Shown: one piece after another, positions 1-64,000 of the stretch | Numbering within the stretch: position 1 is the stretch's first letter | Layout of the letters: every line of letters starts with the position of its first letter | DNA from: a virus | Virus record (IMG/VR): IMGVR_UViG_3300023110_001943 | Location: 77,497 to 141,496 of that record | DNA: 64,000 nucleotides | Strand: one strand, 5' to 3' | Translations under genes and position numbers: made by a program | The notes under the pieces: generated by a model | What the model was told of the DNA's origin: nothing | The model's database searches: none | The model's input: only the letters and a program-made list of their open reading frames with translations

Positions 1-2
1 AT

Positions 3-1640
3 GATTATTCATTAAGAATTAAAGAAGGTATGGTATGTGAATCAAATGGTGGAATTATTTTTAGAACAACCGAACTTTTAGATTTCAATGATGAAACAGA
101 TAGAGAAGTTGTTGTATATCAAAGAGATTCAAACACAAACGAACCAACACAATATCTAATAAAAAAATATGTAAATGCAATTTCAGCTGAATTAAAAACA
201 ACATCTGTTCAGTTTGGTACTGCTCAACAATTTTCACAAATAAGATTAGCAGATACAAATATTATTGATATCTATGATGTAAGAGATTCAAATGGAAACA
301 AATGGTATCAAGTTCCTTATCTTGCACAAGAAATGGTTTATGTGGATTATCCAACTTCAGAACAAACAGATAAAGATTTAGCACAATTTAAAGATTCTGT
401 ATCAAGTGTTTTAAAACTTATAAAAACATCAAGAAGATTTACTACAAAGGTAAATGAAGATAATACAACTTCAATAATATTTGGAGGAGGTAACTCAACA
501 TCATCAGATGAAACATTAATACCAAACTTTAAAAATGTTGGATTAGGATTAAATTCATCCATAGATAGATTGGGTGCATCATTTGACCCTTCTAATTTCT
601 TAAAAACTAAAACATATGGACAGGCTCCTGCAAATACAACATTGACTGTTTCTTACTTAGTAGGTGGTGGAGTTGAATCCAATGTTGCTTCAAAAGAAAT
701 AACAAGAATTAATTCTATTTCGTTTGATGAAGATACGAGTGTATTTGGTTCGGCAGAATTAGCACTTTATAACAGAATGAAAGCTTCTGTTGCAATAGAA
801 AACGAATTACCAGGTAGAGGAGGTAGAGGTGCAGAATCTATCGAAGAGATTAGAGAAAATTCATTAGCAAACTTTGGTTCACAAAACAGAGCGGTAACAA
901 GAAAAGATTATCAAGTAAGAGCGTTATCGTTACCTCCAAAGTATGGTGGTGTTGCAAAAGCATATTGTGCACCAGATGGAGAGTTAGATAATAATTCACC
1001 TTCATCTATTTTAAATAATCCTGATTCATTAGAAGAATTTGCAGGATTAGTTCAATCATTAGGAAAACAAAACCTAACAGAACAACAAACAAAAGATGAA
1101 TTGAGAAAATTCTTAAGTGGAAAGAAAAATAACATAAACGAAAAGAATAATCCATTTGCAATTAACTTATATGTACTTGGATATGATTCAAGTAAATATC
1201 TAACATCATTAAATAAGGCTATTAAAGAAAATCTAAAAACTTATTTAGGAGAATATAGAATGTTAACTGATGGTGTTAATGTTATTGATGGGTTTATCAT
1301 AAACATAGGTGTAGATTTTGAAATCAGAGTTTATGGTGGATATAATAAAAGAGAAGTTCTTACACGATGTATAAATGAATTGAAAGATTACTTTAACATC
1401 GATAATTGGACATTTAATATGGCAATCAACATTTCTGAAATAGAATTACTGATTGCAGGAGTAGAGGGAGTACAATCAGTACCTAAGTGTGAAATTACTA
1501 ACAAGTGTTTAGGAAACTATTCATCGCATTCATATAATATACAAGATGCAACTAAAGGTAAAATGGTTTATCCATCTTTAGACCCATCTATATTTGAAGT
1601 GAAGTTTCCTAACAAAGATATTAAAGGGAGGGTTGTATAA
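3..1640 (+). CDS. Baseplate wedge subunit (T4 gp6 / baseplate J-like), 5'-truncated by the window edge
   Basis: Frame is open from nt 3. Motifs 'IIFGGG', 'TLTVSYLVGGGVESNV', 'ESIEEIR...SQNRAVTRKDY...YGGVAKA' are typical of gp6/baseplate-J proteins. Confidence 0.8.
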   Translation, partial: DYSLRIKEGMVCESNGGIIFRTTELLDFNDETDREVVVYQRDSNTNEPTQYLIKKYVNAISAELKTTSVQFGTAQQFSQIRLADTNIIDIYDVRDSNGNKWYQVPYLAQEMVYVDYPTSEQTDKDLAQFKDSVSSVLKLIKTSRRFTTKVNEDNTTSIIFGGGNSTSSDETLIPNFKNVGLGLNSSIDRLGASFDPSNFLKTKTYGQAPANTTLTVSYLVGGGVESNVASKEITRINSISFDEDTSVFGSAELALYNRMKASVAIENELPGRGGRGAESIEEIRENSLANFGSQNRAVTRKDYQVRALSLPPKYGGVAKAYCAPDGELDNNSPSSILNNPDSLEEFAGLVQSLGKQNLTEQQTKDELRKFLSGKKNNINEKNNPFAINLYVLGYDSSKYLTSLNKAIKENLKTYLGEYRMLTDGVNVIDGFIINIGVDFEIRVYGGYNKREVLTRCINELKDYFNIDNWTFNMAINISEIELLIAGVEGVQSVPKCEITNKCLGNYSSHSYNIQDATKGKMVYPSLDPSIFEVKFPNKDIKGRVV

Positions 1641-2704
1641 TGTATTATTTTGTAACGGCATCAAAAGATGCAACGATTTACTTACAACAACCAACACAAA
1701 ACACAGGGTTGGATGAGATATTAGAAGTTTCTAAAACTTATTATGGAAACTTAAAAGATATTGCTCACACACTAATCAAGTTTGATACAACATCACTTTC
1801 TCAATCAATAGTAAGTGGAGATGTAACTATGAGTTCGGCTGAACTTATTCTAAGAGAAGCTGATTCATCTGATGAAATACCAACAGATTACACAATATAT
1901 GCATATGCGGTAACCCAATCATGGGATATGGGAATCGGTACAAGATTTGATGAAATCAGTACAGATGGTGTTTCTTGGGATAAAGTTAGAACAGGTGTTA
2001 ATTGGATGACACAAGATTCACATTCAGCAGATACTACTGGCTCATTTAATGGTAAAGGTGGAACTTGGTTTACTGGTTCATATTCAACTCAATCATTTTC
2101 ATACGAAACAACTGATATTGAAATGGATGTTATTGATACAATGACTTCGTGGATTAGTGGTTCTATACCAAACGAAGGATTTATTTTAAAATATTCATCT
2201 TCATTAGAAAATGATACAAATGATTACGGTCAATTAAAATTCTTTTCAAAAGAAACAAATACTATTTACCAACCTAAATTAAGAATTGGTTGGGATGATT
2301 CTTCGTTCTCTACTGGCTCTTTAACAGAACTTACCGCTGATGATATTCATGTAACATTCAAAAGATTAAAGACCAGATATAAGCGTGGAAGTAAACCTGA
2401 AATCAGAGTTTTCGGTAGAGAGAAATATCCTCTCAAAACATACACCAACACATATTCTTACACAGATGTAAAATATTTACCATCTACTACTTATTACCAA
2501 ATAAAAGATGTAATCACAGAAGAGATAATTATACCATTCTCAGATTACACAAAAGTTAGTTGTGATTCGAGTGGTAACTATTTTAAATTAAACTTAACAA
2601 GCTGGGAATACAATAGAGATTACTATATTGAAATTAAAGTAGATAGGGATGGTGTTATAGAATACTTTGTAGATAAGGATTTAACTTTTACAATAGAGAA
2701 ATAA
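1640..2704 (+). CDS. Putative tail/baseplate structural protein with DNRLRE-like beta-sandwich
   Basis: 354 aa; 'SKDATIY', 'LIKFD', 'W..G', 'PKLRIGWDD' pattern; lies in the tail module; GGAGG upstream. Confidence 0.55.
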   Translation: MYYFVTASKDATIYLQQPTQNTGLDEILEVSKTYYGNLKDIAHTLIKFDTTSLSQSIVSGDVTMSSAELILREADSSDEIPTDYTIYAYAVTQSWDMGIGTRFDEISTDGVSWDKVRTGVNWMTQDSHSADTTGSFNGKGGTWFTGSYSTQSFSYETTDIEMDVIDTMTSWISGSIPNEGFILKYSSSLENDTNDYGQLKFFSKETNTIYQPKLRIGWDDSSFSTGSLTELTADDIHVTFKRLKTRYKRGSKPEIRVFGREKYPLKTYTNTYSYTDVKYLPSTTYYQIKDVITEEIIIPFSDYTKVSCDSSGNYFKLNLTSWEYNRDYYIEIKVDRDGVIEYFVDKDLTFTIEK

Positions 2705-2705
2705 A

Positions 2706-3917
2706 ATGAGTTTACAAGATAGATTTAGAATAGATGAACTTGTTAAAAAAGGTTCAAAGGCAACGAAGATAGATACATCTAAAGGAATTGTTGTGCGTAA
2801 AGTTGATGGAAAGGAAGTAAAACCTGCTTCATTAAAAAAAGATAAACCATTTGGAACTGAACAAATTAGAGGAAAACAAATACAACCAAAATTAAAAACC
2901 GATTTATTAGAACCACAAGAACAAATACAGGAAGAACAAACATCATTTAGTGGTGAAACATCAGCTCCTTTAGAAAGACCGTATTACGATGAAGAGCAAT
3001 TACAAAAGGCAATTGATATAAAAGTTGATGAGTTAATAAAAGAAAAAAAACCACCAAGAGGTAGGTATATTAAATATGAAAAATATGAAGATAAACTTAC
3101 TGAAATTGAAAGATTAATAAATAAAAATGGTGAGTTAACAGTTGAAAATGCCGATTTATCTTCTATAATATCAACACTTGAATCTGAAATATCAGATTTA
3201 CAAAACCAAGTAATTGCTGCTGAAACATTAACACGAACTGTTCAATCAGAATTTGATGCTTTAACTAAACGATATGAACAACTATTATCTGATTTCCAAA
3301 ACTCGGTTTTAAAAGGAACTAAAGAAGGAATAGAAAGAGTATCGTTAACTGCACAAACACGAGGGTTGGGTGCACAAAAAGAAACACTAGCATCTCAATT
3401 AGAATCTGAAAAAGAGATTGTTAAATCGTTACAAGCTGCAAATCAAACACTCCAACAAACAATTGAAACAAACCAGCAAATTGCTCAACAACAGATTCAG
3501 GCAGCAAACCAACAAGTTAAAGCAGCTCAAGCAACAGCATCAACCGCGGCAAACTCTAAGAAGAAAAAAATTATTTGTAATGAACTTTATCATCAAGGGT
3601 ATTTACCACAACACATTTGGGATGCGGATGAACGATGGGGTGATAAAAGATTCGTTACAGACCCTAAGTTGGTTATTGGATATCAAATGTGGGCAAGAAA
3701 AGTTGTGGAGTTTATGAGAAGAAAACCTCAATACACTCCAATTATATATTTCTTATGTAAACCATGGACAGAATGGATGGCATATGATTTAGGTGTATTA
3801 CCAAAAAATAATTTAAGAGGACAGTTTACTCAATGGGTGGGTAGATATTTCTCTTATATGGTTTATGATTTATATGGTGGAGATAAACTTTACCAAAGAT
3901 ACTTAAACTCTAACTAA
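2706..3917 (+). CDS. Coiled-coil virion protein with C-terminal 'KIICNELY..G..W..D..GY..WA' helical domain
   Basis: 403 aa; long heptad/Q-rich region, then a compact aromatic-rich C-terminal domain. Confidence 0.55.
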   Translation: MSLQDRFRIDELVKKGSKATKIDTSKGIVVRKVDGKEVKPASLKKDKPFGTEQIRGKQIQPKLKTDLLEPQEQIQEEQTSFSGETSAPLERPYYDEEQLQKAIDIKVDELIKEKKPPRGRYIKYEKYEDKLTEIERLINKNGELTVENADLSSIISTLESEISDLQNQVIAAETLTRTVQSEFDALTKRYEQLLSDFQNSVLKGTKEGIERVSLTAQTRGLGAQKETLASQLESEKEIVKSLQAANQTLQQTIETNQQIAQQQIQAANQQVKAAQATASTAANSKKKKIICNELYHQGYLPQHIWDADERWGDKRFVTDPKLVIGYQMWARKVVEFMRRKPQYTPIIYFLCKPWTEWMAYDLGVLPKNNLRGQFTQWVGRYFSYMVYDLYGGDKLYQRYLNSN

Positions 3918-3918
3918 G

Positions 3919-5976
3919 ATGGCTATAGAAGGATTTAAAGAAATAGTAGATAGAAGAGGATACAAAGTAGAATCTGAAGATAGAAAAATCTTTGAGAGAG
4001 AGATTGGTAAGTCTTATTTCGGTCTTGGTAATGCTGATATGATTGAATTTATATTATTTGATTCAAATGAAAATCAATTACCACAAGGTGAAGATGGTAA
4101 GTTAGTTAGATACATAAACTTAAATGATTCTAATATTAATGAATATTTTATTATTTCAAATAATAACTTTACAAAAAAATTAAACGGTGCTTCTGAGTTT
4201 ATAGTTGATATTGAAAAATTAGTAAAGGAAGCTGGGTATTCAAGTGGTATTTTTAAAACTCAGGTAACTTTATTAAATAGAAGAGCTGGTTCTGAACCTG
4301 GTAGTAATGATAAATTATGGATTCATGAAATTTCACCATCAAGAACTGAAATTAGAGTTTTACCTTTAAAAAATAAAAAACAACCAAACCCTGATTTAGA
4401 TTTAAGATATAATTTATTTATTGGAAATTCACAATTTAGAGATGATACGATTTATTATGCAAAACAATATATTCAAAACATAACAACACAAAAAGTAATT
4501 GATTCTTTTTCTCGAATAAAAGGAACGCAAAAAGATACATCAACTTATCATTCTTTAATAAAAAAAGAATTTAAAATTGAAAGTATTGAACTTTTTATTC
4601 AAAAAATTAGAGAAAAATTTATTGAATCTATGAATTATTTTATTGATGATAGAGAATGGAATATTGTAGATTTAAATTATGGTAAGCCAAAAAATAAATT
4701 AGATATTGTTGAATTATCGATAAAGACGATACATCAAGTATTCGAACAATCACTTGGATTAATTATTCAGTATTATTTACCCAAAAGAACAATACAAGAA
4801 GATAATGAATTAACACCAGAACAACAGGTTACATTTGATGAGGTAAAAGAAATTTTGAAATCGAGTGTATCTAATAATTTATACGAAGCAACTCAGCCTG
4901 ATAAAATAGATGCTGTTATACGAGGTTGTATGGACCCTGATGCTTTAAATTATAATCCACAAGCAAAAGAAGATGATGGGAGTTGTAAATATCAACAAAA
5001 TGACCCAGACCCAATTGAGATTAAAGGTTGTACGGATGCTAGTGCGTTAAACTACAATCCAAAGGCAACACAAGATGATGGAAGTTGTAAATACAAAGAT
5101 AAAGTTTCACAAAAAACTCAAACGTATTATGTTTGGTCTCAAGTAGCGAGTATAAAATACAAACAAGATGGTGTAATAAAAAATTTACAAGGTATTGAAT
5201 ATGATTCATTTACAATAACATACGATGATAATACTTTTAAATTTAAAGGTGATGTAAGAACAGTACCGAAAATAAAAGAAATAAAACCTGTACTTGCAAG
5301 TTATAGAATTACAAATGTAAGTAAAAAGAAAACGATAGTACAAAGGAATCGTCTAAAAGAACCATATCTAAGATATCCTGGTGATGAGTTTAGAGGATTT
5401 GGATATGGTGATAGAGATAGGTATGGATATGATTACGATAGGTTGGATTACATTGATGAACCAATAGAAATATTTAAAGGCCAATCAATATCATTTACTT
5501 ATAAAGATTCAAGTGGAAAACTTAAAACATCAGTTCCTTTGGCACCAAATAGTACAACTACTATTTGTGCACAATTAGGTTCTGTGGTAACACCAGCTGG
5601 ATTAAAAGCAACTCAACTTGGAGCTTGTGGTGGGATATTAACTGATGGTGGTGGGATATTAACTGATGATAGAATTGACTTAACCGAAAATGCAAATACT
5701 GGTATTGGTGCTGGTGCACTTGGTGGGGTTGAGTTGGATTTAAGTGACCAAAATGAAAAGGCTTTATTTGATATTGTAACCGATACATATGACCAGGTAA
5801 ATCAAACATCCACAAAACAATTTTTTGAGGACCAGAACAACAAAGCACTTGAACAATTTGCACCACAAGAAGAAACACGAGGTCAGAGCACAAGTGGTCA
5901 AAGTGCAGGACAAGGAAATTCGGTTAATAGAACATTAGATGGTAAAATAAAGGATAGACAAGTAAATCAGATATAG
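3919..5976 (+). CDS. Putative baseplate-associated structural protein with two GCxD...DDGSC repeats
   Basis: 685 aa; 'EISPSRTEIR' motif; Cys repeats at 4924-4986 and 5026-5088. Confidence 0.55.
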   Translation: MAIEGFKEIVDRRGYKVESEDRKIFEREIGKSYFGLGNADMIEFILFDSNENQLPQGEDGKLVRYINLNDSNINEYFIISNNNFTKKLNGASEFIVDIEKLVKEAGYSSGIFKTQVTLLNRRAGSEPGSNDKLWIHEISPSRTEIRVLPLKNKKQPNPDLDLRYNLFIGNSQFRDDTIYYAKQYIQNITTQKVIDSFSRIKGTQKDTSTYHSLIKKEFKIESIELFIQKIREKFIESMNYFIDDREWNIVDLNYGKPKNKLDIVELSIKTIHQVFEQSLGLIIQYYLPKRTIQEDNELTPEQQVTFDEVKEILKSSVSNNLYEATQPDKIDAVIRGCMDPDALNYNPQAKEDDGSCKYQQNDPDPIEIKGCTDASALNYNPKATQDDGSCKYKDKVSQKTQTYYVWSQVASIKYKQDGVIKNLQGIEYDSFTITYDDNTFKFKGDVRTVPKIKEIKPVLASYRITNVSKKKTIVQRNRLKEPYLRYPGDEFRGFGYGDRDRYGYDYDRLDYIDEPIEIFKGQSISFTYKDSSGKLKTSVPLAPNSTTTICAQLGSVVTPAGLKATQLGACGGILTDGGGILTDDRIDLTENANTGIGAGALGGVELDLSDQNEKALFDIVTDTYDQVNQTSTKQFFEDQNNKALEQFAPQEETRGQSTSGQSAGQGNSVNRTLDGKIKDRQVNQI
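4924..5088 (+). repeat. Two 21-aa GC(M/T)DxxALNYNPxAxxDDGSC repeats (third copy at 6141-6203 in the next gene)
   Basis: Read directly from the translations. Confidence 0.9.
5627..5668 (+). repeat. Perfect 21-nt tandem duplication GTGGTGGGATATTAACTGATG x2 (GGILTD repeated)
   Basis: Direct sequence inspection. Confidence 0.9.
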
Positions 5977-5984
5977 GATAGATA

Positions 5985-8900
5985 ATGATTAGACAAGAGT
6001 TTGCTATATACGATGATAATTTCAACAACGGATTCAACGAAGGATTCGATGATACTCTTCGTGTCGATGAGTTTGATTATGGAGTTGGAGGTGGTGGTGG
6101 TAGTATCATACGAGGTGGTGGAGGTACTACTATTATAAATGGATGTACAGACTCTAAAGCAAAAAACTATAATAGATTTGCAACAAGAGATGATGGTAGC
6201 TGTAGATATAATCCTCCAGCGTTACCAGTATTACTTGATAAAAGTAAAAGTATTACATTTACTATTGGGGTACAAAATGGAAAAGCAGCTAACGTATTTG
6301 TTGATGGTGTTTCTAATACAGTTACTAAGGCAGGATTAACTTTTACTGAAAAGGAATTATTAACTCCTAAATTAATAAATGTAGTTTCAAATAACAAAGA
6401 AAAATCAATTGAAACGTATCGAATCAAAACATTACATAAAACAATATTTAAAAATATTAAACCCGTACTTGAAAAAGATTTTGATGATGATACGGTAATT
6501 AGAGATTTTGAAGATAGAATTAAATTTCGTTCTGATATAAATTTTAGACCAGATTTTAATATTTTTGAATCTGGTAGACAACCTATTTTTAATATTGGTG
6601 GATTTGGAAACACAAGAATTCCTGCTATTGATTATGATAGACCAACAACAAGACCAACTCTTGGAATTGCACCGTATATACCACCAACAAACTTTAAGAA
6701 ACCATCTTTAACATTTGGAACGTTTGAGTGGACTACTTATGAGTTAATAATTGAAAAAAGAGATACAAATGGTTCATTTATGCCATTTCCTACACCAAAG
6801 CCTCAAAAAATAAATGGAATAGAATTAATTGAAAAGGCAAGAGTAGTACCTTTATATTTTAGATTTCCTCAACTTCCTCCTCCACTTCCTATTGTAAATG
6901 TATTTGATATAAAAATAAAAGGAGATGTAAGTAGTGATGAGATTATTAGATATACTACTTCTGATGGACAAACTGGTTTAGTTCGTAATGGATTAAATCA
7001 AATAACAGTTAATAAAGTTGGAAAAGATACATCTTGTTATATACAATTTAATGGTATTGGTATAAATGATTATTCTCATCAAGTAGAATATAAGTACGAA
7101 AACAATACAGATAAAACAAGAGGAGAAACTAAAAAAGGAATTGATTCTACTTTTAATTTATCTGTTGGTGAAAACTTTTTTAAAGTAACCGCAAATAAAC
7201 AAGTATTTACTCCAGACCCAAGTTCACCTACAATTAAGGTAGAAAATAATAATGTAATTTTTAACATTGCTAATTCTGATGATGTTAACGTTGTTTATGA
7301 TACAACATTTGCAGATAAAGTAATTTATACATTAGGTAATGTAGAACGAGAAATAGGACCAAGTGGTGTAATTAATTTACAAAACTCAGATTTTCCAAAT
7401 GGTGTTGGTAGGTATGTACTATATTTACAACCTGTTTCAGCACGAGGTGGTAGTGGTGAACTTGAAAAAGTTATCATTACGGTAGAAAGTAAAGCTTATC
7501 TACCTGGTCCTGATATTACTCATATTAACTTTCCTCAAAATATCAAAGGTGCTGATTTTAAAGAATACAATATTGATTTTGAGGTTTCTTGGCAATCTAT
7601 AAACACAAACTATATCTTAGTATATGCTGGTAAAGTTAGTGAAAGTAATTTAATTAAAAAAATCCCACCATCAGGAAACATTTCATTAAATGTAGCTGAA
7701 GTTATAAAAATTATTGGTAGTGATTTAGATGAAGATAGGGATGTTACTCAATTTAAACTTTTATTCATTCCTTATAATGAAGAGGGTGATGAAAGAACAG
7801 CAGGTAAAACTGAAGAAGCTACTATTACGTTTGATAAAGGAGATTTAAAATTAAGAAGAGCAAATGTAGTAAATGATTTAAAATCTGCATTTATTTCAAA
7901 TAGAAATGTTTCTGAATTTGATGATTACGTTTCACCACTATTAACACATTATTTACATCTTGGTGATGGTGATAATAAATTAATTGGTACCTGGGCAATT
8001 GATGATAGAACTTTTTCTGAAGAATATAGAGATGAAGAAGATAATCAAATAAAATATAGAAATATTGAACCATCTCTTGTATTAAAATTATATGAACCTC
8101 TACCAATAACTATAAATGTTAATGATAAGGTTTGGATTTCTAAAGTTCATTCAATCCCATTAATTGACCAAATAACAATTATTGATGATGTTACAAAACA
8201 TTGTACACCTTTAACACCAAACTTTGATTTAGAAGTTGGAGATGATATCGGATATCAGATTCTTGATGATTTAATTGCAAGTGGTTCAACGTCATCAACA
8301 CAAGTTATTAATGAGTTTGTTTCATCAAGTGAATTTTCATTAGAAAACTTAAATATAAATTTTGTATCATCATCTACAATGGTAAGTGGTGGAGTTGTTG
8401 TTGATACTACCAACGATTACAATTGGAAAGATTTTGTAAAATATTCATCAGCAGTAGAAAGAGTAGAAAATTTCTATTACAAAATAAAACTAATTAATCA
8501 ATACGAAGCAAGATACGATTTATTAACATCTGGTTCAGATTGGACAGGTTCTGTTGCGGTAACAAATGAAGCAAACAAACAACTTGAAAAAATAAATGAT
8601 GTTAAAAAAGGATTCGATGCTTTTGAAAAATTCTTATTTACATCGTCATCTGCCGATAACTTTACATATCCAAAAACAAACAATACTGGTAGTTTAATAA
8701 ATGCATTTAGTTCATCTGCTGTATCTTGGTATAATGGTGCTATAGAATCTGCAGAAATATACGATGAATCAAATACATCAAGATTAACATATAACTTACC
8801 AAAACATATACAAGAAGATGATAAGGGTCAAGAGTTCATTTTATTCTTTGATATGATTGGTCAACATTATGATATCTTATGGACTCACATAAAAGGATTC

Positions 8901-11291
8901 TCACAATCTAAAAAATTAGAACACAAGTTCGATGGTGGTATTACAAATGATTTAGTTTATCATATGTTAGAATCTCTTGGTTGGGATGCTGATATGGGAG
9001 TTCAATCTCAATTACTTTGGGAATATGCCTTCGGACAACACTCAGATGGAACTCAGATAACCGAGATGAGTGGTAAGAGTAGACAACAAGAAGTTTGGAG
9101 AAGATTACTAAATAACTTACCATATCTTTATAAACACAAAGGAACTAAAAGAGCTTTACATGCGGCAATGTCGTGTTACGGTGTACCCGCTTCTTTATTA
9201 ACAGTAATCGAATTTGGTGGACCAAATGATGTAGATACTTCTGGTACTACTAAATTTACATTCGAAGATAGAACTGCAGCAATTAACATAAGTGGTTCTC
9301 AGAGAATAGATGTACCTTGGAAAGAATATTCAGGTACTTCAGAATATCCAAATTCAGTTGAATTAAGATTTAATACAGAAGTTAGAGGAAATCAACAACT
9401 AATTAGTGGTAGTGATTGGAGTTTAAATTTATTAGCAGATACTGGTTCATTAGCTAAGATTCAATTAGTGGTAGGTTCTGAATCAGCATCTACTGATACA
9501 ATTCCATTCTTTAATGATGAATATACACAAATAGTTGTAAACAGAGAAACGGGTAGTTCTGATACATTTGAAGTATTTGTAAAAGAAGGATTCCAGGAAA
9601 GAATTAGAAACCAAGTTTCTGCTTCATTAACTACATCAGAAAAAGGATGGACGAGTGGTTCATATATTTCAGTCGGTGGAACTGATATAACAGGTTCAGT
9701 TGATGAATTCAGATTATGGACAACTGCTATTTCTGAATCTAAAATAGATAACCACACTTTATTACCAGATGCAATCGATGGTAATCATGTTTCATCTTCA
9801 ACTGAAGATTTAATTTTTAGATTAGATTTTGAATATCCAAAAAATAGAAGTACGAGTGGAGACCCAAATATTAAGAATGTTTCTATAAATCGTTCTTATG
9901 GAGAATCTTATGCAACCGCATCTTTATTTGATAATAATACTACCTATCCATATCACTACACACCATATGATAGAACAGTAACTGCGGATGTACCTTCAAG
10001 TGGATTTAACTTTAGTAACAAAGTAAGATTTGAAACTCAAACAAAGATTACAGAATTATCTTATAGAAGTAGAGCAACTAAAAAATCGTATGACCAAGCA
10101 CCAATCGATTCGGATAGATTAGGATTATTCTTCTCACCAATCAAAGAGATTAATATGGATATCCTTAAATCTCTTGGTTCATTTAATATTGATAATTATA
10201 TTGGTAATCCACAAGATGAATATTCTGATGAATATACTGAATTAAAACAACTAAGAAATTATTACTTTGATAGATATAATTTAAATTTATACGAATATAT
10301 TCAACTTGTAAGATATATTGATAAATCATTATTTGAAACACTTGAATCTCTTGTACCCGCAAGAGCAAAAGTATCAAGTGGATTATTGATTGAACCACAT
10401 ATTCTTGAAAGAAGTAAAACTAAATGGAACAGACCTACATCTGAAAAGAAAGATTATTCAACAATAATAGATGTAGAAAGTGATGTTAATGTAAGTTCAA
10501 CAAACCCACAATATTCAATGAGTTTGGATGTTGAACAAGATGTTAACTTAAGTGGAACATCACCATTTTATTCATCTACCATCAATGCAGAGGCCGATGT
10601 TAATCTAACAGGTACAGCTCCTTTTTATTCTTCAAGTATAAACACAGAAGAAGATATTAATTTAATTGGAGAAATGACCGTAAACTCTGGCTCTGATATG
10701 GGTGGTATTGTATTTAACATTGATGCAAAAATTACAGGTTCTATACAAGGTCAATATGATTCTACAAAATATCAACAAATAGGAATGGACCCTGATTCAT
10801 TATCAAGATTAGGATTTGGATTATATGGTGAAAATGGAAATTCACAGAGAACTTATATAGATGCATTTGGTAATGTTCAAAAAGATAGAGTTAAGATATA
10901 TTTATTAAAACAATCTTATACTGAAGATGTACCGCAAAATAGAGATTTCTTTGATGCATCAAGAGGTAGAGAATTTGTAACACAAACAAAATACAGATAC
11001 AAAGTAAATATATTACCATTTACAGGTTCAGATGGAAATGAGATGAGTTCTTCTGTTGGGGGTGATATTGTTGAAGTAACACCACTTGATGGATACTTCC
11101 CACTACATTATAGAAATGTTGGTGATTTGACAAGTGGATTGGAAAATTCATTTCATAATGGTTCAAAACAAACTGCAGCTACAACTACCGATGGTGGTTC
11201 ACCTGTACAAACATTTACAACAAATCCTAACACATTGAGAGTAAACGATAGTGGTAGAGGAAGTGGAGAACCAATTTTAGAAGTAGATTAA
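5985..11291 (+). CDS. Large baseplate wedge/tail protein (gp7 / P2 gpI-like region) with LamG-like domain
   Basis: 1768 aa; 'NNLPYLYKHKGTKRAL' wedge motif; 'GSVDEFRLWTTAIS' LamG-like signature; about four 19-aa repeats near 10455-10680. Confidence 0.65.
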   Translation: MIRQEFAIYDDNFNNGFNEGFDDTLRVDEFDYGVGGGGGSIIRGGGGTTIINGCTDSKAKNYNRFATRDDGSCRYNPPALPVLLDKSKSITFTIGVQNGKAANVFVDGVSNTVTKAGLTFTEKELLTPKLINVVSNNKEKSIETYRIKTLHKTIFKNIKPVLEKDFDDDTVIRDFEDRIKFRSDINFRPDFNIFESGRQPIFNIGGFGNTRIPAIDYDRPTTRPTLGIAPYIPPTNFKKPSLTFGTFEWTTYELIIEKRDTNGSFMPFPTPKPQKINGIELIEKARVVPLYFRFPQLPPPLPIVNVFDIKIKGDVSSDEIIRYTTSDGQTGLVRNGLNQITVNKVGKDTSCYIQFNGIGINDYSHQVEYKYENNTDKTRGETKKGIDSTFNLSVGENFFKVTANKQVFTPDPSSPTIKVENNNVIFNIANSDDVNVVYDTTFADKVIYTLGNVEREIGPSGVINLQNSDFPNGVGRYVLYLQPVSARGGSGELEKVIITVESKAYLPGPDITHINFPQNIKGADFKEYNIDFEVSWQSINTNYILVYAGKVSESNLIKKIPPSGNISLNVAEVIKIIGSDLDEDRDVTQFKLLFIPYNEEGDERTAGKTEEATITFDKGDLKLRRANVVNDLKSAFISNRNVSEFDDYVSPLLTHYLHLGDGDNKLIGTWAIDDRTFSEEYRDEEDNQIKYRNIEPSLVLKLYEPLPITINVNDKVWISKVHSIPLIDQITIIDDVTKHCTPLTPNFDLEVGDDIGYQILDDLIASGSTSSTQVINEFVSSSEFSLENLNINFVSSSTMVSGGVVVDTTNDYNWKDFVKYSSAVERVENFYYKIKLINQYEARYDLLTSGSDWTGSVAVTNEANKQLEKINDVKKGFDAFEKFLFTSSSADNFTYPKTNNTGSLINAFSSSAVSWYNGAIESAEIYDESNTSRLTYNLPKHIQEDDKGQEFILFFDMIGQHYDILWTHIKGFSQSKKLEHKFDGGITNDLVYHMLESLGWDADMGVQSQLLWEYAFGQHSDGTQITEMSGKSRQQEVWRRLLNNLPYLYKHKGTKRALHAAMSCYGVPASLLTVIEFGGPNDVDTSGTTKFTFEDRTAAINISGSQRIDVPWKEYSGTSEYPNSVELRFNTEVRGNQQLISGSDWSLNLLADTGSLAKIQLVVGSESASTDTIPFFNDEYTQIVVNRETGSSDTFEVFVKEGFQERIRNQVSASLTTSEKGWTSGSYISVGGTDITGSVDEFRLWTTAISESKIDNHTLLPDAIDGNHVSSSTEDLIFRLDFEYPKNRSTSGDPNIKNVSINRSYGESYATASLFDNNTTYPYHYTPYDRTVTADVPSSGFNFSNKVRFETQTKITELSYRSRATKKSYDQAPIDSDRLGLFFSPIKEINMDILKSLGSFNIDNYIGNPQDEYSDEYTELKQLRNYYFDRYNLNLYEYIQLVRYIDKSLFETLESLVPARAKVSSGLLIEPHILERSKTKWNRPTSEKKDYSTIIDVESDVNVSSTNPQYSMSLDVEQDVNLSGTSPFYSSTINAEADVNLTGTAPFYSSSINTEEDINLIGEMTVNSGSDMGGIVFNIDAKITGSIQGQYDSTKYQQIGMDPDSLSRLGFGLYGENGNSQRTYIDAFGNVQKDRVKIYLLKQSYTEDVPQNRDFFDASRGREFVTQTKYRYKVNILPFTGSDGNEMSSSVGGDIVEVTPLDGYFPLHYRNVGDLTSGLENSFHNGSKQTAATTTDGGSPVQTFTTNPNTLRVNDSGRGSGEPILEVD

Positions 11292-11322
11292 TAAAGAAAA
11301 ATAACTAAAAATAATAAATGTT

Positions 11323-11332
11323 ATATTTATAT
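11323..11332 (+). promoter_or_regulatory. ATATTTATAT putative late promoter
   Basis: Same 10-mer at nine intergenic sites upstream of + strand genes; 28 nt before ATG 11361. Confidence 0.6.
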
Positions 11333-11360
11333 ATTGAACAATAACAAGGAATTTTAAATT

Positions 11361-11990
11361 ATGGCTTATTTAGATAATACCGAAATCACAGTAGATGCAA
11401 TTCTCACAAAGAAGGGTAGGGAGAAGTTAGCAGCTGGGCAAGGTTTAAACATCACAAAGTTTGCTTTGGGTGATGATGAAATTGATTATACCCTTTACGA
11501 ACCAGCACACCCAAAGGGAAGTGCTTATTATGATGCTTCTATTAAGGCAATACCTGTAACTGAAGCTTCACCAGATGAAACTCAAGTTTTAAGATATAAA
11601 TTAGTTACCTTACCTAAAGGTACAACTAAAATTCCTAAAGTTGAGTTTGGAGTCCCTTCAATTTCTACAACTCAAAATGGTGGACAGGTGAACTTATCAC
11701 CAACAACTTCACCAAGTGGTAATACACAAAGTGGATATACGGTAATTCTTGCTAACAAGAATGCTGGTTCAATCGTTGGTAGTGGATTAGCAGATGGAGC
11801 AGGAGGAACACCAACATTCTTAGGTGATGAATTAACTGCAACGGCAGCAGTTGAGACTGGATTAACATTCACATTTATCCCTAACCCAAATATTACAGCA
11901 ACAATTAAAACAACGATTACAGTATATGGTAACGAAACTGGTGGTTCACAATCTATTCCAGTAACAATTACTTATGTACAACCAACATAA
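11361..11990 (+). CDS. Tail/baseplate structural protein (N-terminus resembles tail-collar fibre family)
   Basis: 'ILTKKGREKLAAG...ITKFALGDDEIDY'; Thr/Gly-rich C-terminal beta-sandwich. Confidence 0.55.
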   Translation: MAYLDNTEITVDAILTKKGREKLAAGQGLNITKFALGDDEIDYTLYEPAHPKGSAYYDASIKAIPVTEASPDETQVLRYKLVTLPKGTTKIPKVEFGVPSISTTQNGGQVNLSPTTSPSGNTQSGYTVILANKNAGSIVGSGLADGAGGTPTFLGDELTATAAVETGLTFTFIPNPNITATIKTTITVYGNETGGSQSIPVTITYVQPT

Positions 11991-12010
11991 AAAACGGAGA
12001 ATAATATAAA

Positions 12011-13240
12011 ATGGCACAAATATCAGGACAGGCAGGAGCAAACTTAACCCAAGAGTTAGCCAATTATTTATCCGCTCAGCAGGGGAACTTAACATCGGAA
12101 CAAATTGCATCGATTGTTAACCAATATCTTGTAGGTGGTGATAAATTAGCAACTCAAGGTGCAAGTGTAACATCGGGCATCTATAAAAGATTTACAGAGT
12201 TCGACCAAATTAGTGGTAAAGTTGAAATCGTTACAACTGGTCTATGGAGTGGTGATACAGGAAGTTTAACTTCATTCTATACATCATCTACTCAGGCATC
12301 AGCAGCGAGTTCAGATTACTATGTTAATGTTTATAATGCAGACCCAGCAACGAATTCATCAGCAGCTGTACAATATGCTGTTGCTTATGGACACAAACAC
12401 GCAAGTGGTTCTGTTTCATTATCAAATTCAGATTCATCAACATTAGCAACAAAAGCAACTTATGCACAATATCGTTCAATTCTTTTAGACCAAGATGATG
12501 AATTATTTACATTCGTATCTTCTTCATCTGCAGGACTACATGATTCTTCAGATATCTATGTAATCAATGTATCACGTGCCAGATACAAAGAAAAAATGGA
12601 TGCTGGAAACTGGTCATTAGTACTTAGTGGTTCAACAGGAACACACACTTTCATTGATGATAGTGGTAAAAAATTCTCAGATAGAGTTGGTAAGGCCGGT
12701 AGAATCTTTAATGTAGGTAGTGGTTCATTAAACTTAGGTTCAGAATCAGAAGCAACTGTTAATTCATTAACTGCTTCAAATGGACAAGGATTCGGATTAT
12801 TTTATCCTGACCAGGGTTTAATCGTTTTAAATCCAGATGCAGTACATGATTTAATTGGAACATCAATTGATAGTGGTTCTAACGAAGGTGCATCTGTTTA
12901 TAGTGGTGTTAGTAGAGAAGGTCAAAACCATTTCTTATTACACAATGCAATTGTAGGTGGTGGAGATTTTGAGGCAAGAAGAACTGAAAATGTATCTACA
13001 CAACACTTCTTCGTAAGAGCAACTAACAGAGAATTTAACTTCTCTAACAACCCAACATTCGTAACAGGTTCAGATGGTTCTTTTGCAGAATCAACTTTTG
13101 AAAGAGACCCTAAAACATTTATTACAACCGTTGGTTTATATAATGATGCAAATGAAATGATTGCAGTAGCTAAAACTTCACAACCAATCCCTAAATCATT
13201 TGATAAAGAAATTTTAATTAAAGTTAAACTTGATTTCTAA
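12011..13240 (+). CDS. Tail/baseplate structural protein
   Basis: C-terminal 'EFNFSNNPTF...ITTVGLYNDANEMIAVAK..PIPK' shared with the 13321 paralog. Confidence 0.55.
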   Translation: MAQISGQAGANLTQELANYLSAQQGNLTSEQIASIVNQYLVGGDKLATQGASVTSGIYKRFTEFDQISGKVEIVTTGLWSGDTGSLTSFYTSSTQASAASSDYYVNVYNADPATNSSAAVQYAVAYGHKHASGSVSLSNSDSSTLATKATYAQYRSILLDQDDELFTFVSSSSAGLHDSSDIYVINVSRARYKEKMDAGNWSLVLSGSTGTHTFIDDSGKKFSDRVGKAGRIFNVGSGSLNLGSESEATVNSLTASNGQGFGLFYPDQGLIVLNPDAVHDLIGTSIDSGSNEGASVYSGVSREGQNHFLLHNAIVGGGDFEARRTENVSTQHFFVRATNREFNFSNNPTFVTGSDGSFAESTFERDPKTFITTVGLYNDANEMIAVAKTSQPIPKSFDKEILIKVKLDF

Positions 13241-13260
13241 AATATTTGAAATTTTAAAAT

Positions 13261-13290
13261 AAACCCCACTTCGAGTGGGGTTTTTTATTT
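13261..13290 (+). terminator. Rho-independent terminator
   Basis: AAACCCCACT-TCG-AGTGGGGTTT hairpin followed by a T-rich tail, 20 nt after the stop at 13240. Confidence 0.85.
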
Positions 13291-13294
13291 CAAC

Positions 13295-13304
13295 ATATTT
13301 ATAT
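13295..13304 (+). promoter_or_regulatory. ATATTTATAT putative late promoter
   Basis: Immediately after the terminator, where a new promoter is needed; 16 nt before ATG 13321. Confidence 0.65.
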
Positions 13305-13320
13305 AGAGGAATTACTGTAT

Positions 13321-14457
13321 ATGTTAAAGACAATACCAAAATCAAGTGTTAATAAAAGAGCTTTCCAAGTTTATAAACAATGGGAAGTTAATAACACGCA
13401 ACACGAAGTAATTTCTGCTTCTGTTGGTGAAGGATACTATGATATTGAATCCTCTGTTACTCAAAGTGGATTTGTTACTTCTTCACTATATCGTTCTATT
13501 AAATCAAAGTATTACAATCAAGAAGCAACTCTTACAAACGTATTTGGTACGATTTCTAATCCGTATAATATAGGTACTGAAAGAAATATTAGTGATACTG
13601 TATATGTAATTGCTATACCTCAAAATAAGTATGGTGAAGAAATAAAAAGAAATTCCATATCTTTAGAAGATACTGATAATAGTCTAACATATCAAGATGA
13701 TGGTTATGGTTCACTTGTATCTAATGTTCCTTTATATACTCTTGTATCTTTAGATTTTCAAACACAAGAAATTATTATTCAAGATAATGATTTAGAAATA
13801 TTTACAGGTACAATAAGTAGTTTCGATGTACAATCTGGACTAGCTACACTAACATTTGGTACAGATACCGATGTGGTTCAAGTAGTAAAACTTGATGCTC
13901 AAAATAACATTTTACAAACATCGATTCCACTTGATTTTGATGGATTAGAAATCGATGAACAAAAGTATGGTAATGTGTTTTATGATGATGGTTTATTAGT
14001 TTTCACAAACGCAACTCAATTTTCAAGTTATGTTTTAGATTTTAAATCAACTCAAACAATATATGAAACTGAAGTATTGATTAGTGTTAAAGCTGGAGAA
14101 TTTAATTATTCACAAAACCCATCCGCAGTACAAGTTACTTTAAGTGGTTCTTATGATTTTGAAACAACTGGTTTACAAAATAAAATTGTAGGTGGAACTA
14201 AAAAAATTAAAGAAGTACTTGATATAAAACGAAGAGAATTCTTTAGTGGTAGTATTGACCATAGTGTTAGTGGTTCTTGGGATGATTACTTTACATCTGC
14301 CTCAATAGACCCAACAGGTTCTTACTTAACAACTTATATTACAACAATTGGTTTATATGATAATGATGGCGATATGTTAGCAATTGCTAAATTACCCAAA
14401 CCTATTAAGAATTTACCAGATTATGATGTGAACTTTATTGTTCGTTTCGATACTTAA
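13321..14457 (+). CDS. Tail/baseplate structural protein, paralog of 12011
   Basis: 'EFNYSQNPS...YITTIGLYDNDGDMLAIAKLPKPIK'. Confidence 0.55.
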   Translation: MLKTIPKSSVNKRAFQVYKQWEVNNTQHEVISASVGEGYYDIESSVTQSGFVTSSLYRSIKSKYYNQEATLTNVFGTISNPYNIGTERNISDTVYVIAIPQNKYGEEIKRNSISLEDTDNSLTYQDDGYGSLVSNVPLYTLVSLDFQTQEIIIQDNDLEIFTGTISSFDVQSGLATLTFGTDTDVVQVVKLDAQNNILQTSIPLDFDGLEIDEQKYGNVFYDDGLLVFTNATQFSSYVLDFKSTQTIYETEVLISVKAGEFNYSQNPSAVQVTLSGSYDFETTGLQNKIVGGTKKIKEVLDIKRREFFSGSIDHSVSGSWDDYFTSASIDPTGSYLTTYITTIGLYDNDGDMLAIAKLPKPIKNLPDYDVNFIVRFDT

Positions 14458-14460
14458 ATT

Positions 14461-14470
14461 ATATTTATAT
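14461..14470 (+). promoter_or_regulatory. ATATTTATAT putative late promoter
   Basis: Intergenic; followed by AAGGAG and ATG 14490. Confidence 0.6.
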
Positions 14471-14489
14471 TATACAAAGGAGATAAATT

Positions 14490-14672
14490 ATGGCTTCAAT
14501 TGAAGAATTATACAACAAATCAGAATTTTCAAAATTAGCAGATAAGAGTAAAGATAAAACTCCTATCTCTGCTGATAATACAAACAAACTTCACAAAGAT
14601 GAAAAAGCACTTGCAACAGCAAGAGGTGGAAAATTAAATCAGAAAAAATATTCTGATTCGGTATCACGATAA
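14490..14672 (+). CDS. Small hypothetical protein
   Basis: 60 aa with AAGGAG RBS and promoter motif upstream. Confidence 0.6.
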   Translation: MASIEELYNKSEFSKLADKSKDKTPISADNTNKLHKDEKALATARGGKLNQKKYSDSVSR

Positions 14673-14682
14673 AATTTTTATT

Positions 14683-15255
14683 TTGAGTTTACTTAAAAAT
14701 TGTGCTCAGAAATGGGCATTTATTCATATTCCTAAAACAGGTGGAACTTCCATAAGTTCTGTCCTTCACGAAATAGACGGGACAGAAAAAGTTACAATGC
14801 ACGATTCTGTTCGTGCTTTAGATGAGGTTAAGGATTACTTTATTTTTACATTTGTAAGAAATCCTTTCACACGATTACAATCAGCTTACCAACATGGTGT
14901 GAGAAAAAATGAATACACAACATCCTTTTCAGAATTTTTAAAATCAGATTTATCATCTAATATTTGGATGATGCCTCAATATTATTTTGTTACTGCTGGT
15001 TCTTCTGAAAATAAAAAAGTTTCATTTATAGGAAAATATGAAAATTTAAAAGAAGATACTTTAAAAATATTTAAAAAACTCAATATAGATAAACAGTTAC
15101 CTCATCTAAATAACAATCCTATTTACGAAAGACATCCAGGTTTAAAACAAGAAGATTATTATAAATCTTTTTATACCGAAGAGTGGATGAAGGATTGGGT
15201 AAGAGAAAGGTATGAAAATGATTTCAAAATTTTTAACTATGACATGGACATATAA
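14683..15255 (+). CDS. Sulfotransferase family 2 (carbohydrate sulfotransferase-like)
   Basis: 5'-PSB loop 'FIHIPKTGGTSI', 3'-PB 'FTFVRNPFTRLQS', 'FIGKYENL', 'Y.NDFKIFNY'. Confidence 0.85.
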   Translation: MSLLKNCAQKWAFIHIPKTGGTSISSVLHEIDGTEKVTMHDSVRALDEVKDYFIFTFVRNPFTRLQSAYQHGVRKNEYTTSFSEFLKSDLSSNIWMMPQYYFVTAGSSENKKVSFIGKYENLKEDTLKIFKKLNIDKQLPHLNNNPIYERHPGLKQEDYYKSFYTEEWMKDWVRERYENDFKIFNYDMDI

Positions 15256-15709
15256 AGGAAAACTAATAACTGAATTATCAGATATGCCCGAAGATGTATT
15301 TGGGTTTATTTACAAAATAACAAATGGTAAAACTGATGAATACTATATTGGTAAAAAACAAGTAGTTTCGGTTCGTAAAAGAAATTTCGGTAAAAAAGAA
15401 ATTGCTGCTCTTGAAGATAAGAGAATGAAAAAATACGAAATGGTTACCAAAGAATCGGATTGGAAAACATATCGTTCGTCCAATAAAGAAGTAAAGGGTT
15501 GGTTTGATGAAAACGAAAAAGCTCTTAATGAAGATAGAAGAGATGATATCAATAATCAACTTAAATTAGAAATACTTCGTTTCTGTTCAAATAAAAAATC
15601 ACTCACATACTATGAACTACAAGAACAGTTTGCACATAACGTTCTTGCAGATGAAGATTCACTAAACGATAATCTTCTTGGAAAGTTTTTCAGAAAAGAC
15701 TTGGAATAG
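15239..15709 (+). CDS. GIY-YIG family nuclease (T4 DenA/EndoII-like)
   Basis: 'FGFIYKITNGKTDEYYIGKK', 'WKTYRSS', 'YYE', 'LNDN'. Start placed at MTWTY rather than 15212. Confidence 0.7.
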   Translation: MTWTYKGKLITELSDMPEDVFGFIYKITNGKTDEYYIGKKQVVSVRKRNFGKKEIAALEDKRMKKYEMVTKESDWKTYRSSNKEVKGWFDENEKALNEDRRDDINNQLKLEILRFCSNKKSLTYYELQEQFAHNVLADEDSLNDNLLGKFFRKDLE

Positions 15710-15749
15710 TTAAATTTTTTTTGTATATTATTGTATAAGGTATATTGTA

Positions 15750-16403
15750 ATGAAAAGTAAAATTTGGTTTTTTGGTGATAGTGTAACTAAGGGGGTTGGT
15801 TGTTTAAAAGGAGACCCATATTATCAAGAAGATAAAAAAATATTTACACAAATAGTAGCTGATAAATTAAACATGGTGGTTAAAGATGTATCTATTGGTG
15901 GTGCATCTACCGATTGGATACTTCATCAAATTTTAGTTTCTATTAAGTATATGAAACCGCATGATATTGTAGTTGTATCCAATACACTACCTTGGGGTAC
16001 TATTATGTTTAATAATGAAAAAGATAAATTATTATCAATTAATGATTTATGGATAGCCAATAATGATTTTTTATATAACAGTAAAGAAGAAAAAGATATC
16101 ATTTTCCAATTCTCAAATTTAAAAAGAAAATACAAAAAAGCTTTTTATGAAAAATTCGAAAAAGAAATAGATGCATTAAAACCAATATTAAAAAAATTTG
16201 GAGTAGAGTTATATCAATGGGATATTAGAATTTGGTTTGATGATGAAAATTTAAAACCTTATGATACTGAATATGAAAGTATAATGAAAGTTACAAATGA
16301 AAAAATAAAAGATGGACATTTTTCATATGGTGCTCATGAAAAAATAGCTCAACATATACTAAACAAGATTGAGATTAGTAAAAAAGATAAAACTTTTATA
16401 TAA
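15750..16403 (+). CDS. SGNH/GDSL hydrolase-like protein
   Basis: 'WFFGDSVT', 'GGAS', 'DGHF..GAHEKIA'. Confidence 0.7.
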   Translation: MKSKIWFFGDSVTKGVGCLKGDPYYQEDKKIFTQIVADKLNMVVKDVSIGGASTDWILHQILVSIKYMKPHDIVVVSNTLPWGTIMFNNEKDKLLSINDLWIANNDFLYNSKEEKDIIFQFSNLKRKYKKAFYEKFEKEIDALKPILKKFGVELYQWDIRIWFDDENLKPYDTEYESIMKVTNEKIKDGHFSYGAHEKIAQHILNKIEISKKDKTFI

Positions 16404-16407
16404 AATA

Positions 16408-16439
16408 TTTGGCTATATCAAAAATATTTCGTATATTTG
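16408..16439 (+). promoter_or_regulatory. Bacteroidota sigma-A-type promoter (-33 TTTG / -7 TAnnTTTG)
   Basis: TTTG at 16408-16411, 20-nt spacer, TATATTTG at 16432-16439; 20 nt before the primase ATG. Confidence 0.75.
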
Positions 16440-16459
16440 TATCAGTTTAAAAGCAAAGT

Positions 16460-17404
16460 ATGCTATCACACCACGAAAAGCAATCGGTTATAAACATCTT
16501 AGATGATGTATTAGGACCTGGTACATCTTTAAAAGGGGATGAACAAGCACATTATTGTCCTTTTTGTCATCACCACAAAAAGAAGTTACAAGTAAATCTA
16601 CAAACTCAACAATGGCATTGTTGGGTATGTGATGCTAAAGGAAAACGCATCCAACGGTTATTAAAAAGATTGCATGTAGATTCTCGAAAGTTAAAAAAGA
16701 TATACGAAATCTATGGTGATGATTATGTTGTATATAGTAACAATACCGAAGATGAAAAGGTAGAGTTAAGGTTACCTAACGAGTTTTGTTCACTACTAAA
16801 AGAACCAAAGGGAAAAATAAACCCTCTGTTCAGAAAGGTAATGGAATATGCAAAACAAAGAGGAATTACCACAGAAGATATTAGAAGATATAATATCGGG
16901 TATTGTGATACTGGTCATTATGCCAATCGTATTATTATTCCATCTTATGATTCTGATAATCGACTCAATTACTTCATCGCACGTTCTGTATTCGATGAGG
17001 AAAAATTTAAGTATAAGAATCCGCCGGTTTCGAAAAATGTTATCATGTTTGAAAACCAAATAAATTGGAATGAACCAATTACCTTAGTAGAGGGAGTTTT
17101 TGATGCAATGGCAGTGAAGAGAAATGCAATCCCTCTACTTGGTAAGTTTGTACCAAAAACTTTAAATGATACTATATATAAAAAGGGTGTTAAGAGTATA
17201 AACATTTTACTCGATGAAGATGCTCAAGAACAAGCGTTATATTACACTATGCAATTCCAAAATCAAGGAATCACTACAAAAAATATTAAACCATCTGAAA
17301 AAGATGCTGGTGAAATGGGGTTCTCCCAAGTAAATAAAATTCTAAAAAATACAGAAGAAACTAACTTTAGTGATATAATATCGCAAAAATTATTAGGTTT
17401 ATGA
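16460..17404 (+). CDS. dnaG: DNA primase (Zn finger + TOPRIM)
   Basis: 'CPFC...HCWVC', 'RIIIP', 'KYKNP', 'LVEGVFDA', 'LLDED'. Confidence 0.9.
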   Translation: MLSHHEKQSVINILDDVLGPGTSLKGDEQAHYCPFCHHHKKKLQVNLQTQQWHCWVCDAKGKRIQRLLKRLHVDSRKLKKIYEIYGDDYVVYSNNTEDEKVELRLPNEFCSLLKEPKGKINPLFRKVMEYAKQRGITTEDIRRYNIGYCDTGHYANRIIIPSYDSDNRLNYFIARSVFDEEKFKYKNPPVSKNVIMFENQINWNEPITLVEGVFDAMAVKRNAIPLLGKFVPKTLNDTIYKKGVKSINILLDEDAQEQALYYTMQFQNQGITTKNIKPSEKDAGEMGFSQVNKILKNTEETNFSDIISQKLLGL

Positions 17405-20400
17405 TAATAAACAAAGTTTATCATTTGGCAGATTTACATATTAGAAATCTCCAAAGACACAAAGAATACAAATTAGTATTTAAAAAATTCTTAAAACAAG
17501 TAAAAGAAGATAAAATCGAGGATTCCCTCATTTATATTGCTGGTGATATTGCTCACGCAAAAACAGAGATGTCACCCGAACTCGTACACGAAATAAGTTG
17601 GTTTCTCACCGAGTGTGCGAAGTTAAGAGAAACTGTGTTAATCACAGGTAACCACGATTGTAACTTAAACAACTCACATAGATTAGATGTTCTTACTCCG
17701 ATTATTGAAAATCTTGGAAATAATCGTATTCACTATCTTAGAGATACTGGTGTCTATAATATCCATAATCTTACTTTCGTTGTCTATTCTATATTGGATG
17801 ATAAAGAAAACTGGCCAAATGGTAATGATGTAGAGGGAGAAAATAAAATTGTTTTATTTCATGGACCAGTAAACAAAGCACAAACTGATATTGGTTATAC
17901 CGTTTCATCTAACTCATTTCAAGTGGGTATGTTTGATGGATTCGATATGGCCATGTTGGGTGATATACATAAAAGACAAACATTTGGTGAAGGATATGAG
18001 TGGGTTGCCTATGCAGGTTCAATGATTCAACAGAATCATGGAGAACTGCTTGAAAACCATGGTTACTTGCTTTGGGATATACCCACTCGAACCTTTACCG
18101 AACATCATATACATAATGATTATGGATTCTTAACTGTTGATGTGGTTGATGGTAAGATTCCAAAATGGGTGTATGATGAAGTTGGTACTAAACTTCCAAA
18201 GTATCCAAGATTAAGATTGAGATTTACTAATACCGAAGCAAGTGATATGAAACGATGTATCACAGAACTAAAGAAGTTATTCAAAGTTGCTGAAGTTACG
18301 GTAACAAGAACCGATACAATCGGACAACTAAAAACAAATAAAAAGGTAAACAAAAACATAGTTGGTGATGTTAAAAATGAAACCTTCCAAAACTCACTTA
18401 TTAGAGATTACTTAGAAAGACAATACCTATTAGAATCAGATGAATTAGATAAGATAGAAGAAATCAATACAGAACTAAATGGACAAATAGATACATCGGA
18501 TATTGCCGGTAATATTTTATGGACACCAAAATCTTTTGAGTTCTCTAATATGTTCTCGTATGGTGAAGGTAATTTAATCCGATTTGATAAAGCACAAGGT
18601 ATCATGGGTATCTTTGCTCCTAATGCTTCAGGTAAATCTTCTATGTGGGATGCACTCTCTTTTTGTATCTACGATAAGACATCTCGTACAACCTTTGCTA
18701 AGAATGTTTTAAACAATCGTAAGGATAAGTTCTATTGTAAGTTTAACTTCGAGATAGATGGGGTAGATTACTTTATTGAGAGAAGAGCTAAGTATGTTAG
18801 AAAAGGAACATCGGTTAAAGTAGATGTAGATTTTTGGAAAGAAGATGGTGGAGTTATAGAATCACTTAATGGAGAACAAAGAAAAGATACAAATAAGAAT
18901 ATCGAAAAGTTCTTAGGTAAGTTTGAAGATTTTGTTTTAACTGCTCTTTCCCTACAAGGAAACAATGCACTCTTTATTGATAAATCACAATCAGAAAGAA
19001 AAGAAATACTTTCTCAATTTATTGGAGTAGATATTTTTGATAAATTATATCAAAAGGCTGCAGATGAGAATCGAGATAATGCAACACTTATCAGAAAATT
19101 CAAGTCCGATGATTTTACTCAGAAGTTGGCCGACATTAGTGAACAATTAAAAACCGACAAAAACGAATACAAACTTTTAGAGTTAAATCAAAAATCTTTA
19201 AAAGAAGAAGAGGATTTACTAAATAGACAAATCATTAAATTAAACGAGAAAATCGTAAAGTTAAATGCTGATAGTGGTGTTTCAATAGAAGAATTAGAAA
19301 AAAGATTGAAAAACCTTGAAACCAAAAAAGAAGAACTCTTAATAACAAAAGGCTCGGTTCAAGAAAGAATCACATTTAGAGAGGAATTACAAATCACTTT
19401 AGATGAAATACTTGACCAATTTGATGAAGAAGATTTAGAAGAGGGGATTGGTAAGTTAAAAGATGCAAAGGAAAAGTTAAGAGATGTAGAATCTTCTATC
19501 GATAAAATCAATATTAAAAAAGATTCTTTGTATGAAAGAAAAGACCATTTAGATAAACACAAATATAATGAAGAATGTGATATCTGTATGGAAAACTCAC
19601 AAACTATTTTAGAAGAAAAAGAAAAGGTAGAATCAGAAATATCAGAGTATGAAGATTTGTTTCAAGAAAATGATAAGATTCGTTTATCTTTAATGTTATT
19701 GATAGATTCATTAAAGGGGTATGAAGATGAGTGGAGTAAATATCAAGAAGCAAAAGAAAAAGAAGATAAACTTGATAGAGAAATTTCTCAACTTATCAAC
19801 AAGTTATCAACAACTGAAACTGAAGAAATTCGTTTAAGTACACAAATTGACCAACAAGAGAAGTTAATCGAAGAATATTACAAGAACGAAGAACAAATCA
19901 AGATAAATAAACAAATCAGAGAAGAGATTACAGGTGTTCGTGATAAACTCAAAATTGTTAAAGATGATTTAAAATCTGTTAATGGTGATATTCTTAAATT
20001 AAATGGAAAAGTTTCAGCACTTCAAAATCAAAAAGAAACCATTGAAGATAGAATCCAAGAAGTAAAAGAATTAGAAGAACAATCTAAACTATTTGATTTT
20101 TATTTGAATGCACTTTCTAAAGATGGTGTATCGTATGAGTTAATCGAGAAATCCCTACCAATGATTGAAGGTGAGGTGAATAATATCTTAGCACAAATCG
20201 TAGAGTTTGGAATGCAATTAGAGATTGATGGTAAGAACATCAATGCGTATCTTGTATATGGAGACCAGAGATGGTCTTTAGAGATGTGTAGTGGTATGGA
20301 GAGATTTATTAGTGGTTTAGCCATTAGAGTTGCTCTAATCAATGTATGTAACCTACCACGACCTAACTTCCTTGTGATAGATGAAGGATTTGGTACTTTG

Positions 20401-20559
20401 GATAGTGAAAACCTACAATCTTTATTTATGTTGTTTACATACCTTAAAACTCAGTTTGATTTTGTTATGGTAATATCACACATCGATTCTATGAGAGATG
20501 TTGTAGATGGTCTTATTGAGATAAAGAAAATAAATGGATTCTCAAATGTTAAGTTTTAA
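17401..20559 (+). CDS. Fused recombination nuclease-ATPase (SbcD-SbcC / Mre11-Rad50 / gp47-gp46)
   Basis: Metallophosphoesterase 'ADLH', 'GD', 'GNHD', 'GDIH'; Walker A 'APNASGKSS'; coiled coil with 'CDIC' hook; signature 'CSGMERF'; Walker B 'LVIDEGFG'; 'ISH'. Confidence 0.9.
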   Translation: MIINKVYHLADLHIRNLQRHKEYKLVFKKFLKQVKEDKIEDSLIYIAGDIAHAKTEMSPELVHEISWFLTECAKLRETVLITGNHDCNLNNSHRLDVLTPIIENLGNNRIHYLRDTGVYNIHNLTFVVYSILDDKENWPNGNDVEGENKIVLFHGPVNKAQTDIGYTVSSNSFQVGMFDGFDMAMLGDIHKRQTFGEGYEWVAYAGSMIQQNHGELLENHGYLLWDIPTRTFTEHHIHNDYGFLTVDVVDGKIPKWVYDEVGTKLPKYPRLRLRFTNTEASDMKRCITELKKLFKVAEVTVTRTDTIGQLKTNKKVNKNIVGDVKNETFQNSLIRDYLERQYLLESDELDKIEEINTELNGQIDTSDIAGNILWTPKSFEFSNMFSYGEGNLIRFDKAQGIMGIFAPNASGKSSMWDALSFCIYDKTSRTTFAKNVLNNRKDKFYCKFNFEIDGVDYFIERRAKYVRKGTSVKVDVDFWKEDGGVIESLNGEQRKDTNKNIEKFLGKFEDFVLTALSLQGNNALFIDKSQSERKEILSQFIGVDIFDKLYQKAADENRDNATLIRKFKSDDFTQKLADISEQLKTDKNEYKLLELNQKSLKEEEDLLNRQIIKLNEKIVKLNADSGVSIEELEKRLKNLETKKEELLITKGSVQERITFREELQITLDEILDQFDEEDLEEGIGKLKDAKEKLRDVESSIDKINIKKDSLYERKDHLDKHKYNEECDICMENSQTILEEKEKVESEISEYEDLFQENDKIRLSLMLLIDSLKGYEDEWSKYQEAKEKEDKLDREISQLINKLSTTETEEIRLSTQIDQQEKLIEEYYKNEEQIKINKQIREEITGVRDKLKIVKDDLKSVNGDILKLNGKVSALQNQKETIEDRIQEVKELEEQSKLFDFYLNALSKDGVSYELIEKSLPMIEGEVNNILAQIVEFGMQLEIDGKNINAYLVYGDQRWSLEMCSGMERFISGLAIRVALINVCNLPRPNFLVIDEGFGTLDSENLQSLFMLFTYLKTQFDFVMVISHIDSMRDVVDGLIEIKKINGFSNVKF

Positions 20560-20710
20560 CCCTTAAAACATTCTGAGGTTTAGGCTGTTCAATTCTTTGT
20601 TTAATTAATCGTTCAATCAACCCACTTTTCGAATATCCATGTTCACAGCAATACTCGTGTAGTTCTTTATACAATTCTCTTTTTATTTGTATTGTAGTAT
20701 ATTTTCCCAT
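20549..20710 (-). CDS. Ribbon-helix-helix DNA-binding protein (53 aa, not in ORF track)
   Basis: Manual translation MGKYTTIQIKRELYKELHEYCCEHGYSKSGLIERLIKQRIEQPKPQNVLRVKT: alternating beta strand, helix, G-x-S turn, helix. Fills the gap between nuclease and tail fibre. Confidence 0.7.
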   Translation of the reverse strand: MGKYTTIQIKRELYKELHEYCCEHGYSKSGLIERLIKQRIEQPKPQNVLRVKT

Positions 20711-20712
20711 AG

Positions 20713-20788
20713 TATATAGATTTCTATATAATATATATTAACAAAAAAAAGTTTAATATATTTATATTAGTAATTGGGAAATCTATAT
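20713..20788. promoter_or_regulatory. Divergent control region with palindrome, 11-bp inverted repeat and ATATTTATAT (20758-20767)
   Basis: TATATAGA-TT-TCTATATA at 20713-20730; ATATAGATTTC (20714-20724) is the reverse complement of GAAATCTATAT (20778-20788). Confidence 0.55.
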
Positions 20789-23700
20789 GGCTATAATTAA
20801 AAAATTTTCACCCTTTCAAAACTTATCATCCTTTCAAGTATTTTTAAATGATACTGAAAGAACTTCTCAGTACTTTAAAATTACAGAGTTTGAAGATACG
20901 CTTACTGGTGGTAAGAATGGATTTTTAATTGAAGGTTCTGAATATTTAAAAGAATCAACAGAAGTAAAAGTAGAATTACTTGATGTTGAAAACAATCCTA
21001 TATACTTTGAACCTGGTGATGGTATTCCCGAATATTACGAAGGTATCTCTAAATTAGTATCAGTTCATGTTTATGATGATACTCCGATTGGAACTGGTAA
21101 AATTACAATACTTGGTGAACTTAAAAATTATATAGATGAAAATGGTGCGGTTGTTCCTGTTCCTGATGAGTGGAAGGGAATCTATAATGTAAAGTGGGAA
21201 AGAACCTTCCAAGTAAATAAAAATTTAAATAACGAAACTATTGTTCGGTTTTACAAAAGACCTATTGTTAATATAACAGAACTTGTAAAACCAATATTTT
21301 CTAAATCAATACCAACAGTAACCGATACAGGATATGCACATGGTATTTCTGAAACACCAATTGATGGAACTGATATTAGAAATTGGAGAACTGGTACTAT
21401 ATATAGATTAAGAAGAACGAGTGGTACTTGGGATAGAGATGTAGATGAAAATACTATTACGTTTACATCACCAAGTTTTACCGCTAATATCGTAGAAGTT
21501 TTAAACGATACAGATGTTTTGGTTGATGTACCTTATACGATAAATAATTTAGTATCAAACTTTACATCAGGCTCATATTCGGTTTCTTATGCTGATTTTC
21601 AAAACGAAGTTATTGGTGAATCCACCTTAACAGGTTCTTTTGCTAAAATTGATATTACACAACTAAAAACTTTTGTTGGTGATGTAGCAAGAGTAAAGGT
21701 ATTTAGAAAATCAAGAAACTCTGTTGGTGATTTTCAATTTGTACAAGAATCAAAATTAGAATCAACAGAATTACTTCGTGATGTAACAACACCTTCTAAT
21801 ACTGAAATTCCTTATGGAAGATTTGATGAATCAAACTTATCTACATATTGGATTACATCATCAGCTGACCATGAAGTATCAATAGATTCTTCTGTTTTAT
21901 CTCAGGCTGTTAAGTTTGATTATGATTCAGTTCAAGGTGGTGTACAAAGATTAATTACATCTCAATCTTTTTCAATATCTAAAGATGTAGAATATACATT
22001 AAACTTTAGAACTCTTTTAAGTGGTAGTTTAGATGATAGTGGTAAAAGTGTAAGAGCATTCTTTAGTTCTTCAAACTTTACACAAGATTTCCTAACAGCA
22101 AGTGGTTCAGCTATTTATAGAACAAGACAAAATGTATCACAAAATATATTATCAGAAAATACAGGAGATGCACATTTAGTATTTGAAGTAAAAGGTGATG
22201 ATTGGTATGTTTCAAATGTAAGTTTAAAAAATGCACAAGATACTTCTTTCTCACCAGATGAATTTACTTTAATACAAGATATTCCAAGAAAACTAGCATC
22301 TGAAACTTTTGATTTCCGTTTTGAGTTTTATGATATAAACAACAATTATATTCCTGTTGATGTAACTGCAGTTGGAGTATTTGATGGTGGTAATGATTTC
22401 CCAACAAGTGGTAAATTACTAACATTTGAATCAGATAGAAATGCATTTAGATTTACAAGTGGTTCAATAGGAAGTCCACCATTTCAACAACTACAATTTA
22501 AAGTAACTCAAAATAACCTAACAGGTTCGGTGTCATTTGCTTCATCTGCATTTGATGAAGATGGTAACTATATTGACCCATCGAGTTATGGTGGTACATA
22601 TCCTGGTACTCTTACATCGGTTACACCAGCTGGTGCTATTTTACGAATTGCTGATTTTAGTGGTAGTGATGAATCTGTTATAGTAGGTTCTATTGTTTAT
22701 ACCGCCTCTTTAGAAGGATTGGAAGAATTTGAAACTGTTTATAGATTAGAAGATGGAGATAATGCTCCTACCTTATTGGTAACTTCGAATGCAAATCAGT
22801 TTACATATGAACCAACTTCATTAATTCCAAAACCAGTTGGGCAATCAATTACAGTAAGAGCTCAGAGAAAAAATTTAGCATCACTTGTAACACCAATTAC
22901 GGTGAATAGTGGTAGTAACAGACCTGCACTAACTTATGTAGATACTGTTGGTGGAATTGATACTTATACAATTTCTGCTACAGAATTTTCATCATCCTTC
23001 TCAGCAAACTCATTTGATGAAGTAACTTATCAATTTACTGGTTCTGATGTTTTTGGTATTGAACAAACTGATGAAATAACTTTATCTAAGGTAGTAAACT
23101 TTGATGGTGTTTCTATAACTCTTTCTAATGAATCAACTGCATTTAGGTCAAATGGTCAAGGATTAATTTTAGATTCATTTGATAGTGGAGATGGTGAAGT
23201 TGAAGTAAGAATTGCAGATAAAGAAATAGACCATAGTAATGGATTATCATCACCAAATACATTTGATATTGTTTCTGCAACGGCAACGAATGTAACAGAA
23301 GCTTATTCATCTTACTTAACAAATCAGTATGGTATTAACGCAATGAGTGCAGATAGTGGTTCTCTTGTATTAAATATTTCATATCTTGCAGGTGATAATT
23401 CAACTACTCAATCTTTCCAAAAGAAAGTAAATTATAATAAGAATAGAATTGCACAACCATCTATTATAATTGATACTACTAACAAAACACAAAACGTAGA
23501 TGCAAAATCAACGGGTGTACAATTAACTTCTTTTGAAGATTCAACAATTACTGTAAGAGAATTTTATACTGGTTCGGTAACTACATTTTCTTCAAGTGAT
23601 GTTGCAATTTCATTTGATTCAAACCCAAGTACTATTGCAACTGATAATGGGGATTTAACACTTTCATATTCAAACTTAGCAAATGCAACTAATTCTACAC

Positions 23701-26700
23701 AAGTACAATTTACAGCAACTGTAACAGATAGTGAGGGAACAAGTAGAAGTGTATCTGATTCAATTTCCTTATCAAAAACATTAGATGCTGCACCGAATGT
23801 TGAATTTCAAGTAACACCGAGTGCTCAAACTATAACAAGTTATTCAACTGGAGATTCTCCATCTGCGGCTACAAATCTTGTAGTTACCGCAAATGAAGGA
23901 GGTTCGGCTAGAACATTATCCGCTTTAAGTGCAACCGCAAATAGTGATATAACTATTACATCAGCTACATATACGACAGGTGTTATTGTGGTTAATACTT
24001 CTGCTATGAGTTCTGATTCTGGAACTATTACAATTTCGGCATCAACTACAAATAGTGAGGGAACTACCGTAACTAAATCGTTAACTGCTACCATTTCAAA
24101 AGCCAAAGCAGCAACACCTGTTGTATTGGTTAGTGCTACTCCACAGACTCAAAACACCACAGCTAATCCAAGTGGTGTTCAGACTGGTACATTTAATAAT
24201 GTTGTAGTTTCTGTTTCCAATGGTACGTTTGTAGATATGACTAAAACCCAAAGTGGGTTTAGTACCAATCCAACTATATCTTCAAATACGTTAACAATGA
24301 GTTCTGCTGTTATAACAACCGCAAATACAAGTGCATCGGTAACTCTTACAGTAAACTATACCGATAGTGAGGGAACTGATGGTTCTCAAAATATTGTTAT
24401 AACCGTTACAAAATCCAACGATGGTGATAAGGGTGACACAGGTGACCCTGGTGACCCTGGTACAAATGGATTAAAATCTGCTGCTAATATGGTTCATTAC
24501 CAGGTATCATCAACTTCTGCTCCAGCCACACCATCTGCTACATCATACAACTTTGGTACAAATTCATTTACTGGCCTTACTGCAAATTGGGCAACTGGTG
24601 CACCAACTTATGCTTCGGGTAATACAAACAAATATTGGTATTCAACTTATACCGTAACCGAAACAACATCAGGTGGTGGGACAGGCGTACCTTCTTTCTC
24701 AACACCGGTTCAGGCAATTGGATTTAGTGGATTGGTATCATTTACTGCAAACGAAACCGTTGGTGATGGTACAAATAACCTTTCATTTGGTGTTTCGGGT
24801 ACTACACTTATAAATGGTGATAATATTTCAACTGGTCGAATTATATCTACAAATTATGTAACTGGTTCTGGCGATGGGTTTACAAATACTGGTACAGAAT
24901 TTAGTTTAGATGAAGGATTGCTTGCTTCTAAAAACTTTATGATAACACCAGACGGTAGTGCTTTCTTTAAAGGAGATTTGACTGGTGCAAACATTACTGG
25001 TGCAACAGGTACATTTACAGGTACAGTTCAAATTGGTGGAACTACTTTAACAACTGGTAATACTTTAAATGCTAACACAACTGCTGATGATGTAGATTTA
25101 GGTAATGTTGAAAACTTAGATGCACAAAATCAAGCTCAGAGTGGATTGATTTCAGGTACTACAATTACTGGTGGTGGTATAACTTTAAGTGGTGGTGGAA
25201 ATATTAAAGGTGGACAAACTAATTACAATACCGGTACCGGATTCTTTTTGGGATATCACGGAAGTGCATATAAATTTTCAATTGGTAATGCATCTTCTAA
25301 AGGAATAACTTGGGATGGTAATTCATTATCAATAGGTGGTGATGTTAATATTGGTGCTACGTTGGCATCTACTGTTGTAAGTGGTGCTTCTGCTGGAGCT
25401 ACTGCTATACAAAATTCTTCGGAGGTAGATTTATCAGAGGCAGATAACAGTACATCTGGATATCAAAACAACACCGCAACAAGAACAGGTGGTTCAGTTG
25501 GTGGATGGGGCCTTGAACAATATAAAATTAAAGGAGGTGCTCCTACTTCAGGTGGTGATGGTGTTTTTACAAATACAGGTATAATACTTGGTATAGAAAG
25601 TGTTAGTGGAAATGGTTATATATCAGCACAAAACTTCTATGTATCATCTTCAGGTGATGCGTTGTTTGGAGGTACTTTAAGTGGTGCTGATATCTATGGT
25701 GGTACTATTAATATTAATGATAATTTTTATGTAGGTTCATCTGGTACAATGACGGCAAATAATGCCGTTATAAGTGGACAGATAACATCTGAGGATGCTA
25801 CACTTGGTGCATGGTCAGTAGGACCGGATTCAATTGAAGCTGAGAATGGTCAAATATCGTTGAACGCAACTGATGGTACTATATTATTAAAAGATTCAAG
25901 TCTTGTAACAAAAGTAAACTTGAATATTGACAGTTCCTTAACCACACCAGCGGCTGGAGGTAGTATTTCTGGTACTACAAATGCAACAGTACAGACTGAT
26001 GAGGAGACTGTTGCTGCTGATGGTATAAAATATTATTCAACTACTCAAGGAAATGATGCTCAGGATATAGCAAATTTCACACCATCTACAACCGGAACCT
26101 GGTCTATTGGATATTCATATACTCAAGGAAATGGTTCTTATGTATATGCAACCGGTATTGGTAACTATTCTTCAGTATCAGTTTATTTGGAAGTTCGAAC
26201 CGGTGCAAATGGTGGAGGAACTCTTGTAAAATCCGCATATATTCAAAGTCAGTATGCTGCTGGTACTGATTCAGGTAATTTTTCAGTTGATGAAAATACT
26301 AAAATTACATTATCAGATGGAACTACAAAACTTGCAAAAGATATTAAGACAAATGATACTTTGTTAGTTTGGGATGAATCTGTAAATTCATTTAAAGCAT
26401 CAGGTGTTGGTGATATTAGAAAAAAAATAGTTGAAAGGGTATATGAGGTATGTGTTGGTGATATTAAATTAGTAACATCAGAAAATCATGGATTTTGGAT
26501 TGATGGTGGGGCTCAAATAAAAGTACAAGATTTAATAGAAAACCAAACTGAAATTTATGTAAAAGATGGTGAAAATATAAAATTAAAAACAGTAACTTCG
26601 GTAAGGGTGTTGGAAAAACAATCACAAGTTATAACATTTAAAATTCCAAAATATGAAAATTATATTTCTGAAAATATAATATCTCACAACCCGGCAGGAG

Positions 26701-27452
26701 ATGACTACCCGATAATTCAATATGGTTATTTTACTAACCGAACTGGTTCAACATCTATGAACTTATCTTCTGGTACAACTTACTATTTAAGACTTCGTTA
26801 TGATTGGACACGTACTTTAGTAGGTAGTACTTGGACCTCCTCAAGGAATGCGGGGTATTATATGAATTTTGATGGTAATTATTCTGGAAACTCCCTTAAT
26901 GCGGGTACTGAGATAAATAACGCAGGATTACAAGTTTTATCAGGTACAAGCCGTGTATTCAGAGCAGATACGGCCGCGGCAACTGGTCCTTGGCTTACTG
27001 CTATTGGGGGTATGAATGTGGATTACTTTGTACCAAAATACTCCGCTCACACGGCACAATCTAAAGTTTGGGGACAATACAATACTGAATTAGGATATGA
27101 TAAACGAGCGTATCCTGTAACAAGGGCAATGTGTAGATTTACAGTAAGTACTTCTTATGTACCCAGTATAAACAACCCACAAGTAAATGTTGCAACTGTT
27201 AGCCGTAGTGCACAAGGAATATATACAATAACATTAGAAGATGACCTTGGTATTCAAAAAGGACTGCCAATTATAAGTTCATATGGTAGAGCAAATGATT
27301 CACCATCGTATTACCCAAGCGATGCTGAATTTACAAGTAATATGGCAGCAAAACACAATACAACTGCCGATAGTTACACTTTAGGATTTAAGGATAATGA
27401 TAGGAATGATAATGATGACCCATATATGGTTCATTTTGTAGTATTTGGATAA
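20787..27452 (+). CDS. Large tail fibre / receptor-binding protein with Ig-like repeats, short collagen linker and internal Hint domain
   Basis: 2221 aa, Ser/Thr/Gly-rich; GDKGDTGDPGDPGTNG at 24423-24470; beta-helix-like 'GGSVGGW' segments; followed by chaperone-like genes. Confidence 0.75.
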   Translation: MAIIKKFSPFQNLSSFQVFLNDTERTSQYFKITEFEDTLTGGKNGFLIEGSEYLKESTEVKVELLDVENNPIYFEPGDGIPEYYEGISKLVSVHVYDDTPIGTGKITILGELKNYIDENGAVVPVPDEWKGIYNVKWERTFQVNKNLNNETIVRFYKRPIVNITELVKPIFSKSIPTVTDTGYAHGISETPIDGTDIRNWRTGTIYRLRRTSGTWDRDVDENTITFTSPSFTANIVEVLNDTDVLVDVPYTINNLVSNFTSGSYSVSYADFQNEVIGESTLTGSFAKIDITQLKTFVGDVARVKVFRKSRNSVGDFQFVQESKLESTELLRDVTTPSNTEIPYGRFDESNLSTYWITSSADHEVSIDSSVLSQAVKFDYDSVQGGVQRLITSQSFSISKDVEYTLNFRTLLSGSLDDSGKSVRAFFSSSNFTQDFLTASGSAIYRTRQNVSQNILSENTGDAHLVFEVKGDDWYVSNVSLKNAQDTSFSPDEFTLIQDIPRKLASETFDFRFEFYDINNNYIPVDVTAVGVFDGGNDFPTSGKLLTFESDRNAFRFTSGSIGSPPFQQLQFKVTQNNLTGSVSFASSAFDEDGNYIDPSSYGGTYPGTLTSVTPAGAILRIADFSGSDESVIVGSIVYTASLEGLEEFETVYRLEDGDNAPTLLVTSNANQFTYEPTSLIPKPVGQSITVRAQRKNLASLVTPITVNSGSNRPALTYVDTVGGIDTYTISATEFSSSFSANSFDEVTYQFTGSDVFGIEQTDEITLSKVVNFDGVSITLSNESTAFRSNGQGLILDSFDSGDGEVEVRIADKEIDHSNGLSSPNTFDIVSATATNVTEAYSSYLTNQYGINAMSADSGSLVLNISYLAGDNSTTQSFQKKVNYNKNRIAQPSIIIDTTNKTQNVDAKSTGVQLTSFEDSTITVREFYTGSVTTFSSSDVAISFDSNPSTIATDNGDLTLSYSNLANATNSTQVQFTATVTDSEGTSRSVSDSISLSKTLDAAPNVEFQVTPSAQTITSYSTGDSPSAATNLVVTANEGGSARTLSALSATANSDITITSATYTTGVIVVNTSAMSSDSGTITISASTTNSEGTTVTKSLTATISKAKAATPVVLVSATPQTQNTTANPSGVQTGTFNNVVVSVSNGTFVDMTKTQSGFSTNPTISSNTLTMSSAVITTANTSASVTLTVNYTDSEGTDGSQNIVITVTKSNDGDKGDTGDPGDPGTNGLKSAANMVHYQVSSTSAPATPSATSYNFGTNSFTGLTANWATGAPTYASGNTNKYWYSTYTVTETTSGGGTGVPSFSTPVQAIGFSGLVSFTANETVGDGTNNLSFGVSGTTLINGDNISTGRIISTNYVTGSGDGFTNTGTEFSLDEGLLASKNFMITPDGSAFFKGDLTGANITGATGTFTGTVQIGGTTLTTGNTLNANTTADDVDLGNVENLDAQNQAQSGLISGTTITGGGITLSGGGNIKGGQTNYNTGTGFFLGYHGSAYKFSIGNASSKGITWDGNSLSIGGDVNIGATLASTVVSGASAGATAIQNSSEVDLSEADNSTSGYQNNTATRTGGSVGGWGLEQYKIKGGAPTSGGDGVFTNTGIILGIESVSGNGYISAQNFYVSSSGDALFGGTLSGADIYGGTININDNFYVGSSGTMTANNAVISGQITSEDATLGAWSVGPDSIEAENGQISLNATDGTILLKDSSLVTKVNLNIDSSLTTPAAGGSISGTTNATVQTDEETVAADGIKYYSTTQGNDAQDIANFTPSTTGTWSIGYSYTQGNGSYVYATGIGNYSSVSVYLEVRTGANGGGTLVKSAYIQSQYAAGTDSGNFSVDENTKITLSDGTTKLAKDIKTNDTLLVWDESVNSFKASGVGDIRKKIVERVYEVCVGDIKLVTSENHGFWIDGGAQIKVQDLIENQTEIYVKDGENIKLKTVTSVRVLEKQSQVITFKIPKYENYISENIISHNPAGDDYPIIQYGYFTNRTGSTSMNLSSGTTYYLRLRYDWTRTLVGSTWTSSRNAGYYMNFDGNYSGNSLNAGTEINNAGLQVLSGTSRVFRADTAAATGPWLTAIGGMNVDYFVPKYSAHTAQSKVWGQYNTELGYDKRAYPVTRAMCRFTVSTSYVPSINNPQVNVATVSRSAQGIYTITLEDDLGIQKGLPIISSYGRANDSPSYYPSDAEFTSNMAAKHNTTADSYTLGFKDNDRNDNDDPYMVHFVVFG
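26283..26690 (+). other. Hint (mini-intein / BIL-like) domain, 136 aa, inside the tail fibre
   Basis: Block A 'SVDENTKITLSDG..K.AKDI', block B 'VTSENH', block F/G 'VITFKIPKYENYISENIISHN'; +1 residue is Pro. Confidence 0.85.
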
Positions 27453-27467
27453 AAAAAAATAAAATTT

Positions 27468-27761
27468 ATGGAAAAATTATATATTATACACGAAAGTGAG
27501 TTTGGAGAACAAGATACTTGTATATCAACACTCACTGGTAATTGGGAAGAATCTCCTGAAGATATACACTTTACACGATTAGAATGGTGTGCGAAAAAAT
27601 GTGTAAATGCAGGTGCTAGATATGAATTTGTTTCTCAATCACAATTTCCACCTGATTTTGATAATTATACATGGGATTACTCAAATTTTGATGGTTATGG
27701 TAGTTCAAGTCTTTTTACCCAAAGTTGGGATAATTATTTATCACAAAGTTTAGAATTATGA
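27468..27761 (+). CDS. Hypothetical protein, probable tail-fibre assembly partner
   Basis: 97 aa directly after the fibre; 'K.V..G..Y..V....P......W' pattern. Confidence 0.5.
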   Translation: MEKLYIIHESEFGEQDTCISTLTGNWEESPEDIHFTRLEWCAKKCVNAGARYEFVSQSQFPPDFDNYTWDYSNFDGYGSSSLFTQSWDNYLSQSLEL

Positions 27762-28024
27762 GTTGGTCAATAGATAAAAATAAAGCATTAGATAAATTTC
27801 TTAAATCTTACAGATTAGAAAGAAATAAAAAGTTTCAACAACTTGATGTTGAATTTATGAAAGCATTAGAAACAGATGATAGTTCATCTAAAACTAATAT
27901 TATTTCTGATAAAAATTTATTGAGAGATTTTCCCTCATCAATCACAACTTCTTCATTTGACACGATTGATGAATTACATAGTTTATGGCCAACAGGTAGT
28001 TTAGATGTTCCAAGACGTTGGTAA
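27758..28024 (+). CDS. Tail fibre assembly chaperone-like protein
   Basis: 'R.ERNK.F..LD..F....E.....I...K..LRDFP...WP' resembles phage tail assembly chaperones. Confidence 0.6.
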   Translation: MSWSIDKNKALDKFLKSYRLERNKKFQQLDVEFMKALETDDSSSKTNIISDKNLLRDFPSSITTSSFDTIDELHSLWPTGSLDVPRRW

Positions 28025-28063
28025 TTATATTACCTTAAAATAGATTATAAAAATTAAAGGTTT

Positions 28064-29233
28064 ATGAAAATAAATTACAAAGATAGAATTAACGAATATC
28101 TTAAAGGCGATGATATCGATGCGGTGGAACTTGCAAGATTGATGAATAAAATTCTTGATAAGGATAAACAATTAAAAGTAGTTACTGAAAAGAAAAATCA
28201 CATAAAAATTTTACTCACCACAGGTGCTGGTAATACTATTCAAGGTGGAGCAGATATTTGGGTAAATCATTTTTTAAACTTAGTGTGGCCTTTACTTCCA
28301 AATAAAAAAACTTGGAAACTTTTAATTGACTCTAAAAGACCTACTCAGTTCGACCCAAAATCATTACCAAAAGGATTATTATATCATTTTCATTTTGATG
28401 ACCCTGATTTAACAGATAGGTGGTTGGATGAGTGTGAAGAAATTCATTCACTACATTCTCATTATCACAAGAGAGACCATATTTGGCATTGGGAAGATAA
28501 ATTTAAAACTATTTTTGTTCACGCATATCCACGAGAAATGTCAGAGGTGGTAGAAAGTATACCCGAACTTAAAAGATTACAATTTAATACCAAAGTAGAT
28601 GTAAAGTGGTATGAAGAATATTTAATGACATTCAAAAAAAGAATTTGGATTGGAAATAATTATTCTTCTTTATTTGATGAATTTCCGAACTATACTTACA
28701 ATATTCCAAATTTTTATGAATTTAAAAACAATATTCCAATTACAACTCATAGAGAAAACGGTAAGGTTGGATTTGCTTCGAGAATCGAATCGAGAAAGTG
28801 TATTCATTGGATGAATGAATTAGAAGGATATGCTTTAACATCTCAAATGGATTTACAAAACCTTAGAGATACTACAACTTATTCATTACCAAGAATTAAT
28901 TTATTTCAATGGAACCCAGATATTCATCATAATTTTATGTTAAAAAATTGGGGTATATTTCATGGAGCATATTTCAAAGAACCATTTGGATATTCTATTT
29001 TTCAAGCCGTTGATTATGGTAAAGTTCCAATTATAAATAAAGATTGGGCCGAAGAAGTAGAATATGATTATCGAGCTTCTACCATGAATGAATTTAAAAA
29101 GATTGCTAAAAAAATACAAACAGACCCACAACAAAAGATAGAAAAAAACTTTAACAATCTAAAAGATTACATGAAAAAGTTTGATAATAAAGAAGAATGG
29201 GTTGATAAAATTAGAAGTACTATTTTAAAATAA
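28064..29233 (+). CDS. GT-B fold (GT4-like) glycosyltransferase
   Basis: 'QGGADIWV', 'FASRIESRK', 'EPFGYSIFQAVDYGKVPI'. Confidence 0.7.
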   Translation: MKINYKDRINEYLKGDDIDAVELARLMNKILDKDKQLKVVTEKKNHIKILLTTGAGNTIQGGADIWVNHFLNLVWPLLPNKKTWKLLIDSKRPTQFDPKSLPKGLLYHFHFDDPDLTDRWLDECEEIHSLHSHYHKRDHIWHWEDKFKTIFVHAYPREMSEVVESIPELKRLQFNTKVDVKWYEEYLMTFKKRIWIGNNYSSLFDEFPNYTYNIPNFYEFKNNIPITTHRENGKVGFASRIESRKCIHWMNELEGYALTSQMDLQNLRDTTTYSLPRINLFQWNPDIHHNFMLKNWGIFHGAYFKEPFGYSIFQAVDYGKVPIINKDWAEEVEYDYRASTMNEFKKIAKKIQTDPQQKIEKNFNNLKDYMKKFDNKEEWVDKIRSTILK

Positions 29234-29244
29234 TATATTTTTAT

Positions 29245-29254
29245 ATATTTATAT
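29245..29254 (+). promoter_or_regulatory. ATATTTATAT putative late promoter (variant ATATTTATAA at 29274-29283)
   Basis: Intergenic motif at the head of the overlapping glycan operon. Confidence 0.55.
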
Positions 29255-29362
29255 ACGTTTGGTAAAAATTCGTATATTTATAATGGGGGTAAGGGGGTAG
29301 TGCAAGACACTAAGACAACTAACAAAATAAAAATAAAATTAGACACCTATAACTAAAGCACT

Positions 29363-30148
29363 ATGGGTAGTATCCTAAACTACAATCTCGTAAAAGAATA
29401 TCTTACAAACAACTTCACTATAAAAAAAGATGTTAATGGTAAAGAGTACAAGGAACTTACGCCTTTAAAATATCGTTGGACTCATGGTGCAACTGATAAA
29501 CATTTAGGCGATGGGTTATTAATTTATTCTACAATCCAATACATGAGAGCAAAAACTTGTGTATGTTTAGGAAGTGGTGGTGGATTCATTCCAAGAATCA
29601 TGTCTCAAGCAAGAATGGATTTACATGACCAAGAAATATTTGAAGGAAATCAACAAATGGAATGGGGTGATATTGGTACAACAATTCTTGTAGATGCTGA
29701 TAATGGAGTTGGTGGATTTACTGATTGGACTGAAAAAGATTCTTTTTTGAGAACACATTTTCCATGTAGAATTATTTTAGATACTACTGAAAATGCTTAT
29801 TATAACTATTTTGTAAAAGAAGATATTAAGATTGATTATTTACATATTGATGCTGGACATTCATATGAAGATGTAAAAAATGATTTTGAATTATATTCTA
29901 AAATACTTTCACCGAGTGGTATTATTTCTATACACGATACTGATGAGAGTTATGAAAAAGAACACATAGTTACAAATGATGTTTCGGAACAAAAACATCA
30001 TGATGAATTTGCAAATGGCCCATCTAAATTAATCAAAGAATTAAAAGAAAATAACAATTGGGAAATTTTCAACTTTTTTAATAATGGTATATTTAAAAGT
30101 AGACCTTCTTCTACTGGTCTAACATTTGTTCAGAGATGCAAAAAATAA
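29363..30148 (+). CDS. Class I SAM-dependent methyltransferase (Methyltransf_24-like)
   Basis: 'CLGSGGG', 'IDYLHIDAGHSYEDVKNDF', 'L.P.GII.IHD'. Confidence 0.8.
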   Translation: MGSILNYNLVKEYLTNNFTIKKDVNGKEYKELTPLKYRWTHGATDKHLGDGLLIYSTIQYMRAKTCVCLGSGGGFIPRIMSQARMDLHDQEIFEGNQQMEWGDIGTTILVDADNGVGGFTDWTEKDSFLRTHFPCRIILDTTENAYYNYFVKEDIKIDYLHIDAGHSYEDVKNDFELYSKILSPSGIISIHDTDESYEKEHIVTNDVSEQKHHDEFANGPSKLIKELKENNNWEIFNFFNNGIFKSRPSSTGLTFVQRCKK

Positions 30149-30978
30149 ATTTGGTTACAGTTGTTGGACACAACACAACTCTTCTACCACATATGTTAAA
30201 TTATTACAAAGATATTGTTGATAATATCTATGTAGTTGTGTATCGTCAAAACGAGTTAGATGGTATTTTAGAAGAAGTAGTAAATTTTGGTATCAAACCA
30301 TATAAAGTAGTTACAGAGCCAAAATTTAATTGGGAAAGAGTAACAGAATTATATAATGAGGTAAAACAAACCAAACCAGAAGAATGGTGGGTGGTTTCGG
30401 ATGATGATGAACTTCATGTTTACCCAAAACCCTTAAGGGAACTTATCACAGAATGTGATGAGAATGGTTGGGAATTTATCACAGGAGGTTTCCTCGATAG
30501 GATAGGAGAGGGAGGTGAGTTTCCTTTGGTAACAAAAGAAACTAATATTTGGGAATCGTTTCCACTTGCAGGATTTTTTAGATACCCTATGAGTGGAGCA
30601 ATGCCAAACAAATGTTGTGTAATGAAAGGTTCGATAAATGTAACACCAGGTCAACACTTTGCTGTAATTGGTGATACTGATACTTGGAGAGAACGAGGAT
30701 GGAATCATCCTAAAAGATATCCTATTGAAAAAGGATTAATTCAAGTTCATCACTTCAAGTGGGATTCTACAATCTTGAAAAGATTAAAAGAAGTTTCGGA
30801 AACTAAAGAAGATTATTCTTATTGGAAAGAGTACAAAAAAATGTATAGAAATATACAAATAAATGATTGGAAAATTAATATTAATAATCCTGCGTTTATG
30901 ATTAAAAAAATGAATAGTAAAAACTACGATGAATATTCAGAGTGGGAAAACTTATCTAATGTTATAGTAAAGATATAA
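30136..30978 (+). CDS. GT-A fold (GT2-like) glycosyltransferase
   Basis: 'LLPHMLNYY', 'WWVVSDDDEL', 'PGQH', 'VHHFKW'. Confidence 0.75.
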   Translation: MQKINLVTVVGHNTTLLPHMLNYYKDIVDNIYVVVYRQNELDGILEEVVNFGIKPYKVVTEPKFNWERVTELYNEVKQTKPEEWWVVSDDDELHVYPKPLRELITECDENGWEFITGGFLDRIGEGGEFPLVTKETNIWESFPLAGFFRYPMSGAMPNKCCVMKGSINVTPGQHFAVIGDTDTWRERGWNHPKRYPIEKGLIQVHHFKWDSTILKRLKEVSETKEDYSYWKEYKKMYRNIQINDWKININNPAFMIKKMNSKNYDEYSEWENLSNVIVKI

Positions 30979-32435
30979 TGGATAAATTAGCAATAATAGT
31001 TCCTTACAGAGATAGAGAAGAACATTTAAATGTATTTGTTCCACATATCCACGAATTTCTTAAAGATAAAGGTATTCGATATTCTATTTTTATTATTGAA
31101 CAATCTGATGATAGACCATTTAATTATGGAAAACTTTGTAACGCTGCAGTAAAAGAAATACCTGAAGAATATACTTACTTTGCTTTTCATGATATTGATA
31201 TGTTACCAATGAATGATGAGTGTGATTATGCTTATCCAGAATCTCCAACACATCTTGCAACCAATGTAGAAGTTCATAACAATGAATTACCTTATCCACA
31301 ATACTTTGGCGGGGTGGTTGTAATTAGTAGAGAAGATTTTGAAAATGCTAATGGTTATTCAAATGAATATTGGGGTTATGGATTTCAAGATTTGGATTTA
31401 CTAAAAAGATTAGAAAGAAGTGGTGCTTATCTTGAAAAGTTTTATGATTTAAATAATGTTTATTCAACTTACGATGAATTAGATATTTTACCATACAGAA
31501 TAGAAAATGTAAAAATTACTTCAGATAAAAAAGGTCAAACAATTCATTATAACAAATTTTCAAAAACAAATTACATATACGGCCCAATAAATCCTATATT
31601 AGAATCTGTTTTAGAAAATTCTTTTTCAGTATCTTTTTGGTTTAATGATTCAGCAAAAAGAAAAAATAAAAAAAACTTAGTTACCTTTGAAGGATGTGAT
31701 ACTGGTGTATTTTTAAGCAAAGGAAATGAACTAATTTTTCAAATTTGGGATAACTTAGAAACCCATACTGAAATTCTACTATCTTATGCAAGAAATCGTT
31801 GGAATCATTGTACATTCTCATATGATTCAGAAAATAAAAAAATAAGATTAACGATTAATGATAAAAGTGAAGAAATCCAACTCAATGATGGTTTCCAATT
31901 ATATGATTACAAAAAACATTGTATAAAAATATCCGATGGAGAATCACAAGTAGATATATCAAATGTTCTTTTGTATGATGTATATTTTGATTCATCATCT
32001 ATACGAATTTTATGTGATGAAGGAAACTTTGCTTTAGATACATTAGAAACAAATTTAGGAATTACACCATCTTTAAATTTAAGATATGATTCATTATATA
32101 AAAATAATATTTTGTTAGATTTTGGAAAATGTAAAAATCATATAAAAGTTTATGATTCATTGGATGTAAATAATATGAGTATAATTCCTAATGAATTGTA
32201 CTTACCAATAAGAACAGATGGTGTTTATAAATCATTACAACATAAAGGAGATAAAAAGATTATAGAAAAATATTATAAGTATAATCCTGATATAGAAGAA
32301 AATGCAGATATCTTTTTTGAAGATGTATTGAAAAATAACTTAGATTATAAATCAATTGGATTGAATACATTAAATTATAAGGTTTTACATAAAGAACAAA
32401 AGAAAACATATGAACTTATTAGAATTGTTACATAA
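30978..32435 (+). CDS. GT7 (beta-1,4-galactosyltransferase-like) with inserted LamG-like domain, copy 1
   Basis: 'IIVPYRDRE', 'FNYGKLCN', 'FHDID', 'YFGGV', 'NGYSNEYWGYGFQDLD'; LamG-like 'FSVSFWF..WNHCTFSYD'; C-terminal 'SLQH..GLNTLNY'. Confidence 0.8.
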   Translation: MDKLAIIVPYRDREEHLNVFVPHIHEFLKDKGIRYSIFIIEQSDDRPFNYGKLCNAAVKEIPEEYTYFAFHDIDMLPMNDECDYAYPESPTHLATNVEVHNNELPYPQYFGGVVVISREDFENANGYSNEYWGYGFQDLDLLKRLERSGAYLEKFYDLNNVYSTYDELDILPYRIENVKITSDKKGQTIHYNKFSKTNYIYGPINPILESVLENSFSVSFWFNDSAKRKNKKNLVTFEGCDTGVFLSKGNELIFQIWDNLETHTEILLSYARNRWNHCTFSYDSENKKIRLTINDKSEEIQLNDGFQLYDYKKHCIKISDGESQVDISNVLLYDVYFDSSSIRILCDEGNFALDTLETNLGITPSLNLRYDSLYKNNILLDFGKCKNHIKVYDSLDVNNMSIIPNELYLPIRTDGVYKSLQHKGDKKIIEKYYKYNPDIEENADIFFEDVLKNNLDYKSIGLNTLNYKVLHKEQKKTYELIRIVT

Positions 32436-32763
32436 TAAAAAAGTTGTTGTTAAATTAGAAAATATAGCAACACAAATACAAGATTTGACAGAATCAGATA
32501 ATGATTTCTCAAATGTTGTACCTTCCGTTGTTATGATGTTAGAAATGATATTAAACGAAAATGGAAGAAGTACGGTATCAAAAGATGTACTCGTACAAAA
32601 AGAATATGAAGATTTTTTAAAAGATTCGGATATTAAAAAGAAAAACTTTGAAGCTTATTTAAATTCTTCATATCAAAATAAATCTACAAGTGAAAGAAAA
32701 CTAACAGATTATTTAAAAAAGGAATTAATTAAAAACAAAAAGTTGAACTATGGCAACATCTAA
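32410..32763 (+). CDS. Hypothetical protein
   Basis: 117 aa ORF overlapping both neighbours in the operon. Confidence 0.5.
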   Translation: MNLLELLHNKKVVVKLENIATQIQDLTESDNDFSNVVPSVVMMLEMILNENGRSTVSKDVLVQKEYEDFLKDSDIKKKNFEAYLNSSYQNKSTSERKLTDYLKKELIKNKKLNYGNI

Positions 32764-33013
32764 AAAAAGTGAAGAACAAGTTCTTCAAGAAAGAGCGGTA
32801 AAGGCTCTTGAATCTATTGCAACATCACTCGGTGATATTAACGATTGGATGTATGAGTTAGAAGCTGATATGTGGCAAGAAAGATTAGAGTGGTACTTAA
32901 ACGAGTTCTACCAAATCGCTAAACAAAAAACAGTAGGAACATCAAACAGACCAGAAAGAGGAAGTGAGAGAATCCAAGAGACAACAGAGACTCAAGAAGA
33001 AGATAACTCATAA
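32750..33013 (+). CDS. Hypothetical helical protein
   Basis: 87 aa ORF in the operon. Confidence 0.55.
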   Translation: MATSKKSEEQVLQERAVKALESIATSLGDINDWMYELEADMWQERLEWYLNEFYQIAKQKTVGTSNRPERGSERIQETTETQEEDNS

Positions 33014-34412
33014 ACTTGGTATAATCGTTCCATATAGAGATAGAGAACAACAACTCAAAAGGTTCTTATCTCATATGAAAGAATATATCAAGGATATTGA
33101 TTACGAAATCTTCATCGTAGAACAGGCAGATGATAAACCTTTTAACAGAGGTAAACTTCTGAATGCAGGATATAAGTACGCCGTTGATAAAGGGTGTGAT
33201 TATTTTGTATTTCATGATGTTGATATGTTGCCTGAAGATGTAGATTATTCGTATTCAGAAAAACCACTTCATCTTGCAACTCACTTACAAGAACACGATT
33301 ACGAAACAACTTTCTTTGATTACTTTGGTGGTGTAACTATGTTTACCAAAGAAGATTTTAAAACCATCAATGGATTCTCTAACGAATATTGGGGATGGGG
33401 ATTCGAAGATGATGATTTATTGATAAGATGTGTTGAATCTGATTTAGATATTGATAAGGATGAAACAGGAAGTGGTGAAATAAATGAAGTTGAAGTTTTT
33501 AAACTAAATGGAAACAATTCATATATCGAATTATCAAATAAACAAAAAACAAATTTGTTAGAAGATGAATTTTCAATATCTGTTTTAGTAAAGCCAGAAA
33601 ATGTAAAGTTAAGTGAAAATAAAGAATATGATGAATTTTCAATAATATCAATACCTGGATTTAATATGGGATTGTTCTACAACTCTTTCAGAAGATTTTT
33701 TTCTCAAATGTATGATGAGAATAAAAAATCATATTCTGTTACAAGTGATATTTTAGGAGAAAGGTGGGTTCATTTAACAATGGTTTATAATACCGATGGA
33801 AATTTAAGTTTATATATTGATGGTACATTGGTTGATTCGGTACAAATAAATTCTAACATCCTACAAGTACCTTCAGATAAAATATATGTTGGTGCACCAA
33901 ATAATAAAAAAACAAATAAAAGTTTCTTTTACGGGTTGATATCAAATATCGAAATATACGATATAGCATTAACTTCTAAAGAAGTAATGGAAATATCAAA
34001 AAATACTACAAAACCAAAACTAAGAAACTTTGGTGATTTCAAATCAAGTGAATATCTACTTTCTCAAATTATACCAAGTTTATCCACAAAGGATACCTGT
34101 GTTGATATAACAGGAGAATTTGATGTTTCTTTAAATAATATATATTTATATAAAGATAAGATATCTTTTAAAAGTTTCTTACCAAAGCCACATAGAAGAA
34201 AGTGCAGATTTAAATCACTTAAACACAAAAACAATTCCTCAATAGGAAATAAGTGGGTTCATTCTCAAACGAGAAAAAATCAAATCAAGTATTACAATGA
34301 AGTTAGAAACAATTTTGATAATTTTAGAATAGATGGTCTAAATACATTGAGATTTGATGAAATAAAAAAAGAAGAAAAGGGATTAGTTACAAAAATTTCA
34401 ATACAATTATGA
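32964..34412 (+). CDS. GT7 with inserted LamG-like domain, copy 2
   Basis: 'FNRGKLLN', 'FHDVD', 'NGFSNEYWGWGFEDDD'; LamG 'WVHLTMVY..LYIDG'; C-terminal 'SLKH..DGLNTL'. Start codon uncertain (GTG 32964). Confidence 0.85.
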   Translation: MRESKRQQRLKKKITHKLGIIVPYRDREQQLKRFLSHMKEYIKDIDYEIFIVEQADDKPFNRGKLLNAGYKYAVDKGCDYFVFHDVDMLPEDVDYSYSEKPLHLATHLQEHDYETTFFDYFGGVTMFTKEDFKTINGFSNEYWGWGFEDDDLLIRCVESDLDIDKDETGSGEINEVEVFKLNGNNSYIELSNKQKTNLLEDEFSISVLVKPENVKLSENKEYDEFSIISIPGFNMGLFYNSFRRFFSQMYDENKKSYSVTSDILGERWVHLTMVYNTDGNLSLYIDGTLVDSVQINSNILQVPSDKIYVGAPNNKKTNKSFFYGLISNIEIYDIALTSKEVMEISKNTTKPKLRNFGDFKSSEYLLSQIIPSLSTKDTCVDITGEFDVSLNNIYLYKDKISFKSFLPKPHRRKCRFKSLKHKNNSSIGNKWVHSQTRKNQIKYYNEVRNNFDNFRIDGLNTLRFDEIKKEEKGLVTKISIQL

Positions 34413-34819
34413 TGAGCATGTACAAAACAGGTGTAATTGCAGGTAACTTTGATGTTATTCATCCTGGTTACATAAAAATGTTTAAAGAATGTAAATCATA
34501 TTGTCAACAATTTGTAATACTTCTTCATGTAGACCCATCAATTGAAAGACCAGAAAAATTAAAACCAATTCTAACCAAAGAAGAAAGAACAGAAATTCTA
34601 ACTTCAATTAGGTGGATAGATTCAATTGCATATTACACTTATGAAAAAGAGTTGGTAGAATTATTAAAAGGATTACAACCAGATATCAGATTTTTAGGAG
34701 ATGATTATAGAGGTAAAACATATACAGGTTTCGAATTAGATATACCAATTCACTATTTAAATAGAGACCATGGTTGGTCAACAACCAAGTTTAAAAAACT
34801 AATTGCAGATTCAATATGA
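34409..34819 (+). CDS. Cytidylyltransferase (TagD/RfaE-like HxGH family)
   Basis: 'GNFDVIHPGY', 'ER.EIL', 'LGDDY', 'WSTT'. Confidence 0.8.
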   Translation: MMSMYKTGVIAGNFDVIHPGYIKMFKECKSYCQQFVILLHVDPSIERPEKLKPILTKEERTEILTSIRWIDSIAYYTYEKELVELLKGLQPDIRFLGDDYRGKTYTGFELDIPIHYLNRDHGWSTTKFKKLIADSI

Positions 34820-36261
34820 AATTAGGAGTTTGTGTACCATACAGAAACAGAGAGGCTCATCTAAAAGAATTTGTACCAAAAATTAGTAAGTACCTTGATT
34901 CTCAAGGAATTGATTATTGTATTTATTTTGGACACCAAGTTGATGATAAATTATTCAACAGAGGAGCAACCAAAAATATCGCTGCAAAACACGCATTTGA
35001 AGATGGTTGTGATTATATCGTTTGGCACGATATTGATATGATACCAGAAGAAGGTGGTGGGGCAGATTATAGTTTTCCAAAAGAAAACCCAAGACATATT
35101 GCAACTGAAATTTCACAAATGAATTATCAACTAAAGTATGAAGAATACTTCGGTGGTGCAATTGTTTTCTCAAAAGAACAAGTTGAAAAAACCAATGGAT
35201 ATTCCAATGATTATTGGGATTGGGGAATGGAAGATGATGATTTGTTTTGGAGATGTGTTCTTGAAGGATATGTAAATGATACTTACTTAGATTATACAAA
35301 ACAAGAGAAAGATTTTATATCATTTAATGGTAAAGATTCTTATGTACGGATTCCATGTACTCGTTCTCTTCGTAACTTAACTTCTCGTTCACATACAATT
35401 TCAGTATTGGTACGAGCACATCAACAAGAAGAAAAAGTACCTGTTTTCTTAATTGGAGATACTGAAAGAAGATTTGTAGAATATCCGATATTTCGTAGAC
35501 CAGGTTATGATTATGGTATATCTTATAATAACTCAAGAGCTTATACCGCACAACTTTGGAACAACCAAAGAGAGCATCTTTATCAATGGATGAAAAGATA
35601 TGAAAACCAATGGACTTGGATTACACTTGTTGTTGATAGTAACAATGTTCATTTTTATATGAACGGAAAGGAATCAGATGCTAGATGGGGAACAGGAACA
35701 CACTCACCTTTACATTTTGAAGGAATGTTAAAAAGATATGGTAATGTTGATTATTATTTAGGAACTACAACTTCTGTATCTGATGATGAGCCTTCTAAGT
35801 GGTTTAAAGGAGATATTGCAGATGTTAGAATGTGGAATAGAGCACTAACATCTGATGAAGTATCTGAAATACCAAATACAATTTTAGATGATGGGTTATA
35901 CCTACATTACGATTTCAAAGATGGGTTAGTGTTGGATAAAACCAACAATGGAAACGATGGTGTTTCATATAATTGTGAATATAAAAAAGAAAAAGTTGAA
36001 ATTCCTTTTACAAAAGTACCACACAGAGTAAATGGTAGAATGTTTTGCTTACCTCATGAAGATGAAGGGTTAGTAAATATAAATGGTATCGATAAATGGG
36101 CTAAAGGTGAAACAACAGCAAGAAACGAAAGAAGGTTTGTAAAAGAAATGCAACAAGGAAATTGGGATTACAAATCTGATGGTATTAATCAAGTTAAATA
36201 TGAGTTGGTTAGTATCGAAGAAATTTCACCAAAAGCAAAATACATAAACATTAAGTTGTGA
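34816..36261 (+). CDS. GT7 with inserted LamG-like domain, copy 3
   Basis: 'VPYRNRE', 'FNRG', 'WHDID', 'WDWGMEDDD'; LamG 'FKGDIADVRMWNRAL'; C-terminal 'CLPH..DGINQVKY'. Confidence 0.85.
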   Translation: MKLGVCVPYRNREAHLKEFVPKISKYLDSQGIDYCIYFGHQVDDKLFNRGATKNIAAKHAFEDGCDYIVWHDIDMIPEEGGGADYSFPKENPRHIATEISQMNYQLKYEEYFGGAIVFSKEQVEKTNGYSNDYWDWGMEDDDLFWRCVLEGYVNDTYLDYTKQEKDFISFNGKDSYVRIPCTRSLRNLTSRSHTISVLVRAHQQEEKVPVFLIGDTERRFVEYPIFRRPGYDYGISYNNSRAYTAQLWNNQREHLYQWMKRYENQWTWITLVVDSNNVHFYMNGKESDARWGTGTHSPLHFEGMLKRYGNVDYYLGTTTSVSDDEPSKWFKGDIADVRMWNRALTSDEVSEIPNTILDDGLYLHYDFKDGLVLDKTNNGNDGVSYNCEYKKEKVEIPFTKVPHRVNGRMFCLPHEDEGLVNINGIDKWAKGETTARNERRFVKEMQQGNWDYKSDGINQVKYELVSIEEISPKAKYINIKL

Positions 36262-36288
36262 TATATATTAATATAAAGAAAAAAATAC

Positions 36289-37710
36289 ATGGCAGTAGAT
36301 AATCAATTATCAAATCATTTAGTTGAAACAAAAGAAAAACTCGATAGAGTTGGATGTGGATTTTGTTTGGCAAAATGGACACAAGTTACGATGCACCTTC
36401 AAATAGGTCATACACATTCATGCCACCACCCTGGTACACATCCAATTCCACAAAGGGAAATTAGAAGAAATCCATCTGCACTTCATAACACTCGTTTTAA
36501 AAAACTAAAACGAAAAGAAATGATGGAAAACAAAAGACCAACTGAATGTGATTATTGTTGGAATGTTGAAGATAACTCAAATGAGTATTCAGATAGAACT
36601 TTTAAATCATCAGAACCTTGGTCTATAAAACATTATGATGATATTGTAAATTCAAATTGGAAAGATGATTTCAACCCAAGATATGTTGAGGTTTCTTTTT
36701 CAAATGCTTGTAATTTTAAATGTTCATATTGTTCACCACAGTTTTCTACTAAATGGATGGAAGAAATCAAACAACATGGTGGTTATCCTACAACCGATAA
36801 TTTCAATAGTATCAGTTATTTAGAGAGTGAAAACAAAATGCCTATTCCTCAAAGCGAACATAACCCTTATGTGGAGGCATTTTGGAAATGGTGGCCAGAT
36901 TTGTACCAAGATTTATATACATTTAGAATCACAGGTGGAGAGCCTTTGATGAGTAAAGATACTTGGAAAGTTCTTGATTATATTATTGAAGAAGAAAATC
37001 CAAATACAAACTTATCATTGGCAATAAACTCTAATTTAGGAGTACCTGATACTTTAATAGATAGATTTATTGAAAAAGTAAATAAAATTACTCAAGAAAA
37101 TAAAGTAAAGGATTTTGTGATATTTACTTCCGTAGATGCTCATGGTGAAAGAGCCGAGTATATTAGAAATGGTTTGGTGTATAATAAGTTTATGGATAAT
37201 GTGGATAAAATCTTAAAGGCTTGTCCAAGAATTAATATAACCTTTATGGTAACATATAATGCATTATCATTACCAAATTATGATAAACTTATTAAAGAAG
37301 TTTATGATTTAAAGGTATTGCATAAAGGTGTTGATAGGTATTGGCCTGGTGCAATCTTAATGGACACCTCTTATTTAAGACATCCACAGCATCAGGCAGT
37401 TAAAGTTGCGATGGGAGATACTTCATATGATTGGTCTCAAAATATTATTAAACAGGCCGAACTCATGAACTATTTACAAGCTCCTTATTTTGCTAAACAA
37501 GAAGCTGGGTATGGTGATTTGGAAATCATAAAAATGAAAAGAATTTATGATTGGATGATTTCACCTGAAGAGGACCATATTCAAAAAATGAGAAGATATA
37601 ACTTTTATCATTATTTTAAAAATCATGATGAAAGACGAGGAACAAACTTTGTAAAAACATTTCCAGAATTTGAAAACTTTTATAATATTTGTAAAGAAAC
37701 TAAGTTATGA
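36289..37710 (+). CDS. Radical SAM enzyme with N-terminal twitch/SPASM-like Cys domain
   Basis: 'CNFKCSYC', 'TGGEP', 'INSN'; extra Cys in 'CLAKW', 'SCHH', 'CDYCW'. Confidence 0.85.
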   Translation: MAVDNQLSNHLVETKEKLDRVGCGFCLAKWTQVTMHLQIGHTHSCHHPGTHPIPQREIRRNPSALHNTRFKKLKRKEMMENKRPTECDYCWNVEDNSNEYSDRTFKSSEPWSIKHYDDIVNSNWKDDFNPRYVEVSFSNACNFKCSYCSPQFSTKWMEEIKQHGGYPTTDNFNSISYLESENKMPIPQSEHNPYVEAFWKWWPDLYQDLYTFRITGGEPLMSKDTWKVLDYIIEEENPNTNLSLAINSNLGVPDTLIDRFIEKVNKITQENKVKDFVIFTSVDAHGERAEYIRNGLVYNKFMDNVDKILKACPRINITFMVTYNALSLPNYDKLIKEVYDLKVLHKGVDRYWPGAILMDTSYLRHPQHQAVKVAMGDTSYDWSQNIIKQAELMNYLQAPYFAKQEAGYGDLEIIKMKRIYDWMISPEEDHIQKMRRYNFYHYFKNHDERRGTNFVKTFPEFENFYNICKETKL

Positions 37711-38474
37711 TAAAAATAAATTATAAAGATTGGTATGAAATAGATACCGATGATACTCACAATTTTAGAAAAAAAGACCATACAATTTGGGCCCAAGAAT
37801 CATTTACTCTTTTTATAAGATGTAAAACAGATTGGGATGCTCTTGTAAAAGAAGAGGGAGAAAATACAGCTAGTTGTATAGTTGGTAAACCAGGAATGCA
37901 TCTTGGATTAATGGTTACTCCTGAACATATTTTTAAATTTGATTTTTGGACCAACGTTGATGGTGAAATAAAATATGGTCAAGTAGCATCAAGATTAATG
38001 ACTGAAGGAAAAGAATTTATAAACATTTTTGTATCTCATGATTCTAAAAATAAAAAAATAGATTTATTTATTTATGATGAAAAGGAAGATGAAAGAATAC
38101 ATGAAAGTACAACATATGAAGGTGTCATAAGTGATTATACTTGGTGTCCTACATATATAGGTTGTGCATTCCATGATAAAGAACAAGGTTGGCCACATAA
38201 CAACTTTTGGGCTGGAGATATCTCATACTTTAAAATTATAGATGAATATGTTGATAGAGAAACTATTGATGAAATGATATACTTTGATATGGATGAATTG
38301 ACTAAATTTAAAAATGATAAAGCCTATTTTATATTTGATGGAGTAAGACAAACAGAAAGTTCTATTTTTGATATTTCAAATAATAATAATCATGCAAGAT
38401 TTAAAAAACAAGAAATATATAAAAAGTATAATTCACCAGAAGAAAAACAAAATACTAAAAATCAAATACTTTGA
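37707..38474 (+). CDS. Stand-alone LamG/concanavalin A-like protein
   Basis: 'SFTLF', 'GKPGMHLGL', 'YIGC', 'WAGDISYFKI', 'DISNNNNHA' resemble the LamG inserts of the GT7 paralogs. Confidence 0.6.
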   Translation: MIKINYKDWYEIDTDDTHNFRKKDHTIWAQESFTLFIRCKTDWDALVKEEGENTASCIVGKPGMHLGLMVTPEHIFKFDFWTNVDGEIKYGQVASRLMTEGKEFINIFVSHDSKNKKIDLFIYDEKEDERIHESTTYEGVISDYTWCPTYIGCAFHDKEQGWPHNNFWAGDISYFKIIDEYVDRETIDEMIYFDMDELTKFKNDKAYFIFDGVRQTESSIFDISNNNNHARFKKQEIYKKYNSPEEKQNTKNQIL

Positions 38475-39880
38475 TAAATAAGATAAATTTAGTTTACGAG
38501 TACAATTCACCACTCGGCCCAATATTTCCATCACTAAATAAGGAAGATATGCCTGATTTGTTTTTATCAATATTAGATAATTTAGATTCTATTGATAATC
38601 ATATACTAAAGGCAAATAAAACTAACTATAAGGGAACAGAATCTCATTATTCGCATTTTTCAAATCTAATATCAGCTTATAAACAAAAATATGTTCATAC
38701 ACCTGAAAAAACAAAAATTGATTATAGACATATATGTGATGTAGAAGATAAAGAGGATGAGTTAAATATTTTTATGATTCAATCTTGTCATTTTTATACA
38801 ATAGAGAGAGAAATTTCAAAAAACTATTTAGATTTAAATTTTATAAGTAAACAAACAATATCTTTACTCAAAGAATTTAAAAACTTTTTTATTTGGGTAG
38901 TAGATGATAAAGAAGGCTCATATGATTTCGAACCACAATTTAGAAAAAATATATTAAATTTTTTAGATAGTAATAATATTAATAGACGTAAATTTATATT
39001 TTCAAATTGTAATAATTTTATCAATAAAAAAATAAACTTTGTTAAATCATTTCCTATAAATCCATATATTTTACAAGGAACTTTGGATGAAAATATAGAT
39101 TGCAATGGAAATACAAAATCAGCTCCAAGTATAACTAATATTAAAAACCAAAAAGAAAAAATTAGACCATATAAATTTTTATGTTATAACAGAAATTCAT
39201 CTCGATTACATAGGTTGTTACTTGTTTCAAAATTATTTAAAGATAATATACTTGATGATTGTATGGTATCATTATATGAAAACGAATATTTTAATGATAT
39301 AGATAGAGATGATTTGTTTTATTCATTTGAAGGTTTGGAATTTAGTTATGTTGATGTAAGTTGGATGAAAAAAACACTTAATGAAAAATATCCTCTTAGA
39401 TTGGATTTTGATAACCAACAATCAGCTGCACAATCTGATAATTTTTTATCGGAATCTTCTCATTATTTAGATACTTATTTTTCACTTGTAACTGAAACTT
39501 CGATTAGTAACGATTGGTGTTTTATTACTGAAAAATGTATAAGACCAATGGTAGGTATGCAACCATTTATTGTATTTGGCAATCCACATACTCTTAAAAC
39601 TTTAAAGACCTTTGGTTTTAAAACTTTTGATAAAATAATTGATGAATCTTATGATAATGAATTTGATACAAATCTAAGATTTGAACTTGCTTATAATCAA
39701 GTTAAAAAATTAAACAATATGCCAATTGAAGAATTACATAAAGTATATCATAGTATTATGGATATATTAGAACATAATAAAAACTTAATAAGAGAATTGG
39801 CACATTCTGATGGTGTTGTTGATGATACAATATCTAAGTTAATTGAATGTGTCTCAAAAAATACAAATTTTGTTTTATGA
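38471..39880 (+). CDS. Putative GT-B glycosyltransferase (VTET/TEK/GFKTF family), copy 1
   Basis: 'FLCYNR..R.HR', 'LVTET..FITEK..RP...QPFIVFG..GFKTFD..IDESYD'. Confidence 0.55.
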   Translation: MINKINLVYEYNSPLGPIFPSLNKEDMPDLFLSILDNLDSIDNHILKANKTNYKGTESHYSHFSNLISAYKQKYVHTPEKTKIDYRHICDVEDKEDELNIFMIQSCHFYTIEREISKNYLDLNFISKQTISLLKEFKNFFIWVVDDKEGSYDFEPQFRKNILNFLDSNNINRRKFIFSNCNNFINKKINFVKSFPINPYILQGTLDENIDCNGNTKSAPSITNIKNQKEKIRPYKFLCYNRNSSRLHRLLLVSKLFKDNILDDCMVSLYENEYFNDIDRDDLFYSFEGLEFSYVDVSWMKKTLNEKYPLRLDFDNQQSAAQSDNFLSESSHYLDTYFSLVTETSISNDWCFITEKCIRPMVGMQPFIVFGNPHTLKTLKTFGFKTFDKIIDESYDNEFDTNLRFELAYNQVKKLNNMPIEELHKVYHSIMDILEHNKNLIRELAHSDGVVDDTISKLIECVSKNTNFVL

Positions 39881-40839
39881 AAATACTAATCACAGGAGGA
39901 GCAGGTTATTTGGGTTCAGTAATGACTGAACTATTTTTAAAAAAAGGTTATGAGGTTACTATTTTAGATAATCTTATGTATAACCAAACATCATCTATAA
40001 TTTATACTCACTACAAAAACTTTAATTTTGTATATGGTGATGTTAGAGATAAAAAACTATTAAAAGAATTAGTTTTATATAATGATTTGATTATTCCACT
40101 TGCAGCAATCGTTGGATTTCCTGCTTGTGAAAGAGATAAAGAATTAGCAACACAGATAAATTACGACCATGTAAAGTTTATTTGTGATTTAGTAAAAAAT
40201 ACAGAGAAAAGGGTGGTTTATCCGAACACCAATAGTGGGTATGGGATAGGAGAGAATGGGGTGTGCACTGAAGAAAGTCCACTTAACCCCATTTCACACT
40301 ATGGAGTTACTAAGGTAAACGCCGAAAAAGAAGTTTTAGGTATTGGTGGAATCTCTTTGAGATTAGCAACCGTATTTGGAACTTCACCAAGAATGAGAAT
40401 GGATTTATTGGTAAACGAATTTGTTTACAAAGCACTTACTGATAAATCTATTGTTCTCTTCGAGAAAAAATTTGTGAGAAACTTTATTCACATTAGAGAT
40501 GTTGCACTTGTATTTGGAAAAATGATTGAAGAATATCCATTACATAGTGGTGAGGTTTATAATGTGGGATTAACAGAAGCAAATTTAACTAAACAACAAT
40601 TGTGTGAAGCAATCAAAGAACAGATTCCTTCATTTGAAATATTTTATAATGAAAATTATCAAGACCCCGATAAGAGAGATTATATTGTTTCAAATTCGAA
40701 GTTAGAATCTAATGGTTGGATTCCTCAATATAGTTTAGATGATGGAATTAGTGAATTGATTAAAACTTATACAATACTAATTTCAGATTTAAGTTCAAAA
40801 TATAGAAATGATTTTCCATTAGGTTATGGCATTAAATAG
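39877..40839 (+). CDS. NAD-dependent nucleotide-sugar epimerase/dehydratase (extended SDR)
   Basis: 'TGGAGYLG', 'HYGVTK', 'RLATVFG'. ATGA overlap supports a start at 39877. Confidence 0.85.
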   Translation: MKILITGGAGYLGSVMTELFLKKGYEVTILDNLMYNQTSSIIYTHYKNFNFVYGDVRDKKLLKELVLYNDLIIPLAAIVGFPACERDKELATQINYDHVKFICDLVKNTEKRVVYPNTNSGYGIGENGVCTEESPLNPISHYGVTKVNAEKEVLGIGGISLRLATVFGTSPRMRMDLLVNEFVYKALTDKSIVLFEKKFVRNFIHIRDVALVFGKMIEEYPLHSGEVYNVGLTEANLTKQQLCEAIKEQIPSFEIFYNENYQDPDKRDYIVSNSKLESNGWIPQYSLDDGISELIKTYTILISDLSSKYRNDFPLGYGIK

Positions 40840-41410
40840 AAGTATATTTTATAAAGAAAGAAGCTGGAATGATTTTCACTTCTACAATGGCAGTGTTCTT
40901 AATGATATAAAAATAGTACAACCTTCAATATATCATGAATATAGGGGTAGTATTTCTACAACATATCATTCAGATTACTATGATAGATTATTACCTGCTA
41001 ACGAAAGAAACGAAGGATTGCAATTTAAACACGATAGATATTCAAAATCTAAGTTCGCGGTTTTAAGGGGATTGCACTATGATGATAAAACTTGGAAATT
41101 AGTAAGTTGTTTACATGGTAAAATTTATCTTGTAGTATTAGATGTTAGACCTCACTCATTAACTTATGGTAAATGGGAATCATTTATAATTTCACCTGAA
41201 ACGGGTACACAAGTTCTTGTACCGCCTATGTTTGCAAATGGACACTTTGTAATGGAAGATGATTCTATTTTTCATTATAAGATGGCATATAAAGGTGAAT
41301 ATAATGACGAAAATAAACAAAAGACAATTTTATTTAACGATAAAAGATTTAACATAGATTGGCCAGTACAAAATCCAATCTTATCAAAACGAGATGCAAA
41401 TGGAAATTAA
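40826..41410 (+). CDS. rmlC: dTDP-4-dehydrorhamnose 3,5-epimerase family (cupin)
   Basis: 'YRG', 'VLRGLHY', 'KLVSC..G.I..V.LDVR..S.TYGKW', 'ID WP'. Confidence 0.85.
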   Translation: MALNRSIFYKERSWNDFHFYNGSVLNDIKIVQPSIYHEYRGSISTTYHSDYYDRLLPANERNEGLQFKHDRYSKSKFAVLRGLHYDDKTWKLVSCLHGKIYLVVLDVRPHSLTYGKWESFIISPETGTQVLVPPMFANGHFVMEDDSIFHYKMAYKGEYNDENKQKTILFNDKRFNIDWPVQNPILSKRDANGN

Positions 41411-42038
41411 AAATTTAAATTATCACGAAGATAGATGGTCAGAAGGCAATTATTCAAAAGAGGATTTAATCAATTTTGAAGATGATATCATTTCTCATTG
41501 GGAAAATGGAGAAATTACAGGTCCTATACATTTATCAAATGGAAACGAAGAACAACTAATAGAAATATTCAAAAAAATATCTCCAACTGATTGGGTATTT
41601 TCAACTTGGAGGTCTCACTATCATGCACTTTTACATGGTGTGGAAAAAGATAAACTAAAACAAAAAATTCTTGATGGTAAATCAATCACAATTGTAGATA
41701 AAGATTCCAAATTCTATGCATCTGCAATTGTAACTGGTACTTTACCTATTGCATTGGGAGTTGCTAAATCAATTAAGTACAATGGTGGTGATGATAAAGT
41801 TTGGGTATTTTTGGGTGATATGGCATTTGAAAGTGGAATCTTTTATGAAGTTCACAAATATGCAAGAAACTATGATTTGCCACTTCACTTTGTGGTAGAA
41901 GATAATGGTGTATCTACAAATACACCAACATTGGATACATGGAATGGGATTCAGAGAGATGTACCAGAAGATGTGATATATTATAAATACGAATCTAAGT
42001 ACCCACATTATGGAACGGGAAAATGGGTAGTATTTTAA
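41394..42038 (+). CDS. TPP-dependent E1-alpha-like (transketolase N-type) subunit
   Basis: 'IHLSNGNE', 'WRSHYHAL', 'LPIALGVA', TPP motif 'GDMAFESG...VVEDN'. Confidence 0.85.
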   Translation: MQMEIKNLNYHEDRWSEGNYSKEDLINFEDDIISHWENGEITGPIHLSNGNEEQLIEIFKKISPTDWVFSTWRSHYHALLHGVEKDKLKQKILDGKSITIVDKDSKFYASAIVTGTLPIALGVAKSIKYNGGDDKVWVFLGDMAFESGIFYEVHKYARNYDLPLHFVVEDNGVSTNTPTLDTWNGIQRDVPEDVIYYKYESKYPHYGTGKWVVF

Positions 42039-43264
42039 ATTTTATTAAGTTACCAAATACCAAATATAATGGTGAGGGGTTAGTTCATAAAAAAGATGAT
42101 AATGTTCCATTGTTTCATTTATCTATTTTTGAAAATTGGCTAACAGGCACCTCATATCAAATTAGTAATGAGTATCAAAAAGGTAAAAAAAACATTTTTT
42201 ATATTGAATGTTTTGAAGGATTAAAAAATTTTTATATAAAAGATGATTATACAAAGAAAACTATTTTAGATACACTACCAAACTCGTTATTAAAAAAAAT
42301 ACAAGAAGGTAAGTGTAAAATCCTTCTAACATCGCTTTCAGAATCGATTACATTTGATTACGAAATAATAGATAATATTGAAAAAGAACTAAAAAGATTT
42401 GATATTAAAAATGAATCTTTAATCTGCATGGAATCAAACTTTAGATATACACAAGAAAAAACAAAATTTCGATTTTTTGGTTCAAATCACTATTTTATAC
42501 ATTCTGCAGAAACATTTAATTTATTAGATGGTGGAATTACTGATTTGGGTTACCCAATCTCAGTACCAAATATATCAGAATGTAAAAATACAAAAAGAAA
42601 TAAACATTTTTTGTGTTTTATGAGAAACACACAACGATTTCACAGACATTGGTTGTTGTTATATTTAAGACATGAAAACTTATTAGATAAATTTATATTA
42701 TCCGCAATAAGAAAAATAGATAAACAATATAGTATAGATACACAAGGTAGTAAACTATCTCATTTAACAAAATATGTAGATGAGATGAATGAAAAAATTC
42801 CAATTGAGATTGATACACATGATTTTCAAAATAAAATGGGATTTTCTACTCTAAATTGCTACAGAAAAAAAGAATATTTAGATTCTTATATTCATATTGT
42901 AACTGAAACTTCATTTGAAGATGATATATTATTTTTTACTGAAAAGATTTCAAAACCAATAATTGGATTACAGCCATTTATTGTTTTTTCCAATAAAGGA
43001 TTTTTAAAACAATTAAAAGAATTTGGTTTTAAAACTTTTGATAAAATTATAGATGAATCTTATGATGAAGAAGAAGATAATGTTGAGAGATTTTTAAAAA
43101 TTACAAATGAAATTAAAAAATTATCTTCATTATCATTAGATGAGTTACATGAATTATACATTTCTGTTTTAGATATATGTATATATAACAGAAACCATCT
43201 TAAAAAAATATACAAAGAAGATATGATGGATAAAAATATTAAGGTTATAGAAAATGAGTGGTAA
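42023..43264 (+). CDS. Putative GT-B glycosyltransferase (VTET/TEK/GFKTF family), copy 2
   Basis: 'FLCFMR..R.HR', 'YLDSYIHIVTET..FFTEK..KP..GFKTFDKIIDESYD'. Confidence 0.55.
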   Translation: MGSILNFIKLPNTKYNGEGLVHKKDDNVPLFHLSIFENWLTGTSYQISNEYQKGKKNIFYIECFEGLKNFYIKDDYTKKTILDTLPNSLLKKIQEGKCKILLTSLSESITFDYEIIDNIEKELKRFDIKNESLICMESNFRYTQEKTKFRFFGSNHYFIHSAETFNLLDGGITDLGYPISVPNISECKNTKRNKHFLCFMRNTQRFHRHWLLLYLRHENLLDKFILSAIRKIDKQYSIDTQGSKLSHLTKYVDEMNEKIPIEIDTHDFQNKMGFSTLNCYRKKEYLDSYIHIVTETSFEDDILFFTEKISKPIIGLQPFIVFSNKGFLKQLKEFGFKTFDKIIDESYDEEEDNVERFLKITNEIKKLSSLSLDELHELYISVLDICIYNRNHLKKIYKEDMMDKNIKVIENEW

Positions 43265-44192
43265 AACAATATTAGTAACAGGTTGTAGTGGTTTAGTTGG
43301 AACTCACTTGGTAAACAAACTTCTACAAAAAGAATACATAGTGGTTGGTGTAGATATTAAAGAATCTACAAACTTACCACAAAATGAAAATTTTACATTT
43401 TTAAACTTAGATTTAAGAGATGTTGAAACGGTTGAAGCTCTTTTTCAAGAATTTGACTTTTATGGAGTTGTAAATGCATTTGGAATCAAAGGTTCACCAA
43501 TCAGAGCAAAAGAAAGACCATTGGATTTTCTTGAACCATCTATAAAAGTTAATACAAATATTATAGAAAACTCTCACAAACACAATTGTTGGTTAGTATT
43601 TATGAGTTCGGTTGGCGTTTATGAACCAGCAGAAGAATTTGTAGAAGATACAGTATGGAAAACACTTCCATCACCAAACGATTGGTTTCCATCGTGGAGT
43701 AAAAGAATACCAGAAATTTATTTGGAGGCATATAAAGTACAACACAATTGGGAAGATTGGACAATCGTAAGACCAGCAAATATTTTTGGTGAATATGATA
43801 ACTTCGGTGAAGGTGCAACTGTAATCGGAGCAACTTGTAGAAAGGTTTATGAATCCGATGGTGAGATTGAAGCATGGGGAGATGGAACACCAACAAGAGA
43901 TTTCATATACGCTGGAGATGTTGCAGATGGTTGTATCAAATGTTTAGAAGATAAATTACATATAACAACTAACTTAGGTAGTGGTGAAGAAATATCAATC
44001 AAAAGAATGATTGAAACTGTTGCTAAGGTTAGTGGTAAAGAAATAAAAATAAATTGGGATACTTCCAAACCCAATGGTGATATGAGAAGAAGAATGAGTA
44101 CTAAGATACAAGAACAATTCGGATTATTACCAAAACTTGGATTCGAAGAAGGTATAAAAGAAACATACAAATATTATGAACAAAACAGATAA
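43254..44192 (+). CDS. GDP-fucose-synthase-like extended SDR (catalytic Tyr absent)
   Basis: 'TGCSGLVG', 'RPANIFG', 'WGDGTPTRDFIY', 'WDTSKPNG'; PSWSK replaces YxxxK. Confidence 0.8.
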   Translation: MSGKTILVTGCSGLVGTHLVNKLLQKEYIVVGVDIKESTNLPQNENFTFLNLDLRDVETVEALFQEFDFYGVVNAFGIKGSPIRAKERPLDFLEPSIKVNTNIIENSHKHNCWLVFMSSVGVYEPAEEFVEDTVWKTLPSPNDWFPSWSKRIPEIYLEAYKVQHNWEDWTIVRPANIFGEYDNFGEGATVIGATCRKVYESDGEIEAWGDGTPTRDFIYAGDVADGCIKCLEDKLHITTNLGSGEEISIKRMIETVAKVSGKEIKINWDTSKPNGDMRRRMSTKIQEQFGLLPKLGFEEGIKETYKYYEQNR

Positions 44193-45168
44193 AATTTTAG
44201 TTACAGGTGCAAGTGGATTTATTGGTTCACGATTAATCAAGATGTTATACGAAAATGGGTACACCAACCTTAGAGCAACATCTTGGAGTAGAGATTTAAG
44301 AAACGATTTCGAAGGATGTGAAAATGTTGAGTTTTTAAAAGGAGATTTAAGAACTGCAGAATTTTGTGAAGAAGTATCAAAGGATGTAGATGTTGTATTT
44401 CATGCAGCAGCAAATACTTCAAATGCTTTAGATACAAAAGTGAATCCACTTCTTCATGTTACTCCTAATGTTGAAATGAATACAAACCTTATGGAACAAA
44501 GTTGGAGAAACAAAGTTCGTAAGTTTATGTTTATTTCTTCTAATACAACATATCCAGATGTTGGTGAAGAGTATTGCACAGAAGATATGAATGTACAAAC
44601 ACCAAACATCTATCCTGTTTACAAAGCAGTGGGTTGGATGAAGAGATATGGAGAAACTCTTTGTGAGTTCTTTTCAAATCAAATCCATGACCCAATGCAA
44701 TGTGTAATTATCAGACCATCTAACTCGTTTGGACCAAATGATAAGTACGATTTTGAAAAGTGTCATGTAACACCTGCGAATATCAGAAAAGTTGCAGATA
44801 ATTTAAATCCAATTCCACTTTGGGGCGATGGTACTGAGGTAAGAGATATCATCCATGTTGATGATATGGTTAGTGGATTTATCACAGTTGCAGAAAATGT
44901 GGATACCTATGATATCTACAATGTATGTTTTGGTAAAGGATATACTGTAATGGAAGTGTTAGAACTTATCAAAGAGATTGAGGGGAACGACAATCCAATT
45001 GAGTTTGTTAACAATAAAGCACCGATGATTCCAAAGAGATTATTATCAAATGAAAAATTATTAAAACTTGGTTGGAAACCAAAATACGATTTAAGAAGTG
45101 GATTAGAAGATGCACTTCGTTGGTATAAAGAAAACAAAGACCAGTTTGACCCAAATTCAAGACCGTAA
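44176..45168 (+). CDS. GDP-fucose-synthase-like extended SDR (catalytic Tyr absent)
   Basis: 'TGASGFIG', 'RPSNSFGPND', 'WGDGTEVRDIIHVDD'; VGWMK replaces YxxxK. Confidence 0.8.
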   Translation: MNKTDKILVTGASGFIGSRLIKMLYENGYTNLRATSWSRDLRNDFEGCENVEFLKGDLRTAEFCEEVSKDVDVVFHAAANTSNALDTKVNPLLHVTPNVEMNTNLMEQSWRNKVRKFMFISSNTTYPDVGEEYCTEDMNVQTPNIYPVYKAVGWMKRYGETLCEFFSNQIHDPMQCVIIRPSNSFGPNDKYDFEKCHVTPANIRKVADNLNPIPLWGDGTEVRDIIHVDDMVSGFITVAENVDTYDIYNVCFGKGYTVMEVLELIKEIEGNDNPIEFVNNKAPMIPKRLLSNEKLLKLGWKPKYDLRSGLEDALRWYKENKDQFDPNSRP

Positions 45169-46307
45169 TGATTTCAACAATGATATTTGCAGGTTGTTCT
45201 TATACATGGGGACAAAGTTTGCATTTATATGGTGGTTTTAATGATGATAAACATCCTCGTGATGGGTTTTTCTATGACAAATTATTATTACCACATCATT
45301 ATCAATATAATGTAGATAATAGATTTGCAACAAAAGTTGCTGATTACTTTGGAAGAAAACCAATCGTGGCTGCTAGGAATGGAAATTCAAATCCATTAAT
45401 GGTTACATGGATTTATCAAAAGTTAAAAGAAAATCCAAACACCGATTGTATTATAGTTCAGAGTACAAGTTTTGCAAGAGGATATAATCAACTTGGAGAT
45501 GATAACAAACAAATAGATGAATTTAATAAATTAATTAAGTTTGTAGAAGAAAAAGATATCTTAATAAGATTTATTCACATGGATTTGGGAGGTGAGCATT
45601 CTACATTAGAACTTTCAGAAGAAATTAAAAGTAGAACTATTTTATATGATAATAAATTGGATTTTTATCATACTATGTTAGTAGTAAACGAAAAAAGAGA
45701 TTATAGAACAATTGGTGCGGATTTCTCAAATAGTGATACACATTTTAATCTTAAGGGTCATGAGTATTTAACAAAAATTATTATTGAAGAATTAGAAAAA
45801 AGTAATTACGAAAATGTTAAAAAAATAGAATTACCAAAGTTAGTAAAAAATAAAATTTTTAATAAGAATGATTTTGATTCATTATTGGATGTTGTAAAAC
45901 ATAATGATAAAAAACAATATTTACTATATTCTGTTGATAAAAATAATGTTGCTTATGATGAAGATTTGACTGATACTAATTTAATTGATGATGTAATCAA
46001 AAAATTACAAAATTTTAAATTATTAAATATTTGGTTAATGAAATATCCACCAAATTATAGTTTAGGATACCATCAAGATTCGACACACGATTCAAACAGA
46101 TATGTTTATGAAATACAGCCATCAGATAATTCATTTTTTGAATTTTTTAACTATAATAAAATATCTAAAATAGAAAATATTAATGATGATATATTATACA
46201 TAGGTAATACTTTTCATGATTTTAAAAATAATAGCAAAACAAATACAAGAATATCTGTGGTATTCGATACAAAACTAAAAATTAATAAAATAACAGATAT
46301 ATTATGA
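45168..46307 (+). CDS. SGNH-like domain fused to a putative 2OG-Fe(II)/cupin oxygenase domain
   Basis: N-terminal 'FAGCSYTWG', 'GNSN', 'DTHFN..GH'; C-terminal 'YHQD...FHDFKN..TRISVVFD'. Confidence 0.55.
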   Translation: MISTMIFAGCSYTWGQSLHLYGGFNDDKHPRDGFFYDKLLLPHHYQYNVDNRFATKVADYFGRKPIVAARNGNSNPLMVTWIYQKLKENPNTDCIIVQSTSFARGYNQLGDDNKQIDEFNKLIKFVEEKDILIRFIHMDLGGEHSTLELSEEIKSRTILYDNKLDFYHTMLVVNEKRDYRTIGADFSNSDTHFNLKGHEYLTKIIIEELEKSNYENVKKIELPKLVKNKIFNKNDFDSLLDVVKHNDKKQYLLYSVDKNNVAYDEDLTDTNLIDDVIKKLQNFKLLNIWLMKYPPNYSLGYHQDSTHDSNRYVYEIQPSDNSFFEFFNYNKISKIENINDDILYIGNTFHDFKNNSKTNTRISVVFDTKLKINKITDIL

Positions 46308-46852
46308 GTAAACCAGAATTTACACCATATGTAGATGCACTTACAGAAGCTATGAAACTTTGTATGGGCAATCCATCTACAATTTTTATTGGCCAACAGA
46401 TTGTGTATTACGGAAACCCAATGTCAAAAACCATTGAAGGTTTACCAAAAGATAGAATGATTGAAACTCCAGTAATGGAAGAAACTCAAATGGGAATGAC
46501 AATGGGTCTTGCAATGACAGGACACCAAGTTGTTACTTTCTACCCAAGATGGGATTTTCTTATTCTTGCAGCAAACCAACTTATTAATCACTTGGATAAG
46601 TTAGAAGCGATGTCTGATGGTGAGTGGAAACCAAACGTAATTGTAAGAGTTGGTAAAGGTTCTGATAAACCATTAGACCCTGGCCATCAACACAAAGCAA
46701 ACTATACAGAACCATTCAAACAAATGTTAACAAATGTTACCATTCAAGATTTAAAATCATCAGAACAAATATTGCCTGCTTACAAAACAGCTTTATCTAA
46801 AGGTGGAATACATATATTAGTAGAATATCCTGAATTGTATTATGCAAGTTGA
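46304..46852 (+). CDS. TPP-dependent E1-beta-like subunit (pyrimidine-binding domain only)
   Basis: 'Y.DAL.EAM', 'IETPVMEETQMGM..GLAM.G', 'DFLILAANQLIN', 'GHQH'. Confidence 0.85.
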   Translation: MSKPEFTPYVDALTEAMKLCMGNPSTIFIGQQIVYYGNPMSKTIEGLPKDRMIETPVMEETQMGMTMGLAMTGHQVVTFYPRWDFLILAANQLINHLDKLEAMSDGEWKPNVIVRVGKGSDKPLDPGHQHKANYTEPFKQMLTNVTIQDLKSSEQILPAYKTALSKGGIHILVEYPELYYAS

Positions 46853-48248
46853 AAAAATAAAAAATCTGAATATAATTTATGATTTTAGAGGACCAAATGA
46901 CTGGATTCCTAATGCATTAAATTACTATTATTCACAAAAATACTTTGAAAAAGATTTCGTATCAGATTTTGAATTACAAAATCATTTTTTTAAAAATTTT
47001 GTACAACCATCTGTATTTAATGTATTTTTAAATTCAGACCATTTATTGTTTAATAAATTAACAATACATGATTACTTAAATAATACAAGATATAAAAATG
47101 ATGTGTGTTTTTATCTCGTAGAGCCATTTGGTAATTTTAATCATTTTTTAGGAAAACAATTTGGAGGATTTTCAGAAAGTTGTTTTATAGATTTTATTTC
47201 GAAAGATAGTTTAAATAACATTAAAACAAATGATAATTTTTATCTTATTATAAACTATGGCACTGAGGGAGTATTTCCTATTGATTTTTTCTCTAATTTG
47301 TATGAAGTATTAGAAAAATATGAAATACCAGAAAATAAAGTAATTTTATTATCATCCGCAGTTGATATTGAAACATTACATAAAAAAGTAAGAAACCATA
47401 ATCCGAAAAAAGTAAAAATGGTTTACTGGCCATGGTCTTTACGATTTAAATCAAAAGAATTAAAAGAGATTTATGATGGGGTTGATTATAAATTTTGGGA
47501 TGATATCGACCAACAAAATAGTATTGTTAAATCTGAAGATTTAGATTCAAAAATTCGTAAAACAAAGTTTTTATTGATGAATAGAAGATTAAGACCTCAA
47601 CGAATGATTTTGTTATGTTTGTTAGGTTTAGATTTTATAAAAGAAAACTTGGTTTCTTATGATATAAGTTTATTTGATAGAGAAAATGATTTATCATTTT
47701 ACTTACATCATGCAGGTGATGTTATAGGTGAGGAACTTTACGAAAAATCGTTTGATATTATAAACAATAAAAAAGAAACTATTGATTATGATGATATAAA
47801 TTCTGTTTGGGGATTTAATTTTGAAAACAAACAACCTTACTTAGATTCATATATTAATATTTGTACCGAAACAAATTTTTATGAAGATGGTTTATACCTT
47901 TCAGAAAAAACTTGGAAACCAATAGGACATTTACAACCATTTATACAAGTTAATAAAGCTGGTGCATTACAAGAATTACGAAATATAGGTTTTAAAACAT
48001 TTTCACCTTTTATAAATGAAGAGTATGATAATGAACATAATGATGCGTTAAGAATAAAAATGATTTCTGATGAAATACTAAGATTAAATTCGTTATCAAC
48101 TGAAGAAATACATAATTGGTATGATTCAATTAAAGATATACTTATACATAATCAATCTTTACTTTTTAAATATGCTGAAAGTAAACAAGATACTGAAAGA
48201 GAATTTATAACAAACTTAAAAAATTATGTGGTTGATAAAAAAAATTAA
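46842..48248 (+). CDS. Putative GT-B glycosyltransferase (VTET/TEK/GFKTF family), copy 3
   Basis: 'FLLMNRR.RPQR', 'YLDSYINICTET..LSEKTWKP..QPFI..GFKTF..INEEYD'. Confidence 0.55.
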   Translation: MQVEKIKNLNIIYDFRGPNDWIPNALNYYYSQKYFEKDFVSDFELQNHFFKNFVQPSVFNVFLNSDHLLFNKLTIHDYLNNTRYKNDVCFYLVEPFGNFNHFLGKQFGGFSESCFIDFISKDSLNNIKTNDNFYLIINYGTEGVFPIDFFSNLYEVLEKYEIPENKVILLSSAVDIETLHKKVRNHNPKKVKMVYWPWSLRFKSKELKEIYDGVDYKFWDDIDQQNSIVKSEDLDSKIRKTKFLLMNRRLRPQRMILLCLLGLDFIKENLVSYDISLFDRENDLSFYLHHAGDVIGEELYEKSFDIINNKKETIDYDDINSVWGFNFENKQPYLDSYINICTETNFYEDGLYLSEKTWKPIGHLQPFIQVNKAGALQELRNIGFKTFSPFINEEYDNEHNDALRIKMISDEILRLNSLSTEEIHNWYDSIKDILIHNQSLLFKYAESKQDTEREFITNLKNYVVDKKN

Positions 48249-48342
48249 AGAATACTTAAAAAAAAGAAAGTTAAATAAGCAATATAAAAAAAGATTAGAA
48301 GAACTTCGTAAAAGAGACCCTTTCATTTATAAGAATCACTAA
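48226..48342 (+). CDS. Small basic protein (38 aa, not in ORF track)
   Basis: MWLIKKIKEYLKKRKLNKQYKKRLEELRKRDPFIYKNH fills the gap before the next promoter motif. Confidence 0.55.
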   Translation: MWLIKKIKEYLKKRKLNKQYKKRLEELRKRDPFIYKNH

Positions 48343-48356
48343 TCTTTAAACATATT

Positions 48357-48366
48357 ATATTTATAT
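48357..48366 (+). promoter_or_regulatory. ATATTTATAT putative late promoter
   Basis: Intergenic, 14-20 nt before the start of the 1754-aa gene. Confidence 0.6.
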
Positions 48367-48380
48367 ACTGATAAGGTATA

Positions 48381-51300
48381 TTGAATATGAATGAACTTTC
48401 ACAATATCTCGTAGAGCAAATGCTCTTAGAGGATGAAAATCCTATTAAAAAGGTCGTAGTAATTTATGGTGGTAGATTTCAACCATTCCATAAAGGACAC
48501 TATGGCACATACCAACACCTTGTCAAAAAATTCGGTAAGAATAATGTTTTTATCAGTACTTCCAACAAAGTAGAAAAACCCAAATCACCTTTTAACTTCA
48601 AAGAGAAGGTGAAAATCATGACTACGATGTTCAATATACCTAAATCAAAAATAGTACAGGTAAGAAACAATTATGCACCGAAAGAAATCCTCGATAAATA
48701 CGATAAAGAAACAACTGCCTTCGTAACCGTTGTTGGTGAGAAAGATTCTGGTAGATTAGGTGGAAAGTATTTTAGACCATGGAAAGGAAAGGCCGAAATT
48801 GGTTATGAAGAGGGTGGATATGTTTATGCTTCACCATCACAAGGTAGGGGTATAAGTGGAACTGAAACTCGTAATGGGTTATCAGTTGGTTCGGATGAAC
48901 AAAAACAAAACTTCTTTAAGAATCGTGCATATGGAAAGTTCAATATGACGATTTTCAAAATGATTACTGATAAACTTAATGAAGGAATTGAGATTCCTAA
49001 AGAAGTAATTGAAGAATGGCTCATCAATGAGAGTTCTAACTTAGGTGGGAACGCTGGAAGTGATGTTGATGATGGGCCAAGCTTCTTTTTTCCAAATTAC
49101 GATGTGTTTTCAAAGGTAAATATAGATAGAGCTAAGAAAATAGGTTGGGAAGTTCTTAATATGATTACCACACAAGAAATCGAAGATTATTATGACCACC
49201 CAAACTATCCAAATGGACCTGTTAAGGCAACTTCATTCTTTCCAGCAGGTATTATTGGTAATATGACTCCCAACAACCAGATAGATATTTACTCAAGTGG
49301 TGCATACTCACAATGGTTTAAACATGCAACCCGTAAGGCAACTTTAGCTGGATATGAATTAGTAAAATCAATTTCTGCAAAAGCTGATATTTCTCAAGAT
49401 AAAAATCAATCTGGTAATTTAGCAAAAGGTGATAAAGAATTGAAAGATGAATTTGAAAATTCTTTAAACGAAAATATTGTATTACCTGTTAAGGTTGGTG
49501 ATACTATCCTAACGGGTAGATTTAAAAATAAAAAAGTAACTGTAAAAACAATTGGTAAAGATGAACATGGAATGCCAACTATCAATGGTAAAAAGGTAGT
49601 AACCTTTAGATTGATGAAAGAAGGTTTCCAAGCAATATTTGAAGATGAAAAAGAAGATGAGAAATATACCCATGTAGGTAATGGTAACTATAAACTAAAA
49701 GGTAAAGAAGGTGAAGATGACCCAACTTTCAAAAAAGATGATAGTGGAAAATATATTGAGTTAGATAAAGATGGTAAAACTAAACCACAGCCAAAACAAG
49801 GTACATCTTTAAAACAAGGTGGGTATGACAATAAAGTAAAAAAAGAAAAAGAGATTCAAAAAAAGATTAGTGGAGATACTTCAAATGAAAAACCACAACC
49901 CAAAGAAGAACCAAAATCAAAAGTAACAACTTTACAAGGAAAAAAGTCTGGTAAAGAAATTCAAAATCTTGGTTTAGATGGTGGTGGTAAAGTATATGGA
50001 ACGGAGCACGGAGAAACCGCAATGGTTGATGATATCCTTGATGATGTTAAAAAGAACATACCAAAAGAAAGATGGAAAGATATTGTATTCGTAGGTGAAG
50101 GTGGTGCAACTGGAGATAATGGTGAATTAGAATTCAATGATGAAATGGATTATGCTGTTCCTAAATTCAAAGAATTGGGTGCAGGTATTGATACATGGGA
50201 TGGTGATGAAATGGATGTTCATAATGACCAATCCAAATTGTATAAAAGACAAATGGAAAAAACTGGTCTTAATCAATCACAAGTTAATGCAGGTAATTGG
50301 GCAAGTATGATTGGACAGGGTGAAGGAACTGATACCATGAGTCCTGATGATTTTTTAGATGATGAAGGAAAAGAATACATACAATCTGCAGCAAAAGAGG
50401 CAGGATTTCCTCCAATAGAAAATTGGGAGAATCCAACAGGTGAAACCCCAAGTGATGAAAATGATTGGAAAGGAAGTGGCGATAAAGGAACATTATATCG
50501 TTTAGCATTTCCAGAAGATAACAAAGATAAACAAACAAAGATAGGTGATATTCAAGATGCATTTAATGAAACAAGAGATGAACACCTTATTAAAAAAAGT
50601 AAAGAATTATCTTCTCAAGGAAAAATACCAATTGTCATAGCAGGTGAATCTCATGTAGGGTTGGTTGATAAAATGATGAAGAATGAATCTATTGGTTTAA
50701 GAGAATCTATTGCTGGAACAGAAGTTAAGTGTGAGAAATGTAATCACTCTTGGGAAATAGAATCAGAAGATACTGAAAAATACTTATGTCATTCTTGTGG
50801 TTGGGATTCACAAAAACAAGAATATGATTTTGATGCATTTGATTCTTGGCAAGAAAAAATGGGATTATCTGAAGATGTAGATATAGATGAAAGAAGTAAA
50901 GGAAAGTTAAGACCAGCAGATTTACTAAGAAGAAAGGCTAAAATGGCTGGTAAACGAGCACAGATTCAACGAAGAAGAGCTCGTACCATGAAAAGAAGAA
51001 AATCTATTGATAAACTTAAAAAGATTGCATACAAAAAAGCATACTTAGAAGTTTACAAAGAATTTATGGAAGATTTGTTTCCTGGTAAAACAAAAGCAGA
51101 ATTAACTATTCAACAGGCAAAGGTAGTTCATAAAAATGTACTTAGAAAAAAGAAAAGAGTTTTAAAAAGAGCAAGATTTAAGTTCTTACCTAAACTTAGA
51201 GATGCAGAAGTAGATAAATTTGATAACAAATCAAACATTTCATTTAATAAACCAAAAGAAACAAATGAAATGTCTAAATCTACTCTTAATAAGATTGAAA

Positions 51301-53645
51301 AATATGCTGAGAAACAATTATCACCAGAAGATATTGAGTTCACAAAACATTTTTTCGATAGATTGAACGACCCTCGTAATGGAAAAGAAATTTCTGATGC
51401 AGAATTGACGGGATTTTTTAAAAGATTATCAAAGTATAAAAAGAAATTTAAAGAATTCTTAGAAAAATATCAACAAATCGTTGTAAAAGATAAAAGACAT
51501 GATATCAATATTCCATTTGTTAAACAAGCAAATCAGATTATTGCAAAAACAGTAATGAGAAAGGATGATTTTAAAACATCTAACCCTGTTCTTGCATTTG
51601 AACAACTTGCAAAAGGTATGAGTTTAAGAGATATTGCAGAAAAACACGAAGTTTCTTTCGAAGAATTAAAGAAAGAAGCAGGAAAAGGTGTTAAAGTTGA
51701 AATGGAACACACTTCAGATGTAAAAGTTGCATACGATATCGCTAAAGACCACTTATTCGAGGACCCAAAATACTACACAAAACTTGCAACCATAGAGGAA
51801 GTAGGAGTTGGTACTGGTCAAAGTGGTATTCGTATGGGATATCCATCTAAAGATGATTTAAAACGAATCGAAAAAAGAGTTAAGAAACAAAGAAATAATA
51901 CTGATTCAAATCAAGAGTATCAATATGAACCAATTAGAGAAGGTAAAGAACTTAAAAAATTAGGAATCACCGATTTCAAATCACTCTTTAAGAAAATGCC
52001 ATCTGATTTACAAAAGAGAGTGTATAACTTAAAGAACTTTGGACAGAGAATTGATAAACACCCTGAAGGGAATGTACTTAAACATACAATCACAGTTGTA
52101 AATCGTTCAATCAAAGAAGATGATATCGATATTGCAATCGCAGCAATGTTCCACGATATAGGAAAAGATGAAACTGCGGGAATTCATCCAAAGAAAGGAC
52201 ATATCACACACTTTGGACATGAGAAAGTATCTGCTAATTTAGTAAATAAGTACAAAAAATGGATTGAATCAGTTGGTGGTAATGTAGATACGGTTCACTA
52301 TATAGTAAAAAATCATATGAGATACAAACAACTATCTGATATGAGACCTAAGAAACAATCTGATTTAAAATCTCATCCAAATTTTGATAAATTAAGTAAG
52401 TTTTCTAAACATGATAGAGGTGGATTAGGAGAAGGTATCATTACAGAAGGTGGTGCGTATGGACATATGTCTCACCCATTCGATACTGATATCAATTTAA
52501 CCTTTGGACAATTAAAAGATATCGTAAATCGTGCACTCGAAGGTACACTTGAGTTTACAAGAGAGAAAACTGATGGTCAAGCTCTTGCAATTTCATGGAG
52601 AGATGGAAGATTAGTAGCAGCTAGGAACAAAGGACACCTTAAAAACAAAGGTGAGAACGCATTAGATATCAAAGGTGTATCAGATAAGTTCCAAGGTAGA
52701 GGTGGATTATCAGATGCTTACAACTATGCAATGAAAGACCTTTCAAATGCTATATCTTCTCTTAACGATAAACAAAGAGATAAGATTTTTAAACAAGGTG
52801 CGTGTTTTATGAACCTTGAAGTGATATATCCAACATCAGTTAATGTAATTCCTTACGGTCAAGCGTTACTTGTATTCCATGGAACGATGGAATATAACGA
52901 TGAGGGTGTTGCAATTGGTGAAAATGGTGAGGCTGCAAGAATCTTGGCAGGTATGATTAAACAAGTTAACAAAGATGTACAAGATAATTATACGATTCAA
53001 GGCCCACCTGTTGTAAAACTACCTAAATCTACCGATTTATCAAAGAAAAGAAGTAAATATTCATCTCAAATCTCTAAATTACAAAAAGAATTCGGATTAA
53101 AGGATACGGATGGTGTTGCAAACTACCATCAAGCATGGTGGGAACAATGGGTTGATAAAAATTCACCATCAACACTTGATAACAAAACTAAAATGGGGTT
53201 AGTTAAGAGATGGGCATTCATGGATAAGAAGTTTAGATTAGATAATAAGAATATTACTGATTCTAAAACACTTGAATGGGCTAAAAAGATAGATAAAGAG
53301 GACCAAAAGAAGATTTCTAAACAGAATTTAATGAAGTTTGAACAGATTTTCTTAGGATTAGGAGCAGAAGTGTTAGAATTTACTTCATCTGCTCTAACTG
53401 TAAACCCTGATGCAGCAGTTCGTGATATGAAAAAGAGAATTGATAAAACAATCAAGGATGTTAAGAAATCAGGAGACCCAAAAAAGATAGAAAAACTTAA
53501 ATTAGAACTCCAAAGATTAAATTCTATTGGAGGTTCTAAAAAAATAGTACCGAATGAAGGTATAGTTTTCTTATATAATGGAAATACCTTCAAACTTACA
53601 GGTACATTTGCATCAGTAAACCAAATACTTGGTATTTTCTTCTAA
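48381..53645 (+). CDS. Multidomain (polyvalent) protein: HxGH nucleotidyltransferase, TraB/ChaN-like, Zn ribbon, DUF5661-like, HD domain, RNA-ligase-like
   Basis: 'GRFQPFHKGH'; 'GTEHG..VGEG..RD..AGESH'; 'CEKC..CHSC'; 'KVEMEHT..IAKDHL.E.PKYY.KL'; 'HPEG.V..HT..FHDIGK..GHE..SA..HM'; 'EKTDG..NLE..EGIVF..FKL'. Start may be ATG 48387. Confidence 0.75.
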   Translation: MNMNELSQYLVEQMLLEDENPIKKVVVIYGGRFQPFHKGHYGTYQHLVKKFGKNNVFISTSNKVEKPKSPFNFKEKVKIMTTMFNIPKSKIVQVRNNYAPKEILDKYDKETTAFVTVVGEKDSGRLGGKYFRPWKGKAEIGYEEGGYVYASPSQGRGISGTETRNGLSVGSDEQKQNFFKNRAYGKFNMTIFKMITDKLNEGIEIPKEVIEEWLINESSNLGGNAGSDVDDGPSFFFPNYDVFSKVNIDRAKKIGWEVLNMITTQEIEDYYDHPNYPNGPVKATSFFPAGIIGNMTPNNQIDIYSSGAYSQWFKHATRKATLAGYELVKSISAKADISQDKNQSGNLAKGDKELKDEFENSLNENIVLPVKVGDTILTGRFKNKKVTVKTIGKDEHGMPTINGKKVVTFRLMKEGFQAIFEDEKEDEKYTHVGNGNYKLKGKEGEDDPTFKKDDSGKYIELDKDGKTKPQPKQGTSLKQGGYDNKVKKEKEIQKKISGDTSNEKPQPKEEPKSKVTTLQGKKSGKEIQNLGLDGGGKVYGTEHGETAMVDDILDDVKKNIPKERWKDIVFVGEGGATGDNGELEFNDEMDYAVPKFKELGAGIDTWDGDEMDVHNDQSKLYKRQMEKTGLNQSQVNAGNWASMIGQGEGTDTMSPDDFLDDEGKEYIQSAAKEAGFPPIENWENPTGETPSDENDWKGSGDKGTLYRLAFPEDNKDKQTKIGDIQDAFNETRDEHLIKKSKELSSQGKIPIVIAGESHVGLVDKMMKNESIGLRESIAGTEVKCEKCNHSWEIESEDTEKYLCHSCGWDSQKQEYDFDAFDSWQEKMGLSEDVDIDERSKGKLRPADLLRRKAKMAGKRAQIQRRRARTMKRRKSIDKLKKIAYKKAYLEVYKEFMEDLFPGKTKAELTIQQAKVVHKNVLRKKKRVLKRARFKFLPKLRDAEVDKFDNKSNISFNKPKETNEMSKSTLNKIEKYAEKQLSPEDIEFTKHFFDRLNDPRNGKEISDAELTGFFKRLSKYKKKFKEFLEKYQQIVVKDKRHDINIPFVKQANQIIAKTVMRKDDFKTSNPVLAFEQLAKGMSLRDIAEKHEVSFEELKKEAGKGVKVEMEHTSDVKVAYDIAKDHLFEDPKYYTKLATIEEVGVGTGQSGIRMGYPSKDDLKRIEKRVKKQRNNTDSNQEYQYEPIREGKELKKLGITDFKSLFKKMPSDLQKRVYNLKNFGQRIDKHPEGNVLKHTITVVNRSIKEDDIDIAIAAMFHDIGKDETAGIHPKKGHITHFGHEKVSANLVNKYKKWIESVGGNVDTVHYIVKNHMRYKQLSDMRPKKQSDLKSHPNFDKLSKFSKHDRGGLGEGIITEGGAYGHMSHPFDTDINLTFGQLKDIVNRALEGTLEFTREKTDGQALAISWRDGRLVAARNKGHLKNKGENALDIKGVSDKFQGRGGLSDAYNYAMKDLSNAISSLNDKQRDKIFKQGACFMNLEVIYPTSVNVIPYGQALLVFHGTMEYNDEGVAIGENGEAARILAGMIKQVNKDVQDNYTIQGPPVVKLPKSTDLSKKRSKYSSQISKLQKEFGLKDTDGVANYHQAWWEQWVDKNSPSTLDNKTKMGLVKRWAFMDKKFRLDNKNITDSKTLEWAKKIDKEDQKKISKQNLMKFEQIFLGLGAEVLEFTSSALTVNPDAAVRDMKKRIDKTIKDVKKSGDPKKIEKLKLELQRLNSIGGSKKIVPNEGIVFLYNGNTFKLTGTFASVNQILGIFF

Positions 53646-53669
53646 AAATATCGGTTTTCCGATTATTAT

Positions 53670-53679
53670 ATATTTATAT
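53670..53679 (+). promoter_or_regulatory. ATATTTATAT putative late promoter
   Basis: Intergenic, after a small ATCGG-TTTT-CCGAT hairpin (53650-53663); 26 nt before ATG 53706. Confidence 0.6.
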
Positions 53680-53705
53680 ACAATAATATAACCTAATATA
53701 TAACA

Positions 53706-54365
53706 ATGGGTAAAGATTTCAAAAAAAAATATATGCATCCAACTCGTAGAAAGTTGGTAGATATGATTCATACTGGTGAGTATGATAAAAATACTCAAAT
53801 TGGTTGGACAAAAACTGAAGAACAACGAAAAGTTGGTGATACTTGGGAAGATGAAACCCACAGATATGAGAAAAAGGAAGGTTATATCTTAAAAACAGGT
53901 AAAAACTCAGAAGCACTTCAAGAAATTAGAAAATATCTTGAAGAAAAATCAAAATGTAAGAATTCGGAGTGTAAAACACTTAAAAAAAGTGAAAAAGATT
54001 TAAAATTTATCCAAAAAGGTGGATTTTGTTTAAATTGTACGGTTGATAGAGAACACGAAATAAAAATGGCAGGGTTATGGATTCCATATGAAGATTATAA
54101 GATTGCAACTCGTATGATTGTGTATGGAAAGACTAAATTAGAAGAATTAAAACAATCTTTATCAGAAATTAAAGAACAATATGAAATGATTGGTTCTGAT
54201 GGTAAGGTTACAGAAACTTGGAAACTACCGAAACCAATTGAAGAGGTAAAGGCAGAGATTCAAGAGATGATAGACAACGGAGAAAAAGAATTAGAGGTGA
54301 TTGTAGAAAAAAGAAACGAAGCCTTTAATCAATTAAAGGAAAAAAACTATGAGCATTATATTTAA
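53706..54365 (+). CDS. Hypothetical protein with Cys cluster and coiled coil
   Basis: 219 aa; 'CKNSEC..CLNC'; two genes upstream of the terminase. Confidence 0.6.
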   Translation: MGKDFKKKYMHPTRRKLVDMIHTGEYDKNTQIGWTKTEEQRKVGDTWEDETHRYEKKEGYILKTGKNSEALQEIRKYLEEKSKCKNSECKTLKKSEKDLKFIQKGGFCLNCTVDREHEIKMAGLWIPYEDYKIATRMIVYGKTKLEELKQSLSEIKEQYEMIGSDGKVTETWKLPKPIEEVKAEIQEMIDNGEKELEVIVEKRNEAFNQLKEKNYEHYI

Positions 54366-55038
54366 TTTACTTTCAAAAAGATGGAAAGAACTACTTATCC
54401 TTATTTTGGTATCAGTTATCTTCTTAATGAGAGGATGTGGAACTGATTTTGAAGATAAAGAAATTGTAAAAGTAGATGGTAAGGATTATGAGTTATTAAA
54501 ACAAGAAATTGATACAGTTTACGTTGAAAAAGAAGTAAAGGTAACAAAGTATGTACCCAAATACATAACAAAAGAAGTAATTAAAGAAGTGGAAATACCT
54601 GCTGATGTAGATTCACTTGCAATTGTAAGAGATTATTTCGCATCTTATAAAGTTACAGATACCTTACAACTTGATTATGATTTTCCAACGGAAGTTACTG
54701 ATTCTCTTGGTAATAGACCACCAAGTAATTTAGGATATGGTATTCTTACCGATGTAATCTCACAAAATACAATTCAATCAAGAGAAATTGATTGGTTCTT
54801 TAGAATTCCAACTGTTTATAACACTACAATTGTAAAAGAGTTACCGAAAAATGAATTTTATTACGGATTAGGACTTGGTGTTGACCAAGTAAATGGTTTT
54901 GGTAGTTTTAGTGTTAATGGGTTGTTAAAAACTAAGAAGATGAATATCTATGGATTAAATATAGGTTTATCAAATCAACTTGGTGAATACAAACCATTCG
55001 TTGGGACATCTTTATATTGGAAATTAGGCAAAAAATAA
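54349..55038 (+). CDS. Membrane-anchored protein, possibly lysis (spanin-like)
   Basis: N-terminal hydrophobic helix ending 'LMRGC'; amphipathic beta strands ending 'FVGTSLYWKL'. Confidence 0.5.
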   Translation: MSIIFNLLSKRWKELLILILVSVIFLMRGCGTDFEDKEIVKVDGKDYELLKQEIDTVYVEKEVKVTKYVPKYITKEVIKEVEIPADVDSLAIVRDYFASYKVTDTLQLDYDFPTEVTDSLGNRPPSNLGYGILTDVISQNTIQSREIDWFFRIPTVYNTTIVKELPKNEFYYGLGLGVDQVNGFGSFSVNGLLKTKKMNIYGLNIGLSNQLGEYKPFVGTSLYWKLGKK

Positions 55039-55039
55039 A

Positions 55040-56632
55040 ATGGCTAAACAAAGTTTAAAGGAAATAATTAAACTTGAGTATCAAAAATGTGCTCAAGACC
55101 CAATACACTTCATGAAGAAGTATTGTATGATTCAACATCCAGTCCGAGGCAAAATTCCTTTTCACTTATATCCATTCCAAGAAAGAACTTTAGACCAATT
55201 CAATGAACACAGATACAATATAATTCTAAAATCTCGACAAACAGGTATCTCAACCTTAACTGCAGGATTTGCATTATGGAAAATGTTGTTCAATCAAGAT
55301 TTTAATGTATTAGTTATTGCAACTAAACAAGAAGTTGCTAAGAACCTTGTAACGAAGGTTCGTGTAATGAATCAGTACTTACCATCGTGGTTAAAACAAA
55401 CAACAGTAGAAGATAACAAATTATCCCTAAGATACTCAAATGGTTCTCAGATAAAAGCAACTTCAGCCGCTGGAGATGCTGGTCGTTCTGAAGCACTATC
55501 ACTTTTAGTATTTGATGAGGCTGCTTTTATTGATAAGATTGAGGATATTTGGGTATCGGCTCAATCTACCTTATCTACTGGTGGTAATGCAATTATTCTT
55601 TCTACACCCAATGGTGTCGGAAATTTCTTTCACAAAACTTGGGTAGGTGCAGAAGAAGAAGAAAATGGATTCAATACAATTCGTTTACATTGGTCAGTTC
55701 ATCCTGAAAGAAACCAAGATTGGAGAGATGAACAGGAAAAACTATTAGGACCAAAGGGAGCGGCACAAGAATGTGATTGTGATTTCGTTTCTTCTGGTGA
55801 TACTGTAATAGACCCACAACTTTTAATGTTCTACAAAGAATCTTATTGTCAAGAACCAATAGAAAAGACAGGATTTGATGGAAACCTTTGGAAATGGGAA
55901 TACCCAAACTACAATAAATCTTACATGGTTGTAGCCGATGTTGCTCGTGGAGATTCATCGGATTATTCAGCTTGTCATGTTTTTGATGTTGAAGAAGCAT
56001 CTCAAGTAGCAGAATATAAAGGTAAATTAGATACAAAGGATTTTGGAAACTTCCTTGTATCACTTGCAACAGATTATAATCAAGCATTACTTGTGATTGA
56101 GAATGCAAACATTGGATGGGCGGTTATACAACAAGTAATTGATAGAGGATATCAGAACTTATTCTATATGAGTAAGGATTTAAAATATGTAGATGTTGAA
56201 CATCAACTATCAAATAGATACCGTGCCGAAGAACGAGGTATGGTTGCAGGATTTAGTACTACATCCAAAACAAGACCTTTGATTATATCAAAGTTGGATG
56301 ATTATTTTAGAGATAAATCAGTAACAGTTCGTTCATCAAGATTAATCGATGAATTATTCACTTTCATATGGAAAGGAAATAGAGCAGAAGCAATGACTGG
56401 ATACAATGATGATTTAACTATGTCATTTGCAATTGGTCTTTGGGTTCGTGATACAGCATTAAGATTAAGACAAGAGGGAATTGATTTAACCAAACAAGCA
56501 TTGGGTGGTATTGGAGCACATCAATTAGATATAGTAGGTATGGGATTTGGTGGTAATTCTGCACTCGAAGAAAATCCATGGAAACAACGAGTTGGTGATA
56601 CAAATGAGGATTTAACTTGGTTAATTAAATAA
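55040..56632 (+). CDS. terL: Terminase large subunit (T4 gp17-like)
   Basis: 'LYPFQ', Walker A 'KSRQTGIST', Walker B 'LLVFDEAAF', 'STPNG', nuclease 'ADVARG..DYS', 'NDDL'. Confidence 0.95.
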   Translation: MAKQSLKEIIKLEYQKCAQDPIHFMKKYCMIQHPVRGKIPFHLYPFQERTLDQFNEHRYNIILKSRQTGISTLTAGFALWKMLFNQDFNVLVIATKQEVAKNLVTKVRVMNQYLPSWLKQTTVEDNKLSLRYSNGSQIKATSAAGDAGRSEALSLLVFDEAAFIDKIEDIWVSAQSTLSTGGNAIILSTPNGVGNFFHKTWVGAEEEENGFNTIRLHWSVHPERNQDWRDEQEKLLGPKGAAQECDCDFVSSGDTVIDPQLLMFYKESYCQEPIEKTGFDGNLWKWEYPNYNKSYMVVADVARGDSSDYSACHVFDVEEASQVAEYKGKLDTKDFGNFLVSLATDYNQALLVIENANIGWAVIQQVIDRGYQNLFYMSKDLKYVDVEHQLSNRYRAEERGMVAGFSTTSKTRPLIISKLDDYFRDKSVTVRSSRLIDELFTFIWKGNRAEAMTGYNDDLTMSFAIGLWVRDTALRLRQEGIDLTKQALGGIGAHQLDIVGMGFGGNSALEENPWKQRVGDTNEDLTWLIK

Positions 56633-56636
56633 ATCT

Positions 56637-56646
56637 ATATTTATAT
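56637..56646 (+). promoter_or_regulatory. ATATTTATAT putative late promoter
   Basis: Intergenic; followed by TAAGGAG and ATG 56665. Confidence 0.6.
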
Positions 56647-56664
56647 TATAAGGAGAAAAATATT

Positions 56665-57045
56665 ATGATTTCAATGAAAAACTTACTTAATGAAAACGAA
56701 TCATATTGCAATGAATATTTCGTAGAAAACTATCACGATATCAAAGAGTTTAAAGAATTCATGGAATCGTATAAACCAGATATTAACGAAGCGGAATATC
56801 AAGGTAGAACAGTAAAACTTGGTAAACCAATGCAAGGTGATGTTAAAAAGTTCAAAGTATATGTTAAAAATCCCCAAGGTAATGTAGTAAAAGTAAACTT
56901 TGGTCATAAAGGAAAAGGTGGAGAGAAAACGATGTCAATCAAAAAGAATAATCCTGAAAGGAGAAAATCTTTTAGAGCAAGACATAATTGTGATAATCCA
57001 GGCCCAAGACACAAAGCTAGATACTGGTCATGTAGAGCATGGTAA
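56665..57045 (+). CDS. Small basic phage protein with acidic leader, probable head cargo
   Basis: Leader 'MISMKNLLNE..INE'; then 'VNFG..RRKSFRARHNC..ARYWSCRAW'. Confidence 0.65.
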   Translation: MISMKNLLNENESYCNEYFVENYHDIKEFKEFMESYKPDINEAEYQGRTVKLGKPMQGDVKKFKVYVKNPQGNVVKVNFGHKGKGGEKTMSIKKNNPERRKSFRARHNCDNPGPRHKARYWSCRAW

Positions 57046-57085
57046 AAACAAACAAATAAAGGTTATAATTTAAATTAGGAATAAA

Positions 57086-58810
57086 ATGGCAGATACTTCA
57101 TTTTTTGGTAGATTAACTAAACTCTTTCGTACTCAAGCAGTTGTTACTGTTGATAAAGAAGGTAAGAGAAGAGTAGTTGATACTGATGAAAGACAACAAA
57201 CGAATCTATCATCTTTAAGAGATAGATACACTAAATTACAGAAATCTTTCTTCGAACAGGCTGGTGGTGCTCAATCAATGGCATACCAACAAGTTCGTAG
57301 AGAAGTTTTTCGTGATTATGATGCAATGGATAATGACCCAATATTAGCATCAGCACTCGATATATACGCAGATGAATCAACACTAAAAAATGAATTTGGT
57401 GATACTCTCTTGGTTCATTCAGATAATCAAAAAGTACAAGATTTATTAAACAACTTATTTTACGATATCCTTAACGTTGAATTCAACTTATGGCCATGGG
57501 TAAGAAATATGTGTAAGTATGGAGATTTCTTCTTAGGTTTAGAAATCGCTGAAGGTAAAGGTATCGTAAATGTTACTCCTCACTCTGTTTACAATACAGA
57601 AAGATTAGAAAGAACAGACCCATCAAATCCAAATTCAGTAAAATTTAAAATTACTGAGGACCCGAATGGAAAAGAAGAATATGAAAACTTTGAAATCGCT
57701 CACTTTAGATTGTTAGCGGATACTAACTGGTTGCCTTATGGTAAATCCATGATTGAGAATGGAAGAAGATTGTGGAAACAATTATCTCTGATGGAAGATG
57801 CTATGTTAATTCATAGAATCATGAGAGCACCAGAAAAAAGAGTTTTCAAAATTGATATTGGTAATATCCCACCAACAGAAGTGGATAACTATATGCAGAG
57901 AATTATCAACAAAATGAAGAAAGTTCCTTTCGTTGATAGAAATACTGGTGATTACAACTTAAAGTACAATATGCAAAACCTAACTGAAGATTTCTTCTTA
58001 CCAGTTAGGGGTGGTGATAGTGGTACATCAATTGATAACCTTGCTGGTTTAGAGTACGCAACTATCGAAGATATTGATTACCTAAAAAATAAATTATTCG
58101 CGGCTCTTAAAATTCCAAAAGCTTATTTAGGATATGAAGAAAATGTAAATGGTAAAGCAACTCTTGCTGCAGAAGATGTGAGATTTGCAAGAACAATCGA
58201 AAGAATCCAAAGAACAGTAGTTTCAGAATTAACTAAGATTGCAATTGTTCATTTGTATTCACAGGGTGTTACTGATTCTGAAATGACTAACTTTGAATTA
58301 GGATTAGTTAATCCATCTACAATTTACGAACAAGAAAAAGTAAACCTTTGGTCAGAAAAAATTCGTTTGGCTCAAGATATTGCAGGATTAAATATGTTAT
58401 CTAAAGATTGGGTTTATGAAAACATCTTTAAATTATCTGAAGGTGAACAAGATGAAGAAAGAGTTAAGATGTTAGATGATTTGAAAGATAGATTCAGATT
58501 CCGTTCTATTGAAGATGAGGGTAATGACCCTGCAATGGAAGATGAGGAACCAGAAGATATTGAGGAATCTTTAGAAAATCTTAAAAACGAACTTAAGGAT
58601 AAGGGTGGTAGACCAAGAGAAGGAAACACATATGGAAAAGATAAACATCCTTACGGTAGAGACCCACTTGGGGATAAAGAAAGAAAAAAAGAGCGTTCTC
58701 GTACTTCGGAAGATAGAGCTATAGAATATATTAGTGGTATTGCATCAAAACGAAAGTATTTACATGAAATAAAAGGTATGTTAGATGAAGATAACATACT
58801 CGAAGAGTAA
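57086..58810 (+). CDS. Portal vertex protein (T4 gp20-like)
   Basis: 'LMEDAMLIHRIMRAPEKRVFKIDIGN', 'EDFFLPVRG', 'IEDIDYL..KLFAALKIP'. Confidence 0.95.
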   Translation: MADTSFFGRLTKLFRTQAVVTVDKEGKRRVVDTDERQQTNLSSLRDRYTKLQKSFFEQAGGAQSMAYQQVRREVFRDYDAMDNDPILASALDIYADESTLKNEFGDTLLVHSDNQKVQDLLNNLFYDILNVEFNLWPWVRNMCKYGDFFLGLEIAEGKGIVNVTPHSVYNTERLERTDPSNPNSVKFKITEDPNGKEEYENFEIAHFRLLADTNWLPYGKSMIENGRRLWKQLSLMEDAMLIHRIMRAPEKRVFKIDIGNIPPTEVDNYMQRIINKMKKVPFVDRNTGDYNLKYNMQNLTEDFFLPVRGGDSGTSIDNLAGLEYATIEDIDYLKNKLFAALKIPKAYLGYEENVNGKATLAAEDVRFARTIERIQRTVVSELTKIAIVHLYSQGVTDSEMTNFELGLVNPSTIYEQEKVNLWSEKIRLAQDIAGLNMLSKDWVYENIFKLSEGEQDEERVKMLDDLKDRFRFRSIEDEGNDPAMEDEEPEDIEESLENLKNELKDKGGRPREGNTYGKDKHPYGRDPLGDKERKKERSRTSEDRAIEYISGIASKRKYLHEIKGMLDEDNILEE

Positions 58811-58835
58811 AAATTTCCTTTAACTTAATAAATTT

Positions 58836-58845
58836 ATATTTATAT
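58836..58845 (+). promoter_or_regulatory. ATATTTATAT putative late promoter
   Basis: Intergenic, between portal and 58885. Confidence 0.6.
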
Positions 58846-58884
58846 ATGGGAATTTTTACTATATCATAATAGGAAATTATAAAG

Positions 58885-59757
58885 ATGAGAAAAATAAAGC
58901 ATTCAAAATTTAAAAACACAGGATTTCTTTTCGAGCTATTAACTCGACAAGTTACCCTTGAAATTATCAATGGTAATGAGGAAAGGGCCAAAGGAATTAT
59001 CAGAGAATTCTATGGTAAAGGTACTGAATTATCTAAAGAACTTAGATTATTTAACCTTTTAATAAACGAAAAATATAATACAGATTCAAAGGCTGAAAAG
59101 TTTATTGATGTTGTATTGGAGGCACATACTAAATTAGATTATAAAAAACTTCAACGAGAAAAGTATAATCTTGTAAAAGCTATCAAGGAAAACTTTGAAA
59201 TTAATAATTTCTTATCTTCCCCGGTAACAAACTATAAAATTTTAGCTTCAATTCACAAACTATTTGAAGGTAAAAAGAATGATATCCTTGATATTAAAGA
59301 TGTATTCGATTCAAAACTTACTCTTGTAGAACATATCTCATCTAATTCCCCAGCTACATTAAAAGAAAAAGAAGATAAGTTAGTAGAAGAATACAGAAAA
59401 CAAGAAAAAGATTTAAGATTATTGACGTACAAGATTCTTGTTGAAACATTTAACAAAAAATATACAAACTTAAATGAATCTCAAAAAGGTTTATTGAGAG
59501 AGTATATTAATAATGTTAATAACACTTCAAAGTTCAACGAGTATTTTGAAAAAGAATTAATCAAAACTATCACTTCTTTACACGAAATGTATAAAGGAAT
59601 GAAAGATAAGATTACAAAAATCAAGTTGAGAGAAACAATTAATGTTTTGAAAAAACAAAAAATTGGTAAAAAGATTACCGATGAGCAAGTTTCAGCTTTG
59701 ATGATGTCTTATGAATTGATTAAGGAGATAAAAAATGTCAATGGAAAAAACTCTTAA
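58885..59757 (+). CDS. Helical head-morphogenesis-region protein
   Basis: 290 aa, 'KHSKFKNTGFLFELL'; directly after the portal. Confidence 0.6.
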   Translation: MRKIKHSKFKNTGFLFELLTRQVTLEIINGNEERAKGIIREFYGKGTELSKELRLFNLLINEKYNTDSKAEKFIDVVLEAHTKLDYKKLQREKYNLVKAIKENFEINNFLSSPVTNYKILASIHKLFEGKKNDILDIKDVFDSKLTLVEHISSNSPATLKEKEDKLVEEYRKQEKDLRLLTYKILVETFNKKYTNLNESQKGLLREYINNVNNTSKFNEYFEKELIKTITSLHEMYKGMKDKITKIKLRETINVLKKQKIGKKITDEQVSALMMSYELIKEIKNVNGKNS

Positions 59758-60523
59758 AGAAATCTTAGATGAAATTCTTGATGAAGTAGAACAAGAATTA
59801 GAAGAGGCTACCACAACAGGTAATGTTGCTGGGTATAATACTCCTTTTGCTTTTGGTAATAATCGTAAAAAAGATAAGAAGAAAGAAAAAGAAACTGCTA
59901 CTCAAGCAGGATATACTCTTGCAGAAGGATTGATATCTCCAAAATCAGGACATAAATACTTTCAACTTACTAAAGATGCACCTGTACAATATATTGCAGG
60001 ACATTCTGGTTTAGGACTTACAACTCCTGGAGTTTTATTGAAAAACATACCTGGATTTATTGATGGTAAAAAGGGTGCGTATTTAATTGATTATCATGGA
60101 GCACTTTTTTATGTAGATTTAAAAAAGAAAGTTGCTGTTCGATTAGGATATGATTTAAGTAAACAACCTAAGTTAAGGTATAAAACTAATTTTATAGAAG
60201 TTCCTCAGGCACCAGAATTTTCAGATTGGAAAAAATATTTAAAAGAATCAGTAAACGAAGCTAAAATAAAAAGACCAGTAAATCGTTGGTTAGAATTAAA
60301 AAACGATGAAACCATGCATCCTCATAAGAAGATGGCAATGGGTTTAAAAGAATTAAAGTATCAATTAAAAGAAGTAGAAAAGTTTTTCAATTGGTATAAT
60401 AAAATTAAAACGATGAACGAGTTAGATTCTCAGAACTATTGGAAAAGAACAAATAATCATATTTATACTATAAAAGAGAAACTAATCAAAATCGCTAAAA
60501 CGATACAGGAGATTGAGAAATGA
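59735..60523 (+). CDS. Probable internal head protein with xxE-delimited modules
   Basis: 'LKEILDE..LEE|ATTTGNVAGYNTPFAF', 'LAE|', 'ESVNE|'; TAAGGAG RBS. Confidence 0.6.
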   Translation: MSMEKTLKEILDEILDEVEQELEEATTTGNVAGYNTPFAFGNNRKKDKKKEKETATQAGYTLAEGLISPKSGHKYFQLTKDAPVQYIAGHSGLGLTTPGVLLKNIPGFIDGKKGAYLIDYHGALFYVDLKKKVAVRLGYDLSKQPKLRYKTNFIEVPQAPEFSDWKKYLKESVNEAKIKRPVNRWLELKNDETMHPHKKMAMGLKELKYQLKEVEKFFNWYNKIKTMNELDSQNYWKRTNNHIYTIKEKLIKIAKTIQEIEK

Positions 60524-61105
60524 AAATTACTAAAGAACAACTTAAAAATATTGTAAGAGAAACTTTACAAGAAGAATCAGAGTATCAAACTTTCTTTAAA
60601 AAGGCATTAGAAAAGGCTGGAAAATCTATTCCTTCTATGTCTGATGAAGAAAAGAAGGCATTCTTTAACAAGATTGAAAAAACTTGGCAAGGTAGAGGAC
60701 AGAAATCTGAAGGTAATGCATTTGGAGCTGCTGTAGCAAAAGCGAAAAAAGATGGTGATGATTCTTTTGAAGTAGATGGTAAAGAATATAAAACAGAAAG
60801 ATTTGGTAGAGGACATGAAGGACCAACATTTGGTTCTGAAGAAGAATCAGTAAACGAAGCAAGAACTGTATCTAAACCAATCAAAGTAGATAATGATACT
60901 ATGGTTCAAATTGTTGGAGATAATAAGGGATTCAGAGAACTAACTGCAGCCTTAAATCCTAAAACAGGTAAACCAATCCAAAAGTTTGGTTTTGATAGAG
61001 GTAATGAAACTGCTAAAAGTAAAGAAGAACTTATTAAAAAATTACAAAAAAAATACGGTAAATCAATCAAGTTTGAATCAGTAAACGAAGAATCAATAAA
61101 CGAAG
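60243..61105 (+). repeat. Dispersed repeat GAATCAGTAAACGAAG encoding ESVNE (60245, 60844, 61075; variant at 61090)
   Basis: AAGAATCAGTAAACGAAGC is identical at 60243-60261 and 60842-60860, in two different genes. Confidence 0.85.
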
Positions 61106-61254
61106 GGCCTTCTACTGAAGAAAAAAGAATAGCATTGTTGGCTGTAAGAAAACAAGCTAAATACAGAAATGTAGATTTAGCAACAGCAATACAAGACCAA
61201 ATTAGAGCACTCGAAGATTTAATGAGAGATGCAAAAAAAGGTAAATTAAAATAA
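60520..61254 (+). CDS. Probable internal head protein with xxE-delimited modules
   Basis: 'MKITKEQLKNIVRETLQEE' leader; modules separated by KSE, SVNE and ESVNEESINE. Confidence 0.6.
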   Translation: MKITKEQLKNIVRETLQEESEYQTFFKKALEKAGKSIPSMSDEEKKAFFNKIEKTWQGRGQKSEGNAFGAAVAKAKKDGDDSFEVDGKEYKTERFGRGHEGPTFGSEEESVNEARTVSKPIKVDNDTMVQIVGDNKGFRELTAALNPKTGKPIQKFGFDRGNETAKSKEELIKKLQKKYGKSIKFESVNEESINEGPSTEEKRIALLAVRKQAKYRNVDLATAIQDQIRALEDLMRDAKKGKLK

Positions 61255-61255
61255 A

Positions 61256-61432
61256 ATGACTAAGAAAGAGTTGTATGATATTATCAATGAGGAAATCGTT
61301 AATTTTAAAAAAGGAACAATCAACGAAGAACTCAATGAATCTGATAAGGATTTAATCCGAAAAATTATCAGACAAGAGGTATCAGCAATCTTTTTTGATT
61401 TGTTTAAGAAAAGAAAAACTTGGGGAGCGTAA
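61256..61432 (+). CDS. Small head-region protein (58 aa, not in ORF track)
   Basis: MTKKELYDIINEEIVNFKKGTINEELNESDKDLIRKIIRQEVSAIFFDLFKKRKTWGA; TAATG overlap with the protease start. Confidence 0.7.
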   Translation: MTKKELYDIINEEIVNFKKGTINEELNESDKDLIRKIIRQEVSAIFFDLFKKRKTWGA

Positions 61433-62025
61433 TGAGTAAACTATTAATAGAAACCAGATTATTCGAAGGTAGAGTAAACGAAGATGATAGTGGAAGAACT
61501 ATCGTTAAGGGTATTTTACAAAGAGCTGGTGCGGAAAATCAAAACGGAAGAATCTACCCAAAAGAGATTCTGATGAGAGAAGCAAAAAAATACGAAACAC
61601 TTATTAAAGAAAGAAGAGCATTGGGTGAATTAGACCATCCTGATTCTTCTGTAATCAACCTAAAGAATGTATCTCACAATGTAAGAGAGATTCATTGGGA
61701 TGGTGAAGATTTAGTTGGTACAGTAGAGATATTACCTACACCAAGTGGAAACATCTTAAAAGAATTATTAAAAGCAGGAATCCTTCTTGGTATATCATCT
61801 CGTGGTATGGGTTCGGTAGAACCTTTATCGGGTGGTAAAGTACAAGTAGGAGAAGATTTTGAATTGATTGGTTGGGATTTTGTATCCAATCCATCTACAC
61901 ATGGTGCATTTATGGTGCCAATGAATGAATCTGTGAATAAACAACTTCAAAAACAAACAGTAGTTTGTAACGAATGGTGTAAGGCACAAGATATGATGAG
62001 AGAAATTATAACAGAATTAAGTTAA
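61432..62025 (+). CDS. Prohead core protease (T4 gp21-like)
   Basis: 'NQNGRIYP', 'ALGELDHP', 'GISSRGMGS', 'WDFVSNPSTHGA'. Start moved to ATG 61432. Confidence 0.93.
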   Translation: MSKLLIETRLFEGRVNEDDSGRTIVKGILQRAGAENQNGRIYPKEILMREAKKYETLIKERRALGELDHPDSSVINLKNVSHNVREIHWDGEDLVGTVEILPTPSGNILKELLKAGILLGISSRGMGSVEPLSGGKVQVGEDFELIGWDFVSNPSTHGAFMVPMNESVNKQLQKQTVVCNEWCKAQDMMREIITELS

Positions 62026-62029
62026 AATT

Positions 62030-62212
62030 ATGGCATTTAATGTACAGGACTTTATGTCCAAAAATAAATTTAAGTTGGGTAAAGTTACCAGAGAAGTAGG
62101 AGAAACTCCATTCAAAGGTGGACACAACGATATAAGAAAAACTAATTATGAAGTTAAGTTAACCGAAGATGGTAAACTTGATTTATATACACATAAAACG
62201 GAGACAAAGTAA
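62030..62212 (+). CDS. Small hypothetical protein
   Basis: 60 aa ORF filling the gap. Confidence 0.55.
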   Translation: MAFNVQDFMSKNKFKLGKVTREVGETPFKGGHNDIRKTNYEVKLTEDGKLDLYTHKTETK

Positions 62213-62213
62213 G

Positions 62214-63641
62214 ATGATTAAATTAGGTGGTCTTGTTGATTTAAAACCGATTACTGAAGCAGATGTATTCACTGCTACAAGTAAAGAAACTGGTACAACT
62301 TCTGTATTCAAATCTAAAGCTGCGAGAGATGCTGCAATAAAAGCAGGAACTCATGAAAAAAGAAAAGATGATAAAGATGGTGGAGTCAAAGACCCATCTA
62401 AAAAAGATACACCTAAAGTAAACATCTTCAACAAAGATAAAGAAGAACCTAAATCTGAACCAAATTCAGAACCTTCTAAATCATATCTACCATACTCTGA
62501 TGATGCATACAATGAGATAGAAGAAATAAGTTCAGCTGATGCACTATTAGATTATGCAGAATCAAAAGAAGGTTTATCGGATGAACAAAGAAAAAAATTA
62601 AAAGATTTAGCCGCAGATTGGGAAGATGCAGAAGGTGAAATGATGATGGGTGGAGATGATGATGAATATGAAGAAGCAACATCAGAAATTACAGCTAAAG
62701 CTATGGAAGTAGTACTTGGTCCGTATGATACTTGGCCAGAACCAAAACAAGATGAACCAAAATCAGAACCATCTCAACCAAAATTAGAATCAGACCCTCA
62801 AGCTGAAAAAGTTGCTGATAAGATTTCCAAAAAATATGGCATCACTCCTCAAAAAATGGGTGAAGAAGATTATAAGGTTGCAATGGGTAGAGCTGTTTAT
62901 TCGGCATTAACTAATTCTAACTTCCATACTGAAGCAAGAGAGTTAATTGCAGTTTTAGAAGATAAACCAGAACTTGCAAAAAGACCAGAGTATCCTTCAA
63001 TATCAGACCCAGATTTCGACAAGAAAATGGGTGATATTAGAAAAAAATATGCTTCTACATATAGTGAAAGAGATGATTATTCATCGGCATTGGGTAGAGA
63101 AACTTCAGATGCAGCTGAATGGGATGGAGTTAAATCAGTAGGAACTCTAACTAAACAACTACGAGATAATGGTATGAGTGATTTTGCTGATAAAATCGAA
63201 TCTATCTTTGATAAGAAAGAATATATGAAGAAAGAAGGTAGAATTAGTATTTCAAATCTTGTTAAAGAAAATATAATCAACGAAGGAACTCGTTCACAAG
63301 TTGGTATCATTGATAGAAGTGGTAAGATTGCATCAGCATATGTTCACTACGATGGTTATCCATCAAATATGAAACCAGGCCTTAAAAAACACATGAAGAA
63401 TGAAAAAGATGTTCTTAAGTTAATTAAGAGTGGTGGTGCAAGAGGAATCTATAATGATAAAGATATTGAATATTACAAAAGTGGAAAACCAACTAAAGGT
63501 AATCTAAAAGATTTTGGTAAATATGTAGATGCTGCTGATAGAAACGGTATGGCAGAATATGTATATTTATACAATATGAAAGATAAGAAGTGGTACTTCG
63601 CTGATGTTTATGGTGATAAAAAATTAAAAAAATTATTTTAA
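62214..63641 (+). CDS. Probable head-cargo polyprotein with C-terminal 'TRS..YxHxDGYP' domain
   Basis: Leader 'MIKLGGLVDLKPITE'; acidic/Pro linkers; 'IINE|GTRSQVGI..YVHYDGYP..EYVYLY'. Start set at ATG 62214 after GGAG. Confidence 0.65.
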   Translation: MIKLGGLVDLKPITEADVFTATSKETGTTSVFKSKAARDAAIKAGTHEKRKDDKDGGVKDPSKKDTPKVNIFNKDKEEPKSEPNSEPSKSYLPYSDDAYNEIEEISSADALLDYAESKEGLSDEQRKKLKDLAADWEDAEGEMMMGGDDDEYEEATSEITAKAMEVVLGPYDTWPEPKQDEPKSEPSQPKLESDPQAEKVADKISKKYGITPQKMGEEDYKVAMGRAVYSALTNSNFHTEARELIAVLEDKPELAKRPEYPSISDPDFDKKMGDIRKKYASTYSERDDYSSALGRETSDAAEWDGVKSVGTLTKQLRDNGMSDFADKIESIFDKKEYMKKEGRISISNLVKENIINEGTRSQVGIIDRSGKIASAYVHYDGYPSNMKPGLKKHMKNEKDVLKLIKSGGARGIYNDKDIEYYKSGKPTKGNLKDFGKYVDAADRNGMAEYVYLYNMKDKKWYFADVYGDKKLKKLF

Positions 63642-63651
63642 GGAGAGAACA

Positions 63652-64000
63652 ATGAAACTAACCCAACTAATGAAAGAAAATGAAGAAAGACCTCTATCAA
63701 CAGAGGTTAAAAAACATTTTCTTGAAATTGTTTCTACTTACAACAAGTATCAAGAATCAATGGATAGGAAATCAGATATTACTCAAGTAGCAGAAACACT
63801 TGGTGGAATTACTGAGGCTGCTAGAACACTTGCTATTAGAGAAGCAGGAGATTGGTTCGATAAACATACTGTTAAGAGAAACATGAGTGAATTGGATAAG
63901 TTGGGTAAACAATTCGATAAAGTTGCTCTTGAAGCTCGTGCACTTGACCAAAGAATGGCAGGATTATACGAAGATATGGGACACATCCTTTCAAGATACT
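63652..64000 (+). CDS. Head-region helical protein, 3'-truncated (not in ORF track)
   Basis: TAAGGAG RBS; MKLTQLMKENEERPLS... stays open to the window end. Confidence 0.7.
   Translation, partial: MKLTQLMKENEERPLSTEVKKHFLEIVSTYNKYQESMDRKSDITQVAETLGGITEAARTLAIREAGDWFDKHTVKRNMSELDKLGKQFDKVALEARALDQRMAGLYEDMGHILSRY

Follow-up and report, generated by a model that had tools for sequence, protein, structure and literature searches.

A 20-kb soluble glycan cluster beside the tail-fiber gene of an uncultured marine T4-like phage: a possible virion glycosylation system

An uncultured marine T4-like phage, a large myovirus represented by the IMG/VR virus record IMGVR_UViG_3300023110_001943, harbors a ~20 kb glycan cluster that may well coat the virion with a complex sugar; glycosylation of the virion, in particular of the tail fiber, is the reading preferred here, though tentatively. 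The record is 141 kb in size with a completeness of 76%, i.e., 24% of the genome is missing, and its TerL shares 56% identity with that of Flavobacterium phage immuto, 55% with Microcystis phage Mel-JY01, and 32% with Prochlorococcus phage P-SSM3. ORF calling in the 64-kb window (the whole stretch of the record that was analyzed, to which all coordinates refer) revealed 21 ORFs, g1 to g21, between positions 28064 and 48248, all of them on the + strand. They overlap at 18 of the 20 junctions, the sole gaps being 129 nt (g1/g2) and 27 nt (g9/g10), which agrees with the about 21 mostly overlapping genes of a first-pass annotation of this DNA; the inventory of that annotation was confirmed almost item for item. 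Its placement of the cluster between tail-fiber and head genes held on the 5′ side, where the gene directly upstream codes for a tail-fiber-like protein of 2221 aa (20787..27452, + strand; 24% Ser+Thr), the candidate acceptor. On the 3′ side, however, the immediate neighbor is a 1754-aa multi-domain late protein, and the terminase and portal genes lie only after it.

Pfam matches, predicted folds, and paralogy identified eight glycosyltransferases (GTs) of four types, the very number given as a maximum before: three GT7 enzymes with an inserted LamG domain, one GT4-like GT-B enzyme, three paralogous GT10-like GT-B enzymes, and one weakly matched GT-A enzyme. The GT7 paralogues a, b, and c, namely, g4 (30978..32435), g7 (32964..34412; its GTG start is backed by a conserved N-terminus), and g9 (34816..36261), all matched Glyco_transf_7N, Glyco_transf_7C, and Laminin_G_3. 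Alignment showed that the catalytic motifs FNRG, HDVDMLP, WGWGFEDDDL, His421, and DGLNTL are retained. A profile of g7 orthologues matched beta4GalT1 (4e-45), and the insertion was mapped between the EDDD helix and the metal-binding His/flexible-loop segment, just before the latter; it spans ~280 positions, a LamG/ConA-like domain of lectin fold included, where beta4GalT1 has ~25 residues. The phage enzymes thus share with the animal beta-1,4-galactosyltransferases (GT7; beta4GalT1, beta4GalT7) the DVD motif, WGWGxEDDD, the metal-ligand His segment, and the C-terminal DGLNxL, but differ from them in this insertion, in the absence of a membrane anchor and stem, and in the presence of three paralogues per phage.

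The calling of g1, g12, g16, and g21 as GTs is based on predicted folds (g1 and g16) and on paralogy to g16 (g12 and g21). The GT4-like g1 (28064..29233) was predicted to adopt the GT-B fold (AF2 pLDDT 90.7), with Foldseek matches to HepE, PimA, and GlgM at 2e-8 and an EPFGYSIFQ motif; a Pfam search returned no match for it, the AGT and BGT families included. The model of g16 (42023..43264; AF2 pLDDT 90.6; Foldseek and VIA-align) likewise indicated a GT-B enzyme, which carries a GT10-like TEK motif and has structural matches with Z ~11 to FUT9, Helicobacter pylori FucT, and others, along with a language-model lead to GT10 (score 0.79). Its paralogues g12 (38471..39880) and g21 (46842..48248) have GT10-like C-terminal halves and, by paralogy, are GT-B enzymes as well. 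The core protein g3 (30136..30978) is a probable GT-A enzyme: it scored 24.4 bits against the Pfam family GT2_4 (cut-off, 27.5) and had no match in a PDB sequence search, and its SDDDE motif is invariant.

The sugar-tailoring enzymes expected from the annotation (three SDRs, RmlC, a thiamine-diphosphate pair, a cytidylyltransferase, a methyltransferase, and a radical SAM enzyme) were all recovered by Pfam/NCBIfam. The core gene g2 (29363..30148) codes for a class I SAM methyltransferase (Methyltransf_24, 7.9e-11), and g8 (34409..34819) for a 136-aa cytidylyl/adenylyltransferase-like enzyme (CTP_transf_like) nearest to RfaE domain II and TagD, in which HxGH is present as the variant HPGY. Another core protein, g10 (36289..37710), is a radical SAM enzyme with an N-terminal twitch domain (N_Twi_rSAM NF033640, 4e-101), the motif CNFKCSYC, and N-terminal Cys pairs; one relative has as many as six radical SAM paralogues in tandem. 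The SDRs matched the SDR epimerase/dehydratase families: g13 (39847..40839) is an NDP-sugar epimerase/dehydratase with an 85% identical orthologue in the relative G002, g17 (43254..44192) is GDP-fucose-synthase-like (below the cut-off), and g18 (44176..45168) is an epimerase/dehydratase/reductase. An RmlC-type NDP-4-keto-sugar 3,5-epimerase is encoded by g14 (40826..41410; RmlC, 9e-39).

The thiamine-diphosphate pair consists of two truncated proteins, g15 (41394..42038; 214 aa), an E1alpha-like thiamine-diphosphate (PP) domain (E1_dh, 1e-15) with a GD...DN motif, and its partner g20 (46304..46852; 182 aa), an E1beta-like pyrimidine-binding (PYR) domain (E1beta/Transket_pyr in NCBIfam, 4e-12); their orthologues in relatives are 85–92% and 81–84% identical, respectively. 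We take the pair to be comparable to the two-carbon branched-sugar enzymes of the AviB1/AviB2 type, which belong to the pyruvate-dehydrogenase E1 type and act in NDP-sugar pathways. In both, separate E1alpha-like and E1beta-like genes lie among RmlC and SDR genes, and the ThDP-binding GD...N motif is found along with the Glu of the PYR domain; in contrast, g15 and g20 are single-domain proteins far below the family cut-offs, with four genes between them. The SGNH/oxygenase fusion corresponds to g19 (45168..46307), recognized by motifs as an SGNH-hydrolase-like N-domain (GCSFTWGQ, NGGSN, DxH) followed by a 2OG/Fe(II)-oxygenase-like C-domain (HQD...H...RIS); Pfam and PDB searches gave no match. 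Similarly, the LamG protein is probably g11 (37707..38474; 255 aa), a weak assignment from the terminal motif FWAGDISYFKIIDEYV and from tblastn, in which it matched the LamG portion of a GT7-LamG protein of locus L013; a Pfam search gave no match. Family searches assigned neither the poorly conserved 117-aa g5 (32410..32763) nor the 87-aa core protein g6 (32750..33013), which is helical and not rich in Ser/Thr.

The motif reported ahead of the main operon was indeed present. The window contains TATTTATAT 10 times, always on the + strand and in nine cases just 5′ of genes; across the whole record, there are 23 occurrences on the + and two on the − strand. Two copies of the motif precede g2 (29246..29283, + strand), TATTTATAT at 29246 and TATTTATAA at 29275, and the same motif is found 5′ of the tail-fiber operon (at 20759), the head-polyprotein and portal operons, a helicase-like gene, and a second radical SAM gene. 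Judging from the genes downstream of it, the motif may mark late genes, and expression of the operon would then be co-timed with that of the structural genes. As g1 has no motif of its own, it is probably on the same transcript as the tail fiber.

A transmembrane check bore out that no flippase, polymerase, or membrane enzyme is evident. None of the cluster proteins has a plausible membrane helix, the sole hydrophobic stretch flagged being the Rossmann region of the SDR g13. In the 141-kb record, no ORF contains more than three hydrophobic segments, no polytopic membrane protein is encoded, and no initiating phosphoglycosyltransferase, flippase, polymerase, ligase, or Gtr-type protein was found. 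These results support a cluster machinery that is soluble throughout, devoid of any membrane component of Und-P-based glycan export.

Relatives are encoded on at least 560 IMG/VR stretches, the core being shared by hundreds of large phages from the environment. A seven-gene core in the order methyltransferase, GT-A, GT7-LamG, small helical protein, two further GT7-LamG, and radical SAM is rigidly syntenic in 55–57 of 57 related IMG/VR loci (g10 in 57, g6 in 56, g2 and g3 in 55 each), with two to three GT7-LamG copies in every locus; g1 is present in 42. In nearly all loci, the g7-type GT7-LamG gene is immediately preceded by g6; one exception is L013. This rigid core is newly defined here and is undescribed in PMC7029224 and PMC12801897. 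It is absent from GenBank phages. A tblastn search of 50,697 GenBank phage records matched the GT7-LamG trio and the GT10-like family to no cultured phage, and the g1 family to a single uncultured metagenomic phage record and no cultured phage. Cellular genome collections yielded full-length relatives on MAG contigs only (27–48% G+C), and the core-bearing contigs were binned with four different bacterial groups. The one MAG contig checked in depth, 248 kb long, is phage, with TerL aboard and a PHROG tail-fiber gene (7e-35) directly upstream. Genuine bacterial polysaccharide loci matched the bare GT7 catalytic part, and no full-length GT7-LamG was found in them. The core is phage-specific.

Relatives, too, carry tail-fiber homologues 5′ of the cluster. 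The core follows tail-fiber genes in three lineages, i.e., wherever the upstream genes could be read, and the upstream ORFs of loci L009 and L032 match PHROG tail-fiber families. The relatives G001 and G002 carry the cluster in the corresponding position, between tail fiber and polyprotein (23–26 kb). Relatives differ in the central part of the cluster, and the adjoining tail fibers, with 32–57% identity or no match, are far more variable than the GT core, so that no specific enzyme–substrate fit to the fiber is evident. Synteny, phage specificity, tail-fiber adjacency, and contigs of varied G+C binned with four bacterial groups are more in keeping with an acceptor encoded by the phage than with a host-specific LPS.

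Two nested modules could thus be envisaged in a phage-encoded, wholly soluble glycan factory. The conserved module (the GT-B enzyme g1, methyltransferase, GT-A-like enzyme, three ancient GT7 paralogues, small helical protein, small nucleotidyltransferase, and N-twitch radical SAM enzyme) would assemble a fixed core glycan on an acceptor specific to the phages. The variable module (three GT10-like GT-B enzymes, three SDRs, RmlC, the minimal split E1alpha/E1beta, and the SGNH/2OG-oxygenase fusion) would start from an NDP-sugar of the host, make from it a 4-keto-derived deoxy sugar (possibly with a two-carbon branch), and add the outer residues. The likeliest acceptor would be one of the virion proteins, with the Ser/Thr-rich tail fiber encoded immediately upstream as the foremost candidate. 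The first-pass annotation had arrived at cytoplasmic, late-stage virion glycosylation; this is supported in part, by the soluble enzymes, their genes' place among and direction with the structural genes, the shared motif, and the missing Und-P export parts, and the acceptor, the lateness, and the sugar, like the pathway order given here, are proposed from context.

A possible but on balance unlikely alternative is host envelope remodeling. Here, a lipid-linked glycan of the host (LPS O-unit, capsule, general O-glycan) would be made or modified by the soluble phage enzymes on the inner side of the membrane and completed by the host's own initiating transferase, flippase, and ligase, which would serve either to block superinfection or to keep progeny from sticking to debris. 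The usual interpretation of such islands in pelagimyophages and cyanomyophages runs along these lines. The gene families are those of O-antigen/capsule loci (RmlC, SDRs, GT2, GT4, TagD/RfaE-like), the mid-cluster variation resembles surface-glycan loci, and the island lies in a hypervariable 'host recognition' region as in pelagimyophages (PMC7029224) and cyanomyophages (PMC12801897), where similar gene sets were read, without experiments, as host-surface or DNA modification. These published views count against the virion reading, as do the assignments of g3, g11, and g19 from weak matches or motifs. Peripheral GTs, moreover, do not require a membrane helix and could take as substrates the Und-PP-linked intermediates of the host, whose own initiating enzymes and flippases would complete the product. 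Yet the record encodes none of the initiating, flipping, polymerizing, ligating, or Gtr-type proteins, and the full-length GT7-LamG was not found in genuine bacterial polysaccharide loci. Surface glycans are host-specific, whereas the core is rigid on contigs of 27–48% G+C binned with different bacterial groups, and in a lytic cycle an operon under the structural-gene motif would be expressed late for converting the surface.

Quite unlikely is a product belonging to neither virion nor envelope, such as a free or small-molecule-linked oligosaccharide, or a glycosylated injected/internal phage protein or host cytoplasmic protein. The split E1 pair with radical SAM, 2OG oxygenase, methyltransferase, RmlC, and SDRs recalls oligosaccharide natural-product pathways with many GTs, presumably the orthosomycin-type clusters; tandem radical SAM arrays like that of the relative are more typical of small-molecule/peptide tailoring than of protein glycosylation, and the downstream neighbor is a multi-enzyme polyprotein. 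However, no sign of a carrier, a precursor peptide, or an aglycone pathway was seen, g6 being helical and not rich in Ser/Thr, and the conserved tail-fiber adjacency would be left unexplained. DNA hypermodification, with the GTs assembling an oligosaccharide on a modified phage base against restriction as T4 AGT/BGT and other phage GTs do, is very improbable. The T4 alpha- and beta-glucosyltransferases, which glucosylate hmC in DNA, are phage GT-B enzymes like g1 and g16 and occur among their structural matches, and an AGT-family cluster lies near g1 in the language-model search (0.97, rank 26); they are nevertheless not the best matches and lack a family-level sequence match. The only thymidylate-synthase homologue in the 76% complete record is a canonical ThyA (1e-77 to a solved TS) that keeps the FNIAS Asn, which weakens DNA glycosylation; dCMP hydroxymethylases have Asp at this position, and no hydroxymethylase was found in that record. 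Phage GTs that put diverse glycans on DNA are documented (Pyle et al. 2024, as cited in PMC12619734), but eight GTs with deoxy-sugar tailoring go far beyond known DNA glycans, and the cluster lies among structural genes and their motif rather than nucleotide-metabolism genes.

Among the known systems nearest to the cluster are the marine T4-like 'LPS/cell-wall' islands (PMC7029224; P-SSM2, S-SCSM1, and S-SCSM2R, PMC12801897). Those also belong to large marine T4-like myoviruses and combine many GTs with NDP-sugar epimerases, RmlC, and a TagD-like enzyme beside tail-fiber genes in a partly hypervariable region; the present lineage is distant by TerL, and its GT7-LamG trio, GT10-like family, and g1 family have no cultured-phage match. 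Virus-encoded virion glycan clusters have precedents in the Megavirinae fibril and chlorovirus capsid glycans (PMC10117803; PMC9614988), made in the cytoplasm by the viruses' own soluble GTs, independently of host membrane machinery, with rare-sugar pathways of their own and clade-specific, variable clusters; the host there is a protist and here a bacterium. A further precedent is given by the glycans on mycobacteriophage capsids and tail tubes (Freeman et al. 2023, as summarized in PMC12619734), where the phage likewise has soluble cytoplasmic GTs of its own and the GT genes adjoin structural genes, with two GTs there versus eight GTs and 20 kb here. These virion-glycosylating viruses and phages use other enzyme families than the present cluster.

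The T4-type portal, large terminase (TerL), SbcC-like nuclease, primase and baseplate wedge genes predicted in the window identify the phage as a distant T4-like myovirus. The terminase shared 56% identity with that of Flavobacterium phage vB_FspM_immuto, 55% with that of Microcystis phage Mel-JY01 and ∼32% with that of Prochlorococcus phage P-SSM3. The record is 141,496 bp long, with an estimated completeness of 76%, and the window covers its bases 77497–141496. The glycan cluster comprises 21 ORFs (g1–g21), all on the plus strand at 28064–48248, which overlap at 18 of their 20 junctions; only two intergenic gaps are present, 129 nt at the 3′ side of g1 and 27 nt at the 3′ side of g9. On its 5′ flank lie a 2221-aa tail-fibre-like protein (20787..27452), with a Ser/Thr content of 24%, and two small ORFs, and on its 3′ flank a 1754-aa multi-domain protein (hereafter the polyprotein) followed by the terminase and then the portal. 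The G+C content is ∼30% throughout the window, and the cluster (24–30%) shows no contrast to its surroundings. The cluster is a soluble, phage-specific and widely conserved glycan-assembly system positioned after tail-fibre genes, whose core is fixed and whose periphery varies. The core consists of seven genes: the methyltransferase g2, the GT-A-like g3, three GT7-LamG enzymes (g4, g7, and g9), the small helical g6, and the radical SAM enzyme g10.

The first-pass annotation had counted up to eight glycosyltransferases of four types, and the count of eight was upheld, g3 being the weak member. The proteins encoded by g4, g7 (32964..34412) and g9, which share 27–30% pairwise identity, each contain both GT7 halves (PF13733 and PF02709; 1e-16 to 1e-24) and a Laminin_G_3 domain as per Pfam, and the g7 orthologue profile matched the solved β4GalT1 at 4e-45; both significant matches place them in GT7. 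The catalytic motifs H84-D85-x-D87, W143-G-W-G-x-E-D-D-D151 and H421 were invariant in two alignments, and all three proteins retain FNRG, HDVDMLP, WGWGFEDDDL, the C-terminal DGLNxL and, in the part that corresponds to the metal-binding loop, a conserved His. Positions 6–156 of the g7 profile pair with residues 64–219 of β4GalT1 and positions 435–473 with residues 245–283. The GT-A catalytic fold is hence not a contiguous single domain in these proteins, as an insertion of ∼280 profile positions that includes LamG separates the equivalents of residues 219 and 245, where the animal enzyme has only ∼25 residues. From this alignment, g4, g7, and g9 are a variant architecture of GT7.

Searches of PHROGs, NCBIfam, and Pfam returned no match for g1, g5, g6, g11, g12, g16, g19, and g21, single-sequence searches of the PDB with g1, g11, and g19 gave nothing significant, and neither did PDB profile searches with the g16, g3, and g19 families. 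Structural modeling was more informative for two of these. None of the 684 metagenomic relatives of g1 (28064..29233) carried a Pfam domain; its model, built from 22 relatives (pLDDT 90.7), showed a GT-B fold with an EX7E-like motif and matched 404 PDB chains at E ≤ 1e-3, with GT4 enzymes at the top (Foldseek best HepE, PimA, and GlgM, 2e-8), and g1 was therefore annotated as a GT4-like glycosyltransferase. The model of g16 (42023..43264; pLDDT 90.6) was likewise GT-B, with a Foldseek probability of 1.0 and a VIA Z of ∼11 over 260–300 residues, and its neighbors FUT9, Helicobacter pylori FucT, T4 AGT/BGT, and serine-rich-protein glycosyltransferases were tied near Z 11 (range 10–12). The two-Rossmann fold can be extended by paralogy to g12 and g21, which are 31–44% identical to g16 over the C-terminal half, the shared half being ∼250 residues. 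A TEK-type motif and a language-model lead of 0.79 point to a possible membership of g12, g16, and g21 in the GT10 fucosyltransferases, whereas structurally many GT-B families tie and Pfam gave no match. The remaining enzyme, g3, showed a sub-threshold GT2_4 match and an invariant SDDDE motif.

The transferases are accompanied by a set of predicted sugar-tailoring enzymes. Pfam and NCBIfam assigned g2 (29363..30148) to Methyltransf_24, g13, g17, and g18 to the extended SDRs, and g14 to the RmlC epimerases. The thiamine-dependent functions are split between g15, an E1α-like thiamine-binding domain in which the ThDP motif GD…DN is kept, and g20, an E1β-like pyrimidine-binding domain that keeps the PYR-domain Glu. 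None of these sugar enzymes reached an equivalog cut-off, and any exact reaction given for them is therefore putative. The radical SAM protein g10 (36289..37710) belongs to the N-twitch subfamily (NF033640; 339 bits against a curated cut-off of 170), with the motif CX3CX2C at C141-x3-C145-x2-C148 and N-terminal cysteines at positions 23, 26, 45, 87, and 90. The 136-aa g8 (34409–34819) is nearest to RfaE domain II and TagD. It reads GNFDVIHPGY, with Tyr in place of the second His of HxGH in all of seven orthologues, and retains an ISTT-type motif (HGWSTT); it is regarded as a putative cytidylyltransferase-like protein. Two earlier assignments were borne out in part. The SGNH/oxygenase fusion proposed for g19 (45168..46307) showed the motifs of both domains, i.e., the SGNH blocks GCSFTWGQ, NGGSN, and DxH in an alignment, followed in its full-length relatives by HxD…H…RxS, but had no Pfam or PDB match; Pfam also gave nothing for ten distant relatives of its N-domain, and in one related phage record (G001) the cluster contains, as distinct genes, a weak GDSL match below cut-off and a clear 2OG-oxygenase match in Pfam. 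Similarly, the proposed LamG protein g11 matched the LamG part of a GT7-LamG protein in a distant relative, but its BLASTP comparison with g9 was not significant. Tandem radical SAM genes in a relative raised the possibility of a RiPP-like system, which was discarded, as no Ser/Thr/Cys-rich precursor candidate was seen and g6, with ∼60–90 residues, is helical and conserved; neither g5 nor g6 received a family assignment.

In two related records, G001 and G002, the cluster occupies the same slot between tail fibre and polyprotein and spans 23–26 kb. Genes g1–g10 are conserved in both, and so is the 3′ sugar module (g13, g14, g15, g17, g18, and g20), mostly at 58–92% identity; in one relative some of its genes are diverged or missing. 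The middle of the cluster is variable, with two to four GT10-like genes per phage. In G001 this region (L002:19582-20936 and L027:51-6205, two of its stretches) encodes a GDSL hydrolase and a 2OG-Fe(II) oxygenase, together with two DUF5672 proteins, a DegT-type aminotransferase of short length, and a PfkB sugar kinase. As this kinase adjoins the g8 orthologue, itself RfaE-II-like, there is a hint that sugars are activated as 1-phosphates, by a heptose-type route or another one. G002 carries six tandem N-twitch radical SAM paralogues, 22–52% identical to g10, between its GT7-LamG genes (L009:11446-18141), as compared with two in another relative and one in the window. In a set of 57 IMG/VR loci, each with its 6-kb flanks complete, g10 was found in all, g6 in 56, g2 and g3 in 55 each, and g1 in 42, the last often lying beyond the 6-kb flank; every one of the 57 had two or three GT7-LamG genes.

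In metagenomes, members of the g7 family are very common: 2459 of the 8000 scored candidates matched, all of them unnamed proteins. Within the collection of cellular genomes (GTDB), full-length GT7-LamG occurred only on MAG contigs (G+C 27–48%) labeled Flavobacteriales, Pelagibacterales, Gammaproteobacteria, Anaeromicropila, Fibrobacter, and Spirochaetes (L029–L037). In the first four groups, g2, g3, and g10 lie beside it, and the Fibrobacter and Spirochaete contigs showed GT7-LamG genes only. The one contig checked in depth, a 248-kb ‘Flavobacteriaceae’ contig, carries a T4-like terminase, and the gene directly upstream of its module matched a tail-fibre family in PHROGs (7e-35); by its gene content it is a phage genome within a MAG, and the remaining contigs are probably phage as well. 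Genuine bacterial genomes matched over the first ∼150 residues only, which corresponds to GT7 without the insertion. Among GenBank phages, neither megablast of the full 20 kb nor tblastn of g7 and g16 gave a match, while tblastn of g1 and g10 gave one each, to an uncultured 484-kb phage and to the Ralstonia jumbo phage RsoM2USA, respectively. No key cluster family other than this radical SAM protein was thus found in cultured phages in GenBank. In RsoM2USA, which is cultured (344 kb; MG752970.1, L188 205342-230694), the N-twitch protein is 38% identical over 97% coverage, and its gene and an SDR gene are part of a co-directional ‘hypothetical’ block that follows a 7.6-kb ORF. This phage is a possible experimental entry point.

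To our knowledge, glycan-gene islands beside the tail-fibre genes of marine T4-like phages have been known for two decades but have never been given a target. The general phenomenon of glycan genes in the host-recognition region of such phages is known; the seven-gene core, the GT7 with an internal LamG, the expansion of N-twitch radical SAM genes, the minimal split thiamine pair, and the restriction of the module to phages appear to be undescribed. With a rigid, phage-specific core, relatives encoded on at least 560 IMG/VR stretches, and thousands of metagenomic proteins not seen in cultured phages, the cluster gives a precise handle.

The motif TATTTATAT was observed 10 times in the window, always on the plus strand, and nine of these copies lie directly upstream of a gene, including the tail fibre, the 1754-aa protein, the portal-containing operon, the gene after the portal, and g2, which is preceded by a second near-copy; it also stands ahead of a helicase-like gene and a radical SAM gene. 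The whole record has 23 copies on the plus and two on the minus strand, and none in its first 34 kb. The genes it precedes suggest that TATTTATAT marks late genes; PHROGs recognized none of the genes behind it elsewhere in the genome as structural and did not strengthen this label. As g1 has no copy, it is probably co-transcribed with the tail fibre. The operative motif is a reverse-complement-like form of the T4 late promoter TATAAATA, which was itself rejected, as only two copies are on the plus strand and both are inside genes. Scans for sigma-70 promoters and terminators within the cluster gave no excess over shuffled expectation. The primase gene is preceded by TATATTTG instead, which resembles the Bacteroidota −7 box TAnnTTTG, and TATATTTG-type or similar boxes, not TATTTATAT, stand ahead of the primase and a neighboring gene (16404–16465 and 15710–15755). 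This suggests two promoter classes one base apart, the first like the Bacteroidota −7 element. Together with the binning of the MAG contigs, the TAnnTTTG-like promoters make Bacteroidota/Flavobacteriia candidate hosts.

The absence of any flippase, polymerase, or membrane enzyme, noted at first pass, was confirmed by a crude hydropathy scan of the 141 kb available from the 76%-complete record. No plausible membrane helix was seen in the cluster proteins, the lone hydrophobic stretch being the Rossmann region of the SDR g13, and no ORF in the 141 kb had more than three hydrophobic segments; the available 76% of the genome is therefore without a flippase, polymerase, ligase, Gtr protein, or polytopic initiating transferase. 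Soluble glycosyltransferases and sugar-tailoring enzymes are encoded together with structural genes, as is expected for virion glycosylation, and a virion protein, the tail fibre first, is the acceptor that we favor. This reading is favored because a core conserved across contigs that differ so much in their G+C content and binning is more in keeping with a phage-encoded target than with a host-specific LPS, because genes for lipid-linked export are absent, and because the operon and the structural genes carry a common upstream motif; the conservation pattern and the lack of a membrane component together argue for a phage-encoded acceptor. Our confidence stays a little short of even, and as a counterpoint the adjoining tail fibres vary much more than the enzymes.

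It is unlikely, by comparison, that the system remodels the host envelope. Soluble transferases can work on lipid-linked intermediates of the host, and comparable islands have been taken as host-surface or DNA modification systems (PMC7029224, PMC12801897), but the polytopic membrane proteins of phage seroconversion (GtrABC, Oac, and Wzy-type) have no counterpart in the hydropathy scan; were the host surface the target, this would be the first case in which a lytic phage brings in an almost complete glycan pathway but no machinery for export. DNA glycosylation of the T4 AGT/BGT type, the weakest rival, is very improbable: AGT and BGT are only generic GT-B neighbors of g1 and g16, g1 lacking a Pfam match, and no hydroxymethyl-pyrimidine synthase was found in the record, from which 24% of the genome is missing. 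Its single PF00303 gene is a canonical ThyA (1e-77 to a solved TS, with the Asn of FNIAS kept). This ThyA (L017:1486-2502, record 63112–64128) has a ∼40-residue insertion between its two conserved halves (query 196–237), and its motifs are canonical.

In the predicted pathway, a host NDP-sugar would enter 4-keto chemistry through the SDR dehydratase, RmlC, and SDR reductases, a two-carbon branch might be added by the minimal E1α/E1β pair g15/g20, and the sugar could then be methylated, acyl-edited, and hydroxylated before assembly by up to eight transferases. More tentatively, and with some doubt, large environmental T4-like and jumbo phages may share a dedicated phage-only system in which the seven-gene core equips virion proteins, tail fibres or others, with a conserved glycan core, the LamG inserts of its GT7 enzymes reading the acceptor and its small helical protein serving as a cofactor, and swappable tailoring genes diversify the outer residues. 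For Megavirinae and chloroviruses it is established that virus-encoded clusters supply the glycans coating the virions (PMC10117803, PMC9614988), and glycans on mycobacteriophage capsids and tails have been reported, as summarized in PMC12619734. The proposed system would give bacteriophages an equivalent of the glycan coats seen in chloroviruses and mimivirus. If virions are glycosylated, ideas about abundant marine phages would have to change, from the way they recognize hosts and the stability of their particles to grazing or immune recognition, and a shared system would mean that adsorption, stability, or recognition at sea is shaped by a glycan coat. The cluster would also add a new enzyme architecture, GT7 with internal LamG, and, for sugar chemistry, uncharacterized radical SAM as well as minimal thiamine enzymes.

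Collagen-like repeats in the tail fibre were considered as a target of hydroxylation and glycosylation and set aside, as a single 18-residue G-X-Y run is all that is present. Near the C-terminal part of the same protein (residues ∼1845–1968; 26283–26690), a weak Intein_splicing (Hint) match was seen (2.9e-5, below cut-off). A second giant protein upstream (1768 aa; 5985–11291) gave a faint Laminin_G_3 match (E 0.009) and may be another fibre or baseplate protein with the lectin fold of the GT7 inserts. Outside the window, the GT10-like C-terminal domain shared by g12, g16, and g21 occurs three more times and the SGNH-like N-domain of g19 once more (record ∼2175–2940, 20428–20780, and 56949–57665); glycan enzymes are therefore not confined to the cluster.

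What the first reader, a model, noticed from the sequence alone, without database searches (positions are those of the whole stretch)
48381..53645. 1754-aa polyprotein whose enzyme domains are joined by prohead-protease-type (L/I)xE linkers
Seen: the protein is a string of unrelated modules and nearly every boundary carries a short Glu-ending linker: LLE (leader), KLNE 48981, LINE 49029, SLNE 49470, LMKE 49620, GLRE 50703, DIDE 50889, ETNE 51267, LAFE 51600, TIEE 51798, PIRE 51939, LGE/IITE 52431-52448. The gene has the late motif and sits 8 kb from a gp21-like protease. Known: T4 gp21 cleaves head proteins after Glu in L/I-x-E, and T4 internal proteins are packaged, processed and injected. 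Inference: one gene is packaged into the prohead, cut into roughly ten independent proteins, and co-injected as an effector kit.
Basis: partly seen in the sequence, partly recalled or inferred. Interest (0 to 1): 0.88.

Follow-up and report, generated by a model that had tools for sequence, protein, structure and literature searches.

The report
Phage enzyme polyprotein with head-protease linkers
A distant T4-like phage strings about ten unrelated modules (an NMNAT-like enzyme, an HD phosphohydrolase, a new kind of RNA ligase and others) into one late protein whose joints carry the Leu/Ile-x-Glu site cut by the T4-type head protease, so it is probably loaded into the capsid, cut apart and injected, though no experiment shows this.

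Summary
The ORF is real (likely ATG 48387, 1752 aa), and all twelve quoted Glu-ending linkers are at the stated coordinates.

[LI]xE is not enriched in the protein overall (18 seen, 17 expected). Its placement is very non-random: 11 of 18 sites lie within 5 residues of homology breakpoints that cover 13.5% of the protein (p = 3.5e-6).

Across 270 family members, LxE and IxE are the two most enriched of all 400 BxZ tripeptide classes at 886 non-redundant module junctions. A permutation test gives z = 19, and the controls [LI]xD, [LI]xK and [LI]xQ are flat. Junction sites are 92-99% conserved; three clearly internal ones 22-58%.

The universal C-terminal module is an unmodelled RNA ligase. In 245 members it is preceded by L/I (98%), any residue, then E (88%), in a segment AlphaFold leaves disordered.

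In relatives where the gene is split, the pieces either begin exactly at the junction or carry a 10-15-residue leader. That leader is also found on scaffold-like head genes of the same phage and follows the rules of the T4 capsid-targeting sequence.

An S77 protease with gp21's catalytic His and Ser lies 7.8 kb downstream. Packaging, cleavage and injection remain inferred.

This scan has noted similar polyproteins in at least 17 other genomes.

The parts
48357..48366 (+). Promoter-like motif ATATTTATAT, about 20 nt upstream of the start codon
   Evidence: 10 exact copies in the window, all on the + strand, against 1.47 expected. Other copies precede 53706, 56665, 58885 and tail-region genes.
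48387..53645 (+). Polyprotein gene (1752 aa from the ATG; the P0001 numbering used in this report starts 2 residues earlier, at TTG 48381)
48387..48431 (+). Leader MNELSQYLVE|QMLLE| with two [LI]xE sites (E10 and E15 counted from the Met)
   Evidence: Conserved as MNELSKFLVE|SILLE| across the family, and position 10 is the most common first site. It matches the pattern of the T4 IPII/IPIII capsid-targeting sequence MKTYQEFIAE: hydrophobic at 4 and 7, L/I at 8, E at 10 (PMC9026906).
48432..48983 (+). Module 1: HxGH nucleotidyltransferase (NMNAT-like), ending KLNE
   Evidence: Pfam CTP_transf_like 33.5 bits against a cut-off of 21. Weak PDB sequence hits to archaeal NMNAT. The FHKGH and ISGTETR motifs are present in the sequence. 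The 201 site is 99% conserved.
49032..49472 (+). Module 2: unknown, 147 aa, ending SLNE
   Evidence: Bounded by breakpoints at 212-217 and 357-364. No Pfam match. Low pLDDT.
49473..49622 (+). Module 3: small beta module (about 50 aa), ending LMKE
   Evidence: Breakpoints at 410-418. Beta strands in the model. The family has M/V/I-K-E at this position.
49623..50705 (+). Module 4: about 360 aa of unknown function, partly low-complexity, ending GLRE
   Evidence: Absent from most relatives, which join 416/418 directly to 772. The nearest ESM Atlas clusters are stand-alone viral hypothetical proteins.
50706..50891 (+). Module 5: CxxC...CxxC zinc ribbon, ending GLSE/DIDE
   Evidence: Sub-threshold Zn-ribbon and HypA matches. 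The 831 site is 94% conserved.
50892..51269 (+). Module 6: highly basic helical module
   Evidence: pLDDT 85-95, helical. Breakpoints at 950-966.
51270..51602 (+). Module 7: phrog_23027 C-terminal domain, ending LAFE
   Evidence: phrog_23027 E = 1.8e-11. Found in Melnitz, phiM12 and immuto phages. Weak RegB-like Pfam hit, E = 0.026.
51603..51800 (+). Module 8: DUF5661, ending TIEE
   Evidence: Pfam 42.6-47.9 bits against a cut-off of 27. The 1140 site is 93% conserved.
51801..51941 (+). Module 9: 47-aa spacer, ending PIRE
   Evidence: Breakpoints at 1139-1152 and 1182-1187. Disordered in the model.
51942..52433 (+). Module 10: HD phosphohydrolase, ending KHDRGGLGE
   Evidence: Pfam HD 29-34 bits against a cut-off of 22. 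KHDRGGLxE is followed by at least 7 different modules in relatives.
52434..52448 (+). Linker GIITE immediately before the ligase
   Evidence: In 245 family members, position -3 is L/I in 239, position -2 is variable, and position -1 is E in 215. pLDDT about 34.
52449..53642 (+). Module 11: RNA-ligase-like nucleotidyltransferase with no Pfam model, beginning GGAYGHMSHPFD
   Evidence: AF2 pLDDT 90.8. The top structural matches are all RNA ligases (VIA Z 8.9-7.1; Foldseek). K of EKTDGQ, E151, E397-G398 and K409 are invariant or nearly so. 1763 clusters at 50% identity, with the domain almost always C-terminal.
56665..57045 (+). Small protein between TerL and portal with the 10-aa leader MISMKNLLNE|
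   Evidence: Its homologues in relatives carry MI[SK]L..LL.E.
58885..60523 (+). Two [LI]xE-rich putative prohead-core proteins (14 and 10 sites)
   Evidence: z = 3.1 and 3.3, the highest in the genome.
61432..62025 (+). Prohead protease (Peptidase_S77, gp21-like)
   Evidence: Pfam 93.2 bits. 28% identical to T4 gp21, E = 1e-22, with GELDHP and GISSRG aligned to the His and Ser segments of gp21. N-terminal LLIE|T as in gp21.
62214..63641 (+). Scaffold-position protein with leader MIKLGGLVDLKPITE|
   Evidence: Homologues in relatives start MIKL..LL.E|E.FTAT.
63652..63999 (+). N-terminus of the major capsid protein (cut off by the contig end), with GGITE|AARTLAIRE|A at residues 55 and 64
   Evidence: T4 gp23 has FLTE|AEIGG at the equivalent place.

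Best explanation
The gene encodes capsid cargo made as a polyprotein.

Proposed mechanism:
- It is transcribed with the head genes.
- Its N-terminal ~10-15-residue leader (M-x-x-hydrophobic-x-x-aromatic/hydrophobic-L-x-E) targets it to the prohead core, as the T4 capsid-targeting sequence does.
- The gp21-type S77 protease then cuts after Glu in the exposed (L/I)-x-E joints. This removes the leader and frees 8-10 pieces.
- The folded pieces stay in the head and enter the host with the DNA.

The pieces include an NMNAT-like HxGH nucleotidyltransferase, an HD phosphohydrolase and an ATP-dependent RNA ligase. Relatives also carry CCA-adding/poly(A)-polymerase, 2H phosphoesterase and GNAT modules. 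The most likely job is immediate RNA (tRNA) heal-and-seal and nucleotide-based counter-defence.

The cleavage-site joints also act as in-frame boundaries at which modules are gained, lost and swapped between closely related phages.

Shown: the modular anatomy, the motif specificity, its conservation, the fission and fusion at the joints, the shared leaders, the protease, the synteny and the ligase fold.

Inferred: packaging, cleavage, injection and the biological target.
For: (1) Motif specificity. Among 886 non-redundant junction contexts from an all-against-all comparison of 270 family proteins, LxE (160 seen, 34 expected) and IxE (128 seen, 29 expected) rank first and second of 400 tripeptide classes. 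With the ligase junction excluded, 232 of 815 contexts have [LI]xE within +/-5 aa, against 74.9 +/- 8.2 in permutations (z = 19). [LI]xD, [LI]xK, [LI]xQ and [FYW]xE are not enriched. L/I-x-E is the published gp21 site (PMC9026906).

(2) Selection. Junction sites 201, 217, 364, 831, 1140, 1351 and 1356 are 92-99% conserved as [LI]xE. Three clearly internal sites (1087, 1127, 1246) are 22-58% conserved.

(3) The ligase start. Positions -3/-2/-1 before GGAxGHM are L/I (239 of 245), variable, and E (215 of 245), yet this segment is disordered in a pLDDT-90.8 model. Stand-alone ligases either start M-GGAYGH or carry 7-29-aa leaders ending in [LI]xE.

(4) Fission. In L006 the same pathway is three genes (NTase+cupin; PolyA_pol+2H; ligase starting M-GGAYGH), followed by TerL, portal and S77.

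(5) Portable leader. Split-off ligase genes begin MIRLHKILNE|VLLKE|GG. The same MI[KSR]L..LL.E leader heads scaffold-position and small head genes, and other cargo, in the same loci. In L005 the separate NTase (MIQIGPYIITE|) and ligase (MRNIGPYLIE|) share a leader. The pattern fits T4 MKTYQEFIAE|, where residues 4 and 7 target and residues 8 and 10 direct processing (PMC9026906).

(6) Protease. S77 with the catalytic His and Ser segments and the N-terminal LLIE|T of gp21. Its neighbours are [LI]xE-rich core proteins, and the capsid protein has sites at residues 55 and 64.

(7) Context. The order ligase, TerL, portal, S77 holds in all 80 related IMG/VR loci with enough flank. A promoter-like motif is shared with the structural genes.

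(8) Arms-race pattern. Relatives with a 95%-identical ligase and a ~90%-identical TerL have cassettes of 650-1450 aa with different modules.
Against: There are no proteomic, biochemical or structural data for this phage or any relative. Literature searches found none.

[LI]xE is not enriched over the whole protein.

Two stand-alone ligases start directly at M-GGAYGH with no leader, so in those phages the enzyme probably works unpackaged.

In L005 the leader-bearing genes lie among DNA-metabolism genes, not head genes.

27 of 245 members have Cys or Met instead of Glu at P1.

T4 gp21 can act on cytoplasmic proteins (PMC12991175), so cleavage need not imply packaging.

The low pLDDT of many linkers may partly reflect shallow alignments.

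No 5'-kinase module was identified, so a complete heal-and-seal pathway is not demonstrated.
Confidence: 0.58

Rival explanations
1. The polyprotein is cut by the prohead protease at the same joints, but in the cytoplasm late in infection (or in proheads without later delivery). Cleavage would simply release or regulate enzymes that act in the producing cell, not an injected kit.
For: T4 gp21 cuts exposed I/LxE loops of a cytoplasmic host CD-NTase in vivo (PMC12991175). Some relatives encode the ligase with no leader at all. L005 cargo-like genes lie among DNA-metabolism genes.
Against: It does not explain why split-off modules acquire the same 10-15-aa leader as scaffold-position head genes, nor the T4-CTS-like pattern of the leader. 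Late release of RNA-repair enzymes in a cell about to lyse has little obvious value. The gene's fixed position directly upstream of TerL, portal and protease fits head cargo.
Confidence: 0.2
2. The protein works intact as a multi-enzyme RNA-repair or nucleotide-metabolism machine (a Rosetta-stone fusion). The Glu-ending linkers are just flexible acidic joints.
For: The modules are functionally related: NTase, HD and RNA ligase, with CCA-adding and 2H modules in relatives. Fusion and fission of pathway enzymes is common. E is generally enriched 1.7-fold at the junctions.
Against: The enrichment is specific to L/I at P3 and E at P1 (z = 19), with [LI]xD, [LI]xK, [LI]xQ and [FYW]xE flat. Junction sites are far better conserved than internal ones. 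The motif persists in the short leaders of stand-alone enzymes, where no linker is needed.
Confidence: 0.12
3. The conserved joints exist mainly as DNA-level microhomology that promotes in-frame module shuffling, not as protein signals.
For: Modules are exchanged exactly at the joints. Recurrent linker peptides such as ENINESKLLxE follow different upstream modules.
Against: No significant direct DNA repeats join the linkers within the gene; only 14-15-nt chance-level matches were found. The same linker peptide is encoded with different synonymous codons. The P2 residue and the L/I codons vary while the amino-acid pattern is kept. This mechanism could coexist with cleavage rather than replace it.
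Confidence: 0.05

Closest known systems
Phage T4 internal proteins IPI, IPII, IPIII and Alt (capsid-targeting sequence, gp21 processing, injection)
   Same: N-terminal ~10-aa leader with hydrophobic residues at 4 and 7, L/I at 8 and E at 10. An L/I-x-E site. A gp21-family S77 protease in the genome. Unrelated cargo proteins share one leader. The cargo is hypervariable and looks like counter-defence.
   Different: T4 cargo proteins are single proteins trimmed at one or both ends. Here one 200-kDa precursor would be cut at 8-11 internal joints into independent enzymes. The cargo is RNA-repair and nucleotide enzymes, not an ADP-ribosyltransferase or a restriction inhibitor. Nothing has been shown experimentally.
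Polyvalent proteins of phages and conjugative elements (Iyer, Burroughs, Anand, de Souza, Aravind 2017, PMC5512222)
   Same: Many unrelated catalytic domains in one polypeptide. Encoded next to the portal and terminase virion genes. Extensive mosaicism. Predicted delivery with the DNA.
   Different: None of the hallmark domains (MuF, ART, MPTase/Zn-peptidase, DdrB-ParB, PBECR) was detected by Pfam. That paper reports that the 2H-domain versions found in polyvalent proteins never associate with RNA ligases. Processing there is ascribed to embedded peptidases, not to prohead-protease sites placed at every joint.
T4 Pnkp + RNA ligase 1 tRNA repair (counter to the PrrC anticodon nuclease)
   Same: A phage RNA ligase of the covalent nucleotidyltransferase superfamily combined with end-healing phosphoesterases and, in relatives, CCA-adding enzymes.
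   Different: The T4 enzymes are separate early cytoplasmic proteins. The ligase here is a distinct, unmodelled family with a large helical insert between motifs IIIa and IV. No kinase module was found.
Multiply cleaved head and ejection proteins of phiKZ-like and SPN3US-like jumbo phages
   Same: A gp21-related prohead protease cuts many head-internal proteins after Glu at a 3-residue motif, sometimes at several sites (PMC9026906).
   Different: The motif there is S/A/G-x-E. The substrates are structural or inner-body proteins, not a chain of swappable enzymes.

Membership tests
T4-type capsid-targeted, gp21-processed head cargo | N-terminal 10-19-aa propeptide with targeting residues at 4 and 7 and processing residues L/I at 8 and E at 10 | tested here: met
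   MNELSQYLVE: L4, Y7, L8, E10. Family consensus MNELSKFLVE. T4 MKTYQEFIAE read from NC_000866. Rules taken from PMC9026906.
T4-type capsid-targeted, gp21-processed head cargo | A gp21-family (Peptidase_S77) prohead protease in the same genome | tested here: met
   61432-62025: 93.2 bits against a cut-off of 27. 28% identical to gp21, with the His and Ser segments aligned. S77 is also present in Mel-JY01, LR756508 and immuto.
T4-type capsid-targeted, gp21-processed head cargo | L/I-x-E sites in exposed positions at the points of processing | tested here: met
   z = 19 enrichment at the junctions. 11-13 of 15 sites lie in low-pLDDT segments. Junction sites are 92-99% conserved.
T4-type capsid-targeted, gp21-processed head cargo | Physical presence in virions, cleavage by the protease, and ejection into the host | not testable with these tools
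   No proteomic or biochemical data were found.
Polyvalent proteins (Iyer et al. 2017) | 2-15 unrelated domains in one polypeptide, encoded by a phage with a portal-terminase system next to virion genes | tested here: met
   About 11 modules. TerL lies 1.4 kb downstream, followed by portal and protease.
Polyvalent proteins (Iyer et al. 2017) | Presence of the hallmark domains of the class (MuF, ART, MPTase, DdrB-ParB, PBECR and others) | tested here: inconclusive
   None passed Pfam thresholds. There is only a weak RegB/BECR-like hit for module 7 (E = 0.026).
ATP-dependent RNA ligases (covalent nucleotidyltransferase superfamily) | Motif I KxDG lysine plus motifs III, IV (EG) and V (K) | tested here: met
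   In the 44-sequence alignment, K67, D69, G70, E151, E397 and G398 are invariant and K409 is conserved in at least 90%.
ATP-dependent RNA ligases (covalent nucleotidyltransferase superfamily) | Adenylyltransferase fold | tested here: met
   The nine best of 48,161 chains are all RNA ligases: NgrRnl Z 8.9 (189 aa, 4.2 A), REL1 8.5, Trl1 8.1, T4 Rnl2 8.0, T4 Rnl1 8.0. The Foldseek top hits are Trl1, Rnl3 and Rnl1, but with weak E-values of 6e-3 and above. Z values around 8 are moderate, and the tool's own note warns that Z near 8 is typical background.
ATP-dependent RNA ligases (covalent nucleotidyltransferase superfamily) | Ligase activity on RNA ends | not testable with these tools
   Needs an enzyme assay.
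HxGH nucleotidyltransferases (NMNAT/PPAT-like, Pfam CTP_transf_like) | Profile match plus the HxGH and ISxTxxR motifs | tested here: met
   33.5 bits against a cut-off of 21. FHKGH and ISGTETR are in the sequence. The nearest solved relatives are archaeal NMNATs, at a weak E = 1.4e-3. The substrate is unknown.
HD phosphohydrolases | Profile match with the H...HD metal-binding motif | tested here: met
   29.3-34 bits against a cut-off of 22. AAMFHDIGKDE is in the sequence.

The most novel reading that the evidence does not exclude
An abundant clade of aquatic T4-related phages uses a polyprotein strategy otherwise typical of RNA viruses. One late gene carries a capsid-targeting leader and a variable string of enzyme cassettes separated by prohead-protease sites. 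The head protease doubles as a cargo-release enzyme, and ready-made RNA-repair and nucleotide enzymes, including a new RNA-ligase family, are injected with the DNA. The protease-site joints serve as standard connectors that let phages swap counter-defence modules in frame.
Probability: 0.5. Interest if true: 0.85.

Novelty: new variant of a known kind. Interest (0 to 1): 0.78.

Why it matters
If true, three things follow.
- The T4 capsid-targeting and gp21 paradigm would extend from single trimmed proteins to a modular, protease-released enzyme kit.
- It would be the first case of an RNA ligase and RNA-end-healing enzymes delivered pre-made by a virion.
- It would explain how closely related phages reshuffle counter-defence modules so quickly.

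It also defines a large RNA-ligase family with no existing model (about 1760 clusters at 50% identity). The leader-plus-(L/I)xE grammar could be used to predict capsid cargo in uncultured T4-like phages, and to load foreign proteins into phage heads. The hypothesis can be tested directly on cultured relatives.

Tried and rejected
- Whole-protein enrichment of [LI]xE: absent (18 seen, 17 expected). The claim only holds positionally.
- DNA-repeat joints inside the gene: only chance-level 14-15-nt matches. Linker DNA is not more conserved than the adjacent ligase DNA, and the same linker peptide is written with different synonymous codons.
- Sequence searches of the ligase profile and of modules 4 and 7 against PDB: nothing meaningful. 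The ligase profile gave only low-complexity hits to ribosomal protein eS6; modules 7 and 4 each gave a single chance-level hit.
- Pfam on the isolated unknown modules 2, 3, 4 and 6: nothing above threshold.
- ESM Atlas on module 4: only unnamed viral clusters.
- Testing whether members with Cys or Met at P1 come from phages without S77: the contigs were too short, 2-4 kb.
- Within-locus versus between-locus rate of shared leaders: uninformative, because the loci are related phages that share the same leader. Only the individual examples are used.
- A Nampt partner for the NMNAT-like module: not found in this 76%-complete record.
- N-terminal [LI]xE within residues 7-20 as a genome-wide cargo predictor: too common by chance, about 25% of ORFs.
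- Literature searches for virion proteomics of relatives, or for a described prohead-protease polyprotein: none found.
- Complex prediction was not used. A protease-substrate pair is a poor case for it.
Full report
**The object**

The window is the last 64 kb of a 141,496-bp IMG/VR virus record, linear and estimated 76% complete. Its terminase is 55% identical to those of Flavobacterium phage immuto and Microcystis phage Mel-JY01, and about 32% identical to those of cyanomyophages. It is therefore a distant T4-like phage.

ORF 48381-53645 is the only long frame there. Homologues start MNELS/MNKLS, so the real start is ATG 48387 and the protein has 1752 aa. Residue numbers below follow P0001, which starts at TTG 48381, two residues earlier.

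Nucleotide-sugar genes lie upstream. Downstream lie two small genes, TerL (55040), a 126-aa gene, portal (57086), three unknown genes, a Peptidase_S77 protease (61432-62025), a scaffold-position gene, and the start of the capsid gene at the contig end.

**Check of the observation**

The overall number of [LI]xE motifs is ordinary: 18 against 17.0 +/- 3.8 in shuffles. What is not ordinary is where they are.

Close relatives have a C-terminal domain ~95% identical but total lengths of 1033-1853 aa. They align to the query in blocks whose ends recur at 199-217, 357-364, 410-418, 763-777, 831, 950-966, 1074-1077, 1126, 1139-1152, 1182-1194 and 1349-1354.

- 11 of the 18 [LI]xE sites lie within 5 residues of such breakpoints, which cover 13.5% of the protein (p = 3.5e-6).
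- In an AlphaFold model of residues 190-1370 (mean pLDDT 58), 11 of 15 sites fall in segments under pLDDT 50, which make up 47% of the model. With two borderline sites the count is 13 of 15.
- Only sites 1087 (inside DUF5661) and 1246 (inside HD) are clearly in folded parts.

**Family-wide test**

I compared 270 family proteins all against all and took internal ends of alignments as junctions. That gave 886 non-redundant contexts.

- Of the 400 possible B-x-Z classes, LxE (160 seen, 34 expected) and IxE (128 seen, 29 expected) rank first and second. MxE is enriched 2.6-fold, VxE 1.9-fold and E alone 1.7-fold.
- With the ligase junction excluded, 232 of 815 contexts have [LI]xE within 5 residues, against 74.9 +/- 8.2 for random positions in the same proteins (z = 19).
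- [LI]xD, [LI]xK, [LI]xQ and [FYW]xE are not enriched. [VA]xE and [KR]xE are only slightly enriched, z = 2.4 and 2.9.
- Typical joints are KHDRGGLxE followed by at least seven different modules, EYQYEPIxE followed by three, and WQEKMGLxE followed by four.
- In the alignment of relatives, junction sites 201, 217, 364, 831, 1140, 1351 and 1356 keep [LI]xE in 92-99% of sequences. Internal sites 1087, 1127 and 1246 keep it in 22-58%. Sites 212 and 1187, which lie near breakpoints, keep it in 63%.

The data-driven motif is exactly the published specificity of T4 gp21, L/I-x-E with cleavage after Glu (PMC9026906).

**The core of the family**

Mel-JY01 has a 639-aa protein in which residues 23-210 of the query (the HxGH nucleotidyltransferase) are joined directly to residues 1348-1753. 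The window protein is therefore a two-domain core with about 1140 aa of cassettes inserted at the joint.

The C-terminal domain has no Pfam model. It occurs in 1763 clusters at 50% identity, almost always at the C-terminus of proteins of 390-1930 aa.

It folds confidently (pLDDT 90.8). Its best structural matches are all RNA ligases: NgrRnl Z 8.9, REL1 8.5, Trl1 8.1, T4 Rnl2 and Rnl1 8.0. Foldseek agrees, but weakly. The KxDG lysine and motifs III, IV and V are invariant or nearly so. I read it as a new family of ATP-dependent RNA ligase.

The other recognisable modules are:
- an NMNAT-like HxGH transferase;
- a zinc ribbon;
- a basic helical module;
- a phrog_23027 domain;
- DUF5661;
- an HD phosphohydrolase.

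Relatives add PolyA_pol/CCA-type, 2H phosphoesterase, GNAT and cupin modules. The set looks like RNA-end repair plus nucleotide chemistry, but no kinase was found.

**The site before the ligase**

In 245 members, the three residues before GGAxGHM are L or I (239), anything, and E (215; Cys 15, Met 12).

The model leaves this segment disordered (first 30 residues, pLDDT about 34). The conservation is therefore not explained by the fold.

Stand-alone ligases either start M-GGAYGH or have leaders of 7-29 residues ending in [LI]xE. Examples are MRNIGPYLIE|GG and MITFRQYISE|GG, exactly ten residues long.

**Fission, fusion and portable leaders**

- In L006 the pathway is three genes (NTase+cupin, PolyA_pol+2H, and a ligase starting M-GGAYGH), followed by TerL, portal and S77.
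- In L030, L034 and L047 the ligase is a separate gene starting MIRLHKILNE|VLLKE|GG.
- The same MI[KSR]L..LL.E leader heads the small gene after TerL, the scaffold-position gene after the protease, and other cargo in the same loci.
- In L005 the separate NTase and ligase share the leader M.xIGPY[IL]IxE.
- In the window, 56665 starts MISMKNLLNE| and the polyprotein starts MNELSQYLVE|QMLLE|.

T4 IPII and IPIII both start MKTYQEFIAE|. In T4, residues 4 and 7 target the protein to the core, and residues 8 and 10 direct processing (PMC9026906). The leaders here have hydrophobic residues at 4 and 7, L/I at 8 and E at 10.

Unrelated proteins sharing one short leader with head-core proteins is the signature of a targeting peptide.

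**Protease and head genes**

The S77 protein is 28% identical to gp21 (E = 1e-22). GELDHP and GISSRG align to gp21's catalytic His and Ser segments, and it shares gp21's N-terminal LLIE|T.

The genes at 58885 and 59735 have 14 and 10 [LI]xE sites, the highest excess in the genome (z about 3.2), as expected for core proteins that are degraded. The capsid protein has sites at residues 55 and 64, where T4 gp23 has its propeptide site.

The gene carries ATATTTATAT 20 nt upstream of its start. This motif has 10 copies in the window, all on the + strand, against 1.5 expected, and it also precedes head and tail genes.

In all 80 related IMG/VR loci with enough flank, the order ligase, TerL, portal, protease is kept. 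The cassette between the NTase and the ligase varies from about 0.4 to 3.7 kb.

**Interpretation**

I put this at about 0.58.

What is shown is anatomy, motif specificity, selection, fission at the joints, shared leaders, protease, synteny and fold. What is inferred is packaging, cleavage, injection and the target.

Main reservations:
- There are no experimental data.
- A few leaderless stand-alone ligases exist.
- 27 of 245 members have Cys or Met at P1.
- gp21 can cut cytoplasmic proteins at exposed I/LxE loops (PMC12991175), so processing without delivery is a live rival (about 0.2).
- An uncleaved multi-enzyme (0.12) does not explain the motif specificity.
- DNA microhomology joints (0.05) are not supported by repeats or by codon conservation.

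**Relation to what is known**

It works like T4 IP and Alt cargo, but as a multi-cut polyprotein. It has the architecture and context of polyvalent proteins (PMC5512222) but none of their hallmark domains. That paper reports no association of RNA ligases with the 2H-domain versions found in polyvalent proteins, and it invokes embedded peptidases for processing.

Jumbo-phage head proteins are cut at S/A/G-x-E by gp21 relatives, but they are not chains of swappable enzymes.

I class this as a new variant of a known kind.

Earlier notes of this scan describe similar polyproteins in at least 17 other genomes. They are AI notes, not independent evidence.

Noticed in passing
window 11323, 13295, 14461, 20758, 29245, 34142, 48357, 53670, 56637, 58836: ATATTTATAT occurs 10 times, always on the + strand, against 1.5 expected. 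Most copies lie 20-35 nt upstream of structural or late-looking genes. This is a candidate late promoter that differs from T4's TATAAATA.
   Followed up: partly
window 58885-59757 and 59735-60523: Two unknown proteins between portal and protease carry 14 and 10 [LI]xE sites (z about 3.2, the top values in the genome). They are probably prohead-core proteins degraded by the protease. Homologues are conserved in immuto (immuto_198) and in L006.
   Followed up: partly
L041, L047, L012, L018, L016, L082 (several genes each); window 56665 and 62214: A shared N-terminal leader, MI[KSR]L..LL.E, heads non-homologous genes of the head region in relatives: the small gene after TerL, the scaffold-position gene, the split-off ligase and unknown cargo. 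It is a candidate clade-specific capsid-targeting sequence.
   Followed up: partly
P0264 (1693 aa); P0251, P0254, P0270, P0236, P0128, P0214 (Cys at P1); P0177, P0182 (Met at P1): Exceptions in the ligase family. One protein has the ligase at its N-terminus, behind the leader MTELLTE. 27 of 245 members have LLxC or LLxM instead of LLxE before GGAxGHM. The contigs were too short to see which protease those phages have.
   Followed up: partly
genome G000 at 2606, 4057, 12179, 17431, 18993, 20862, 21577, 35973, 43393, 50935, 51555; window 15750 and 45168: A dozen or more paralogous genes start with a G(C/D)SFT.G-type motif (an SGNH/GDSL-hydrolase-like block I). They are scattered through the genome, some beside the nucleotide-sugar genes. 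This is an unusually large paralogue family for a phage.
   Followed up: no
L018 6342-11209 and L013 2-3758: In two close relatives the polyprotein reading frame is broken into 2-3 ORFs that do not start at junction motifs. The cause is either frameshifts or assembly errors, or decaying copies.
   Followed up: no
L003 (Flavobacterium phage immuto) 8189-8947: immuto_191 (252 aa) is a stand-alone protein made of DUF5661 followed by the phrog_23027 module, the reverse of the order in the window. It has the leader MKKSQLRQIIKE| and an IEE| joint, and lies 5 kb upstream of TerL. It is a cultured-phage test case.
   Followed up: partly
window 63652-63999: The contig ends inside the major capsid gene. 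The record is linear with no terminal overlap and is estimated 76% complete, so part of the head and tail module is missing.
   Followed up: yes

Follow-up and report, generated by a model that had tools for sequence, protein, structure and literature searches.

In T4, RNA repair is a known phage function that counters anticodon nucleases in the cytoplasm. Partners recorded for phage RNA ligases include polynucleotide kinases (Pnk), phosphoesterases, among them those of the HD type, and CCA enzymes (PMC7824862). T4 also bears on the question of head cargo, as its internal proteins have short leaders and proteases of the gp21 family cleave on the C-terminal side of Glu (PMC5694885). A survey of polyvalent proteins reported no RNA ligase among them and did not connect their 2H domains with RNA ligases (Iyer et al. 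2017, PMC5512222). Here we describe a locus in a 64,000-nucleotide stretch of viral DNA (the window) in which the last two modules of a polyprotein may be an HD end-healer and an RNA-ligase-like sealer, cut free by a protease and carried as head cargo. For this overall reading we consider the balance to be even.

The encoding phage is a marine T4-like myophage, represented by a source contig of 141 kb that is 76% complete. An earlier note on this DNA had treated positions 51942-53645 as an HD phosphoesterase followed by an RNA-ligase-like module. The coordinates and the domains stand, but the stretch is not a free-standing two-domain gene, as it forms the C-terminal third of a single ORF of 1754 aa. 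The product is a late polyprotein, and homologues with the same two end domains are 1200-1900 aa long. The ORF, its N-terminal domain and the head genes downstream are as follows.

48381-53645, + strand: multidomain ORF (polyprotein), 1754 aa; translation probably starts at the ATG at 48387
48456-48980, + strand: NMNAT-like HxGH nucleotidyltransferase domain (GRFQPFHKGH, ISGTxxR); Pfam CTP_transf_like, E 5.6e-8
55040-56632, + strand: large terminase (TerL; context), 55.7% identical to TerL of Flavobacterium phage immuto
57086-58810, + strand: portal protein (context), phrog_213, E 1.8e-63
61420-62025, + strand: T4 gp21-type prohead protease; Pfam Peptidase_S77, E 1.9e-26; phrog_207

The first of the two C-terminal modules contains the motifs of an HD phosphoesterase.

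51942-52448, + strand: HD phosphoesterase module, aa 1188-1356, by Pfam HD, the HD part of TIGR02692 and PDB 3wfp
52059-52076, + strand: HD motif HPEGNV
52149-52166, + strand: HD motif FHDIGK, with the HD dipeptide at 52152
52209-52223, + strand: HD motif HFGHE
within 52308-52325, + strand: HD motif NHM

The Cca-type HD domain previously claimed from these motifs is borne out by searches. The module scores 29.3 bits against Pfam HD (PF01966; gathering cut-off 22, E 1.1e-6) over aa 1242-1319. In NCBIfam the top match is to positions 250-350, the HD part, of the CCA tRNA nucleotidyltransferase model TIGR02692 (E 1e-8), and among PDB sequences the Aquifex A-adding enzyme 3wfp comes first (E 0.005). 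The HD residues H1227, H1258-D1259, H1280, H1312 and D1345 are all present and are invariant across 86 HD-module homologues. The ORF did not score as a CCA-adding enzyme: TIGR02692 was matched in its HD part only, scoring 34 bits where the cut-off is 438.8, and the CCA head (PF01743, Pol-beta, GGxVRD...DxD) is absent from both the ORF and the whole source contig. Among 120 close homologues of the HD module, 72 have a CCA head within the same polyprotein and 78 have a ligase-like domain. The Cca-type HD domain of E. coli, reportedly studied by Yakunin et al. in 2004, is said to display both 2',3'-cyclic phosphodiesterase and phosphatase activity. The phage module, as a metal-dependent enzyme, would strip 2',3'-cyclic or 3'-phosphates off RNA ends.

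The ligase-like domain that ends the polyprotein comprises 398 aa and belongs to a family of 1764 clusters at 50% identity, for which a cluster look-up returned 'hypothetical protein' as the sole name.

52449-53645, + strand: RNA-ligase-like covalent nucleotidyltransferase domain, aa 1357-1754 and the stop codon, by model fold and motifs
52449-52484, + strand: conserved family-specific N-terminal segment GGAYGHMSHPFD, of GGxxGHMxHPFD type
52563-52577, + strand: motif I, EKTDG, with K1396 as the predicted nucleotidyl acceptor
52812-52829, + strand: motif III, NLEVIY (E1480); E140 invariant
52869-52883, + strand: candidate motif IIIa, LVFHG (putative assignment); F159 and H160 nearly invariant
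52926-53540, + strand: all-helical insert of ~205 aa between motifs IIIa and IV, from model secondary structure (residues 176-380)
53556-53570, + strand: motif IV, EGIVF; E386 and G387 invariant
53589-53603, + strand: motif V, FKLTG (K1738); K398 invariant, T400 nearly invariant

Motifs I, III, IV and V were thus found where they had been claimed, and they are beyond chance because the catalytic residues are invariant in 44 diverse homologues (38-80% identity to the phage domain). The invariant residues in domain numbering are K56, D58, G59, R75, E140, E386, G387 and K398, which correspond to aa 1396, 1398, 1399, 1415, 1480, 1726, 1727 and 1738 of the ORF; in the N-terminal segment G17, G18, G21, H22 and H25 are nearly invariant in the same set. 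Motif V contains a single lysine, with Thr in place of the usual second lysine. The OB-fold domain (motif VI) is absent: the protein terminates 16 residues past motif V, and its sole extra domain is helical.

Searches of Pfam, PHROGs, NCBIfam and PDB with the domain, both as a single sequence and as a profile, returned nothing significant, and neither RNA_lig_T4_1 (PF09511, the Rnl1 family) nor RNA_ligase (PF09414, the Rnl2 family) was matched anywhere in the contig at E <= 10. Alignment with hhalign to T4 RnlA (Rnl1; E 0.12) and T4 RnlB (Rnl2; E 0.02, probability 2%) was not significant, although these alignments still pair K56 with K99 of T4 Rnl1 and K35 of T4 Rnl2, and E140 with the motif III Glu of both enzymes. 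The Lys-rich helical insert drew recurrent matches to ribosomal protein eS6 (E 0.001-0.005), which were treated as compositional. The identity DUF6267, suggested by a protein atlas, was rejected, as its HMM had no match in the contig and a literature search found no mention.

The structure predicted for the domain is more informative. An AF2 model built from the 44-sequence alignment has a pLDDT of 92.6 and a pTM of 0.87, with residues 1-19 disordered, compared with a pLDDT of only 35.8 for the single-sequence prediction. Foldseek against PDB returned RNA ligases as all of its top 12 matches (Trl1, E 3e-3, probability 0.96). A VIA structure search of 48,161 chains also ranked RNA ligases first, with Z scores that are middling by the tool's own scale (8-9): TbREL1 8.7 over 190 aa, NgrRnl 8.7, Trl1 8.5, T4 Rnl2 8.2 and T4 Rnl1 8.1, against 5.2-7.2 for DNA ligases and 4.9-5.1 for capping enzymes. 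The VIA ligase alignments range over residues 18-406, of which 186-203 are aligned. In the BFVD the family's own members came first, followed by annotated phage RNA ligases. On the strength of the model, a ligase-type fold with an intact active site is very probable, and the closest known fold is that of RNA ligases rather than of DNA ligases or capping enzymes. The comparison with Rnl1 and Rnl2 suggested in the earlier note finds both among the structural neighbours but gives no match to their sequence profiles. The modelled helical insert of ~200 aa is a candidate substrate-recognition domain. A remote BFVD look-alike comes from Synechococcus phage S-PM2 (E 9e-6, TMq 0.44); the profile of the ligase-like family had no match in the S-PM2 genome, and the look-alike was not located in that record.

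The genomic setting of relatives indicates the kind of substrate that such an enzyme may act on. In the relative contig L009 the gene order is NMNAT-polyprotein, CCA-adding enzyme, 167-aa kinase, HD, ligase-like, TerL and portal, and the genes for the CCA-adding enzyme, kinase, HD and ligase-like proteins are adjacent, and the stop codon of one overlaps the start codon of the next. Sequence matches link the kinase to Pnkp1 (4xrp, E 6e-9), to T4 Pnk (1ly1, E 6e-4) and, by BLASTP, to T4 PseT (E 2e-7). Judged by its gene content, this set is a heal-and-seal operon. The heal-and-seal kit proposed in the earlier note holds in part: the relatives' neighbours are of the expected types, but the ORF itself lacks a polynucleotide kinase or CCA module, and the 76%-complete source contig contains no homologue of the L009 kinase. 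The contig does encode a leader-bearing AAA_33 kinase (L004:561-1382) with weak likeness to T4 Pnk (E 0.006). By this scheme the ligase-like module would be nucleotidylated on Lys1396 and would then pass NMP to a 5'-phosphate RNA end and seal the break. That the ligase-like and HD modules act on RNA ends in a repair pathway is, in our view, reasonably likely; that they specifically counter anticodon nucleases is doubtful. Injection ahead of phage transcription and action on PrrC/RloC-type nucleases would have only indirect sequence signals behind them: the leader, the seams, the gp21-type protease and the gene position.

It is highly improbable that the ligase-like domain acts instead on DNA, sealing or adenylating nicks or the ends of the injected genome in place of a phage DNA ligase. 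No Pfam DNA ligase, ATP- or NAD-type, was found in the 141-kb contig, a head-packaged protein would adjoin DNA, and DNA ligases have a fold in common with it. With 76% completeness, however, a DNA ligase gene may simply fall outside the contig; moreover, no OB domain follows motif V, RNA ligases outscore DNA ligases in VIA, and the relatives' gene lies in an operon with Pnk, HD and CCA-adding enzyme genes.

The pairing of HD and ligase, which the earlier note had taken as a unit, is not conserved. Among 120 long representatives of the ligase-like family, the HD motif occurs in 4 (~3%) and the NMNAT-like motif in 97 (81%), so that HD and ligase-like modules need not cooperate. The NMNAT-like domain has weak NadM/NMNAT-type NCBIfam matches, and its nearest cultured-phage relatives are NadM-type NMNATs. 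These data raise the alternative, which we consider unlikely, that the working partner of the ligase-like enzyme is the NMNAT-like domain, with HD as merely one interchangeable cargo module. The pair would then work on nucleic-acid ends through NAD-linked chemistry, for example by ligating with an adenylyl group taken from NAD+ or from another dinucleotide that NMNAT makes, or by supplying NAD+ for removing the 2'-phosphate at a Trl1-type junction. Consistent with such a partnership, Pfam CTP_transf_like is found in 32 of the 44 ligase-like homologues, the two domains are directly fused in the cultured relative Microcystis phage Mel-JY01 (protein WWT39297) and in P0079, and where the genes are split the NMNAT-like gene lies immediately upstream. 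A literature search on Mel-JY01 or on the NMNAT-like/ligase-like fusion found nothing. The single-lysine motif V is reminiscent of NAD+-dependent ligases, and four of the 44 members match Pfam DNA_ligase_aden weakly (E 0.025); these matches are not significant, however, the same model finds nothing in the contig, and the ligase-like protein lacks a LigA-type domain Ia. If the protease splits the modules, the fusion may serve co-packaging alone. The fullest version, a new RNA ligase class with an obligatory NMNAT-like partner, both delivered in the capsid and released by the protease, and with the adenylyl group drawn from NAD+ or an NMNAT-made dinucleotide, is very unlikely. If true, it would be the first NAD-dependent RNA ligase, and RNA repair would be possible where defence had drained ATP or NAD+ pools. 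The constant NMNAT-like partner could point to new chemistry.

The preferred reading, that the modules are RNA-end repair enzymes carried in the head, depends on features at the N terminus and at the module boundaries of the polyprotein.

48387-48431, + strand: leader of 15 aa with two [LI]xE sites (LVE, LLE) at its end; candidate propeptide for capsid targeting, removed by protease
51930-51941, + strand: seam PIRE just ahead of the HD module; candidate site of predicted gp21-type cleavage
52437-52448, + strand: seam IITE directly before the GG that opens the ligase-like domain; candidate gp21-type cleavage site

Similar leaders are present on most long homologues and on free-standing ligase-like genes. 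In the PIRE seam E1187 is invariant in the 86 HD-module homologues, and of 224 homologues, which span 39-97% identity, 196 (87.5%) have [LIMV]xE directly in front of GGxxGH. The ORF contains 18 [LI]xE tripeptides against a shuffled expectation of 17.0 +/- 3.7, and since the total is not enriched only the position and conservation of the sites count as evidence. The phage thus has a gp21-family protease, and sites of the cleavage type are conserved at the leader and at the seams; the ligase-like gene lies 2-4 genes upstream of TerL in five of the six contexts examined. We infer head packaging from the gp21-type protease gene, the [LI]xE before the domain and the position beside terminase and portal. 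The prohead protease would cut the polyprotein at the [LI]xE seams inside the prohead, and the released modules would ride in the capsid and be delivered to the cell along with the DNA. On this comparative evidence we lean towards a polyprotein that is cleaved and packaged. A virion 'cytidylyltransferase' reported for S-CREM2 (PMC10665884) is at most a candidate homologue.

A cytoplasmic role is the alternative to packaging: the modules would be late enzymes of tRNA/RNA maintenance, and the ORF an unprocessed gene fusion rather than capsid cargo. The unenriched [LI]xE count is in keeping with this, as is the setting of one distant member, which lies between helicase and replication genes, and of the sole Pfam cytidyltransferase-domain gene of S-PM2, which lies among replication genes. 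Against it, the [LI]xE tripeptide sits right before the domain in the large majority of homologues despite their divergence, the linker is disordered in the AF2 model, the short leader occurs on free-standing copies, including one in a replication context, the neighbourhood with TerL, portal and protease is conserved, and the phage encodes a gp21-type protease. We regard a purely cytoplasmic role as improbable.

The ligase-like family is very large, has no Pfam model and displays an unusual domain insertion inside the nucleotidyltransferase fold. The enzyme seems to travel as head cargo, placed at the C terminus of modular polyproteins, and the HD and ligase-like modules probably belong to a kit for repairing RNA ends that the phage carries in its head. 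If both activity and packaging are true, the RNA ligases would gain a new class, injected phage cargo would include repair enzymes, beyond inhibitors and ADP-ribosyltransferases, and a function could be assigned to thousands of genes in marine phages.

Each part of the locus has a described counterpart from which it departs. The HD regions of bacterial class II CCA-adding enzymes are the best NCBIfam and PDB matches of the phage HD, which in contrast is a free module of ~169 aa in a contig with no CCA head. Rnl2/REL1, Rnl5 (Naegleria NgrRnl) and fungal Trl1 are the best structural matches of the ligase-like domain, at middling Z scores (1xdn 8.7, 5cot 8.7, 9r3w 8.5, 2hvq 8.2), and share with it motifs I, III, IV and V in a nucleotidyltransferase domain, as well as the lack of an OB domain. 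The phage enzyme differs from them in its low identity (11-14%), in leaving Pfam RNA_ligase unmatched, and in its ~200-aa insert, one-lysine motif V and own N-terminal GGxxGHMxHPFD segment. T4 Pnkp (PseT) and Rnl1 (RnlA/gp63, directed against PrrC) likewise combine phage end-healers with an enzyme of Lys-nucleotidyl RNA-ligase fold, and a kinase of T4-Pnk/Pnkp1 type lies beside the HD and ligase-like genes in relatives of the phage locus. Among the structural neighbours is T4 Rnl1 (Z 8.1, middling), which shows no relation at the sequence level, and the extra helical domain is inserted within the nucleotidyltransferase domain of the phage enzyme rather than appended at the C terminus. The 3'-end healer is an HD domain here and a HAD phosphatase in Pnkp, and the phage ORF lacks the kinase of the T4 set. 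The T4 proteins are early/middle and cytoplasmic, whereas the phage modules belong to a late polyprotein encoded beside head genes. Polyvalent proteins are a further counterpart, as are the T4 head internal proteins and Alt, whose capsid-targeting leaders are removed by gp21; the phage product shares with these the large multidomain build, the location beside head genes, a short N-terminal leader and a protease of the gp21 family, with its cleavage after Glu. It differs from them in that its packaging is a prediction and in that the ends of the chain are fixed, with an NMNAT-like N terminus and a ligase-like C terminus, while the middle is variable.

The HD and ligase-like modules at 51942-53645 do not have a gene of their own, and form the C-terminal third of a single ORF of 1,754 residues (48381-53645, + strand). 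The mechanical start of this ORF is a TTG at 48381; as homologues begin MNELS..., the ATG at 48387 is likely the true start. The window lies in a viral contig (G000; 141,496 bp, estimated to be 76% complete), has a G+C content of ∼30% and carries all its genes on one strand. Its large terminase (TerL) shares 55.7% identity with the protein of Flavobacterium phage immuto and 54.9% with its counterpart in Microcystis phage Mel-JY01. On its downstream side the ORF is followed by two small genes and then by those for TerL, portal and prohead protease.

Features of the ORF (aa, residues of the ORF) and of the head genes downstream
aa 18-200: NMNAT-like domain
aa 28-119: CTP_transf_like domain (Pfam)
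mid-ORF: region with GTEHG and AGESH motifs
aa 779-809: CxxC...CxxC zinc ribbon
aa 840-945: very basic Lys/Arg stretch
aa 964-1071: phrog_23027 module
aa 1084-1140: DUF5661 (Pfam)
aa 1188-1356: HD module
aa 1242-1319: HD domain (Pfam, 29.3 bits; cut-off 22)
aa 1357-1754: ligase-like domain
55040-56632: TerL, large terminase (identity to the immuto and Mel-JY01 proteins)
57086-58810: T4-type portal
61420-62025: T4 gp21-type prohead protease (Pfam Peptidase_S77, E 1.9e-26)

The middle of the ORF (window 49900-50700 and 50700-51900) holds further modules that are common to few homologues. The window gene at 53706-54365 has no match in Pfam or PHROG. It occupies the same position as L009:9308-9955, the gene that follows the ligase-like one on L009, the contig of a relative; the L009 gene matches TonB_C.

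The motifs named in the earlier note, HPEG, HD (52152), GHE and HM in the first module and EKTDG (52563), NLE, EGIVF and FKL in the second, are all present, each at the coordinate given for it. The HD domain had been described as the type attached to tRNA nucleotidyltransferases, and this assignment is right. In addition to the Pfam score, the best NCBIfam match for this part is the HD region of TIGR02692, a CCA tRNA nucleotidyltransferase (E 1e-8, far under the full-length cut-off of the model), and within the domain the PDB offers a single sequence match, to the A-adding enzyme of Aquifex (E 0.005). The His and Asp residues canonical for HD domains are present, and are invariant in 86 distinct close homologues.

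The last ∼400 residues of the ORF displayed no significant match in Pfam, PHROGs, NCBIfam or PDB sequences. They belong to a large family, with 1,955 matches in a 90%-clustered collection and 1,764 clusters at 50% identity, in which the domain almost always forms the C-terminus of a 600-1,900-residue protein or stands alone as a gene of ∼414 residues. Across 44 aligned members (38-80% identity with the domain of the window), K56-x-D58-G59 (motif I), R75, E140 (motif III), E386-G387 (motif IV) and K398 (motif V) are invariant which, as read from the alignment, is the set expected of a covalent nucleotidyltransferase; F159-H160, nearly invariant, is a candidate motif IIIa.

The predicted structure built with this alignment (pLDDT 92.6, pTM 0.87) supports a ligase fold. 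The top list of a Foldseek search against the PDB consists of ligases (Trl1, T4 Rnl1, Pab1020, Rnl2, NgrRnl and DNA ligases), with weak E-values (3e-3 and above) and TM scores that are low because of the large insert in the domain. A second structure aligner, independent of Foldseek and run against 48,161 chains, placed RNA ligases first: TbREL1 (Z 8.7 over 190 residues, rmsd 4.0), NgrRnl (8.7), Trl1 (8.5), T4 Rnl2 (8.2) and T4 Rnl1 (8.1), with DNA ligases at Z 5.2-7.2 and capping enzymes at 4.9-5.1. As Z values of 8.1-8.7 are middling on the aligner's own scale, we base the fold on the consistency of the hit list combined with the invariant motifs. Of model residues 18-406, over which the alignments extend, only ∼190 are used; an all-helical domain (residues ∼176-380) separates motif IIIa from motif IV as an insert. 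Only 16 residues follow motif V, and the chain therefore has no OB domain, which is the pattern of RNA ligases rather than that of DNA ligases or capping enzymes. A BFVD search listed first the members of the family itself (annotated 'cytidyltransferase-like domain-containing protein') and after them phage proteins annotated as RNA ligases.

The term 'RNA-ligase-like' is upheld by fold and motifs but not by a sequence-level link to Rnl1 or Rnl2. Profile comparison with T4 RnlA (E 0.12) and RnlB (E 0.02) was not significant, K56 lying opposite K99 of RnlA and K35 of RnlB, and E140 opposite the motif III Glu, in these same non-significant alignments. The Pfam RNA and DNA ligase models have no match in the contig (141,496 bp, 76% complete), be it ATP- or NAD-dependent DNA ligase, Rnl1 or Rnl2. 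Given the ligase fold and motifs without such matches, the domain is filed as a new family within the superfamily, outside Rnl1 and Rnl2. In Synechococcus phage S-PM2 a 'cytidyltransferase-like' protein is a remote structural look-alike of the domain (BFVD E 9e-6, TMq 0.44); a family profile search of the S-PM2 genome found nothing, and its sole Pfam cytidyltransferase-domain gene sits among replication genes (NC_006820, 98000-112000).

The HD and ligase-like domains had been treated as one module, which holds within the window's lineage but not across the family. Among 120 representatives of at least 600 residues, one per 50%-identity cluster, the NMNAT-type GRFQP motif occurs in 97, mostly in the first 40 residues, compared with HD motifs in four, a CCA head in six and a GxxGSGK-type P-loop in six. 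Pfam searches of 44 of the 120 identified CTP_transf_like (32), DUF5661 (7), ROS_MUCR (5), PolyA_pol (4), AAA_33 (3) and HD (2). The cultured phage Mel-JY01 encodes, seven genes upstream of TerL, a 639-residue protein (WWT39297) that is a direct fusion of the NMNAT-like and ligase-like domains. These data show that the fixed frame consists of an N-terminal NMNAT-like and a C-terminal ligase-like part around a variable middle, HD being one of the variable modules. In the HD-bearing lineage (120 homologues, HD module at least 81% identical), a CCA head is present in 72 and the ligase-like domain in 78. The window's spacing of 100 residues between the HD and ligase motifs recurs in 19 of these homologues, while in 29 the two are ∼490 residues apart and flank a CCA module; the window is a family member that lacks this module.

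We infer that the polyprotein is packaged and processed. The T4 gp21 site reads [LI]-x-E. The ORF and most long homologues open with a short leader whose last residues are [LI]xE. Free-standing ligase-like genes have a similar leader of 10-15 residues. This includes a distant copy (L015:7001-8251, 39% identity) that comes after UvsX and a DnaB-type helicase and not beside head genes, where a 10-residue leader ending ISE directly precedes GGGFGH. The motif [LIMV]xE stands directly before the GG that opens the ligase-like domain and its GGxxGHMxHPFD segment in 196 of 224 homologues (39-97% identity), and the predicted model is disordered up to this GG. The phage encodes a gp21-family protease (Peptidase_S77). 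Counting against processing, [LI]xE is not more frequent in the ORF than expected by chance (18 observed, 17.0 ± 3.7 expected). In T4 all internal head proteins carry a capsid-targeting leader, and gp21-family proteases cleave after Glu (PMC5694885; PMC3012670). A class of large 'polyvalent' proteins embedded in virions has been described (PMC5512222, PMC9503650). A 'cytidylyltransferase' occurs in cyanophage S-CREM2 virions (PMC10665884), and is no more than a loose parallel to the family.

The strongest argument for the heal-and-seal role proposed in the earlier note comes from L009 (189 kb), where the modules are separate consecutive genes directly upstream of TerL and portal, with overlapping start and stop codons between successive genes from the CCA-adding through to the ligase-like gene.

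Consecutive genes of L009
gene 1: NMNAT-DUF5661 protein, 887 aa
gene 2: CCA-adding enzyme, 368 aa
gene 3: kinase, 167 aa, L009:6638-7141
gene 4: HD protein, 288 aa
gene 5: ligase-like protein, 414 aa, 77% identity with the domain in the window

PDB matches of the kinase are Pnkp1 from the RNA repair complex of Capnocytophaga (4xrp, E 6e-9) and T4 polynucleotide kinase (1ly1, E 6e-4); it also matches T4 PseT by BLASTP over the whole kinase domain (E 2e-7, 28% identity), as well as the Clostridium Pnkp kinase. Phage RNA repair sets combine a 5′ kinase, a phosphoesterase and a ligase with a CCA-adding enzyme, HD domains occasionally being the phosphatase (PMC7824862), and the L009 operon, with its ligase-fold enzyme, has this arrangement. 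In other contexts an NMNAT-polyprotein gene directly precedes a ligase-like gene that stands on its own, with TerL and portal after it, or the ligase-like gene is two genes ahead of TerL. The window ORF, by contrast, has neither kinase nor CCA module; searches of the contig, 76% complete, found neither a CCA head nor any homologue of the L009 kinase, and there are no tRNA genes within the window. A 273-residue protein encoded 77 kb upstream of the window (L004:561-1382, on the same contig, G000:C1:561-1382) consists of a leader (MDLKSLLTE ... IIE) and an AAA_33/Zeta-like P-loop kinase (AAA_33, 31.5 bits; cut-off 27) that is also found as a module of other polyproteins with the ligase-like domain (P0193, P0175). 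In a single comparison it weakly resembles the T4 Pnk kinase domain (22% identity, E 0.006). This candidate kinase could supply the missing 5′ activity, and could be a further head-cargo protein.

In the proposed mechanism the polyprotein would be made late, its leader would recruit it to the prohead core, the gp21-type protease would cleave it at exposed [LI]xE seams, and the released pieces would be injected along with the DNA; this sequence of events, taken as a whole, is somewhat more likely than not. The HD module may then open 2′,3′-cyclic phosphate ends or remove 3′-phosphates, while the ligase-like module, nucleotidylated on K1396 (K56 of the domain), would activate the 5′-phosphate end and seal, the inserted helical domain picking the substrate. 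That the two modules carry out RNA repair is the reading we favour, with some reserve; a role specifically against anticodon nucleases is plausible but rather doubtful. HD phosphoesterases, RNA-ligase-fold enzymes, phage RNA repair and head-cargo polyproteins are all of known kinds. What is new is the ligase-like family itself, with an internal insert and without a database model, its fixed pairing with an NMNAT-like domain, and the delivery format, in so far as the polyprotein is packaged as we infer.
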